DNA of 64,000 nucleotides from Epiperipatus broadwayi. Its lineage: Eukaryota > Animalia > Onychophora. Below are positions 1 to 64,000 of this stretch, one piece after another. Position numbers and translations under genes: made by a program. The stretch lies in the NCBI GenBank assembly GCA_028023455.1, contig JAQFVV010000003.1, positions 22,072,001-22,136,000 on the forward strand, in the 5' to 3' direction. Each line of letters opens with the position of its first letter. Positions within the stretch are counted from its first letter, which is position 1. The notes beneath the pieces are model-generated. The model was not told the origin of the DNA and ran no database searches. It saw only the letters and a program-made list of their open reading frames with translations.

Positions 1-1039
1 ATCAAAATATATTTTAAAAACAATTTTCTGTTGTAAACCTTATGCCAGATGATTTAGAAATAAATTAATTTTCATCTCCCAAACTCTTTTTGTTAGAAAA
101 AAATAAAGCTGATTAAAAGGCAAACAAAAACATGATGTCCATATCAATTAGGTTTGTAAATTTACAATACTTCTTTTTATTTTAAAATATATGTACAAAC
201 TATTTTATTTTTCGGTATTTACTAATTTTTTAATGTATATATTCAGAATTAATTTTTAAAGTGTTGCTTAAATATTGTAATAATAAATTCCAATAATTAT
301 GAAAATTTATAAGATCCTTTTTTTTAGAAATTGCCAAATTGTAAATAACCAGATTAAAAATATTGTACTTGTAGTTAACAATACAATCAGAATCAGACAA
401 AAGTAATATTGTATAGTGATTAATATAATACCTACTGTTTCTATGATGTAAGAGAAGCTTAGAGATTTTTTCAGGTATTATGTTGCTAAGTCAACTGATC
501 ATCCAAAACTGATTAACTTATTTAAATATGTAGATAATCTTAAATGGAAATTCTTAAATATATGCCACTGAACTGTTCATTAAAAAAATGCAGTATTTTT
601 ATCAAGATGAAAAAAGTATATATGGTACACTTTTATTATAATGAAGACCTTAAGGATGGTTTTAATTTATTTAATCTGGAGAATGTAATGAAATGACAAT
701 TTAATTAATAAATATCTGAACCCTAATACATTCTGATTGATTAATTAGAAAATAATTTAATTAAGGGTTCAAAAATGACATATATGTCAGTAATTGCTTT
801 TTTTTTTCATTTTAAAATTTGCTTTAATAAGACTCAGTTGAACTTTTTCAGATAATGATTACCATCATGACAGATGTTAATTCTCTAATTACTTCTGTCA
901 GAGTAACACAAAATAAATTCTCAAAATGTTCACATATACATATTAAGCAACACCTTTAAAAAAGTTGATTATAATTTTAAATGACATGAATGAATACACA
1001 TTTAGCCAGGTAAGTTGTAGATACAAATTATAACATGCA

Positions 1040-2660
1040 ATATGATTAATTATTTATAATTTTACGATAACATAGCACATCAATTGGAAGTTTCTTGTAA
1101 ATAAATATGTCCATCCTAATCCTGAAGAAAGAGAGACAATGAAAAAAAAATTAAGTTTGATAATGATTATAAAAGCTAATTCATTTTTTACCTGATGTTT
1201 AGATACTTAAATAACCACATATAAATAAATTTCTGTAAACAAGTAACTAGTTTCAAACATTTGTACAATACTTCTCAATTAACAATGTCAAATGCCTTGA
1301 TTAAATCAACAAAGGCAATATCTAAATTACATTATTGCTCACAATAATATACTTGAAATTGCCTGACAACAAAAACTACATCAATAGTGCTTCTTAATTT
1401 GCTAAAAGCATACTAAATCTCTGGTAATGACTCACATATAATAGGAATCAGTCAATTCAACAAACACTTGAAAATATTTTTATTACAATAGATAATAATG
1501 ATTCTCCAAAATAATTACTGCAGTCTTATTTCTATAAATTAAAACAATAGAAGTAGCTTTAAAATCATATAGCATATCTTCATGATTTCTCATATACTCA
1601 GCACATATATTTCTAAAAAGGTCAATAGTTTTGAAAATATATTACCATATTTAAAACTTATTTACAAATTCTATCAAGACTTATAATCCTTCTCTTTTTA
1701 AGATTGCAAAAAGTCATTTTAATCTCATCAGACTGGATATAGATATATTATTAAATTACTAGGATAATCCATTACAGAAATGTAATAAATTAAAGACAAT
1801 ACTAATAACATACTCTTCAAGCAAATATTGAAAATATTAATTTAAATCTTAGTGTATTTTCAATGCAAAACATCTTTGACAAGGCACCAAAAATATATTA
1901 AACTTGTATTTAATATATTCAATGTTTTACGATATTAACAATACTTTTAATTTTGATATATCATTAAAAATAATCTCCTGAATTCTTAAAGTATTATTCT
2001 AAAAAATATTAAAATATTGCTTCCATAAGTTCAAAATATTAACATCCCTGATCATAATATGCAAATAATTGCATTTCATTGATGTTTTAATCCACCAAAC
2101 ATTATTAAGTCTTCTTGTCAATTTTTTGATCTTCTGCCTTTAAATCTCTATACTGCTTATTAATCTTAAATACATTTAGTAGAGAATGACAAATCTTTAG
2201 ATTAAATTAAACCCCTAATCTACCATTGTCAAAAAATCTGTACAAGCTTTATCTTTTAGCAAATCCAAAAATAAACTTAATCATATCCATAACATATTTC
2301 TCTAAATTTGAATAATATTGTTTAACAGCTGTTAAAACTTAGCACAAAGAGCAATTGGTTCTAAAGAAGAAACAACAAATTTTCTAGCAAAAGTTCTGGA
2401 ATATAATTTTTTTTTTTAATGCAATTATCATTCTAACTTTGGAGCATTTGAATTGTCCTAAATTAGTCTGCATCTTTAGAATGCTAATTTAATACTAATT
2501 CCTCTTACATTAGGACTTGTAAATATAATGTAATCCATTGTTTTGTAATAAAATGATCCCCAATTTCTTTATTATAATTTTTATGTCTAACCAAAGTGCT
2601 TGTAATAGTCAATTCAGGTGCTGGGTAAAAATTCATTAACAAGTTTTAATATATTCTCTT
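1040..2660 (-). mobile_element. Decayed non-LTR retrotransposon (LINE) ORF2 fragment
   Basis: Minus-strand translation near 1270-1320 gives IAFVDLIKAFDIVN, matching the RT motif F-x-D-x-x-K-A-F-D. The rest is full of stops and frameshifts, so the clade is not resolved. Confidence 0.6.
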
Positions 2661-3589
2661 TTGTGACTTCTTTCATTACAAAATAATTGAATTATATAGT
2701 TTATCAAAACATAAATTGATGTGTACTAAAAAAAGAGATTATTTTTCAAGCGCTCAGTTCTGGTTATAGATCAAGAGATTCATATATATTGTACCCTTTT
2801 GTTTAGGTTAGAATGGATTATTTCTAATAATTTACTGAAAAATTTTAAATTTTGAAGTTGGGTAAGGGATGAAGTATGTTGTGTGTTAATAATCTTTGAA
2901 TAATTTAGTTAAGGCAAGTAAAATAATTGATGTATCATATTAGGTTGGTATTTGTAAGAAAACAGTTAACTAAAAATCATTATAAGATTGTATGGTTGGG
3001 AGAATTGGCCATAATAAATACTGATTTAATAAGTCTTATAAATAATAATTAGGGTAAATTTTAAAAGTAATGCTTTAATGTTAAACGAATAGATTTAGTA
3101 ATAATAATTGTATTTAATGGCTATATTTTTAAAATCATTTGATTAAAAAATAATAATGTGGGAGAAAAGTGTATTTTTTGGTTTTATAATATTAAAATAA
3201 TTATTTTAAAATTGTGCTATAATAGTGATTATGTAACATTTTATAAATTAAATTATTATTTTAGTCTTTAAATTATTAGCGCCTTATTTAGTTTTGTAAA
3301 TCACGTGACGCACACCTGTGTTTGAAAATAGAATAATATTATCTGTTATAAATGTTAAATTGGATTTTAAAAGTGAATATAATAAATAAAATCAGATTTA
3401 TGTTTTTTGTTGAAAATAAATACGTTAAGTTCAAAATAAAGGTAGAAATGGTAATAAATATTGAAATGTGATTTTTAAAAATTATTTTAGAGTCTTTAGT
3501 AAGTGAAAATAAAATGTGAAAATTAAGTAAGAATTGAATAATATAATAAAAATAAATATTTAGTAAATTATTATTAACTTTAACTTTAA

Positions 3590-3764
3590 ACCAATGTTCG
3601 TGGTCCCGGATAATTTGAGGCCAGGATTGTTTAATGGACCAATCAAAATTGGAATCAGCTGGAGTATTTAAGAGCTGTTTAAATTTTGGCAGACGATTAT
3701 TGAGCTGTTATCTCATTCTACCGACGTGCTATTATAACATCGTTAGTATTTCAACAATTTCGGT
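3590..3764 (+). promoter_or_regulatory. Candidate Pol II promoter and short first exon, antisense to the SOD-repeat gene
   Basis: CCAAT at 3591 and 3639, CAGCTG at 3656, TATTTAA at 3665 and a CG|GTAAAG donor at 3763. These sit in a ~3.3-5.2 kb stretch that retains many more CpGs than its flanks. Confidence 0.35.
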
Positions 3765-6700
3765 AAAGTATTTAGTAGTGTAATAATCCATTTTATTTAG
3801 CTTCAATTTTTATAAAAATACAGCAGTTTATTATTACAAGATCGTGATATGGAGAAAGAGGGCTAAAAAATTAAATAATTCCTTACTTAGCTGATTTGTT
3901 TTCGTTCAATTTGTCATCAACTTAAACATGAAGAAGTCATCACTAAATATAAAAAATTTAATGGAAGTATTCAAATATTATTATCGTATAAAGTATATAA
4001 TTTTGCCTATGTTGATAAGTCATATTGATTTACGACTAAATTTCATAAAAAGAACGTCACGGAGAAAAATATATATATAAAAAAAAAATTTTCATTAAAA
4101 GATATAAAGTGAAATGAGATAATATATTTTATGAAGAAAATTTATTTAAAATACAATGGAAAAATACTTTTAAAGGAAAAAAAAAACTTTTAAATATGAC
4201 CGAACAATTATTTTAGAACGTGGAGATATTTCTTTCTGAAGAAATATTGGAAATATTTTAAAATTGAATTTTTCCTAGAAAATATAAGATCATTTGCGAG
4301 TATGTGACTTATATCCTATTTTAAAAAATATTACAAGTTAGTCATTAAGGTATGCGGGTCATACAAAAGTTTATTTAAATTATTTGGGAAAATAATTTAA
4401 GTTATTTGAAAATATTGGGAGAAGTATTGGTTGTATCGGAAGATATTAAACCTCAGTAAATATGGAAAAGTTACAAGAATTTGGAAAATTATCTTGATGA
4501 AGAGTATTTAAAATTAGATATTTACCTAACAGTACCTGTTGAAATATTTAACGTTTTGGAGATAAGAAAAATATTAATTATATTAGTGTAAGTCTTATAG
4601 AATAAAAGTAAACGTACCGTATTTAACTTGAACTATCATTTTGGATTATATATTACAACGTTAAGAACTGGAGCATGCGTGATTATTGACGTCAAAAGTG
4701 TGTCATTAATGTTTTTTTTACCAGGAGAAAAGATTCTTCCTGTAATGAACTTATTATCAAGAAAAGAACATTTCATCGTAAGAAATTCTAATAAAATTAT
4801 TGTAAATATGGTTTTAAAATTAATTTTTTACTAACACAATTATAGTAATATTTATTCATAGTATAAATATAGCATAGAAACAGAAAACATTAAATTATTT
4901 ACTAACTTAGTAATTAAATTTTATTGTAAAAAAAAAAAATCTTTAACTTAGTATATTTTAAAGTGTGATAATGTGGAATAAACGATAATAAAATGTTTAT
5001 TTAGATCGTAATCCAGAAGACATCACTAAGTAATTGCCAACAGAAATTACTTATGGTAATAATGTAAATTATTAATAGTTTTAAAATGTGTTTGTTATTT
5101 TGTATGGATGGATGCGTATATAAAACACACACCTACACATAATTTATCATTTGTTTAGTTATTTAAGAATATGCATAATTTTAATGATATCGTAAAGATA
5201 TTTAAACATAAAAGAAATATAAGTATATGATTCTATTAAAACTGAATTGGATGTTTTGTTGAATAATTTAAAGTGTTAAAAATATGACACTGATTCTGAT
5301 TGTTTGTGCTAAAGTTTGAGAACTATTAAAGAATGAAATAATCTTGTCTTATTAGTTAGTTAGACTGTTATTCTAAAAATGAATTTATTTGTTATTATAG
5401 AAATGAGAAGATGAATTTAGCGATGTAAATTGGTGAATTTTAAATGCTAATATCTTAGTATTAGGTTATATAAGACCAGGATAATATTGTATGTAGGGTT
5501 TATTTATATGGGAAGAAGAATATACTATATTGATGTTTATACAAGTATAGCTAACATAGCCCTATATCTTGTTTATATTCATGGCAGTGTTTATTTTTCT
5601 ATGTGTTAAAGCTTAATGTGCCATAGTGCTGAATGAATAGCCTGGACATTATACTTGGTAGAAGAGGTTATTAAACAAATAAGTTATACCTCAGTTCATG
5701 TACACTGTGCCCATGATGGTTAGTTGATAAAGGTGTTAAGTTGAAGTTATAGTTTACCCCATATGCCTACTAGTTTATGTGTTATTGAAATTTATTGGAT
5801 TACATTGTAAAAGATGGTTGTTTTAAAATTGGAAATAATAAATAAGTTTGGAAATAGAGAATTGTTAAATTGGATAAGATAAGTTATGTTGCTTAGATTA
5901 TAATAAGTGTAAAAAATTATAAGAACATAATTTCATCAGTGAAAGAATCATAAAACTTTTATAGTTAAAAATAATATTTATTTATTTTTTATAAAATAAA
6001 TAGTTGATAATTTAAAAGAATTTATAATGATATTACTTAATTATTAAGAATTTTTTTTTAAAAAGACATACTTATAATGCATATTTTTATTTATGATTAA
6101 AGGTAATAGACTGAATCGTGTTGAATGAATGAAAGTAGTCATAAGTTTTACAAAAATAATTTTATAACAACACACTAATACATACATGATATTTAAAGTT
6201 TAAAGTAATAATTAGTAGGTAGCTTAGTTTGATAGTATGCTATGAATTAAGATTGTTCACATGAATATTATTGAAGAATGGACTATACAGAATAATAAAT
6301 TATTTTTTAAAAACTAAATAACAAGGATAAGTTCATAGTAAGAGTATCACCTATATTTTTTTTTTAAAACCTATAAATTAATAATATCGAATAACTGTAA
6401 TAAAAAAGTTATATAATGATATTTTTAAAAAAATAAGAAATATTTTATTTAAGAAATGTTCTGTATCTTATATTTTAAGTCATTTGTTTTGTCTTGAAAA
6501 GTACCTGAATATAAATAGAATTCTATCAAAATGTAAATAATGTAAATAATTTTATTGTTAAGTTTGTTAATAAAATTGTTAAATTGTTTTATAAGTCTTG
6601 GTGTTGACTCAGTTTCTTCACATCACAATTACATAATCACAGATAATTATAATGAAGACATAATATTTGCACATCATAAATAAAATTTTTATTTAAGAGT

Positions 6701-7629
6701 TATACTATTTTATTGATATATTTTATTTAAGAAGTTTTACTTATGGTATTATTATGATGGTCATGGAATAATTACCAAAGATTTACATTAAATTATCTTA
6801 GTAATGATTGCCACATATTCTCAGATTATAATATCATACTAAATATATTTATTTAAGATGCCATATGGATAATAGAAAATTATATTACAATTTTATTATA
6901 AGATATACAAGAATAACATTATAAATAGAAAGATAGGAGAGTGAATTATAGATTAAAGATTAGTATTACTATTTGTTATTATTAATATTATTAAATTGTA
7001 GTTAGGAATGATATTAAATCCCTTATCATACTTGATTACAAAAGTTATAATTAATTTATCATTATTTTAAGAGAACCTGAGATAATTTGAGTTAAATTAG
7101 TTTTGAGAAAGATATTTAAATTAATTTGTTAAAGGTAATTTACTTAATTAGTTTTGATTAAAGACGTAAGAGTACTATAAATGTAGTATTTAAGTAATAG
7201 GAATAAGGATAGTATTCTTATGCCATTAAGGTGATATCCAGTGGGAGATTATCTTAATGTATTCGCTCTGCCACTTGTAAACTCACTTCATAGTCTCATG
7301 ATTTGATTAGATATTCATTTATTTCATTTTATAAACCAGAACTATATTATTATTTATTAATTAAGTTAATTTAATCATTGATATTCTTAAAAATACAGTT
7401 ATTGTTAATTTAGATATATTTTAAATAAACATAGTTATTTATCTGAGCTAGATCAAGTGATTATAATTATATATTTCCTGGAAGTGAGGGTACAATATAT
7501 AATATTTAAATACAAGTATATAGTCTATACTGAACTTAATGTAATTAAAAGGGATTTGAACTCAGACTTTCAAGCTCCCTACATCTAATCCTTTTCTCTG
7601 TATTTAAATGAATATATTAAACTCCTGGC

Positions 7630-8735
7630 TGCAGAAAGGAATTTGCTATTAACTGAAAGGAGACCCTTTGAATCCTCTTGGAGGCCTTAAAGGAACCGAG
7701 CAGGGCAAATTCCTAATGTCCATTCCATACGTTTGCTGTTATTACTATGTGATTATTCGTGTAGTATACTAACATGGATGGGCTTCTCATCAACATGCAT
7801 TAGCCAGCGTGATGCATTTATTGGCTTTTATCTATGAGTTTAAAATCAAAAAACACCATGGTCTTTCTTCTCAGTTGCCTGATAAAGCAGAATGAATGTT
7901 TGTGTAAATGATAAATATTTTTCCAATAGATATATACAATTATGACAGACAAAAATAAATCATGACCTTTATTCCCAGAAGGCTGTAAAGTCATCAACCA
8001 AGGCAGCAGTTAGTGGCCAAAAGCGGGGGGTGTTAAGAATCCTCTGATTGCGGACCAAGGTTGCCATTTGATGATGACTTTTTATTTAGGGACTTACAAC
8101 TGCAGATCACTTTCAAGTAAAGGAAGATTGCAAGAATTAGAAGAAGAACTGTCTTATATTAAATGGTACATTATTGGACTTTGTGAAGTTAGAAGAAAAG
8201 GTAAAGAGACAATTGATTTAAAAAGTGGACATGTGCTTTAGTATAAAGGCACAAATATTGGAAATACAAGTGGAGTAGGATTCATTGTAAATAAAAAGTG
8301 GAAAAATAACATTGTGGAGATTGGTGGTGACTGGACAGAGTGGCAAGATTAGAAGTAGTAGATTTTTATATGGATGTATAAAAGGTTTTTCATCAGAGTA
8401 AACAACATTTTAAAATTGTTTATAGAAGACTTTAATACTAGAATTAGTAAACAAATAAAAGATGAAAATGCTGTAGATAATTTTGGTTATGGTAATAAAA
8501 ATGAGAGAGGACATAGAGTTGTGGAGTTTGCAGAAAAAGAAAAACTTTATATTATGAATTTTTTTTTTGAGAAAAATGTTAAAAGAAAATGGACATAGAA
8601 GCATCCAAATAAAGGTACACCAGAATTGGATTATATTTTGACTAACAGAAAATATATATTTTAAGAGTGTAATGTTTTTAATAAATTTAATACAGGAAGT
8701 GATCATTGACTAGTAGGATGTAAGATATGTGTTAA
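7630..8735 (+). mobile_element. RTE-clade LINE, 5' part (5' UTR plus decayed AP endonuclease)
   Basis: Translation gives GTYNCRSL...IIGLCEVRR...GVGFIVNK...GSDH (APE motifs) with stops. The 5' UTR matches 27060-27490 in inverted orientation. Confidence 0.85.
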
Positions 8736-9021
8736 TGCAAAACTTTTCTTGTTTATTGCCTTTTTTTATTTACAGTTTTTGGGAGATAATGTATAATTGA
8801 AGTAGTGTGCATTGATACAATATAATTGATGACTTCACAGTTCTTTGTCAACACATTTCACACTTTAGAACATGTTTTCCTATTTCTGATCATTTATTTT
8901 ATAAATTATTACTATTTGAACAAAAATGTAACTCTCTTAACTTGGGAGTTAATGGAAACTCAAATTGCTTAGTAACAAAGGAATTTTTATTAATGAGGGA
9001 ATATTATATGTATATACTTAC

Positions 9022-9148
9022 TCTTTAAATTTTTTGCCTATCTGTATTCTATAAATCCCAAATACTTGGGTCTCTGGTTCCAAATTGGCACAAGCAAGTG
9101 TTGTTGATGATTTATTTTCATCATAAATTATGACAGCCTTTCCAAGAA
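9022..9148 (-). CDS. Rsod: SOD-repeat protein, last exon found (end of domain 6 and start of C-terminal region)
   Basis: ttttag| acceptor and |gtaagt donor; 127 nt, phase 1 to phase 2. Reads (I)LGKAVIIYDENKSSTTLACANLEPETQVFGIYRIQIGKKFK and completes the S-I-x-G-R/K-x-x-V-I...LACA motif. Absent from the ORF track. Confidence 0.9.
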
Positions 9149-9218
9149 CTAAAATATATATATATAAAAATATTATTCAAGTAGCAAAAAATGACTATAA
9201 TTTTATGTATATTTACGG

Positions 9219-9231
<13 letters not shown>

Positions 9232-9253
<22 letters not shown>

Positions 9254-9272
9254 ATATGTGGTGTGTGTGTGT
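9232..9272. repeat. (TG)n microsatellite
   Basis: Direct reading of an imperfect TG run. Confidence 0.9.
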
Positions 9273-11242
9273 GCATTTTAAAATGTTCACTGAAAAACAA
9301 TTTGTAAACTCCAAAAAAATATTTATGAATGGATATAATGACAAAATCATCAAATATAAGATTCCATTAGAAAAAAGTTGCAAAGCAAAGCCAAATGTAT
9401 TGATATAGCATTTAACAAATTAAAAGATAGTAATTTTGCTATAATAATGCAACTACTTCAGCTAAATTAGTTGCATGTAGGGTTGTTACTCTTCCAAATT
9501 TATTATGTAAAAGTGAGATGTGGACCCCTTACCATCATGAATTTAAAGACAATTGAAACTTTCATTTAAGGATTCTCTGTAAGATTCTAAAATATAATAG
9601 CAAGATCATAAGATGAATTGATACATTTTCAGTCTGATGGATGTAATTTTTAATCTAACATTGTAAGTCAGACCTTCTTTTTGATGAGAATTTGAAATAA
9701 ATGACTGGCTATAAAAATATTTTTTGATAAGCTTGAACAGTCTACATGAAAAAGGTAGACTTTAAGATGTCAAGATTATATCTAAGATACTCTTATAGTG
9801 TGATAACTTTTATTAGAAGGACATAGTTGAAAGTAAAATACAAAGAGAAGAGCTGCAATTACTTTAGGTAATAAAATCTTTCAGAAATAAAAGTTTGTTG
9901 CAGAAAAAGTTATAAGACAACATTGAAAGTTTCAAATAAATAAATTAAAGTTTTTATTATTTATAATATATCTGGGTTCATTTGTGCATCACTGAATGGT
10001 TTATACAGTCATTACAAAATTCATCTTTAACTTTATTTTTGTCTATGCTAACTGGGGTTTTTTATTGTTGTACCTCAAATTGCCATTCTCTTTTACAAGA
10101 AGCTTTATGAAAAGTCACATGATACAGTAGTGATTTTGTCATTGAACATTTTTGAAGCACAGTTACAATTTTTACTTCTTTTCACAATAGAAGCAATTCA
10201 ATTATAGCAATTCTAATCTTTTTGAATATTAATATAAATAATAAAAACTTTTATGCTTTATGCAATGCAATACTTTATATATCCCAATTGAAAAATTGTG
10301 AGTTTCAACTGTTCAACAATATTCATCAGAGTTTCTTCTAATATTTAAAAAAACTAATACAGAAAAAAAAATTAAGTATTCTTTATGAGTGCAATATATA
10401 AAATATTGTATTGTATAAAGGGCATAAAAGAAGTGTTTTTATTATTTAGATTACTAATAATGTAAACAATGCAGAAAAATTAATGAAAGAAGAACATTTA
10501 ATCTTTTCAGATCTTGAAAAAAGATTGATAAGTAAAAAATGGCAGATAAATCAAGTATCATTTGGGTATCTTTTACAATCTTGGATCCATTTTTCATTTT
10601 TATAATGAAAATTATTTTTCTTTCAAAAGTAACCAACAAACATTTGAAGACTTTTTTGTTTTGCTAAAATTGAGTATATATCTCAATCTTTTTCTCTAAA
10701 TTGTTTTTACTAAGGATAATTCCCCCCTTCTCCCATACCCTCCCATTCTTTGAAAGTTGATAATGACCATAACAAAAATTGTGCCCCATTAGTCTTACTT
10801 ACAAGCATAATCAATGAAATCAAAATAAAAACCTTTGCTCAACAAGTTTCTTTATCTGCTTAGAAGAGCATTAAATAAACTAATCACAATATCAACTGAA
10901 TGGAAGTATATATGACATAAAAGTATTCTTACAGAAACATCAATAATTCTAAGATTTATTTTCTTTAACATGGCTGATAATCAATTCAGATATCTTCAGT
11001 TTTTAAGTCCAATTTTAAGTCCATAATAAGTAGTGACCAAACTTGTCTTTCTTAATAATATAAATACTAAATTGAAATAAACAATTATTATTTTTTTTAT
11101 TTTTTCACGCATTTCTCACTAAACTATTTTTAGATCTAATCAAGCAATAAATTTATTAGAATCTGGAAAATGAATTCATCCATTTGTAAATGAAATGCAT
11201 TCAATAACAGTAAAAACTTAACATTAAAGCAATAATACTAAC

Positions 11243-11390
11243 TTGAAAAATTTCCTGTTAGAGGTGAATTGACATCAGTAAAAATTTTTCTTTGACTTTT
11301 ACCAATAGAAAGTAATTCTGTTCTACCAGATATATCACCAAATTGACATCGCAGAGGTTCAACTACCGAGCATTCAGTAATGTAGTCAGA
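11243..11390 (-). CDS. Rsod: SOD-repeat protein exon (domain 6)
   Basis: ttgcag| acceptor and |gttagt donor; 148 nt, phase 0 to phase 1. Reads SDYITECSVVEPLRCQFGDISGRTELLSIGKSQRKIFTDVNSPLTGNFS (GD-x-S-G and LPL-x-G-type motifs). Confidence 0.92.
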
Positions 11391-13429
11391 CTGCAAATAT
11401 ATAGATATATAATCAGAAATTATCTTTATTATAAAATAAATTGATATATAAAAATAATTATTAATAAATAGCAATAATTAATTTACAGAATTCTGTGAAT
11501 AAGCAATATTGCTCTTCCTCCCCCCCTCCCCTTATTCTATGAAATAGAATTTTAAATTAAAAATAATATAATGTAAAATAGCTTTAACCATCTGAAATTA
11601 TTAAAGTTTGCAACAGAAAACTATTATGGAGGATGGTCAAATGTTCATTGATCGCCTGAATACTATTTGCTCTAAACAGAAAATGTAAAATGTATAAACA
11701 ATATGAATGCAATTAATTAAGCCTAAAAGAGTATTAGAATTAATAAATAACATAAATATTATTAATTAAAAAAGAATATATCTATAATTACAAATAAAGA
11801 TTAAGAAATATGTATTTATGTTCAAAAACAGGGGAAAAATAACTAAGCAGCATAGTATCAGATTAAATAATATTACTTGATCATTATTAATGAGTAAATC
11901 CTTTAAAATAATTTATTCTAGAACCTCAATGTTTAGAGATAACAATTTTATTATGATAAGATATATATATATATATATTGTGTAGATTATAATTTTTAAA
12001 ATGAATGTAGGATAGTCAAAAATGGCAGTTATTTTTGGAAGTTTGTAATAATAAAATATGGTATTTATAATGTATACTACATAGATGAGTGATATAAATT
12101 TTAATGAATCCATTACATTAATAAAATGGATTATATGTATTAATAAATGCATATGCAATATATATTTGTATTTCAGAGAATAGGAATAACATTAAAAAAA
12201 ATGTGATTAGAATGGAGCAAGGCTGACATGTTGCTAAGAGATATGTTAAAAGATGAACATTTGAAGACTTAAGTGGGACCCCAAATGATTCTAAAAGTTT
12301 TAAAATGAGATGAATCAGATAAGGAAGTTTAATGGAATAGTATGAGAAATTAGAAGTATGGATTTGATAATAGTTGAAAATAATGATAATATATTGTAAT
12401 GAAGGTTAAAAGATGAAATGAAATAAGTTTGGTAAAAATTGTGTAGAAACCATCAACAATAAAAAGAATTTCTTATAGTTAAAACAAATTGATCAGGTTA
12501 TGGCTAGTTTTTAAAAGACTCGTACAAAGATATAGAGAAATTTTCTACAAGGTGATTAGTTTGATGAAGTTGCATCATCTTATTGTAATAATTTCTAAAA
12601 TCACAGCTAAAGAGTGAGTGCTTTATAGTTTTTTCATTTATTATTATTTTTAACTCAAATTGAAACCTATAATAAAAGAAACTTGTAAAACAGTTTTGTA
12701 ATCCGTCTCTGACTGCTAATTAACTAAATAAAATTCCTAGTCACTGAAGAAGATGCAGAATAAGAAATATCAATAAGATAGTTTAAATGACACATCAAAA
12801 TCAAAATAAGAAATTACTAAGTTCATGATAGTTTATATCAAACAGAAAGAAAAAAAATCAACTGCTATTGAAAATAGAAAAACATTATACAAATAGATAA
12901 CTACAACCCTTCTGATTTTCTCAGTTTACAATATTTCCTCAGCTCTACAAACCATATTATAAATGTTGAATAAAATAAAAACACTATAAGGCAGGAAACT
13001 ATTATATATTTGAAAGATTCAAGTCATTTTCTCAAGGAACAAATTAAGCAAAAAAGACTGTCATTGTAGGAGTAACTCTCTTCAATTTAATGCAATAGTA
13101 GAATGGTAGATTTAAGAGATAAAGGTTTCTAGATCTGTTCCTATCTGAGAAAAGAATTAAAAGAATTATAAATTAAATAAAAATGTTGTGCTAAACCTGA
13201 CAATTGGATGCTTTAATATCATATAATCTCTTGAATAACTGACCATACAACTATTTTTTTTATTGGATGGGTATAGTAAAAATCAATGTCTTCTAAATGT
13301 TTATGGAAGGTTTGTTTTATCATTATTTAATATCTATTTATTTTATCCAATGCATACATTATGCTATTGGGAACATATATTATCTCAATTAATGCAGGGC
13401 TGTTGATGCCCAAAAGACTCCACTGACTT

Positions 13430-14260
13430 CCAGCTGTATGTAACAGCTTGCCTCATGAGTTTATTCAATGACTCTTCTGGCTGTACCAGATAGCTTGCAT
13501 CAAGTCGGCTCTGGTCTTAGCAGCTTCTAGTCTTATCATCGCCCATGTAAACCTATAGCGTAATGGCTATAATGGAAATTCTCACTGTTAGCAGTACTTT
13601 CAATGGAAAATGTGTATCATCGCTTAAGTTAGACAGACATTCTTTCTTTACCTCTAAAAAAGCTGACCATTTATTGCCAGACTCAGAAAGCATCATTGCC
13701 TATTGGCCCATACTAACCATTAGCTGAGTTTTATCTATATGTTTACCCATTGGTTAGCGGCAATGAATGATCAATCGATCAGATAAGGAATCTGAACTAA
13801 TCCACTTCTGAAGACAAGATGAGATATGACAATATTATAAAATACAAAATTCTGTAACCTGATTATTTTTAAAAAATACAATATAATAGTACGCAACTTA
13901 ACAACTCCAATTTTTCCATTGTTGAATAAAAGCTTTTTTATCTATCAAGAATTTTTAGCTTTATTCTTCCAATTATCCATTTCCATTCTTTCAACTCATT
14001 ATTCCATAATTCTGTTGTATTTGTCTTTTTTTGCAGAAACATTCTCAAATATGAGATTTAAAATCATGTGGTCTACAAACCACATATTCAGACCACATCT
14101 GCTGAGATCTTTGATTATTTTATTTTGACTTGTACAAATTCCAAATTTCCTCTTTATAAGGTCTATCAAAGACCTGTTTAGGAAACTTAAAATAATCAAT
14201 TTTTCAAAAACAGTGTATGAAAATTGGATTATTCTATGCTTCTATAGTTACAGTATGCTG
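13430..14260 (-). mobile_element. Heavily decayed non-LTR RT fragment (RTE/RTE-X-like)
   Basis: NYRSI motif near 14230, followed by RT-like remnants with many stops. Confidence 0.45.
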
Positions 14261-14329
14261 TTATCAGACAATGTGAGAATAAAGCATACAAGAAAGAAAA
14301 TAAACTAAAAAATGGATATGTGTTGTTCA

Positions 14330-16260
14330 ACATATGTAATTGTTCTCTAGCCTATATATTTCTCTTTTGATCCTCCTTAACATTCCAAATATACATCTCA
14401 TAATTCATTATTACGTGTTTTGAATTCTTTGTATTCCTCTTCTGTTTAAGTAACCAAGTCTCATATTCTAATCAAAAAACTAGTAAAGTATATCTTTCTT
14501 TTCAAATACATAACCATATTTCTTTTTAATATTTAGTTATTTTTAGAAAAAAACAATCCGTCCAATTTTCCTGACATAATTATTAACTTCTAATTCATGA
14601 TTGTCAATCTTTAATTTCTTGTTGAGAAAATCCAGTAAACATTACTAGTTTTTTTAGAATTTATTTTTAGTTTTCCTTTCTTACTTTCATCTGATAATTT
14701 ATGTATCATTTCTTGAAGCTTGAAAACATTCCTTGTAAAAACAACTTTATTACTGCAAAATCTAGATGACTTAAATAATCTCCATTTTTCCAGTTTAATT
14801 TATAAAATACTTTCTGAAAAGTTGTGATAAGTTTTAGTGGTATGGAATCTCCCTGCTATGCCCCTCATCATTGCTAATAAATCACTGCTGTTATATTTTA
14901 ATAAATATTTTTTTGAATTTGACATTATTCCGAATCTATATCCTGATGTTCCAAAGCTTTACTCACTGCAGAAATGCTTATAAAACCAAATATTTCTCAT
15001 AATCTATAATACTAACTCACATTCGTGGCCTTTTCTATAACTTCCCTTAATATTTCGATGTAATCTATTGTGATAAAACCACTTTTAAATCCCACATTTT
15101 CTTTGATCTAAATCCAAAATTCTCTGGATACAAGCTATAATGATCTTAATAAAGACTTTGTGTAGAACTTATGGATCTGGAATTTGTAATATTTTCTTTT
15201 TTACTTTTCTTAAATGTCTGTAATTATATTCTTCGTATATTTTTATTCTATTTTTTTACTTGTTTCTTTTAAGTTATCAATAATAATTTAATCATTTCTG
15301 GATCTTTTCCTTTTCATATATTTAATTGCATGTCTCACCTTTTCATTTATAATACTTTAAATTTCAAAAGATACTAATTATAAAAACTAATATGTTGTTG
15401 TTTTATTTTTGGTGATTATTGCTATATAGTTCATAATAAAATCTCCCCCACACTTTTTGACATCTTTCTATTTTTTTTTTGTAATCCTAACATTTTTTGC
15501 CAAAATAACTTTTTTCAATGCTAAGATCCTACATTACACTTTTGAGACTTCTGTTCCCTTCTATCTGAAGTTTTATTTTCTTATATCATTGAATGCTTTT
15601 CAAATCATGTTATAGGATTTCAGATATTCAATTTTTCTAAATGGATTATTTTTTTCTTCATACATTATAAGACTCAACTGAAAATTTCTTATCCATTTAC
15701 ATTAGGTCTGAACTTCTATTGAACTCTGTGAATTCTAGATTAAACATTGGAGTTGTTAGGAATATTGACTGTTAATTATATTTTTTTAAATAGCTTTTGA
15801 CTCTTTAGCTTTGCATTTCACTACACAATGATTATTTCCTGTATTGAATGTATTAAATACATTACATCTTGAAATGCTCTGTATGGTTTGGAGCAAAACA
15901 AAATGGCAGACCCTGAAGTTCAAGATCCAATGATCTAAACCCAACTCTGGCCTTCTGAACATAAAAACCATTTAAATTTTTTTTTAAAAAATTTTGAATT
16001 ATATATTCTTAATTGAAATGTAATCCAGTTCTGTATATCTTCATTTAGATTCTACCACATCCATTTATATTTTACATTATCAAAATCAAAAATTTATAAT
16101 ATATAAATTTTCTTTTTCAGCAAATTCCCTAAGTCTATTCCACTCTCATTTCTTTCTCTATATCCAAATTAATCACAGCCCTTTCATCCTTTCCAATTCT
16201 AGTATTAATATTTCCTTTAACTTGTTTTAGTCTATTCAAAAGTATTTTGTATATCTAAAT
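14330..16260 (-). mobile_element. Decayed RTE-clade LINE (APE end through RT)
   Basis: Remnants such as GDYLSHLDFAVI (compare LNHLRFADDI), and similarity to the copy at 24590-27490. Confidence 0.75.
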
Positions 16261-17088
16261 AAAAATCATTAACTTCTTCATTGGAATGAGAACTAGTTGA
16301 ATCATAAATTTTTCTACATTTCATATCTTCCATTAACTTGAATAATTAATCTTGCCTTTTTACCTAAATATTTTTTCAATTTTTCTTCTGATTTCTGGAA
16401 CTTTGATGATTTTCCATTTAATATTACAGAATTTTTTCTAATTCATAAAAACATCATTGTTAAATGGCAGTCTAGATCAGTATTTTATTCTAATATATTT
16501 AGCATTATCTTTCTTCAGTTGTCAATTGTTGTATTGGTTCATGTCTTTACAATTTCCATGATAAGATGGCTATGGTTTACTTTTGTCTGCTAAAACTGAT
16601 AAATAAGAATGGTAATTTACACATATATCTTAAGTCCAAAACTAGTCAAATGATATTTTAGTTAAGAAATATTAAGCATCTGAGAAAATAGACCAAGAAA
16701 TTTTTGGGGATCTTAAAAAAAAACCAGTAAACTAATCATGCTAGCTGATGGGTGTTGGTGAGCAGCTCATTTCTATTAACTTATAATATGAACAATAATA
16801 ACCACAATGACAAATACATCCTGCTTAATTCCTTTAAGATCTCAATGAGGACCCAACTGTTCTCTTTTCAGTTAAAAGCTAATTCCTTTCTGAAGTTAAA
16901 ATATTCTTAATTAACCTATTTAAATATTATTTGTTTAACAGTATGAAACATAATAATATATCATATAGTTATTTCTATTTTATGAAAATTAATGTAGAGA
17001 AAAAATTTTTAAAAATGTAGACATTTGTAAATAGAGGTATATTTCTTTTTAATAAAATAAAATATTAATATTTTATGTTTAAACTTAC

Positions 17089-17211
17089 ACTCATTTTTGA
17101 ATAAAATTGATTATTCAGTCCTCCTCCACTCAAACATCGGTAACTACTGTCTTCTAAAAGATTATCTCTACCAATAGCTTGGACCATCATACCCCAGATA
17201 TGATTGTGAGT
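17089..17211 (-). CDS. Rsod: SOD-repeat protein exon (domain 6)
   Basis: ttttcag| acceptor and |gtaagt donor; 123 nt, phase 0 to phase 0. Reads THNHIWGMMVQAIGRDNLLEDSSYRCLSGGGLNNQFYSKMS and joins both neighbouring exons in frame. Confidence 0.92.
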
Positions 17212-17780
17212 CTGAAAAATAAAATCAAGAATATTAAAAAAATCTACTTTCAATGTTTTTTTAATATAATCATCTTTCAGACAGTCATCTTTACTTTCAG
17301 AGCAACTTTATGGCAACAATAAAAATAAATGTCCTAAATTTATTTATTTATAATAAAAAGACAAAAGATTATTGGTTCAAAGATGTAAATATATTGCACA
17401 TATAAATGAAAAATAGCCTTTAAATAGCACACTTCAGAGCAAAAGTCTTCCCTTCACTGAAAATCAGTGAAGAAAATAATATTCAGTAGGCTTGTTAACT
17501 GTTTAATGATAAAGATCTAAGTGATTGGGTTTTTTTTTATCTTCTAGCTAAGATGTATAGATGTGCATAACTAGATGCATATAATATAGAAAATTAAGAT
17601 AGAAACTGGTCAATTAGTAATAGTGAATCACACAATAGTGAGCGAACAACTACACTAAATTACAAGAATAAATTACATTGTGTGCAAATAATTAAAACAA
17701 ATATTTAAAAAAATTAACTAAGAAAGAAAGAAAAATGGCCCAAAACATTCAATTATGACAGATAAATTAATGCCCTGGAT

Positions 17781-17850
17781 GGTTTAATGCAGTGGTAGAA
17801 TTGAATTTTGGAGCTCAAGCGACATAAAGACCACAGTACCAAATCTTGTA
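17781..17850 (+). mobile_element. Degenerate tRNA-derived SINE-like repeat (family 2)
   Basis: tgcagtggtagaat A-box-like head, and similarity to the minus-strand copy at ~58505-58575. Confidence 0.4.
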
Positions 17851-19764
17851 CTTCTAACATTCAAGCTTTTTATTCTGAATAATAAATCACTTGATTTTTT
17901 AATTAATAAATATTAATTGATTACTTTTCATTAGCAAAGAGGCAGTGGGTTAATAATAAAAAACACTATATACAATAAGATTAAATTTTTCTGATTAAAT
18001 AATGGGAAAACTGCAAAGTTTAATTTGTATAAAATCAAACAAATATCAAGCTAATTATTAATTACATGAAGAACTCTATATTTAAACTCCAAAACTGTGA
18101 CCTTATCAGATACTAGACCAGCTAAATTGAACAAGAGATTCAATTAAAAGCAATTATAAATGGATAACAATCAAAATCTTGTAGAATTTTACAAAATATG
18201 TAGTCCTCAAAGTATTATGCAGGAAGGGTTGCTTTGTACAGTTTATGCAGTAAAAGAATTAGAATAAAGAGCTAAAGATTCATTGACTGCTTTCCAGTGG
18301 GAAAAAGTAAACAAATATCCCAGTTTTGATCATTTAAATTGAACCATTGTGTTTAATTTGATAAGTGAGTGCTCTGATTTCACATGATTTTTGCAGAAAC
18401 ATCCTATGTTTATTTTTATTTTTACTGTTATTTTTTAAATCTAATATGTTCAGAGCCAGATTTATATCTGGCAGCTGACAATTACATAAATAAATTTAAT
18501 AAATAATTTCAAGAGTTTATTTAATCTGAATAATAGGATTATTAAATCAACTGGCAGCTTGCTAATTGACAACAATATCAATTTTGATCACATAAGAATT
18601 CATATCTCAAAAGATAAGTATTATACATATGTAGCTTTACAACTATTAACAATGTCACACAATTTCCACATTTTTGAACTTCCATAATACATTGGTTATT
18701 TTAATTATCATTCAAGCAAGCATTTTATTGCTCTTACACATCTCGTGAGTTAGTAGAGTTATATTATGCTGAAACTCTTTTCTACTATATTTGTTTACAA
18801 CTGCACAATTTTCACTCTGCATCTAGAATCTACTTTCAACTTAATGCTTCTAACTACTCCTTTTTCATATTACTACTTATCAGACATCATTAGAAGTTCT
18901 GCGGGCATTTTTATTAACTTTGCTAATTTGCATGATGTTCGACTTTATTTTAAGAGCAAATCAATACATTGCTTCTTTTTAGAAGACTTTTTTTTTCTGC
19001 ATATTATTATTTCTAGAGTGTTTCAGCACTGCCTATATAGATTAGCCTACATACACATACATGTATACAACTTTATTAATAAAAATATTTACAAACTAGC
19101 CAGTATACAATAATACTTCCCCTTCACTCTAGTAATAAGCAGAAATAATCTTGTTATCTTTTTAGTATCCACTTCTCTCTAACAGTCCTTGTTGAGGTTA
19201 ATACTCTCTTTTCCTGCTCTATACTCTTCTCTTATTGTTTACCATTTAATTCTAATGCTTTTTTTGAACCGGAGAGTTATCTGGTGCTTGTAAATAAGTG
19301 TTAGTAGTAACATCAGTCTTATTATCCTTAACTGTACATGAAGTAGTAACTATATCTTCTAATATTCCATTTTTCTGTTTCCTTATATAGTTAACATGGC
19401 ATCTTAAAATTCTCTCATCTTTCAATTTTATTTTATGTATTTGGATAAAAATTATTCTATTTATTATTCCTAGTAGCTGTTTTTTTTTCTAATTACATCT
19501 CTTATCTATACTTTGGTCTACTTTAAGTCTGACTAATTCTAAATTTTCATCTTTTTTTTTTTTTGCTTTATCCAGTATTAAACTATATAAGTATGTTCTC
19601 ACATGTAATTTCATTAATAATTCCACAGGTGTTTTCTTTGTAACAGAACTGGGTATAAAATGTTAGTAAAACATCAAAGTTGTAATTTCTTCATGAAAAT
19701 CAGCATATTCCTGTTTATTTAACATAGTTTTCAGCTGTTGAACTGCCTTCTTCACAATTCCATT

Positions 19765-20205
19765 TGTATTTTACCAGTTCTTACTTATGGATCTGAGACT
19801 TGGGCACTTAATAGAAGAGCAATACAGAGACTTCAGACCACTCAAAAGAGTATGGAGAGATGTATGTTGGGAATAACAAGAAGAGATCGAAAACGCAATG
19901 TATGGGTAAGACAACAAACATGTGTTACTGACCTTATTGAAAAAATTAAAAGATTGAAATGGAGTTGGGCTGGACATATTGCTAGAAGAGATGATAATAG
20001 ATGGACAATTGAAATTTTAAACTGGATTCCAAGAGATTGTAAAAGACCCAGAAAGAGACCACATGTGAGATGGATGGATGAAATAAGAAAATGTGCAGGG
20101 GTGTTGTGGAGAAGAGAAGCTAAAGATCAGAGAAGATGGATTAAACTTGGAGAGACCTTCATCCTGCAGTGGATTGATAATGGTTGATGATGATGATGAT
20201 GATGA
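19765..20205 (+). mobile_element. 5'-truncated RTE LINE 3' end with (GAT)n tail, inserted in the gypsy integrase
   Basis: Uninterrupted frame ILPVLTYGSETW...LKWSWAGHIARR...RWMDEI...FILQW ending at TGA 20185-20187, then a (TGA)n tail. Confidence 0.95.
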
Positions 20206-20503
20206 ATAAGTAGGTGGAAATATGTATATGTCATATCCTCTTCATAACAAGGAGGTCTTTCAATTTTTTTGAGCTGAAATACATGCTGCTATCTATTACA
20301 ATAGTTTCAGGATACCCATGCACTGAAAAAAGTTTGTTTAAAATTTTATCACACTATCTATGCTCATATCTTTTACTAGATGATATACTATCCATTTTGA
20401 ATACATGTCTATGGCTACTAGGAAAAATATCCATGAAATGACTCAGCATAATCTAAATGGACTTTTTCCCATCCACATAGCCTCAAGCCAAGATTTTAAT
20501 TTT

Positions 20504-20977
20504 TGGTAATTTTTGATCATGCATACTGTGGCCGCTAGGCGATGCTGCAGAATCACCAAGAAGCCTGTAAGTGATAAATTTCTATCCGAAAGTTGCTTAA
20601 ATCGACAAATTAAAATGCCTAAGGCAAAGTAAATCGAATAAATCCTTCGAAAATACAAATTAAAAAAAAACAAGAAAATGCTATAAAATTTCAATTACAA
20701 AAACAGAAATCTGTGAAAATACGTCAAACATGACCACCACCACCTCAGAAATCGGTGAAAATACATCAAACGCAACCACCAACCCAGAAATTGGTGAAAA
20801 TACATCAAACACAACCACCACCTCAGAATGAATTCTTTGCCGAAATGGACAAAGTAAAATGCCTAAGGCAAAATAAATCGAACAAAATCTTCTAAAATAT
20901 AAATTAAAAAAAAAAAAGACAAGAAAATGCTATGAAACTCAAATTACAAAAACAGGACACATGACCGAAAACTATCA
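20504..20977. mobile_element. 474-bp TG...CA insertion (solo LTR or TIR element) with 6-bp TSD
   Basis: AATTTT at 20498-20503 and 20978-20983. Imperfect terminal inverted repeats of ~18 bp differ only by transitions. Removing it restores the integrase frame LPKK-LKSW. Confidence 0.75.
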
Positions 20978-23200
20978 AATTTTTTAGGCAGTAAACTCGC
21001 TATTTGTTGACAAGCTAGAAATTTTCTAACAGTTTGCACTATATCACTATTCAATTCTTGCCACCAAACATATGAACAGACTAGCTCTTTTATTCTGATT
21101 ATTCTAAAGTGTTCTTTGTGTAATAACTGTGGAATGCTTTTCCTCTCCTCAGGCAGTCCCATTAGAATGGTCTATCATAAGAATGCGTTCATAGCAAGTT
21201 ATCAAACTTTTCCCAACTATTCCAAATTATCAGTTAAATAGTTTGATCACTTAAATAGCCATCCATTTTTATCCAATTCTTTATGACCTTAAACTTTTTA
21301 TTCCTTTTAGTTCACTCTGCTATAGTTTTGCTGTTAACTATTTCAGACTTAACACATCTATACAATTAATTTCACAAACATGTGACCTTAGTGTACTCTT
21401 ATCCACGGTTCTGGATAGAGCATATGCAAGCTTTATCAACTTTCCTAATTTATATAACAATTAATAATCATTTGAAGCTAATACATTTATCCACCTCAGT
21501 ATCCATTGACTGGCATGGTTCCAGGTTTTCTTATTTTTGTCAAATATTCACAATAGTGGCTTATGGTCAGTATAAATTTTAAGTGACTTCACATATTGAT
21601 GGAATTTTTTCATTGTAAAACCTATGGCTAAAGCTTCTTTGTCTAGCTGGCTGTAGTGTTACTTGGTGATAGACAATACTTTTGATGCGTGACAGGACAC
21701 TCACCTCTGTCAGAACTATATGATAATACAGCTCTATCACCATATCCAGAAACATTTGTTGTTATTATCATTTCTTATTGCTCACTACAGTGGACAAGTA
21801 AATTTTCATAAGACAATAATTCTTTCACTTTTTTTAAAAGCCACATCTTGCAATTTTCCCCATTTCCATCTTTGGTTTTTCTTTAGAAGTTCATAAAGAG
21901 GTATAGCTGCATGTGATTTTCACTTTAAGAAGATTTTTCAAAGAAATTTAATAGGCCTAGAAAACCTTGTAACTGCTTTACATTTATTGGTTTCGGGATA
22001 TTTTTCACAGTCCTGTTGATACAAGCTTAAATTCATCACTAATATTTTCTAATGTATTTTTATTAGCATTAGTTATTAAACTATTTCATAATCTTCATCA
22101 TATTGATAATAATGAATAGATGAAAAGTTGGAGTCATAAATATCGAAAAAAGTAGTTATGAGCTTTCTCTGATGCTTGATAGCATATGATCAGTTGTCCT
22201 TATTAGAAGATTTCACTATACAGGTGCCCTATCAATGAATTGTTATCTATCATCTGTTAAATTAAATGCTTATAAACTTTAATTTCAAATACCACTGTAG
22301 TCCAAATTTAATGGCAAAATCAGCAGAAAGTCCCAGTGGCCATAAGTACTTGTTAATTAGCCATTGTACATCGCTTGGTGGCGCTGTTTCTATGCAAAAA
22401 CCTTTTAATATAATGTTTCCCAGAGACATATATCTTTAATTTCAGAAACTGCAATCAAGAATAAAGTAAAATAAATGAACACTAAATGCAGGGAAATAAT
22501 TTCTCCACGAGTGGATTTTGGTTCTCTGATATTAAAAAAAAAAATGTCAGAATATGCCAACTTTTTCATCTATAGTGAAGGTTTCATCATATTGCAATTA
22601 TAGTTTTTATTTTTGCAGTCAGTGAACTATCATATATCTGATCATTCAACTTCGGAATGTTACCCTTCAGCTAATATAAGCTATATACTCAATTATCAAT
22701 TAATACTGAATGACTAGCTGAAGAAATTATGAGCCAACTACTTGAAAAAAAATTTCTTATGACTATTTCTGATCTGAAAAAATTTCCACTGTTTCCTCAG
22801 CCTAATTTTGAACTCTAAATTATTTATTTGACAGGAAAATATAATAACTCCTGCAGTGCAAGATTACATTTTCTCTAATCTTTTTATTGAATATGACAGT
22901 TTAAACATTCTTTAGAAAACACTCTACTAAGACAATAGTTTGAAACTTTTTCAAATATCCTAAGATTTTAAACCCAAGTAAATTTTTATGCATAGCAGTA
23001 AAGATTTGACATATCATAATAACAGTTATATATATTAAAAGTATGCAATGTGACATAGCATGTGGTAATTATAAGCCTCTCATTTTGGATTATCTGTATT
23101 ATTTTACACATATTTAATGCAAATCTCCAGACATTTGACAGAACCTTAAATGTCTAACTGGTAGTCACTAGAAATATAAAAAAAATTGATAACTCCTCCA

Positions 23201-23240
23201 CATCATCATCATCATCATCATCATCATAATCATCATGATG
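23201..23240. repeat. (CAT)n microsatellite
   Basis: Direct reading; same unit as the RTE (GAT)n tail on the other strand. Confidence 0.85.
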
Positions 23241-24589
23241 ATAATAATAATAAATGTGAGAATTAGTTGATTTAAAAACAAGTACTGTATTTTTAAAACA
23301 CTGTTCATTTTTGACCCAACTACTGTCCAAAATAATTTATCTAATTAAAACTACTTTTAGTATACATAATTAGCTGAATTTATCAAACAAATAATTTCTA
23401 CAGTAAGATGGATTCAGAATAATATGATTACTTATTTTTTCGGTACACTGTTGCACTATAAATCATTACACTACAGTTGTGTATTATTCTGTTCCTAATA
23501 CAATCACTTAGATGACAATTACATCATCATGTGCTGGAGTATTTTTTTCATCTTAGAAAAAATTGTTATTATTTTTTAACACTTCATTATTAAATTGCAA
23601 ACTTGTTTTATTCCTACTTGAGTTCAGCATGTTTTTTTAATCATAATTTAGCAAATAATTTCATCTGTTTTCCTTTGCTTTATGTTTTAATGCTACTAGA
23701 CAGATGATAGTCTACACTAAAAGAATCAAACACATTACATATCTGAGATTCAAATCCAAGCCATATAAAACATGATTTTTTTTTTCATGTTCTAATCAAG
23801 TTTGGAATTTATTTTCACAAACCAATCCATAGCCAAACTAACTAACTATTCAGCACTGGTTAGTAAATGGGTATCTAGTGATTCTTAACTAGAAACTAAA
23901 ACAAAAATGAGTCTTTAAATCTTCACTATCAGCATTTCAAAAATCAGGTAAAGTAATGCTTGATCTTTCACTGTTTCTCTAGGGGAGTGAGTATTGTGGG
24001 AGAAGTTTTTCCCCCAGAATGGGCTGTTTAATTGCTAAATTAACTTTTATCTATTGTTAATTATAATCATACAAAAAATACATATACTCTACATATAAAT
24101 GGCTATAATTATCATGCAATAATTATAACATGAAATTATACCACATGGAGATCATTTACTCTAGTTTACAACAATGATATCCATAATATAACTAAGAAAA
24201 AACAATTGTAGTCAGCTACTTTGGAGATCATGTGATATTTGAGTATCATAGTGATTGTATAGAACAGTTCTTTTGACTGGCAAAATTGTGATTTCTTTTC
24301 TAATTCTCTTCTCAACTGAGAATCAATCCAACAGTTTCTAACTCTTTATAATCTGTCACTCAATAGTTGTGCTCAACTGTTGACACATTCTTAAATAAAT
24401 TACATAATATAAATGTGGATTTAAACATACTGAAATGAAAAAAAACATGGAAGCTCTGTGGATAAAAGATTGTATTTATTATACTTCATTTTATTTTTTC
24501 GGAGTAAATCAATAATGACTATCCAGTAAACTCAAATGCCAAAAAATTTTTTGTAAAAAAAAGATAATAATTTTAATGATAAACATCAT

Positions 24590-27490
24590 TTTCAATAATT
24601 AAGATCCATTGCAGGCTGAAGAACTCTCCAATTTTAATCCAGTTTCTCCCATCTCTAGCCTCATTTAACATCATACCAGTAAACTTTCTTATTTCATTTA
24701 TTCATTTCACATATGGTCTCTTTTTAAGTGTTTTACAATTTCTTGGAATCTGATTTAAGATTTTAATCGTCCATCTATTATCATCTCTATTTCAACCTCT
24801 TAATTTTATCAATGATATCAGTAATAATTGTTTGTGTCACTATATATTTAGTTTTTAATCTCTTCTTGTTACTTCTAACATATATCTCTCCATACTTTGT
24901 TGAGTGTTCATCTCTGAAATGCTTTTCTGTTAAGTGTCCAAGGCTTCAGATCTTTAAGTAAAAATTTAAATCTAATAAAAATCTTCAGCTTCAAACACAT
25001 AAGCATATTTCTTTTTAATATTGTTATTATTACATAAGCACTCCATCTAATTTTAATCCTATGATTATTTCAGTCTTTTTAAATATTTATCTTCAGTCCT
25101 ATTTTCCTATTCTCATCTAATATTTCTTGCAACATTTCCTGAAGCTCAGAAGTATTATTTGAAAAAACAATTATATCAACTTCAAACTCTAGATGTCTTA
25201 AATAATTTCCATGTATTATTTGAAAAAACAACCACATCAACTTCAAAATCTAGATGTCTTAAATAATTTCCATTTATTTTTATTCTCTTAGCTTTCCATT
25301 TTAATCCACAAAATATTTCTTATAAAACTTCAGTGAATCATTCTGGAGATGTAGAATCACTCTGTCATATATCCTTCTCAATATTTTTCTTAGTATTACT
25401 ATGTAATCTAATCAATATTCTTTAAAATATGACAATATTTTGGGTCTATATCTTAATGATCCAATGCTTTAATCACCATAGAAATTCTTATAGAATCGAA
25501 TACCTTTTCATAATTGAATCCAAAGCATAATGGCAACTTATATTCATTGGTCTCTTTATAACTTTTCTCAATATTCAGATATAATCCACTGTGCTAAAAA
25601 CCCTTTTAAATCTAGCATGTTCTTTTAGTTGGTTAAAATCTAAAGTTCACTGTAAATAAATTGTAATTATCATGGTAAAAATTTTGTATGAACTGATAAA
25701 AAACTGCACTTTCTAATATTTTCTTTATCATCTTTTTAAAATACCAATATTACTACTACACATTATCAATATTCTGGTATATCTTGATATATAACTTTGT
25801 CAATAATTTTTTTTCTTTCTTTGCCCACTTCTTTTAAGATATCAATTATAATTCCATCAATACTGGGAGTTTTTCCCTTTTTTAGATTTTATTGCATATC
25901 TTCTTCAATTAAAATATTGAGCAATTCAGAAACTATAGCAATTATAAAAAATGATCACTTATCTTGTTCTTTATCACTATAAAATTCCTCAGAGATCTCT
26001 TCCAAACATTTCAAGATGTCATTTTTCTTTTTTAGTAATACAGTAGTTTCCATCTTAACTACCAATACCAAGATATATTGTTTTACACTTTTGGTACCTT
26101 TATTCTCTTCTATAGCATTCCTTGTAAATTCATAATTATATTTTCTTATATTGCTATTATCACTTTTTCAAGATATTCAATTCTTTTTTAACAATCACTT
26201 CTAAAAATTCTCACATTACTCTTTTGTATCATACATTGTCTTATTTCAGTAGAAAATTTATTAGCAAATTACTGCTTTTTTTGCTGTAGTTTTTAATAAT
26301 CTAATCTTCTTATTAATTTCGTTCAAATCTGAAACTTCTTCAAAATCTTAATATTTTAAAACAATTTGCAAGTTTTAATTGAAATTCATTGGAATGTTTC
26401 TGAAAAGTTAGGAATATCAATTATGAACTGTTTATTTTAATAATTTTTGTCTCATTAATTTTGCATTAATATATATCTTACATATCGCCAATGAGCATTC
26501 TCCTGAAATACATATTTTCCATTCGTCAAAATATAATCCAATTTTGCTGTATCTTTATTGGATGCTGGAGAGTCCATTTCCATTTAGCATTTTTCTCAAA
26601 GAAAGAATTCATAATATAAAGTTTTTATTTTTCTATGAACTCCACAAATCTATGTTCTCTTTCATTTTAATCATCCTAACCAAATTTATCCACAGCACTT
26701 TCATCATCCAATTATTTGGTCTATCAAAAGCATTTTGTATATCTGTATAAAAATCCTTTACTTTTATTTATAACAATGAGATCTTCCATTAAGATGAGTA
26801 ACTAATCTTAGTACTCTGTCTGATACATTATCAATCTCCACAATGTTTTCATCGACTTTTTATTTACAATGAATCTTATTCCATTTGGGTTTCCAATATG
26901 TGTGCCTTTGTAGTAAAGCACATGTCTATTTTTAAATCAATTGTCTCATCTTTTCTTGTAACTCCACAAAATCCAACAATATCCGTTCATACAATCTTCA
27001 TTCACTTAAAAGGGATCTGCAGTTATCAGTACCTGAATAAAAAGTCATCATCAAATGACAGCCTGAAGCCACCAATTATTGTCTTGCCTGGTGACTTTAC
27101 AGCCTCCTGGAAAATAGGGTCATAATTTAATTTTGTCTGTCATGATTGTAAATATTTATTTTTAAAAAAATTTCATTTTTATACACATTTTCAATAAAAC
27201 CCAATCGATATTTCAGTTAAGAACTATATAGCACAACTGAAAAAAAAGACCTCGGTGTTTTTTGATCTTCAACATAGAAATAAAAAACTGATAAACTTGC
27301 CATGCTCATTGGATCGTGTTGATGAGCAGCCCAACCATGCTCATATACTCTACATGAATAATCATATAGAATAATAACAACTACAACAATAAGAACATAT
27401 GAAGTAGACATTAGAAAATTTGCACTGCTTGATTTATTTATGGCCTCAAAGAAGAATTAAAGGATCTCCTTTCAGTTATCAGAAAACTCC
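24590..27490 (-). mobile_element. Near-full-length decayed RTE LINE
   Basis: 5' UTR matches 7630-8010, followed by APE and RT remnants and a C-terminal WIKIGEFFSLQW near 24610. Contains an internal ~60-bp tandem duplication at 25154-25274. Confidence 0.85.
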
Positions 27491-29325
27491 GTCCTGCAGC
27501 CATAATAATCTTATATTTTTTTCTACGCTAAATTAACTATTTATTTATTAAAAGATTTTTTAAAGACTCTTTTACTCACAAAATCCATAATATTTCAGCA
27601 ACTTGTCTGGAATGATAAAGAAATGGTATTGATAATAATGTTAATATTAGTCAATTCAATTTTATTTGCATTCTTTTATTATTCTCAATTACTCATGCAG
27701 TCAAACAAATTATTTAGAAAAGAACTAATTCTTATATTGCTCATTTCAGTGAAATTCCACATCATTAAGATAGGGGCTCAATCATTAAATGCTGACTTCA
27801 AGCATTGTATGACAATTTTGATAATAAAGAAAGAAAACCTCTAAAATACTGAATATAATTATTATAAAATAAGCTAATGATTAAACTTGATATCCATCTC
27901 TGTATCAAAACTAATAGCAGTACTGTAATTGGTAAAATATATATATATATACCTTGAAACCTGATTATTGTAACCCTTAAAATTAATCCATATAAAAACC
28001 TATGCAACATGATTGCACCTGTAACCCTTACAATCAATGTTATATAATGCTACATAACCCAAATGATTAATAAAGATTATTGTTGAAACATAATTATTAT
28101 AAAATAATCCTTTTTTTTTTTCAGACTTTTTTTTTTTGTTTGTTTTTTTCATAAATTTTATTTATAAATAATATATACAAATAATCTAATTTTTCCAAAA
28201 TATTTTTAGATTTATTGTTAATAAATTTCTTTAAAATTTCTTTTACGTTTAAAATTTTACTAATGAATAAAATAGTCTTATTGATACAAAATATTCAATT
28301 AAAGTTTAAAATCAAAACAAAAACTGCTTCAATCAATCAATCAGTCTTTTTTTTTTGCATGTAATGTTTTAATTAGCTTAATTCCCCAGTTTTGTAACAT
28401 TAATACTACAACCAGTATGTGATAATGTTCCTATGAAAAATATTATTTGTATATTTCCAAATTTGATTTTTTATTATAAACATTATTTATAATATGTATT
28501 ATTTAATTGTTACTAATTTTCTTCTTTTCTGAGCCAACATAATATCTCTTAAAATGAAAATATTCGCAGAAAAGGTAGTTTTTTTAATATTAGCTTCATT
28601 ACTACCTCGCATGCTTCCAGTATATTTTTACCATATCATATTCATGGCATATAGTAGTGTGATTAAATGATTCTTTACATCAATATTAATTAATTGTTCT
28701 CATAATATGTGAATAGTTAATTAACATGGATATAAAAACCCATTTATTCACGACACTATATGCTATGAATATGATATAATAAAAATATATTAAAAACATG
28801 CTAGGCAATAATAAAGCTAAATATTAAAAAATACCTTTTCAGTGAATATTTTTATTTGACCAGATATGTATTATTATATCTGAATAAAAAAATTTAAAAA
28901 AATATAACCTTAAAATCACAAAAAAAAAAAAAAGAATAAAATTATTTTTATTTAGAATAGCTTCTAACTACAATCAGTTGATTCTTTTCTTTTAGGAAAA
29001 AAAACAATTTATTTTTATAATATATTTGATTTTTATTATTGTAAACATTATTTACAATAAGTATTATAAAATTTATATAAAAAATAAAAATAACTTTCAA
29101 TCACAAATACTGGAGAAATTACTTCCGTTTACACCATTCTCAACTGCGATGTTTTTATGGCTTTCTTTTTTTTTATCTATTTTTATAATAAATACAGTTG
29201 ATTTTTATTATTGTAAGCATTATTTACAATAAATATTATAATATTTGATTTAAAAAAGTAAAAAAAAAAAAAAAGGATCCATAGATCACATAAAAATGAA
29301 AAAATAAAATTACTTATGTTTAGAC

Positions 29326-29949
29326 CAGCTGTCGGCAACCAGTGGTCCTTGACATAATTTTAATGGTCCACAAAGAAATTCAGATATTATTTAAATTCGC
29401 TTGTTTAAGCTTTATTATTACATGTAAAATAAAACAAGAACATTATAGTGCTAATTGACTTGTTACAAAATATTATTGTGACTTGCAAAACATCTGCCTC
29501 AAAGACATTTAATTAACCTCTACTCGGTCAGCGGCATAGAAAAAGTAACAAAATAAGAATACTGAATTCTGTACAATTGTCTAGCATCAAATTTGACTAG
29601 AAGCTCCTTTACGTATTGTAGTGACATCATTGGAGCCAAGGATTAGTAAAATAATTTTAAACAAAGAACAGCCAAATGTCTCACTAATTTGTAATACATA
29701 TTACTATTATTTATTATTATTTTTATGTTAAAATTAAAAGTATTAATATATAAATAAATATATATATATATATCATACTCAATGCTCTTTTTAATTCGTA
29801 CTTTTAAAAATTATGTCAGTGGTTCGCAATATCTAAAAGGTTGCCAACTGCTCATCCACAGTATCTAAAAGGCTGCTGACCGCTGATCTGCAGTATTTAA
29901 AAGATTGCTGACCGCTCGTCTGCAGTATTTAAAAGGTTGCAAATCACTG
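29326..29949 (+). mobile_element. Non-autonomous hAT (Buster/Charlie-like) element
   Basis: Ends CAGCTGTCGGCAACC ... GGTTGCAAATCACTG; 8-bp TSD gtttagac/gtttggac with central TA on the left copy. Internal transposase C-terminal remnant LRIVVTSLEPRISKIILNKEQPNVSH*. Confidence 0.85.
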
Positions 29950-30215
29950 GTTTGGACTACAACTGATATGAGATACTGCTAAACCCCAAAAGATGACATA
30001 AAACTTTATACAAGAAAAACTCAAACCTAATTTGATTTTTGCAAAATATAGGTATATTTAGGAAAATACTGAGAGGACCATCTGTTCAATTTTAAAACTG
30101 ATTGTAATCATTGAGGGTTAAATTAAAATTTCAATTATTTTCTACCATGAAATCCACTAGTTTTATTATAAATTAAAGCTAATACTAACATTGTATATTA
30201 AATACAATCTTAATT

Positions 30216-30229
30216 GGGGGGGGGGGGGG
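30216..30229. repeat. Poly-G tract (G14)
   Basis: Direct reading. Confidence 0.85.
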
Positions 30230-30863
30230 CTTCCCTGATCATTATAATCAAAGTAATAACAAATAGAAATACAAAATTATGTATAAGTGTGCATGCTCCA
30301 AAATGCACTCAACTGAACACTAATAGATTTTCTGTTCATCACTGAATCTTTGTTATTAATGAGTCATGCCTTTCTAATTTTTACACTTCCTATCATTATG
30401 CTTACAAGAAAAAATGTAAAAATTAAAAAGGCAAAGTTCATTAATAACAGAGACTCAGAGATGAATAGAAAATCTAATAATATTCAGCTGAATGCATTTT
30501 AGAACATGCACAATGAAATGGATAATTTCATGTTTCCATTTGTTATCATTTTAAATATGTAAGTCACCTCTAATGAGAGATCAGTATCAAAAAAATATTA
30601 AGATTGTATTTAATATTTTCAATGTTATCTCTGAAAATATGATATTAGTATTGTTTTTAATTTACTATATTTCATTGAGTTATTCGAAATCAATAAGGTA
30701 AAAAAAAATTTTTTTAATTAAAATAAATAAAATAAAAACAAAATTGATAACAAAAAAACTGCACATTTCTAATCATTATAATTAACATTAATTTCAATTT
30801 TTTAAACATATGTAATTACTATAATACTAAAATCATATATATGCTCACACTTTTTGCAAATTA

Positions 30864-32158
30864 CACCCGGGTCTCATTTTATGCAGATTTATATAATGCG
30901 ATTCATGTTTCTTCTTAATATCTTTGTATGCGGTTTTCTTTTATGTGATAAAAATTATTAAATCAGAAGATGAGCTCCGATAATGTGCTATTACTTTAAA
31001 TATTATAAATTTCACACACTCACGTCATATTTAAAGTAATAGCGCATTATCGGAGTTCGACTTCCATCTAATAATTTCAATATTTTCAGCGCTTTATAAT
31101 AGTACTGTAATAGATTTTATCCAATAAAGAAGTTCATAATTCACTTAAAATCAGTATTTCCCATTTTATATACACACATTAAATTTTACAAGATTATAAT
31201 GTAAATCTGTTCAAACGTTATAGATGCCTATACTATGTATAGGTTGTTGTTTGTGCATTTTAAATCACCTTCTATTTTTGCTTTTTTAAAAAGGAGTACG
31301 TAATCAATTAATCATTTAGTATCCGCAAGTTTATTTTTAAAAGGTGAGTAACAGCGATGGGCACAATTAAATTTGACAATTAAAATCTGATTTTTAATTG
31401 TAATTAACAATTTAAAAATTACGTAACGTGATCTGAAACGATGAAATTTGATTTTTAAACGGAATTGAAAATTAAAAAATTAAAGACAAAAATAAGAATT
31501 TAATTTTTAATTGTTAGTTTTAATTAAATTTTTTATCCTACAGTGGTGAGTCGGTGTCTTTTTATTATTGTAAGTCTAAGTTCTTATTTTTATTTTAAAC
31601 TTTCAGTTTACCCTAATGGAGAGGAAAATACACCCAAGAAAATAAATTTCTTTGGAAACAAAAATTTCAATTTTAGATCTCTTAGCGATATGGGAAGGTT
31701 CAACAGTGATTGGAAAACGTTTTAGTTGTATTTCCTCTTGACTTCGTTTAAGGAGAAGCTATAGTACCTCACATCACATCACATCACATCACGACGAATC
31801 TGATGTCTCAAATAGCGATAATTATTAAAATACCGTACATGTATGAAAAAAATGTAAATTACACATAAAAATATATTGTTTTGAATAAAATTAAATACTG
31901 TAGTTAATAAAAAAAAGTTTGTCTTGTATCAATTTTTTTCAAATTTGAAATTTTTTATTAATCATATTTTATTTTCTTATTTTTTTTTTATGCGAATTTT
32001 AAAGTAATTTTACGTTGTTGCTTTGCTTTTATGTGATTTTTGGAAAATTACAGTACATATCCCCCATTTTTCAAGATAAGTCAAGTCTATTTTTGTGTGA
32101 TTTCTTTTGTGCGTGTTTTCTGGGGAATCTATCTACCGCATAAAATGAGACCCAGGTG
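30864..32158. mobile_element. Non-autonomous Tc1/mariner (pogo-like) element
   Basis: TIR CACC(C/T)GGGTCTCATTTTATGC at both ends, TA duplicated at 30862-30863 and 32159-32160, no intact transposase. Confidence 0.88.
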
Positions 32159-32369
32159 TATAAATATTAGTATATTTTCAATTATAAAATTTGAGTAGTA
32201 GTCAATGAAAAATTATAAATTTTTTGTTTTTATAATTTTTAAAATTCCTGTTATTTTTTCTAGTTCCTTGAAAAACAATGATTTGAGAATCTGTTGTATA
32301 ATAAAATAATTAATCTTTTATTAGAAAGACTAAAAACATAAATAGATAAAAGTGACTACAAAGTTATAC

Positions 32370-32456
32370 CGTTTCATTTGATCTATTCCCAGCACGTGTC
32401 AGGTTTACTTCAATCGTTGTATCACTGTAAGTACCATCACCAAACACAAGTTGCAT
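32370..32456 (-). CDS. Rsod: SOD-repeat protein exon (domain 6)
   Basis: tttgtag| acceptor and |gtataa donor; 87 nt, phase 0 to phase 0. Reads MQLVFGDGTYSDTTIEVNLTRAGNRSNET, bridging ...GYITM to THNH... in frame. Too short for the ORF track. Confidence 0.88.
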
Positions 32457-34261
32457 CTACAAAAATTCATTTTTATTAATTAAGTTTAATATTATATTAT
32501 AAAAAAAATATTGATTTCAATGCCGTTGAATATTAAAGAAATACAAATATAAAAAATATTAATACAAATATATATGTATAGTAAAAAGAGGGAAAAAAAA
32601 TTTGTGATAGATATTTTAACATATAGTTTCAAAACAAAGTTTGAATTGATTAAAAAAAATGTCTTTAATTTAAAATAACTTTGTGTAGCTAAATGATTTA
32701 GAATTAAATATCATATTATTCTTTTTGAATGATAATCTCTTCCCCTACTCTTTCTCTGTCTCTCTCCCCCTCCCTCCCTCTCTCATTATATATACACAGA
32801 TCAGATAAGGGTCTCTCTTAAAACAGTCTTAATTTACATATTATTGTATCCAATACTATGCAATACTTTTGAGCAATACTAACACTGTAAATATGAATAG
32901 TATTTCAGGGAAATGGCTTAATGAAAAAAAATACCCTTAACTGAAATTAATATGTGCTATTAGAAAAACCAGTAATGAATCACATAATTCAGTGATCTCT
33001 ACATAATAATGATTAAATTCAAAACTTGTCACAGACACGGTCTTATATGCTTGACAAATATAGAGTAAGATGATTTTAAACAAAAATTCTCCCATGAAAA
33101 ATTAATATTAAAAGAAGTTCCTACTTCTAAATGACTTATAAAAAATGATACATATTTTATCCTGCATAAATTTAGAATAGATACCTCATTTTTCATATTA
33201 TCTGATGTTTTACCATTTATTCTAATTTCACAAAAGCAGTCATGTACTATTTAATATTTTCCTTCCACTTCAAGTCTTCTTTCTTCATTCAGCTACTTAC
33301 AGTTGTTCATTAAACAGCAGCTTAGGTCTGCAACCTGCAATTCTTAACCACTTCTGCCTTCAATATCCAATTGCTTTTTTGTGATATGATAGACATAATT
33401 TATTTTAGGGTGTGATAATTGTAAACATAAAAAAGATGAGTATCCCACATTCACATCGCTACCCTCATAAAAAATAACACTAATTTCACATTTTAAAAAC
33501 TGTTATCCATCCCAAAAGATATTCATCTTAGACTCAGTAAACCATCAATGACCTTATGAATAATCTTCTTGTAATAGTGGCTGCAAATGGAAGAATTTAT
33601 GATGGAATTTGAAGAATTTGCTCAGCTCAGTTTCTTAAGTTCTCAGAGATAATCAAAAAACTTTTACAGTTAATAGAAAACTTTATGTATTTCATAAGTC
33701 GTGTATTAAGTTAGTGAAGTATGTTATTAAAAAAGAAACAAACTTTCTTCTAATCAAGTTAATATAAGCAAGATCTTGTTTAATTGAAACTCTTTTTATA
33801 ATGATAATACTGAGATGAATGTAATAAAGATAATATTAAAAAATAATAAAATAGTTAGTCATTATAGAAGTCATGCAATGTTTGGATATCGGCAGTAATC
33901 TTAGCTTTAGATATTGCTGTACATATGATTAGTCATTACAAGAACATGTGACCTTCAAGCTCAAGATGTGATCAAATGAGCTTTGGTTCAAGAATTTTTA
34001 GCTCAAGTCTGCCACTCCCGTCACTTTGCAATCAGTTAACAATAATTCAATAAATAAATAGCTCCTTTTTTCTTTCGGAACTGCTCTATTAATTCCAAAA
34101 TATAAAACTTATCATTTATATACTCTTTTTTTTGTTACAAATTTTGTTTATTCTATGAACTAAATTTCTCTATATTCATATGTCATCCTATAAATCTACC
34201 TATATTTCGCCCATATTCTATGTTCATTTTCAGGTCTGTTTTCAATTTATAAAAAATCGTG

Positions 34262-34530
34262 GAATTAAAGTGAAAGGCTGAGACCTCTCACATGCACTTT
34301 TAGAATGCTATATGACAGCCAATCAGATGTAATGATAACTGTATAGGGAGCTCTTAAGTCACAACAAAGGACAGAGATTTTATAAGAAAAAGGTGGTTCC
34401 ACCTTTCACTTTACTTAAATTTCTATATATATATAAGCCAGTCTGAAGCATTTTGACTTAAAGAGTGTGAAGCTTTAAACATCACATTTAACTCACTGCA
34501 TATTATTTATAAATCAACAATGCGAAATCT
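34262..34530. repeat. Dispersed ~270-bp repeat, copy 1
   Basis: Highly similar to 52600-52833 in inverted orientation. Contains GCCAATCAG and TATATAAG. Confidence 0.9.
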
Positions 34531-35014
34531 TTCAATTATTTTGCTTGGATAACAAGCTTTTGAATAATAGGTATTTACATTTACAATATTCCATCTATGT
34601 ATAGATGCGAATGTAAACAAATTTGGTTCATAGAATAACAAACAAGATTTGAAAACAAAATTAGTATGAAGATAATTTTTATAATGAAATTTTGAAATAA
34701 ATATATTATTAGAAAAAATCTACCACAAATTGAGTTTAAAATCAACATATAATAAAAATAAATAATCTCAATTACCAATGAAAATAATTAACCACCATAT
34801 ATACTAATAAGCAAACCAAAAAATAAATGCAAAAACTTCCTATGCACATCTTTAACTATCTAATTATATAAATATAAATTTTAATAACAAAAAATTATGT
34901 ATGCAAAACATTCTACATTTCCTTTTTATTTTGTTTTTTTCTGAATGCAAAAGTTTCTACAGAATTAAAAAGTATAAATCAAAGAATATTTTAAGATTAA
35001 GTATGTTTTTAATA

Positions 35015-35125
35015 TGTCTTGCATTGGTGGTCGAGAGGTCAGAGCGACTGCTTTGCACTTGCAGGCAGTTGCCCGGGTTGCGGGTTCGCGTCCCGGCCGA
35101 TGCTATGACACTTAAAAAAAAAAAA
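35015..35125 (+). mobile_element. tRNA-derived SINE (family 1) with poly(A) tail and TSD
   Basis: Cloverleaf-like head at 35021-35103 (A box TGGTCGAGAGG, B box GGTTCGCGTCC), then TATGACAC and an A-tail. Flanking TSD aagtatgtttt(t)taata at 34998-35014 and 35126-35141. Related copies at ~43004-43080 and ~44410-44490. Confidence 0.85.
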
Positions 35126-36086
35126 AAGTATGTTTTTAATACTCAATTCAAAAATTAAACTTCTCAATCTCTCATTTTTTCTATACAACTCAGCAATTAA
35201 ATACTATTATTATTATTATTAGATGTATTATGTCACAACCAATTCCTGGTAACGGTATGAATCGTTTTTATAAAATTTCCAATATAGTAACCAGAGGAAT
35301 TTATAACTGTTTTCTTCTGCACAGATATTATCTGTTATTGAAATGAATATGGTCAATTGTTGTCCATGTTTTCATATAACATTCCTATCTAAAATAGATA
35401 TTAATAGTAAGACATTAAAAAAATAAAAGAAAACAAAAAAAAAAAAATGAAAGAAACTTATTTTTACAATGAGCTAATAGAGAGCACTAAAATTCTACCA
35501 TTCACAATAGTTTATAATTATATATACATTTACATAAAATATACAAGGATGTTTATAATTAATGTGAGGACAGGAAATTTAAATATCAGAAAAAGAAAGC
35601 AAAATAGAAGGATTTATATGGAGTTGGAAAATAGTACTTAACATTTATTTTTGGAAGATAGGTTGTTGAAAAGGATTCAGAATAAATTCTGTAGAGAGTA
35701 AGATAAACATATAAAAGTAAAGGAAACAAGTGACATAGATAATACTTTTACTTAGATTTTTATGATAAAAAAAATATAAGAATATGATATTAGAATTATC
35801 AAAATAATTTATATTGAAATGGAATATGAGAAAATCAATATTCGGAGAATGATTTGATAATAAGGAATTTACGGCAGTATTTTGACTATTCAAAAAAAAG
35901 AATTATAGCATATATTCTATAGACAGAAACTTCTGATTTCAACTAAGGAGAATCCATTCAATATCACAACACATTGATATTTTAAGTAAAAAGAAACAAA
36001 GTTTTCTTATAAAAGATCATTAGAGGAAGTAAAGTGAAATTCAGAAAGATTTAAAAATAAAATAACAGGTGTAATCATACATGCTA

Positions 36087-37837
36087 GGTAATAGTATGAA
36101 TACTAAACCCTACTATTTGATGGCGCTATTTTTTGCCCAATGCACATCAATATACTGATTCACAAGCCGGCGGTTTCTTTACAGAATAGTATGGTACAAA
36201 AAATTTTTTTTTTCACTTTCTATATATAAAACTCTTATGTTTTTTTTTTTTTTTTGCGTTTTTAATAAACAAGCACTTTGTTTTTATATGGTGTTGGGGA
36301 GGGGGGGTTGCTTTTAAATTAGACTTTTTTTTTTTTTAGCTTTTTTTTTTTTTTTGATTTTGAATTATCGGTTTCTTTCCATAATACTACAGTAAAAAAA
36401 AAAATTTTTTACCCCTCTCTATACATAAAATTCGTATGTTTTTTTTTTTTTTTGCCTTTTTAATAAACAAACACCACTTTGTTTTTAGATGGTAGAGGAG
36501 GGTTGGTTTGCCTTTAAATTATCGCCTTTTTTTGGATTTTGAGCTTCTTTTTTAAAGCCTTAAACAATTCAGTTTTAATTAATAAACAAACAGTTGGTTT
36601 TAGAGGGTGGAGAGGGATTGGTTTGAATTTTAATGCTAGTCTTTTAGTATCTTTTGCCGATGTACTAGAAACTACGCATATTAATTTTAAACGTGTTCAA
36701 ATATAGAATACATATAAAGAGATTAACAAAATATACGAATTATTGGAGGGGATTGGTTTGCTTTTAAACTATCGCCTTTTTTCCTTATCGCCTTTTTATT
36801 GATTTTGAACTTTTTTTTTTTTTTTTTGTTAGAAAGCCTTATTAATCAATTCATTTTTAATAAACTAACAGTTGGTTTTTAGAGAGTAGAGGGGGTTTGG
36901 TTTGATTTTTAATTATTGTCTTTTATTTTCTTATTAGGAGGTGTTTTTTTTAAAAAAAAAATATTTACACTACCGAAACTTTTAGATGATAGCGAAAAGT
37001 TTTCCTTTATTTTTTGACTTTTTCAAAAAGCCTTAATTAAACAGTTCGTTTTTTAAAAAAAACATTTTTTTTAGGGGGGTGGAGAGTTATGGTTTGTTTG
37101 ACTCCAATAGATGAGTCTCAAAGCTGTAATGGAATTTTGGAGCCATCCAACTAACTTCCCTTATGCAGACCCCAGGTACGCTTGCAGAAGTGGCAATGGA
37201 ATTCCCCAGATCATGTAGTTGACTAAAACCATGCTCCTCCCGCAAACGCATAGCTTCGCATCTGGCAGGATGTTTGCTCTCTTTCTGGAAAAACACAATA
37301 GCGTCAACTTCTGTGGCCGGCAATTCACTCTCCTTCAACCAATTTTGAACACTTGCTACGCCGACATTTTACTGTTCTCACATGGATTCATGCGTAAACG
37401 TGTATTTGCGCGTGAACTAAGCAGAACTCTGCTAAAAACCCTAACCTTTTCAGGTTGTGTGCAGTTCAAAATCATAGGGAAGCGTGCGTGATGGTCTGAC
37501 AATTCTTAATATGTAATACTAAATCCACTATGCTTTCTCAAAATTTTTCCACAATGAATTTTTTGATAGTTTCGCATCCTTCAAATACAGCTGCTATCAA
37601 ATCAGATCGCAGCGGGAGTTGAATTGCGCTCACTTTAGGAATAGTGTTGCAAGTCAATGGGCGTAGTATTTCGTTATGTAATTGTAGGATACATCATCCT
37701 CTAGGTGGTCTGTTACAACTCTAAACAACACTGTTGTAGTGTTAGCCATAAGTTAGGCCGCTAAAACGGTATATTGATGTGCGTTGTGTGAAATACAACA
37801 CCATCAAGCAGTAGGGTTCAGTATTCATACTAATACC
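36087..37837 (-). mobile_element. Merlin (IS1016/IS1595-like) deletion derivative
   Basis: ~70-bp TIRs starting GGTA(A/T)TAG and an 8-bp TSD acatgcta/acaagcta. Minus-strand remnant FHCHFCKRTWGLHKGS*LDGSKIPL resembles the Merlin N-terminal Zn-ribbon region. About six internal GGAGAGGGATTGGTTTG-type repeats. Confidence 0.7.
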
Positions 37838-38449
37838 ACAAGCTATATTAAGTAATTTATTACAAGAAAATAATTAATACCGACAACAATATTATGTTTT
37901 TCTCATATGTTTGCACTTACACTTCCAAGAGCAATTCTCTTCATTATTCAAAATCTGCTGATGGACCATAAGCAAAAAAAATTTTAATGCCAAAAAAAAA
38001 TATTTCATCTTAAATAGAAAACTTAGCAAAAATTTATTTTTCGAGCTTTTGCTTTGACAAAGTTTTGGGTTTTTTTTTAATTTTATTCCCGAGACTAAAT
38101 TAATTAAATAAAATACTAAATACATTTATTTATAATATCACATAATACTTATTTAATATTGAATTAAACATTTGCTAGGATTAAAATTTAAAAAGATTGA
38201 ATGGTCCATCTTTTCTTTGTTTATGCATAAGAATATTTTGGCATCTTAGGTGATCATTTAAACTCAATTAAGAGGAAAATAGTCCTCCTGTAGAGTGAAA
38301 AGAATTGTTCTTAGAATAATAAAGTTATATGAACATTTATAAATACTATCAATTTAGATTAAAATGTAAATTCAATTAAATGAATGACTTAATACTAAAT
38401 TTAAAAAAAAAAACGTTTTTTTTTTTGAAAAAATATAATGTAATCTTAC

Positions 38450-40541
38450 CATTGTAATATAACCAGACACAAAGATTTCTTCGAAAACAGCTCGAGCATA
38501 TATAACTGATGCATTGATATAACTTTTTGTATCATATTCTACAGTGGCACAGATCCAACGCTCATTCTGTTCTTCTTTATGAATTAAAAATGATCTTCCA
38601 ATGATACTGTATGGTCCTTGAAGAGGCAAAATACTATCTTGGTAAGAAGCTTTAAATGAATTCATACCTGTCATTCGACCATATTTGCCACTCAAATCTC
38701 CCAATTCATAAAGATCATCAGATCCAACAGTTGGAGGTGGGCTTTCCTTAGGGTTAACTCCAAATGGATTATAATGATCTAAAACTCCTTCACGAGAACA
38801 AGGATTGTCCAAACTCAGGGGAACAGATAATTCATGAATATGGTAACCACCAGCTGTTTCATTTAAATTAGAAATATCTATAAATGACTGTGTAGGATCA
38901 AATAATGTACTCTGCTCAAAGCGACTTTGTCCTTTAATTTCAAAGTTAGTCCATTCTTTGACTATAGCTCGAATTGGATGAAACAGATTAATATCACCAC
39001 ATGCTAATCTCATATTTGATTGTTTGTAAATAACAAGAGATTTTCCAATAATTGACATAGGTCCAGATAAAGCTATTTCAGAATCAATAAAAAAATGTCT
39101 GGTATTATTTGCATTTTTTGAATATGATATATTAATTCTACCATGTTTTCCTGACAAATCTCCCAATGGACAATTATAGGAATTTAAAGGGTTACAATTC
39201 ATATTGTTTTGTATGTTATATGGATTATAAGACTCACCTACACTTACACAAGCATCTTTATATTTGTAAAAATCATTTCCAATTCTATGCATATGTATTT
39301 TGAATTCATGATCACTGGAAGAGGGGGAACCATCAGAATAACTTAAATATATAAATATAGAAGTTTCAAAATTAGGATCATCCTTTTCTTGTCTCAAATA
39401 AATATATCCTACAACTGGAGTATAAAAGATGACCCGAGCAGTTATTAATGGTTTGTTATTGATAATGTTTGTGCAGTATACAATATTTGATTTCAAAAAT
39501 AATGATCTTCCTATAATATTATTAAGTCCAAACAGAGGAAGATTATAATCTGTAAATGAGGATGAATAAACATTCCCAGAAAAAGATATATTCAGTCTTC
39601 CACTTAAGTGACCAATAGCATATTGATCTTCAGTTTTAAAATTGAGAGATGAATTAAGATTTCTATCAATATTAAATGGGTTCCAAATATATTCCATTTT
39701 AAATGAAGAACATGGCAAGTCTTCAGCCTTTAATCGAGATAAAATTGGAAATTGAAGAATGTAAACATTTTCTACAGCTCGTGTATCTGATGAAGCTGCC
39801 AAATTAATTTTAATAGAAGTTGGATCAAATGGTGACTTTTGTTCAAAAACAAAAGAACCTTTGAGATTTCTTTGGCTAAAAGTTGCTTTGGCACTTTTGG
39901 GACTAACATAACGAATTTCTCCACAAGATCGTTTCCCATCCTGTAAATCTATAACAACAAATAACGAGTATCCAATGCTGATACCTTCAAGAGGTAAATT
40001 AGTATCCATAAAAACCATTCTGCTAGAACTATGTGTTTTTCCAATAACAATATTACCATGTTTTCGATATAAATTGCCCATTTTACAGTTTTTATGATTA
40101 GTGCTTGTACACAAAGAATCGTCTATTTCATCAGGATCATATAATAAAACTAATTTTTTACAATCATCAAAGAGTAAATCACGCGTGTCATCCAGCTTTG
40201 TAGCAACTAAAATTCTCCAAGATAAAGTATTTAACTGAGTATTCCCATCTATATAAGAAAGATCTGTGTAAATATTAGCTTCAGCTGATCCTTCAACTTG
40301 CCGGAAAACTATATCACCTCTCACAGGTGACATAAATTTAGCAATAGCAGTTTTTATAGAAAATGGTGATGTTATAGTAGAACAAAATTTCAGATTTGTA
40401 TCAGTCTTCTGAAATAATATTGAGCGACCTAAAACACTAGTAACTCCTTTCAGTTTCAATTTGTCATCTGTAATATTTTTTACTTCCCCAGTAAAAGTTA
40501 GCTGACCCAACCTTGATGATAAATCGCCATTATTTTCATAT
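38450..40541 (-). CDS. Rsod: SOD-repeat protein, 2092-nt exon (second half of domain 1 to start of domain 6)
   Basis: Core of ORF 38372-40549, trimmed to gtttag| acceptor (phase 2) and ATG|gtaaga donor (phase 0). Repeated GDLSGK-x-G, S-I-I-G-R-S and YNP motifs, with GYHIH and DHYNP in domain 5. Confidence 0.95.
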
Positions 40542-41897
40542 CTAAACAAAAAAAAAATCTTTTAATAATTAATTTGATGTTATTTGCTGATTCAAATTTA
40601 AATAAAATTTGAATCAAGTTTTCTGTTCAAAATGATAAGCACTATTTAAAAACTATTTACTTTCAAAAAATGTGGCTTAAAAATTAAAACCAACTAGACA
40701 ATCCTTTACATATATTTTGTATTTTGTAAGTCAACTTTTTATGTAAGACTAATTTCCATTTAACTGCATGTTTAACCAGTAGCTATGGTGCAGAATGATA
40801 TTTTTTTAATAAATTAAAATAACTATTATAGTATATACAAGCGCTTTAAAATGCTGGGTGAAGAAGTTATTAATGGCAAATAATCAAAATAAATCAATGT
40901 AGGCTAAGCTCTTTCGAGATGTTATCCCTCATAATCATAGCCAAAATAGATTTTAAATCACTGTTGTGATATTGTTAAATGGTAATGTATGCAAATGCAT
41001 ATGTAAATTAATCGACTTGTCCATTTTCTGGAGATAGCAAAGCATGTGTCTTATCTATTAATAGCATTATTGTCATTGATGATAAAATACGTTTCTTTTA
41101 TCTTCCTTTTGCAGTCGTCATGAGACAAATAAAAACTGATGATTATGTTGACTTAGACAACAAACTTTTTTAAAAAATTTTAAATTTTTTATATATGCTT
41201 GGAGCTATTAATGCAATTTCAGATTTTATGTAAATTTTACAGAAACAAATGATTACCTATAAGACATTATTGTTTATTTAAAAATTTGTTTTATTTATGA
41301 CTCAAAAATTAAAGACTTTTGAATTTCTGGTTGAACAAAATAAAAATAAAACAATTTTTTTATTATCAAATAAAATTATTATGCTTCATTTGTTATTTGG
41401 GTAATCAATTATATCATACAACTCCCAAGCAAGTAACTAGTCAATTATTTTTTAATACAAGAAATAAATAAAAGCAGTGGACAATAGATGGCAATGAAGT
41501 CAGATTCTTAAATTATTCTCCATTTTATTATTCAAATCAGTGGATTAAAAATCAAATTATCTAAGATTTTAAACTTGACACTTCATCTTCTGGAATTAAA
41601 AAAGAGATGTTCCTAATGTCAATTAATATAAGTCAGAAAGAAAGACACCGTAATATTTATTACTTTTTATCCCTGTTTTACCAATAAGTCAAAGGTACCT
41701 ACAGTTAACTTAAAAAATTAATATATATATATTGGTGTCATGTTATCAATATAGTTATAAAAAAATCTGATTGGTTTGAGTTTAAAACTTTAATGTGTTT
41801 GAATTTACAATCTATTAGTTTGAATTGCGAGATAGAAGAATGATCAACAGTGTACATCTAATGTGTCATACTAGATAAGGATCAATAAGCTAAAATC

Positions 41898-42885
41898 TAA
41901 AATATAATGTTCTTTTCACATTAAAATCAATCAAAATACTCTCCTTTTTTCTTTCCAAAAACTTTATTTTTTCCATCACCATAATATATACATTTACTTG
42001 TTTACCACATCCAATGTTTCAACCACCTTATTTGTAGTCATTTTCAAGGATCTACAAAATTCATATTATATTTTTATAATTAAAAATAAAATAAAAACAC
42101 AAAAATGCATCTACGCCTATCATAAAAAAACAATAACATTTTCCTTTCATTTATCCATACCTCCTTTTTTATATATACTACATTATATATACACTACCCT
42201 TACTTGCTTCTTTCCTCTTCAAACTTCCTTTTTACTTATACCTTTCCTTTTTTTAAAAAAACTAACCACAAATATATTTTCCTTTTCTTTTTATACCCCT
42301 TAAGTACTTACTTAAAAACAATACCTTTACAAACAAATTTATTTTTTACTTAAAATATATCATTTATATAATTTATTCTATTCAGAACAGGTTTATTTCT
42401 TTTTATATATAAACTCTCCTTTACCATTCTCTCTTTATACAATCTTACTTTCTCCAACATTGGTGCCGATATAGTGCGCGCTTGGCACCATTTTGAATTT
42501 TAATTTTTTATGTTAATTTCTTTTCCCACCATTTTTTGAAACTACGTGCTTCTAGTCAATGTCATTTAGTGCATGTATGTGTCAGCAGTGTTTTGGAGGT
42601 ATTTTAAAATTCAAAATAGCACCAAGCACGTACTATATTGGCACTCCAACATTTTTTATGTTAAAATCTATATGCCCAAATTTCGCAAATTTCTTACTAT
42701 GTATATTAACATTTGAATTTTTATTACACAAATGTTGTTTCAACCTTGTTTCTAATTTATTATTTCTTGTACCATTATATGACATATTCTTATTTTTTTT
42801 TTTACGATCTAAACACTCAATTCTATAAATACCATTCATATATATTTTCAACATCCCTATTTCTTGTTTCCTTTATCACATTATA
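41898..42885 (-). mobile_element. Penelope-like element 3' fragment, left arm of inverted pair
   Basis: GIY-YIG-like GIYRIECLDRK...SYNGTRNNKLETRLKQH...GHIDF (ORF 42633-42854) and a degenerate hammerhead at 42009-42051. Confidence 0.8.
42462..42645. mobile_element. 184-bp MITE with GG-initiated TIRs and 8-bp TSD (Merlin-like)
   Basis: ~40-bp TIRs GGTGCC(G/A)ATATAGT... and exact TSD ccaacatt at 42454-42461 and 42646-42653. Absent from the right Penelope arm. Confidence 0.8.
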
Positions 42886-43003
42886 AAAAAAAAGAAAAAA
42901 AAAGGAATTTATTAGTAGTTATAAGGTATCAAAAAATACTTTTTTTAATTATTAAAAAGATAATGAAGGATATAAATAGGAATTATGGAAAGAAGGTCAG
43001 CAC

Positions 43004-43080
43004 AACTGCCTTACAAGCAGTTGTCCCAGATTAGCAGGTTCACGTCCCGGCCGATGCTGTGACACATGAAAAAAAAAAAA
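43004..43080 (+). mobile_element. tRNA-derived SINE (family 1), 5'-truncated copy
   Basis: Shares GGTTCxCGTCCCGGCCGATGCTxTGACAC plus A-tail with the 35015-35125 copy. Confidence 0.8.
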
Positions 43081-43104
43081 CAGTATATAAAAGGAAGTAT
43101 AATT

Positions 43105-43870
43105 TAGGTGATGTAATAAAGAAAACAAGAAATAGGAATGTTGAAAATATGAATGGTATTTATAAAATTGAGTATTTAGATTGCAAAAAAGATGAGAATG
43201 TTGAGTATTTAGATTGTAAAAAAAATAAGAAGAATGTATCATACATTGATACAACATAGAATAAATTATAAACAAGGTTAAAATACTATTTGAGTAATAA
43301 AAAATTCAAATGTTAACATACACCGTAAGGAATATGGGCATATAGATTTTAAGATAAAAATGTTAGAGAAAGTAAGATTATATAGAGAGAGAATGGTAAA
43401 GGAGAGTTTATATATGAAAAGAAATAAACCTGTTCTAAATAGAATAAATTATATAAATGATATATTTTAAGTAAAAAATAAATTTGTATGTAATGGTATT
43501 ATTTTTAAGTAAGTACTTAAGGGATATATATTTGTGATTAGTTTTTTAAAAAAAAAAAATGTATAAGGAAAAAGGAAAAAGTTTGAAGAGGAAAGAAGCA
43601 AGTAAGTGTAATGTATATATAATGTAGTATATATAGAAAAAGAAGTATGGATAAATGAAAGGAAAATGTTATTGTTTTTTTATGATAAGGATAGATGCAT
43701 TTTTGTGTTTTTATTTTATTTTTAATTATAAAAATATAATATGTATTTTGTAGATCCTTGAAAATGACTACAAATAAGGTGATCAAAACGTTGGATGTGG
43801 TAAACAAGTAAATGAATATATATGGTGATAGAAAATGATTGGTTTTAATGTGAAAAGGGCATTATATTTT
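43105..43870 (+). mobile_element. Penelope-like element 3' fragment, right arm of inverted pair
   Basis: GIYKIEYLDCKK...SYIDTT GIY-YIG remnant, reverse complement of the left arm, degenerate hammerhead at 43754-43796. Confidence 0.8.
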
Positions 43871-46800
43871 ATAAGTCATATATATTTTTGAAAGAAAAAA
43901 AGGTGTGTGCAGTTGTTAAAAAGTTTTTAATGGTGGTAATAATAAGTAGAATAAGCTAAAATCCAGTTATAAAAGTCTGGCTTGTGCTTCCATTCAGTGC
44001 CTACTAATTTTATTCTTTGTTTATCTTGTGACTAATAGAATTAAAAAAGAGGTGAGTACTAACAAAAGCTAGTTGTAAAAAGTTTGACATCACTGCCATC
44101 TATTACCTATTAACTTAATTTTTACTTGTCTTGTGACTTGTAGAGTTGAAAAAAAAGAAGTCATTACTAGTAATAAATTTATATAACAAGAACAATCCAT
44201 TTATATCAGCAAACTAGAATATCAACAATAACAAAATAAGCAGAAACTTAACAAATAAAGTTATTTGTCCATAGGAAAATTGAATTAACTAGACAATAGA
44301 ATACTACTAATTGTATGATAACACTTGATCCATTAGTGATACCTTATTATCTCTTTTAAATTGTTTCACAAAGTAAAGCAACCATTTGCTTTATGTCAAT
44401 TATATGCAGCCACCTTGCAAGCAAGCAGTTGGTTGCAGACGGTTGTTGCGGGTTTGCCTTTCAGCCGATACTATGACATATGAAGAAAAAAATTAAACAA
44501 TCATCAAAAAATTCTAGCTATCCAAAACCCAGTCATGCAAGATATCTTAGATGGAAAATAGCATGTCAAGATTTTGTGATGAGTAAAAAAGAGCTCAATT
44601 TGCACATAAAATATTGCTTAGCATGATAACAAAATGATGAATATAAGAGCTAGAGATTCTAAATTGATTCTTAGCAGAGTAAAACAAAAAAAACTCAGTT
44701 TGATCAGGCAAGTGAAATTGTGCAATCTGCCTGTTGGGTGATTAATCAATGCTTGATCTCCTAAGCAATTAACCATATGATTATTTTTTAAGACAGTATT
44801 GAGAGTCATGACTGGCTACTTTAATCAAAAAAAAGTGAAAAGCCATTCTTCATTGATTCAAGATTCATTTTCACCACACCCACAAACCACACCCAGTTTG
44901 ATACATGATACAAATTTCTCATATTCATAATGTTGCACTGTTGATTTAAAATATCATCTTAAGACCCAACTGATGTAAGAACTTCTAAAGATATGATTTC
45001 TTTTTAAAATCTTGCATGTTTTGTTCTATTTGAGATCTTGAAACCACATAAAACTCTTTGACCATAAATAAGTGAAAATACAATTCTTAATACATCTGTT
45101 GCGTCAAATGGATGTGGAAACAATTGGCATTCATCTGTACCTAATTGGTCACAATTTGAAGGGTGACATTTGTAAAAACTTTGGGCTTCTTTTCATTTGA
45201 ATTTCAAACAGTTTTCTTAGGCTCAACAGTAACATTGCTCTATCCCAATGAAAAAGACCTCTATAAAACAAATGTGTTTAAATATGCAGTCAATTGATTT
45301 GAATAACAAGATAAAAATAAAAGGTAAAATAATCGTTTGACAACTTAAATCTTTATGCCAATATTATGCAAGCTTGAGGTAATAGATTTTCATATGCTTC
45401 ATTATTTAATAAATACAATATACTCACTTTGTATTTTCTTTGATCAATGCACACACTCTGGCTTAGAAAAATTAATATATTAATATATTTAACATAATTG
45501 TAAAAATCTATATCTTTTTTTTTTCTACAATTTGTCTACAGTAAATGATATCTAAAAAGACTCAGAGGAAAATGGTGTCATATTATTTTCTAACTTTATT
45601 AAGACTTTTATTCTTTTCATTATTACAAGAGTAAATCTTTTCATCATACTCTACAGCCTTCTATTTATAAACTTTAGTAATCAATGAATATTAGATGGTA
45701 AGTTATAATGCTTCATCCCTATACTGTTTTAAAGCTTATAGTAGGTAGCTTTAAGTAGAATAAAAAAATCCGCTCTTGGAACATATCACTAAGCATCTGA
45801 CAAAATTATATGGTATTATTGTTAGTACAAATTGCCTATGATTGGAATAAAATTGAAATATCAAATAGCTATAGAAATTAAGTTGATATCAGATCTGTAC
45901 TATTATACAAAAGAACAGTATAGAGGAGTAAAAGATAGCCACTAGTTGCATAAATATTTTAAATCCAGATTTGATTATATTTCTTACTGAAGAAGACAAA
46001 AGCAGAAAACCAGTCTGGGGATAAGGATATTATAGCAATATTATCTGGGGGCCATTAATTACTCAAGTTTACAATACATAGTTCTAGAGTAAAGTGAAGA
46101 AGAGATACATTCTTGAAAGCATATGAGAAAGTCATTTGATACTATTGTTTGTAATATTAATAATTTACTGAATATTCATTACAACAGTGCCTAAACTCGG
46201 GCTATACACATGGCTCCAACAAAAGGAAAACTAGTTTCATTATTGTAATACAAAACAAGTACAGAGTAAACTTATCTTTATGATTAACATTGACTAGTTC
46301 TCAGTTATAGGATATTAATATGATATTTGCAGTGAAAGAGTAGGCATTTTAAGGAATTTTACAAAATTACTTGCATCTGGGATCCTTTATGGAGGAGTCC
46401 AATATAGTTGTCAGTATGGCCCCTAGTCTCACATCTACATTGTGAAATGAATTGAATATCATTTTTCCTAGAAAGTGAACAATTTCCATTTTCTAAATTT
46501 AGATATCCAGTTTAATTTGTATCTAAATTTTCAACACAAGAGTGCACTGAAATCAACTACTTTATTGTTATGAGTTTCTGAATTAAAATGATAATTTGTT
46601 TTAATTGCTGTTGGCAGCCATATTTGTCCTTTCTTTTTAAACTAAATTATAAATTTTCAATCTGCATAATTTTCAATTTATCATAATGAATTAAGAGATC
46701 ATGTGATTTTACTTTTAAAATGTTAAGCTATTGAGATTCATAATGATGATCAACGCATTTATTCTTTTATAAATGAAAATATTTAAAATTTGATTAAATA

Positions 46801-49560
46801 AATACTAAAAAATTTAATTATAAGTTTAATTATTTTCAAAAGTGGCTTTCTTCATGTAGTTTGGCACAATGTTATGGGGATAAACTCTTGAACTAAAAGT
46901 TCAATCAATTCTAGACTAAACAAAAAAAAAAGCCCTGTCTAATCAATTAAATAGAGCTATCATACTCAACTTTGCTGCTTTGAAGTTCCTAAAACCTAAT
47001 GTCATTGGTCGAATATACAAAAGTACTATTTTATATCAAATGTTCATCTTTATCTAAACAAATTTATGTATAAAAAAGTGAACCAGATCTTTGAATTACA
47101 GATAATTCTCTCCTTAAAAGATCTGTTCCATGACTTCTTGCATACATTTGACTTTTAGCAAATAAAAAAATAAATGCTATAATACATCATAGCATGAAAT
47201 ACATGAAAACTGAGAGCTATATTGATTAAGAGTATTATAAATTTTTGGCAAAGCCTGGATTTAGAAAGTTAGTGAATGCAATATTAAAATTCCACTGTGA
47301 TGATTCAATATAATATTCACAAATTACTTAATCAAATCTTAGTTTAAAATGCATTACTATTCCTACCTTCCAGTTGAATGATATTTAACTTTTGAATTTC
47401 AGTAGTTTGTCATCACTATTTTGCAGCTTTATTTGTGTTTTATCTTGTGTTGGTGCAAACACAGCTATTACTGTTAGCTATAATCAATTTAACCAAAGAT
47501 TCAAAGTTTCCTAAATCAACTTTCAATAAAATAAAAAATGTTTGATTATTTGGTCAACTGAATTCCCCAGTGACTCTCTAAGTATTACATGACCTCTATT
47601 AAACACTTGCCATGTTGCATTTATCTTGATCCTTCATATGTCGTATGACTTCCTGGGTAACTGTAACTAATGATATGACATATGAATTATATTTTTTTAT
47701 TTATATCAATTTCTTGAAAGCATTTTAAGAAAGTGAAATAAAAATACTTAGAAAAAATTATATTTCTTCCTATATTCTTTTTTTTTTTTTCCAGTTTTAA
47801 TCTTGTCAGCAAAATATCACATGACTTACTTTGCTCTCATTAGAAATGCGCTTTTAGAAGTAATTCACTTTATTTATTCTATTCTAGAACTATTTATTAT
47901 CATGATTTAAAAGATTTAAAACAATATACTGGAAGTATAAGTGAAAATATTTTGAAACTCTTCCCTAACAAAGACCAATTCCCCCAAAACTAATCTACAA
48001 ATGTGGATTGTGACATTATCACTAAGCATCTATTAATTGTCCATGCTTTCAATAGATCGCTATGGAGAAGAATAAATGGAATGAATTACTATTCCTAGAT
48101 GTATAGAATTTGTGTATATATAATTAATTTTGGTGATCTATGTAAGCAGTTTTTCAAACTTCGAAAGCAATTTTACTAAGGTAAATACTTGCTAGCAATC
48201 AATGAGGATTAAATTTAAATACATCCTATTTATTCATTCTTTCAATTGTGCAATATTTTTTTTAAAATAAGCTGTTTCTTTGTAGCATAAAAGCAATGAT
48301 TATTTTTATCTGATAGAGTAGTCAATGCTGAAGCTTAAGATCTATGGACTTTGACTCCAGCTCCGTCTCTTCTCCCACTTCTTACGAACTCTCCAAGTTT
48401 GATGAATTACTTGATATTTTCAATGTCACAACTTAATGAGAGATGCAATGAGAAAAAATCATGTTAAGAATAACAGAAGCATAAAAAGCGATGTTTTCCA
48501 TATAACTTATTTCCTCCCTTTTCTCTCAATTCAAATATAACATATTTGATGATAATGAATGTGAACAAAGATGTATATTCCTGAGACACAAAACAAAATT
48601 AACATTAAAGCCAATCTTTTATGGTACTCAGTCTTGACTTATTAACAGTAGAGATATTCATTATTAGAATTTTTATCAAATGAACCTTTTCTTGATGGTT
48701 AATGATAACTCTGAAGTCTATACAACTTAAAAATTCTTTAGTGAAAATAATTAATCATTGCCTTGAGTTTTAGAAATTCTGTTAACAAGCATTTCAGACA
48801 ACTAGACAGATTTCTTATTTATTTTCAGTTGAAATTAAATCCAAAAAACATTTTTTTCACTAACAAGCAATTCTTTTCTGGAGGTAACTGCAAGGTACTC
48901 ATGTCAGAACTGACTGATTCCCATTGCAAACAAATCTCCAATGAGTTTAGTTTTCATCAGCTACTGTATCATGGAGTCAAATACTCAGAAACAAGTTGTT
49001 TTACTATTATGTCAACCACTCACCAGAATGCTACTCTTTTTACTGAGACAAATATTCATCATTAAGCCCATTTGATAATAAATCTACTCCTCATCAATAG
49101 CCTACTTTAACATTAAACCAATTACTCATAAAGCAACCTTATCAACATTTTATGATCAAACTACTCTTTCATTATATTAATTATCTTTCTTGGTCAATTC
49201 CATTTTTTTTACTTTTGAGTCAATTTTTCATTATTAAATCACTGCTTATCAATAAACTTCTCAATTATTGTGCTAAATCTTTAACGGTAGAAGCTACAAA
49301 CTCCATTTTACTCAGGTTCAAATAATTGCAGAAATATACAAGTGAATATGTGTGCTGTGTGCATGTAAAGATGGCTTACATATAATAAAACTTATAAAGA
49401 TTTATAAAATAAACAAACATACATAATAGACAATTCAGAGATGCAAAAAGTAAATAAGAAAAAAAAAATAGAAAACTTGCAACATAAACAGATATAATAA
49501 TAATGGTAAAATACAATCCAAGATTAATAAATACATAGATAAATATTTTGCAAAACTTAC

Positions 49561-49759
49561 AAAGGACCAATGATATTGTCTTCACAACCTCTTAATGAAC
49601 CATATATAATGGGAAATTTATGAATCTCCCATTTAAAAGTTCCAGAAATGCTTAAATTAACTGTAATGTGTACAGGATTGGTTGCTTCTGCCTGGTAGAA
49701 TCTAACCTCTCCTCGCACTCCATTGATAGAAATAGGAGCAATAAGAACTTCTTCACCAC
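49561..49759 (-). CDS. Rsod: SOD-repeat protein exon (first half of domain 1)
   Basis: CTAAC branch point and tgtag| acceptor; |gtaagt donor; 199 nt, phase 1 to phase 2. Reads GEEVLIAPISINGVRGEVRFYQ...KWEIHKFPIIYGSLRGCEDNIIGP, and TT|A joins it to YENNGDL in the large exon. Confidence 0.92.
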
Positions 49760-49809
49760 CTACATTTAAAATAAATAAATATATTATGTTAGCATATATA
49801 TATACACAG

Positions 49810-49968
49810 ACTAATAGATTACAACCAATTGCTACAATTTCAATCATGCTACCTGTGTTTAAAAATCCAAGACTGAATCACATACCTTAGATATGTGATT
49901 CAGTCTTGGATTTTTAAATACAAGTAATTCATTTGAAACAGTAACAATTGGTTGTATTCTATTACTGT
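49810..49968. repeat. Intronic palindrome / foldback with perfect 27-bp core stem
   Basis: 49858-49884 is the exact reverse complement of 49892-49918 around a 7-nt loop. The outer arms pair imperfectly. Confidence 0.95.
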
Positions 49969-50170
49969 ATGAGTTTCATTTAGCTTTATGCATAGGCATT
50001 AAATGTTCATTTTATAATTTTTCATGTATTTGGAAAAATATTCTCAACTTGTGATTTTAAAAATGTTAGGATTTAGCATAGATACTGTTTCTGAGAGAAT
50101 AGGTATATAAAATCCTATTTAAAAAAACAACAACATGCTTCATTATGTATTAATTAAAATAAAACTTTAC

Positions 50171-50247
50171 CATCCTTTAACCCAGAAATAATTAAAAGAG
50201 AATCCTAATAGAAGTAAAATGAGTGAATAAATAGATAAGGATTCCAT
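50171..50247 (-). CDS. Rsod: Candidate signal-peptide exon of the SOD-repeat gene (one base out of frame as given)
   Basis: ttttag|tgag ATG start, hydrophobic MESLSIYSLILLLLGFS..., ATG|gtaaag donor. The direct splice to 49759 gives TGG TGG TGA, whereas removing one base restores the frame. Confidence 0.55.
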
Positions 50248-50299
50248 CTCACTAAAAATATATACATATTTTGTTGACTGTTTTTCAGTAAGATGAAAA

Positions 50300-51500
50300 A
50301 GTACTTAGGTCACTGATGTTTAAAGACTCTTCTAAGTGTTCTATAGTATTTCTATGTGTGATTAACATCTGTTCAATTCTATTAGGCAAGTTATATCTGT
50401 CTTATTATTTTTTAGGCAGTGGGCATTCTGTCGAGGTTATAATTCTTGCAACTTATTTTCTAAAAATAATGTTTCACTTTCTTTATATTTCTCTTGGGAT
50501 ACCAGATATAAAATGCCATCCTGGTCACCACTTAAATAATTATCTCTGGAAATGGCTTTCTTTATTAGATAAGAATTCTATTATTCTTAGGAAGTCTTTT
50601 GCAAATGAATATATGCTATGACCACCTTTTCTCCCATGTGATTTAGATTAAGCTCTTTCCAAGCTATTTATATCATCTATTGGAGACTTTCCATATTGCC
50701 CTCTAAACATTCTCATTTTTAATAATTGATTGATGACTTCAGGGTTTAGTTCTTATTTTTTATATTTGAACATGGTTTTACATTTCATTGAATTTTCTTG
50801 ACTTTTGTATTTACTTTCCTATTCTGTTCTGCTTCTAATTTAAATTCTTCTCACCACCTTTCTAATTTCTTCCTCAATTTGTTATTTTCCATTTTTGCAA
50901 TATTTGTTTGCACTTGTACCTTTTCTTTCGTATTCTATTTGCAACCTTTTTATTCTCCTCTTCTGAGGAATTGAATAATTTCTTTCATTGATTCTTCTAC
51001 TCTATGAACTTGTTTCATAATATTCTTTTCTTTTTTATCTTTCTTGGTCAATTCCATTTTTTTTCATACCATGGATAATCTTTCCATCTTTTTACTGTTC
51101 CCCAATTTTACTTTGGATACTCTAGTTTATACGACTTTAAATCTTTTGACATTTTTATTTATATCTTCCATCTTTTTTGCATTCAACATACATGAACAGA
51201 TGTGCTGAACAAATATTTGAGCATCTCAGAATTTTTAATTTAATACAACCATGACAGGATATCTTATACTACTCCTCATTCTAGTTTTTCTTTAAATAAT
51301 TTTCGAGAAATGTTATTTATTTAAATAATTTGTGGTCATTGAGTTGATGTTCTTCTTAGATTTGAAATGGATTTGAAGTTTCTGAGTGTTAAAAGTATTG
51401 TGTAATATCCAATCATCTTCCATATGTAATATTGAATATTTGACTGAAGATTTTACATCCAACTTTATTAGTATTTTTTTCCTTTTGCAATAAAATTTAA
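50300..51500 (-). mobile_element. Probable decayed LINE 5' region (ORF1-like coiled-coil remnant)
   Basis: Purine-rich K/E-coding minus strand with many stops. Family not resolved. Confidence 0.35.
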
Positions 51501-52599
51501 TTATTTTAAATAATTATTGTTAAAAATGTACTTTCACTTGATTTTGTTAAGAGTTTTAAAAAAAAACTATCTTTGGTATTATTAATAACAAAAATTTATT
51601 TTATTTGGTTTTATATATATATTAATCAAATTTCATATATTCAAAGAAAGATATTATTTTTTAATAATTATTGAGATAACATCCACATATTAAACAGATA
51701 CTGCATCTCACAATATTCAAATAGAAACTGAAAATAAACAAGTGCAATATATCTATACAGAATTATAAATAAAATGCTTATATTAAAGAAATGAATTCCT
51801 GCTGCTGTAAACCAAATTAATGTTCTCAAAATATCAGGTTTTATGACTTACAAATCATTTTAAGTTAGATTATTAAAAAAAAAAAATATTGAAAATTATA
51901 ATTGCTTAATGTAATATTTATAATTGTATTTTATCATTAAAGTACCAACATTAGGCTATTTTTATAAGTGAAATATGGGATTGCAAAATGTAATATAAAA
52001 TAAAGGACAGTTCCAAATATACAGAATGTCTGATAAGGCTATCTTTGCTCTAAAGCTCCTGCCCTTGCTCCAAATAATACAATCCCTCTAGTGATATCAA
52101 AAACTTTTAACATTTTATATATTTTTTATTTTTATATAATCAGGTACTACTTTTTTCATTCATATTCATTCCCTTTAATTCTATTTTTTTCTATGTTCTT
52201 TTACTATCTCTCATAATCATACATCTGTGATACCTTCTCTAAACATTTATCTCATTTATAATTGCATAGAAATTGTATATTAACTTGGCATATTGTTAAC
52301 CCTTTCTTACCCAACATATTTATTATCGTCTCTACAATATTCAATTTTAACATTATTTTTATTTATCTATTTTCATTCATATATTGTAACTTCCTAAATT
52401 TTTAATTTGCATTTAATTGCACTCAAAAAAAAAATCCACAATATTTTCCTAAAATAGTCTTATTTGCTATCATTCTTCATAAAAACACACCCCCACCCCA
52501 TTTAATGATAGCAATGTCAATCTAATCTAAAAATTAATAATAAATTATAAACGGAATTACAAACTAATGAATTTACCATTATTTCCGTAAATAATTAAT

Positions 52600-52833
52600 T
52601 CGCGTTGTTGATTTATAAATAATACATACTGAGTTAAATGTGAAGATGTTTAAAGCTTCACGCTCTTAAGTCAAAATGCTTCAGACTGGCTTATATATAT
52701 ATAGAAATTTAAGTAAAGAGAAAGGTGGAACCACCTTTAAGAGCTCCCTATACAGTCATCATTACATTTGATTGGCTGTCATATAAGCATTCTAAAAGTG
52801 CATGTGAGAACGTTTCAGCCTTTCACTTTAATT
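52600..52833. repeat. Dispersed ~270-bp repeat, copy 2
   Basis: Reverse complement of 34262-34530, lacking a ~33-bp internal segment. Confidence 0.9.
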
Positions 52834-54239
52834 AAAAGACATTAGAAAAATGGAAATTATTCCTACAATATGTTTTGATCAAAATCAATACCATTAAAGT
52901 GGCTTTTGGCTAGCATCAACTATTGTTCCCAATTAAACAATGGTGTTTTGAAAATACAGCCAGTAATTAAAATTGATAAAAATAATAAGCATATGATGAA
53001 TTATTTTTAAAAAATTTGCAAATAAACATACATAGTAAAAGTTTGAATTCAGTTCTTTATCAAATTTATAATAATTATTACTTTATGAGTACATTCTATA
53101 TTGAAAGATTTGGGTAAAGTTTTATGATGCATATTAATTCTAAAATTATATTGTAATTAAAAAATCATCAAATATACACTGTTAGAGTCTGTGAAAATAA
53201 ATGATTATCAATGGAATTTATTAGTAAAGAAACAATAAACTTATAAATGAAAAAAAATGCTTGTAAATGTTTACCATATTAACTTAAAAACACTTTACAA
53301 AAGTGTTACAGATGTAAGCTTTGCGCTCACATACACATAGTGCTCTTAATTATTGATTAGCAATTTATGATACTCCCTAGAATTATATATGAAGAAAGAA
53401 ATCTATTCCTGATTTAATTCCAGGGATTCTTTCAGTTACAGAGACTAAAATGCAGTAATAGCAACCAATATGTTCGAATAGCCACTTTTAAAAGTGTGTA
53501 GATCTTGATAATAGAAGTTCATCTAGTCAATGAGATATTTCTAAAAAACCTTAATTGTAGTCTGGCTGCCAATGAGATGATTTAAAATTCTGAGATGCTC
53601 TGAAAGAACCACAGTTACTTTTGTTTGGCCAATAAATGAATAAATAAAATAAAATGGTTGAGTTTATAAAAATTTCAAGCTCTGGAAATGAAAGTGCATG
53701 ACCATGATCCATTCACTTTGAACTCGTACCACTTCACCAAATCACAAAGATAGGGGTAGGTATTTCATATATAAACTTTTTGGGTGGTTGAATAACTAAG
53801 ATGTTTTAAGCATAACTAATACAAATTGTATTATATATATTGTTTATTTTTGATGTGTTATCATGTGTATACTGCCAATTTTAAAGAACTGAAAGATTCA
53901 TATTTCTAGTCTCCTAAGATTACAAATTATATAGGAGAATTTAAAGTGAATTTTCAAAATTTGATATAAATGATTAAAAACAGATTGATGGCTCAGTGCA
54001 AAATATTTGGTCAGAAAAAGATCTTGAATAAGTACCCAAAAGTTTGCAACTATGTTATATTAACCATGAGTCCTAAGATAGCATTCCTAATCTGGACTTC
54101 CATGCCAGGCATATTTTAAATATATAGCTGACTGTTAAATAGCATCATTATTAACATAGTGTTAATAAAAATGAACTGATATCTTTGAATGTCACTTTGA
54201 CGTGTTAATAATTTTTATTAGTTATTCATTAGACTAGAG

Positions 54240-54478
54240 ATTATCCAATACTGAATATTTCTGTAGTGTAATTTCCACTACACCATTCTCGCGCACGGTA
54301 GGGGAGACTGTTTTCTATCCGCTTTCAGCATCTTGTGGAGGAATGTAACCATAATCATATGACCAAAGACATGTTCACAAGATGTTGAAAGTGGATAGAA
54401 ATCAGTCCCTACCTTGCATTAGAATGGTGTAGTGAAAATTACACTACAAAAATATTCATTTTATTGTGATCTGGATAA
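54240..54478. mobile_element. Foldback MITE
   Basis: ~90-bp arms (tgaatatttctgtagtgtaatttccactacaccattct... / ...agaatggtgtagtgaaaattacactacaaaaatattca) around a short spacer. Confidence 0.8.
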
Positions 54479-56520
54479 GATGGTGGTTGTGATAAAAAAG
54501 AAATCTCACAAAAAGATTTTCTTACATTAAAATTTAAAAATAAAAAATTTAAAAGTCAAATTTAAATTATATGACAATCATAATTTTTTAAAAAAAAAAA
54601 TAGAATTTATATAGAAATTAAATAAACTTAACAACTTGATAGTTTTACATAAGAAGTATTGTTTTCTTTTTGTATTTTAAGAAGTATTGTTTATCAATCT
54701 TTTTTAAAAAAAATACATATATTATCTTTAAAAAAAATTTTTTTTAATTAAAAAAAAAGATATTTAAATCACTATTTTTTTAACATAGTAAAAAAATTCG
54801 ATTTATATTTTTTCCTACTACATAACTAGTTCTGTTAATATTTTTTTTTAGTATACTCAAATTATAACGAATTAGCACTATTTGATCCTTAATATATTTT
54901 TAAAAAAAAAAAAATCTGCAAAAGAAAGTAAATAAAAAGATAAATTTTGAAAAAACCTTGGCACAAAAACTTAGTGAAAAATCTGTCAACACCTGGTTTT
55001 AAATCACGAAGAACTAAACACTCACTCAGCTATAAAATGAATCGAGAAAAAAATCACCAAGGTTATATAGAGGTCATGGGTGATAGCAAGGTTCAGTAAA
55101 ATAATTTGAACTTGTTAAACGTTTTAAATTTTACTCAAGCTACATAATCTTTTTTTTTTTTAATAAAAAGTCTAAACTATAGAATGCAACGACGATGCTA
55201 ATGAACATACAGATTAACACTATATGTGCGTGAAAGTGAGAGTATGCATACATTAAATGTTTACAATAAACGAAACAAGATCTTGGACCAATTATTTTCA
55301 ACCAATTGAAGGTTAGTTGCAGACCATATAGTTTTGATTCCAATTTTAAAAATGTTAATACTGTTAAAATGCTGGAGAACAAACTAATTTTGCTATAAAA
55401 AGTATTTAACTTTTAAGATATATTAATTAAATGTAATGACTAGTTAAGGAGATCAAGATAAGTTTGAGCACCAAGTGGTAGATTGCATATGGTTAGGTGG
55501 TAATTCAGTTATGACAATGAACACACATGTGACAGGCTTTGTGTGGTTGAGAGCTTGAGAAGTCATGATTCTTTCAGCAGTCACATCACACATTAATCAG
55601 AACAGTTTCATTTTATTGTCCAAACAAATTTTTTTATATTCAATGCTATATTGCATAGAATTCCTTTAAATTAACAGACTCAAGAATTTATACTTGGTAC
55701 AATAATTGGCAATTAAAGCCCTCAATACTACATAATTCTCTACTGCAGTCCAATATAAAATTTAATTTATTAAATGGCATTTTCTCTATTAAAATTATCT
55801 TAAATAAACTGGTTCCACAATATATTTTTTATCATAATAATGAAAAATATTTCCATCACTTAATTAAAAGCTGTTTGGGTTTCACATCTTTAGAATAGCC
55901 ATTTTTAAGTTTGATAAACATCCAAATTAATTCTAAGTTCAGCTGGAAAAAGGGTGCAATTTATTAGCCTTAACTGTTGTATCTTTAGAAATTCAACATC
56001 AGTGTTTTCTTTCAAATTGCAGATTGCAAAAAGATTAAAAGATTCTCAATGTAACAATTTTATTGTAATTAGCATCAAAATTTTGATGTATAATTAAACT
56101 TATTTTTGTGCTACATCAATCTACTATTCGTCAACAACTTCATTTTCTTTTATATTTTACTTTATCATTATCTTCTACTTCTGCACTTAATATCTACCTC
56201 AATAATGCCTATCAAATATTGCAAGTTCATTGACTCAAATAAAACTGCATCATTTTCTAAGTTTCCTCCATTTCATTTCAAACCTTGTGTATGATTTACC
56301 AAATCTTGAAATTGCTACTCTTTAAAAATTACATACCAAAAATATAAACAAAAGTTTTTTGATGCAGTGCATGCATTCAGTCCATTTTCTTTTAAGAAAC
56401 ACATCCCATCTGCTTTCCATGCTTACAACATGAGTTTGAAGCAAGCAGAGTGAACTTGAGATTTTTTTTTGATAGATTTAGGATTTTTCTTTGAGGTAGC
56501 CAATCAACAGCCAAACTGCC

Positions 56521-56894
56521 TTAATATTGTTTGTAATTGTAAATTAGCGATCAGGCTAATGCACATTCCCTATTACAGATTTTAAACTATACACAAATGA
56601 ATACTCTCATTTTCAAACACAAGATAATGAATGAATCATCTATCTTTTCAACCCAAATATTTAAGTATGGGCCAATCTTAGGTATTTGGAGATGAGAGCG
56701 TGAAGATATTAAGCAATTACTTTAAATTACTTTATTATGCTTGAATGAATGATGCTTGCAAAATTATTTAAAATTTACTATACGTCATTCTTATCTTGTG
56801 TTTGAGAATGAGAGTATTCATTTGCATATAATTTAAAATTTGTAAAGTGTATGTGCATTAGCCTGATCGCTAATTTACAATTACAACATATTAA
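56521..56894. mobile_element. MITE with ~110-bp TIRs, bounded by TTAA
   Basis: tgtaattgtaaattagcgatcaggctaatgcaca and its exact reverse complement; TTAA at 56521-56524 and 56891-56894. Confidence 0.8.
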
Positions 56895-57519
56895 CATAGC
56901 GCTATATAAATAAATACCTTAATATTGTTTGGTAAAAGGATAGCTAGTTATTTTTTAGCTAGAGATAAAATGTTAAAAAATCATTCAATTATCACCATCC
57001 AGTAATAAATAAGGCCTTCATTCTATTGATCCTCTATACAATTGGAAGGGGGCTATCAGAGACACTTTTGCCTTGCAGAGAGATATTTAAAGACTTATTT
57101 TTTATCTAAAGTAAAACAAGAAAAAAAACCTTAACAGTTTATAACTGCTGGTGAGCAATGGAATTTAGTGTAACCACTGTTGAAATTATATAAACTTTGT
57201 TGTTGATTTCATTTAGCCTAAACTAGCAGTTGCTAACCTGTGAATATGACTATATAAGCAACATTTAATGACCCATGACTTTAACATGAAAAAAAAAATT
57301 TATCAGTGATATAAAAACTATTATTAAATTTATTATATTAAATATATCATTTATTTGCTATAACTTAACATTATTAAAATTAAATAGAATAAGCAAATTT
57401 ATGTTGTTTCATTCAAACAGCTATTAGCTCACTTTATGTGTTGTATTAATGTATAATTACAATTAGTACAGTCACATTTTAAATTTGAGTAAATTTTAAA
57501 ACATTAATGATTACAAATA

Positions 57520-58405
57520 GTCAACAAACAAAAAATCAGTCATATATCAATATATCACATGACTCAATTTTTAAGTTTGTAAATAAAAAACAAAGAGCTC
57601 TGCTAATTTGCTCCAACAAGCTTTGTTGATAAATGCCAGCTAAACAAAGCATTTAAAAATCTCTATCATGAAAACCACTCCTTAGCCTCAGACCAATGGC
57701 TTCATGCTTTCGCACTCCTCAGTGAGGCACTAGGGTAGTTTCAGACACTAGATTACCTGTGCTAATTGTTCTAACAAGCTTTATTGAAAAATGCTACAAA
57801 AAGAAAGCAATAAAAAAAATCTCTATCTAGCAACCACACTCAGTCCTCAGACCAATGGTTTCATGCTTTGGCACTCCTCAGTGAGGCACTAAGGTAGTTT
57901 CAGATACTAGATTTAAAAATACCAACTTAAAGCCAGCATTTATCTAAAAGTTAATTATTAAGCAGAAAAACTGTAATTTTTAGACACCTATATGTCTTCA
58001 AACCAAGCTATCTAACTTAAATAGTCTTAAGCGATGTTATATTGCTAAGATTAATAATATATGGTTTGGCTGAAAATCCTTCAGCCCCATATAGCTATTT
58101 AAGTTAGATAGCTGGATTTGAAGAAATGTAGGTGTCTAAAAATCTGTTTTTCTACTTAATAGTTAACTTTTAGATAAATGCTGGCTTTAGAATTAGTGTC
58201 TGAAACTATCCTAGCGCCTCATTGAGTAGTGCCAAAGGATGAAACCAGTGGTCTGAGTATTGGTGTTTCTATATAGAGATTTTTAAATGCTTTCTTTTGT
58301 GTCATTAATCAATAAAGCTTGTTAGAGCAATTAGCACAGCTCATTTTTATTTACAAGATTAAAAAGTTTGGTCGTGTGATGTATGACTTTGTGTTTTTTT
58401 CTTGA
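57520..58405. mobile_element. Foldback element with long modular TIRs
   Basis: Arms pair over most of their length. The left arm carries a ~155-bp module twice (~57600-57755 and ~57760-57912); the right arm carries it once. Confidence 0.8.
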
Positions 58406-58504
58406 TTAATGGTTACATAGTTTAAAGACTGTTTAAAATTATGCAATATTTTTAATTAAAATTGAATGATGTAAATGCCAGAGAATTCAGAAGAAATTTG
58501 AATA

Positions 58505-58575
58505 CTGGAAGTAACAGATTTGGCCACAATCAATGGATCGGATCTTGGTTTTCAGAGTTTTATTCTACCACTGCA
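58505..58575 (-). mobile_element. Degenerate tRNA-derived SINE-like repeat (family 2)
   Basis: Reverse complement begins tgcagtggtagaat and matches 17781-17850. Confidence 0.4.
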
Positions 58576-59939
58576 CTTTTTCATTACATTTTGTATAAAA
58601 TCTATGTACAATCCTACCAAAGAATCCCCTTCCTCATAAACCTAATTTGGTAAATGACTCAAGGTTAGGAACCTTGATCTATATAATAATAAAATTTAAA
58701 TAAAACTTCAAATTGTTTATTCTTAAATTTTATAACTTTATATAACTAAACATTTGGCAGAATGGTGAGCAGTAAAATTTTAAAGATTCTTACATTGCTT
58801 CTCAGCTACTAAAATAAAACATAATTGGTCAAATGAACTAAACTGGTATGCTTAATCTCCATTAGACTGCTCAAATGTCACAAGATCTCCTGAGTAACTA
58901 ATGATATTATTGAGTTCTTAATATTCAAATTTGTTGTTTTAATTAAAGTAATCTATGCAAATAACTTTGGTTAAACTTTTATTCCTTTCAGTTGCTTTTA
59001 AATAGCCAACTTTATTCAAAACTTTTGACTATAGACAATTGCTTGGGAAAAGTCAAAAACATTTTAGAAACAAAATTAAAAAAGGATATAAAGTACAAGA
59101 GAATCTGGAGTATTATTTATTATACATTATAGCATAGTATTTTAGACAACTTGTGGGTCAGCATAATTAATCCCAGGAAATTTGAAGATTAGATCTTACT
59201 GTTAGCTCCAACATATTACACTTTTAGTTTTAGAAGCAACTTTATTCAAGGAAATATATATAAACAGATATTTCAGTTTAAACGAAAAAATATATTATAC
59301 AAAACTAATCAAAGAATACTACTATGAGTATTTTCAATAGCATTCAGTGAATTATACTATTAAGAACACTAACAATAAAATAGAAAACAGAAAATACATC
59401 TCACTAGAGATAAGAGAACTGATGGACAAGTGATCAAGTGGCTGTGAAAAAGTCTGATGGGGTGGGTTTTTATTTCTTTGTTTTATTGCCTTTAATTTGT
59501 TTTTAAAAGTATTAAAATTTGTTGCATCGTTATTATAAAGATAAATGCACCTTGTGCACCATAATGCATATAGTATAAATGTACTTATTTCTGAAAAAAA
59601 AAGGCATTTGGAAAAGACTATAATTGAACTTACAGTGGCATTCTTTTTCTGATAAATTTTTGTAATATAAGATCGAGTGTATTGTAGGCTACTACACTCA
59701 AAGAAAACATGTTTTTGGTTCTCTTCTGATCAATTGCACAACTCACATATAGTATTAATGTGTAAGTATGTTTCTCATGTCATGAAATATAATGTTGATA
59801 ATGACCACATTTTGATTAGAAAATCAAAAAGTTTGGGCTCGAGTCCAATATTTAAATCTACATATTAACTGACCATTAAAGCCTAGAATTGACAAGTCTA
59901 AGTTATAATTTGTGTTTGTGTGCAAAAGTACATATTCCA

Positions 59940-60850
59940 GTAGTGCCATTTGTCTTCTGGGAAAGTTATGTTAGGATTAAATATTGAATTAATAGATTCA
60001 AGATTGTATGTAGGTATTTTGTGTATAGAGGTTTGTTTGTGTTATTTTAAGAGTGACTTTTAAATGTGGGTATATTCTTGTCATGGATAATATAAGATTA
60101 ATAGTTTTTTGTATTGTAAATACATGAATAGAATGTAGTCCTAATCCATTTAGGTTGTTACAATACTGCATTTGCATGAGTAGGATAGCCACTATTTTTA
60201 TTCCCCGTAAGTTTTCTATACATTGTATAAATCTTTGATATAACTAATTTTGTGAAGACTATCATCAGTGTACAATAAGTAATTTTTGTAATAATCAGCA
60301 TGTTTATAAGTGATACTTTTGAGTATAGAGAAAAATATGCTTTTGAAAAGGTGGATATGGTCTATTCTGTTGTTGAAATAGTTTGTTTTGTATTTGCCTC
60401 CGCATAGCCATGTAACTCAAGAAAAAAGGGGAATCCTAAATAGACTGTAAGTTTATCCTGAAATACATTTTTATGCATTTTGCCTGTATATAGGCACCAT
60501 GCACATTTTATCAAGGTTAAATTCTAGTTTATAAGTGCAAGTGTATTCATGTAATATATCAGTTATGTTTGCATTTGGTTTTTTTTGTTAGAAAAACTAT
60601 TATATCATCCATGTAAGCTATGCAGATTACATTATGATCAAGTGTAGATATATAGATCCCTAGGAGCCATTTTTCAATGTTATTAAGTAGTGGATTTATG
60701 TGTGTGGAGAATACCAATGCACTATGTGGGGACCCTTGTGGAACTGATTGATGTGGATTAAAAGAAAGAGACATTTCTCGATTTAGAGTTATGTATATTT
60801 CTCTATTTATTAGTAAGTTTGTGAGCAAATATAATATCGATTTTGGCATT
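59940..60850 (-). mobile_element. Tx1/L1-clade LINE RT fragment
   Basis: ORF 60559-60849 reads SVPQGSPHSALVF...INPLL...AYMDDIIVFL (QG-x-P-L-S and Y-x-D-D motifs). Confidence 0.85.
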
Positions 60851-61099
60851 GTTGTTTTTTTTTTCTATTGTTTTATGAGTACATCAATTAGTACTGAATC
60901 AAAACACACTTTTAGTGGCTAATTTAAATACTTTTTTTTTTTCAATTAATTAACTGAAAGGCATTTTATTCCTTTAGTATAATTATTAAAACTAACCCCT
61001 ATAAACTTAAGATAATAAACTAATAAATTATTAGATGAGAAATTGTTGGCAAGGCTGGACATCACATATCTAAATAATAAATATAGACTAGATAATTGG

Positions 61100-62200
61100 A
61101 AGAACACTGCTTTCAATATTTAAAAAAGGTGAAAAATAATATTAAAAATAATAGATCGATCTTTTGTAATACTATTAGACATAATTTGCATAGAACTTTG
61201 AACTCAAGACAACTAATAAACAAGCTAAATGTAAAAGTAAAAAACAAGTTGAATGTAAAAGTAATTATTTAGATCTAAATTTTAAATCATAGAAAGAACT
61301 GACGAATATGAGTTGTTATTTTGTGTTGGATTTGTAGATTTTGAAAAAACATGTGACTCTATAAGCATTTCCATAGTAATTAAACCTGTGAGCCATAAAG
61401 ATATTCATAATGAATATTGTCAAAATGTCAATCATATTTATTAAAATACAATTTTCATAAGGGTGTAGAAGATGATGATTCCATCTCTCCAATACTTTTA
61501 CAGTAGTTTTGTTAAAAGTATTTTATAAGTAAAAGTGTGAAACTAAAGAAATAACATTATATAAAGATTACTAAAATCATGCATACTTTACAGATGTGAT
61601 TGTTATAAAATAATCTCCATGATTTCAATAGAGATTACAAAATCTGTCATATGAAAACAAAAAAGTAGGACTATAAAATAATAACTAAATGATTATAAAG
61701 TAACGTGTAATGGCTTTTTCAAAAAATTAAAAAACTGATAATTATGAATTAGAAATTAATAACTATAGATATCTTTATATTTGATTATTAATATAGACTG
61801 AAGCATAACAGATAAAATTAATTATAGAATTAGAATTGTTTGGAGCATTTTTGGTAAAAATAATTTAATAATAAAATATTGAATATTTGCAGTGTTTATT
61901 TATGCATTTGAAACTTAAAAAGTGATGTGCAAAAACTGCAAAGCTCTATGTGTATTGGGCTTAAAAGAGAAATTTTTGGATGAGATAATAGATAGCATTG
62001 AAAGAATTAAGAAACTGAAATGAAATTTAACAGGAAATATTTTTACAAGGAATGACAATAAATGGGAGATTAGTAACCAAAAGATAGGAAAAGACTAAAA
62101 AAAGGTAATATATGATGTAGAGAAGCTGTGAATCAAGAAACTGTATAAAGCTTGGAGAAATTGAAATGATGCTGATAAATGGAATTATCATGGTGTTATA
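61100..62200 (+). mobile_element. Heavily decayed RTE LINE RT region
   Basis: FVDFEKTCDSI (compare FIDFEKAFDSV) and AYFTDVIVI (compare FADDIV) remnants. Confidence 0.65.
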
Positions 62201-62799
62201 TAATGAACGTGCTAATAGCTCTTAACAAACTCATGTAATATATAACTTGATTTCCTTGCAATTATCAAGATATTATATATTCACTTAGTCATATACTACC
62301 TTAGATTAAAAAATTAAATATATGAATTTTGGTTTCTCGTATTCCTTAAAATAATGGTATAAATTTAGTAATTTACTACGTTTTAAAAACAATAATAAAA
62401 ATATGTATCTTTACAGAAGATAGATCTTACAGGCAAATGACATGTCAAATCTCAAACATAAAAAAAAAATTTGTTGAACATTCCAAATATTTATTAAATA
62501 AGTACAATGTTTACAATGACAATTATGAATATATGATAAATTAAAAGAGGAAAGTAGAATTACAAATATAAAGGATTAGTATGTGTACCTGAGGATAAAT
62601 AAATGTAAGATAGTAATATTGTGAGCAAGAGTTAAACCTGAATACCCGGTCTATTATGAACACACAAGTAAGCCAATTAAACTCAACCCATCTCACCCAG
62701 ACAAATTACCTCACCCTACCAAGAGTCACTTAGTCAATCTAGAGTTCAGTCAGATCTCTGTCGAAAAAACTCTGTCACTGTGGATGCTTAGGTATTGTA

Positions 62800-63700
62800 T
62801 GCTAAAATCTGATGAGTTCAGTTTATTATTATCCATTTTGATAACATAAAAATCCGACCTTATAATTATTTAAAAAAAACCACTTTCAGCGATATCTTAG
62901 ACAGAAGAAACAAAGAGTTTCACCAGCAATCATCCTTTCAATGTAATCAGTGTCCATGTTTCCTCATATAATACTTTTGGAACTAGAAGCATGTCACAGT
63001 TTTTAAATTTTATAAGTCTATTCAGAAAAAAATTTTCATCTTGAACTGCACCGGGATTGAAAATCATTTTACGGGTAGACCAGAATGCATAATTAATGAA
63101 TAATAAAAGCCTAATAGTTGGGATGGATCTTTCTTAATACTATCCTTAAGAAAAGTAACAAGGTAAAAATTCCCTTTAAGATTATCAGCGATAATCCTTC
63201 TAGACCTCCAGAGTCCAGGGCACAAGCGAACCAGATGGTCAAAAGTTTCATCATGAGTCTGGCAGAGGGGACAGATGGGGTCAATTTTGTTGATGCCTCA
63301 CCTATAGAAGAGAAACCGATTAATGCTAATGGCATTCAAATTTATCTTAATGGTGAAATCAACGTATTTCGGTTCCATAGCCCAGCACCTGAAGAGGAAG
63401 ATGATCTTATTGTTGGTCAGGGCAAGGAGTGGTGTTATGGGAATTGTGACGGTGAATGAGACTATGAGCTTGCCAAATATTAATCCTGTTATCAAACGTA
63501 TCATTTGTGATTACCATGTAGCTTTTGATCAAATCAATCACAACATCAAGGAAGTCCTTGACTCTAGGAGGAGGTCTATCCGTCGGGATTACTGGTAAAA
63601 TGACTTGCTCATATCCAAATGATTTGATAAACATTGTGATAAAATTAAATATCTTTTGAAGATGAATGGCTTGAATAGCATAATAAGAAAGTCCATTATA
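62800..63700 (-). mobile_element. Tx1/L1-clade LINE ORF2 C-terminus (CCHC zinc knuckle)
   Basis: Minus strand reads DPICPLCQTHDETFDHLVRLCP at ~63200-63280, then AFWSTRKMIF. Confidence 0.8.
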
Positions 63701-63902
63701 CTTTCAGTGTAGTTGCATCCTGTTAATGCTAATTGCAACAACTTTACCACCCCAGAAAAGTCGGGTTAGCAAGAGAATTCATTTTATTGATAAACAAAGC
63801 AAAACTCTCCATACAGTATTGCTACCTGTGCTAAACAGAGTAATCAATGGATGCCAGAAGGCTTGTGCATAAAATCCCTATATAATGCCTACTCATCCAA
63901 TA

Positions 63903-63944
63903 TCCCCAGACTAGTTTCTGGCTTGTGGCCTTCGTCAGTGAGGA
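63903..63944 (-). ncRNA. Minimal type I hammerhead ribozyme motif (Penelope pLTR type)
   Basis: UCCUCA CUGACGA A GGC cacaa GCC A GAAA CUAG UC UGGGGA: 6-bp stem I, CUGANGA core, 3-bp stem II, GAAA, palindromic ACUAGU helix III and a GUC cleavage triplet. Confidence 0.7.
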
Positions 63945-64000
63945 GCTTTGGATCTGAGTTAAGTAGAGATAAAAGATGGTTGCTAGAGGGTTGCATTAGA

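Follow-up and report, generated by a model that had tools for sequence, protein, structure and literature searches.

An onychophoran member of the CSRP family

The gene at 9022–50247 on the minus strand of the window (the whole 64-kb stretch of velvet-worm DNA that was analyzed) is, by its sequence, an ordinary ortholog of the published family of Cu-only SOD repeat proteins (CSRPs). What is new here is an onychophoran member of the family together with a Cu-less paralog in the same genome; the family itself was already known. We consider it probable that the locus holds an intact CSRP gene with multiple exons, that the protein is exported, that the fifth of its six SOD-like domains (D1–D6) is the sole catalytic barrel and the other five are structural, and that the alternation of two domain types (A and B) along the chain is family wide.

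CSRPs are known by several alias names: Rsod in insects, cusr in fish, SOD4 in frogs (Xenopus), and SOD6 in Bombyx (PMC13017621). They are ~1000 aa long and usually have six repeats joined by short linkers, with a variable number of Cu sites (PMC13017621). Cu has been lost from the N-terminal repeats, and the Bombyx and tardigrade proteins are without any Cu site (PMC13017621). The published CSRP tables consulted do not include Onychophora. The initial annotation of this DNA described a six-domain SOD-repeat protein and did not recognize it as one of the CSRP/Rsod/cusr/SOD4 family, with its six repeats and variable Cu-site loss (PMC13017621).

Each search or structure prediction used one exon or one domain at a time, and D1 and D6 were placed by aligning their exon pieces one by one as fragments. 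A protein search with the large exon (38450..40541) recovered 64 homologs, every one of which is ~1000 aa long and carries PF00080; those from fish are named cusr. Matches to mite, mollusc, echinoderm, amphioxus, and fish cusr proteins range from E = 1e-156 to 1e-85 at a coverage of 90–99%. The best come from mites, a chiton, and a scorpion (35–38% identity), the mite CSRPs reaching 38% identity across 96% of the exon length (E = 1e-156). When the exon pieces are aligned as separate fragments, they are collinear with 42 full-length orthologs, with negligible gaps and overlaps. By this alignment, the protein has six SOD-like barrels in tandem, joined by very short linkers. D2–D5 are contiguous in a single exon, and the assignment of D1 and D6 is by homology to the ortholog domains. 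In a tree of D2–D5, the velvet-worm gene groups with its paralog on a long branch of their own, adjoining the tardigrade sequence.

Gene structure

In the best gene model, based on open reading frames and splice sites, the first coding exon (49561..49847, minus strand, as are all exons given here) includes the ATG at 49847, encodes a hydrophobic leader plus the N-terminal portion of D1 (WEIH, KFP), and ends at a phase-2 donor (TT/GTAAGT). The large exon (38450..40541; 2,092 nt, i.e., 697 codons + 1 nt) encodes the end of D1, the whole of D2–D5, and D6 as far as its second strand. The rest of D6 is spread over four small exons. The region of strands 2–3 is in a 29-codon exon (32370..32456; phase 0/0, canonical sites) that aligns to ortholog D6 columns 1004–1042. 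A 41-codon exon follows (17089..17211), in which IWGMMVQ replaces W-H-x-H and LNNQ replaces HYNP. The D6 Cys-x7-Cys loop and QFGDISG are in an exon at 11243..11390, which matches orthologs in tblastn at up to E = 1e-9, and the last D6 strands (VIIY..., LACANL) are at 9022..9148, together with the start of a conserved C-terminal module and a donor (GA/GTAAGT) at 9022. Every junction from 49561 to 9022 has canonical GT/AG sites and matching phases, and there are no stops. Some of these exons are too short for the ORF track, as the initial annotation had supposed. Transposons fill the introns, which are very long.

The span of 9022–50247 originally given for the gene stands for the junctions from 49561 to 9022, but both ends need revision. 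The putative signal-peptide exon of the initial annotation (50171..50247, beginning MESLSIYSLILLLLGFSF...) was tried and rejected: its donors are of phase 0 or 2, and the acceptor at 49760 requires phase 1, so this exon is probably outside the CDS. A scan of 49.8–64 kb for a Met with a hydrophobic stretch and a phase-1 donor returned a single poor candidate, at 56420, and no in-phase alternative. The ATG at 49847 is the likely start codon. The leader that begins there is hydrophobic, 31 residues long, and without a basic n-region; it is a putative secretion signal. In the paralog, the leader and D1 are in one exon, which has the same donor position and phase as 49561..49847, and the leaders of the two genes align in BLASTP.

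At the other end, position 9022 is a splice donor, the phase of which fits the next exon, 22.6 kb downstream and outside the window. At least two further exons, 13.6 and 26.4 kb past the window start, both carry the conserved C-terminal module, and the second of these likewise ends at a donor. No C-terminal exon was found inside the 64-kb window, nor was a final exon with the expected hydrophobic/GPI tail located outside it. In total, eight exons spread across ~76 kb are open, in phase, and bounded by canonical splice sites; the protein is >1027 aa long.

Six SOD-like domains and one copper-only site

The motifs quoted in the initial annotation are all present in the minus-strand translation: WEIH in D1 (exon at 49.7 kb), WRIL, YILQ, FKIH, and GYHIH in D2–D5 (exon 40541..38450), and IWGMM in D6 (exon 17211..17089). 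D2 (39905..40363, minus strand, as are the other three), of B type, is without Cu ligands (WRIL) and has an extra Cys-x8-Cys loop. D3 (39458..39904), of A type, has lost all four Cu His (YILQ; IWNP), with E changed to A and D to H. D4 (38981..39457), of B type, has one of the four (FKIH) as well as SYNP, VIY, a retained Arg, and a Cys-x8-Cys loop. D5 (38531..38980), of A type, has the full Cu-only SOD site, comprising H-x-H, H(YNP), E-x-G-D, H, a six-residue loop, R, and the Cys pair. In the alignment, Cu His are retained at one of four positions in D1 and D4, and at none in D2, D3, and D6. On sequence alone, the disulfide Cys are at both columns in each of the six domains (twelve in all). D1–D4 and D6 share the fold of SODs without, judged by their Cu-ligand residues, being enzymes of that kind.

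The claim of six SOD-fold domains is borne out by ortholog collinearity, by Pfam matches of D4 and D5, and by predicted structures of D2 and D5. In a scan with Pfam Sod_Cu (PF00080), a check proposed at the outset, D5 (40.9 bits) and D4 (32.6 bits) are above threshold, D3 (15.6 bits) is below it, and D2 and the D1 and D6 exon pieces, scanned separately, had no match. Structure prediction, also proposed, placed both modeled domains closest to SOD5. The D5 model has a pLDDT of 96, and its top four PDB matches are SOD5 (TM 0.78–0.80, vs. ~0.70 for Cu/Zn SODs); for D2 (pLDDT 90.5), the best PDB match is SOD5 at TM 0.62.

As first proposed, D5 is the one domain with a complete Cu-only site of the SOD5 type. 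Its motifs are GYHIH, DHYNP, YELGDLSGK, and LIH-KEEQNE-R, and its ligand pattern is HHHH/EDR, compared to zero or one Cu His elsewhere in the protein. The four Cu His are the equivalents of SOD1 H46, H48, H63, and H120. There is no Zn site: YELGD aligns to HEVGD of SOD5 structure 4n3t (E110/D113), and there are zero His between DHYNP and YELGD. Loop VII is truncated, with six residues from His to Arg. D5 aligns end to end with 4n3t; Cu/Zn SODs align only to the last His. Across the family, the D5 site is intact in 34 of the 42 orthologs, more often than any other. The state in which D5 alone is intact occurs in six of the 42 and is therefore not unique to this gene. Four of the 42 are without any intact Cu site, and the paralog in the same genome has none in D2–D5.

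Alternation of domain types and the order of duplications

On the sequences compared, the odd/even alternation of A-type (D1, D3, D5) and B-type (D2, D4, D6) domains is real. It appears to reflect an old two-domain module and to be a property of the whole CSRP family, not of the velvet-worm gene. A-type domains are short, without the extra loop, and have (F/W)P after H-x-H; B-type domains are longer, with an extra Cys-x(6–10)-Cys loop ahead of the GD motif. This loop is found in D2 of 26, D4 of 42, and D6 of 41 of the 42 orthologs, and in none of D1, D3, or D5. In the hhalign matrix, the best partner of a domain is always of the same parity (D3–D5, 387; D4–D6, 337; D2–D4, 235; D1–D3, 132). The split is also in all four trees (support 93, 94, 96.9, and 0.977), so that the domain phylogeny suggested with the initial annotation recovers it at 93–98. 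The trees are "quick," "fast," or FastTree searches, and they are unrooted because the single-domain D5 relatives, three short proteins, are too few for an outgroup. It should be noted that the alternation is least secure in its placing of D1 among the A-type domains, because an AU test based on fast searches leaves a grouping of D1 with D2+D4 unrejected (p = 0.26). In these under-optimized searches, constraints already met by the free tree scored 26–48 lnL worse, so their AU values are weak evidence only.

The initial annotation had proposed triplication of a two-domain unit. The odd/even split is in all of the trees; the partner of D4 differs between methods. D4 pairs with D6, as predicted by in-register (A-B) triplication, under LG+G4, in FastTree, and by profile similarity; in the site-heterogeneous analysis and the LG+F+G4 fast tree, its partner is D2. 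Neither pairing is rejected by AU tests, and in-register triplication is neither rejected nor proven. An out-of-register internal duplication, by which an older four-repeat protein, D1-(D2-D3)-D6, became D1-(D2-D3)-(D4-D5)-D6, is possible, and we rate it below an even chance. It would fit the LG+C20 PMSF trees ({D2,D4} 97–98, {D3,D5} 87–96, D6 outside) and the LG+F+G4 fast tree (90.7), the L-x-Y-x-D-G segment after strand 3 that D2 and D4 have in common and D6 lacks, and the trees in which the four repeats present in Nematostella and in a sponge cluster with D1, D2, D3, and D6. However, FastTree gives {D4,D6} at 0.965, under LG+G4 the tree constrained to D4+D6 beats the free quick tree by 13 lnL, and under PMSF the D4+D6 tree is only 8.8 lnL worse (p-AU 0.29). 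D4–D6 is also the second-strongest profile pair (337 vs. 235 for D2–D4), and the long branch of D2 makes the rooting of the B clade fragile.

More broadly, one ancient A-B module may underlie the CSRPs of all metazoans, whether sponge, sea anemone, or vertebrate, with repeat number altered by the gain or loss of whole A-B (or B-A) pairs via unequal recombination; we give this an even chance. If true, it would explain why Cu-site loss is position specific (D1 and D2 always, then D6, D4, and D3, with D5 last). The A/B module is not described in the CSRP literature covered, which refers only to "amplification" of a Cu-only SOD.

Proposed function and alternative readings

The predicted protein would start at the N terminus with a hydrophobic leader, continue with six SOD-fold beta-barrels in tandem, separated by very short linkers, and close with a conserved non-SOD C-terminal module. 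It would be exported and, by analogy with its relatives, probably kept at the cell surface; membrane anchoring is by analogy only because the last exon, with a hydrophobic/GPI tail, was not found. Cu would be acquired outside the cell, and extracellular superoxide would be dismutated in D5, the one barrel with an open Cu site, as its residues and metal-free model suggest. The five Cu-less barrels would serve as folded structural partners. Reviewers of the CSRP family have also suggested roles similar to the speculative scaffolding or adhesion proposed in the initial annotation for such repeats.

An alternative, which we regard as unlikely, is a non-catalytic protein, in which the D5 site is a relic or binds or senses Cu and all six barrels have structural, recognition, or chaperone-like roles at the cell surface. 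A role of this kind has been proposed for the Cu-less tardigrade and Bombyx CSRPs and for oyster dominin, and Cu-less CSRPs are expressed and fold alike (PMC13017621). The site has been lost in five of the six barrels here, Cu sites have been lost progressively in panarthropods, and the family clearly also works without catalysis, because D2–D5 of the paralog and the tardigrade and Bombyx CSRPs have no intact Cu site; the four orthologs without an intact site point the same way. However, D5 has the full set of catalytic residues, Arg and the E/D pair among them, which are not known to be required for anything but catalysis, and its status as the most often intact site argues for selection on it. 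Enzymatic function of the Cu-bearing repeats is also supported by recombinant oyster (Crassostrea) CSRP, which shows SOD activity (Tan et al. 2025, PMC12217663). It is very improbable that the locus is instead a decaying or unexpressed copy. The long, transposon-filled introns and the missing last exon could be read as signs of decay, but the eight exons remain open and in phase, with canonical splice sites, and neither any of the twelve disulfide cysteines nor any part of the D5 site has been lost. An exported CSRP with D5 as its one catalytic barrel remains our preferred reading.

These results do not overturn current knowledge. The family of extracellular SOD-like proteins, named only recently and still poorly understood, gains an onychophoran member and a Cu-less paralog. 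In terms of sequence, the velvet-worm CSRP would be an intermediate, with one surviving catalytic barrel, between the four Cu sites of molluscs and the absence of sites in tardigrades and the silk moth. Because this pattern recurs in dust mites, D5 is the natural domain for asking whether panarthropod CSRPs remain enzymes. If it holds up, the A/B alternation offers a simple building rule for the family and a handle on how repeat number changes (12 in Capsaspora, six in most animals, four in cnidarians).

Comparison with known systems

The velvet-worm protein shares with the CSRP family (Peterson and Culotta 2026, PMC13017621) the length of ~1000 aa, six SOD-like barrels in tandem, separated by very short linkers, a disulfide in every barrel, the lack of a Zn site, a short loop VII, first two repeats without Cu, and a conserved C-terminal module after the last barrel. 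It differs in that repeat 5 alone is intact (vs. R3–R6 in oyster and none in tardigrade and Bombyx), and in that the gene spans >76 kb, with introns of up to 22.6 kb. The Crassostrea protein (PMC12217663), of the same family, has four predicted Cu sites (R3–R6), compared to one here. The mite CSRPs of Dermatophagoides pteronyssinus (P0006) and Blomia tropicalis (P0013) have the same Cu-ligand pattern, with D5 only, and the same six-domain order; they are 35–36% identical to the velvet-worm protein. In fold, D5 resembles Candida albicans SOD5 (4n3t, 5cu9), the prototype Cu-only SOD, and the two also have in common the four Cu His, the Glu/Asp pair (E110/D113), the Arg, the disulfide, and a truncated loop VII. 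However, SOD5 is a single-domain GPI protein, whereas D5, at ~25% identity to it, is the fifth of six domains in one chain.

Gene model and family assignment

The window is very AT-rich (GC 23%–33%), and one minus-strand gene spans ~9 to ~50 kb of it. The core exon, 40541..38450 (2,092 nt), is open for 697 codons and contains a Sod_Cu domain found by Pfam. Used as the query in a word-index protein search, this exon recovered 64 proteins, all with PF00080 (64/64) and, with few exceptions, 950–1150 aa long. The matches are from mites, a scorpion, a chiton, bivalves, echinoderms, amphioxus, crustaceans, a springtail, a tardigrade, and many fishes, whose members are named cusr. Judged by its sequence, the gene is a member of the Cu-only SOD repeat protein (CSRP) family, for which a six-repeat architecture and variable copper sites have already been described. 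The family (also known as Rsod in insects, SOD6 in Bombyx, and SOD4 in Xenopus) was reviewed in 2026, and most animal members have six repeats, with linkers of five to nine residues (PMC13017621). Onychophora is absent from the CSRP species table of that review and from the phyla that Tan et al. list (PMC12217663).

The exon model was derived from tblastn with orthologs and inspection of the DNA, and each exon was aligned separately, as a fragment, to 42 full-length orthologs; all analyses were run per exon or per domain. Six exons lie in the window, all on the minus strand: 49847..49561 (leader and first half of the first SOD-like domain, D1), 40541..38450 (remainder of D1, D2–D5, and start of D6), 32456..32370, 17211..17089, and 11390..11243 (all D6), and 9148..9022 (end of D6). 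Every junction has GT/AG, and the phases match in order (2/1, 0/0, 0/0, 0/0, 1/2). In the direction of transcription, a (TG/CA)n microsatellite (9190–9300) immediately precedes the acceptor of exon 9148..9022.

The initial annotation had placed the gene end at 9022, but this position is a splice donor (GA|GTAAGT) and the gene continues outside the window. A profile of the C-terminal non-SOD module, made from the ortholog alignment, matches downstream on the same strand of the same contig (C3:22058289-22058417). The acceptor of that exon needs exactly two bases, which are those left over at the 9022 donor. The next exon, C3:22045593..22045501, carries the module to its invariant Cys and also ends at a donor. 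The gene thus extends at least 26.5 kb beyond the window start, and its coding exons, at least nine in number, encode over 1027 residues. The final exon, which in relatives carries a GPI or transmembrane tail, was not found. At the level of sequence, this is demonstrably an intact gene, predicted to encode a six-barrel CSRP with one complete site of the SOD5 type.

The 5′ end also had to be revised. Exon 50247..50171, with which the coding sequence had been thought to begin, encodes a convincing-looking leader, but its GT donors occur only in phase 0 or 2, versus phase 1 for the acceptor at 49760, and it was rejected as the first coding exon. No in-phase alternative to it was found upstream within the window. 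A one-base error in the Nanopore-based assembly, which would rescue this exon, is possible. In a second CSRP gene of the same genome (see below), the first coding exon (L008:385-677) by itself covers the Met, a hydrophobic leader, and D1 up to its midpoint and ends at the same phase-2 donor, and the N-termini of the two proteins align by BLASTP through the leader. For these reasons, ATG 49847 is taken as the start codon in the best model.

The published Epiperipatus broadwayi assembly has giant introns and is rich in repeats (PMC9985152). Within the 9-kb intron are two ~300-bp copies of one repeat in opposite orientation, ~1.2 kb apart (41998–42303, plus strand; 43538–43807, minus strand), whose spurious ORFs encode a nearly identical peptide; they are probably an inverted-end transposon or two insertions. 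Non-LTR retrotransposon fragments occur in and around the gene at 60559–60849 (minus), 19738–20187 (plus), 8068–8598 (plus), and 25079–25246 (minus), of which the one at 60.6 kb matches RVT_1 (36 bits), the one at 8.1 kb weakly matches an endonuclease, and those at 19.7 and 25.1 kb are ORFs resembling the RT C terminus. A 113-codon open frame at 63118–63459 (plus strand) has somewhat higher GC (33%), a non-repeat-like composition, and only a sub-threshold Pfam match (DUF3919, 16.5 bits); it is possibly an exon of a neighboring gene.

Metal sites of the six domains

Domains were delimited by cutting the ortholog alignment at the domain borders of the window gene, and residues were read at the SOD1 positions H46, H48, H63, and H120 (copper) and H80, D83, and R143 in full-length and domain-level alignments; where these differed by small shifts, the full-length reading was used. 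Only D5 has all four copper ligands (H, H, H, H), followed by E, D, R at the remaining positions. The readings elsewhere are E, H, -, F and -, D, K in D1; Y, L, I, - and A, H, - in D3; K, H, S, Y and P, D, R in D4; and G, M, L, Y and Q, D, T in D6, whereas D2 keeps 0/4 ligands and has no reading (-) at the other three positions. Both disulfide cysteines are kept in the alignment of all six domains. Scanned separately with Pfam, D5, D4, and D3 score 40.9, 32.6, and 15.6 bits, and no match was obtained for D2 or for the exon fragments of D1 and D6.

The alignment of D5 with Candida SOD5 (4n3t) spans the whole domain and takes in the H-x-H and H-F-N-P motifs, the E110/D113 pair, the final His and, after a loop of equal length, the Arg and the Cys, whereas the alignment of Cu/Zn SODs to D5 stops at the final His. 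The AlphaFold model of D5 (pLDDT 96) has SOD5 as its best four PDB matches (TM 0.78–0.80, rmsd 2.5), and Cu/Zn SODs are a poorer match (TM about 0.70, rmsd 4.4). D2, which Pfam does not detect, yields a confident model (pLDDT 90.5) whose best match is likewise SOD5 (TM 0.62). The initial description of a Cu-only site in D5 and five copper-less domains is upheld by the ligand readings, the SOD5 alignment, and the modeling.

Alternation of domain types and order of duplications

The main inference of the initial annotation was that odd (A) and even (B) domains form two alternating types, and the family-wide evidence supports it. In trees of individual domains, a branch splits D1+D3+D5 from D2+D4+D6, with an SH-aLRT of 93 and length 0.53 (89 rows, quick LG+C20 PMSF), and support of 94 (80 rows, LG+C20 PMSF), 96.9 (IQ-TREE LG+F+G4 fast), and 0.977 (FastTree). 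Added in the 80-row set were the Nematostella and sponge proteins, two further proteins with four repeats, and two SODs of a single domain. The Nematostella and sponge proteins have four repeats each, which also alternate and group with D1, D2, D3, and D6. In profile–profile comparison of the six domain families, the best partner of every domain has the same parity (D3–D5 387, D4–D6 337, D2–D4 235, D1–D3 132), with cross-parity pairs scoring 73–201. Among the 42 orthologs, a Cys-x(6-10)-Cys loop immediately precedes the GD motif in D2 of 26, D4 of 42, and D6 of 41, and in no D1, D3, or D5 domain. This loop marks the even-numbered repeats of bilaterians, but its Cys-x8-Cys form also occurs in repeat 1 of the Nematostella and sponge proteins and in one Cu-only-like SOD of a single domain. 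It may therefore have been an ancestral feature that A-type domains lost, and not an innovation of the B type. A grouping of D1 with D2+D4 was not rejected (AU p = 0.26, in a test based on fast searches).

The further proposal, that the protein arose by triplication of an A-B unit, fared less clearly. In-register triplication predicts (D1,(D3,D5)) and (D2,(D4,D6)). The D3+D5 pairing was recovered throughout, but that of the B domains depends on the model. PMSF trees unite D2+D4 (support 97–98), as would be expected if D2–D3 had instead been duplicated internally into D4–D5, a plausible alternative history. FastTree unites D4+D6 (0.965), and constraining this pair under LG+G4 improves on the quick free tree by 13 lnL; even under PMSF, imposing D4+D6 costs just 8.8 lnL (p-AU 0.29). 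In-register triplication agrees with these data, and raw similarity favors it.

A copper-less paralog

The second CSRP gene, on contig C6269 (G000:C6269:4215707-4217713), is 36% identical to the window gene. It likewise has D2–D5 in one uninterrupted open exon, and no intact copper site was found in these domains. In a tree of the D2–D5 region, the two genes are sisters on a long branch adjoining the tardigrade, a placement possibly owing to long-branch attraction.

Function and comparison with known CSRPs

What is new here is modest: a record of CSRP, and of a copper-less paralog, for Onychophora; a corrected and extended gene model; and family-wide evidence for a two-domain A/B periodicity, of which there is no mention in the accessible literature. 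By analogy with the family, the protein would be exported via its leader, attached to the cell surface, and loaded with extracellular copper, with superoxide dismutated outside the cell at D5 and the other barrels acting as structural partners. SOD activity has been measured for the oyster CSRP (PMC12217663), and tail regeneration in the frog requires sod4 (PMC10416458). Copper-less CSRPs must work without catalysis, and that the window protein does so too is conceivable, if unlikely.

Among the 42 orthologs, the copper site is intact in D5 of 34, D3 of 31, D4 of 22, and D6 of 11, and in D1 or D2 of none (0/42 each); in the literature, copper is never kept in the first one or two repeats (PMC13017621). 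The oyster protein keeps copper in R3–R6, compared with D5 only in the window gene, whereas the Bombyx and tardigrade proteins keep it in no repeat (PMC13017621). The D5-only pattern is not unusual within the family: D5 is the sole intact site in six other proteins, including those of the dust mites Dermatophagoides pteronyssinus and Blomia.
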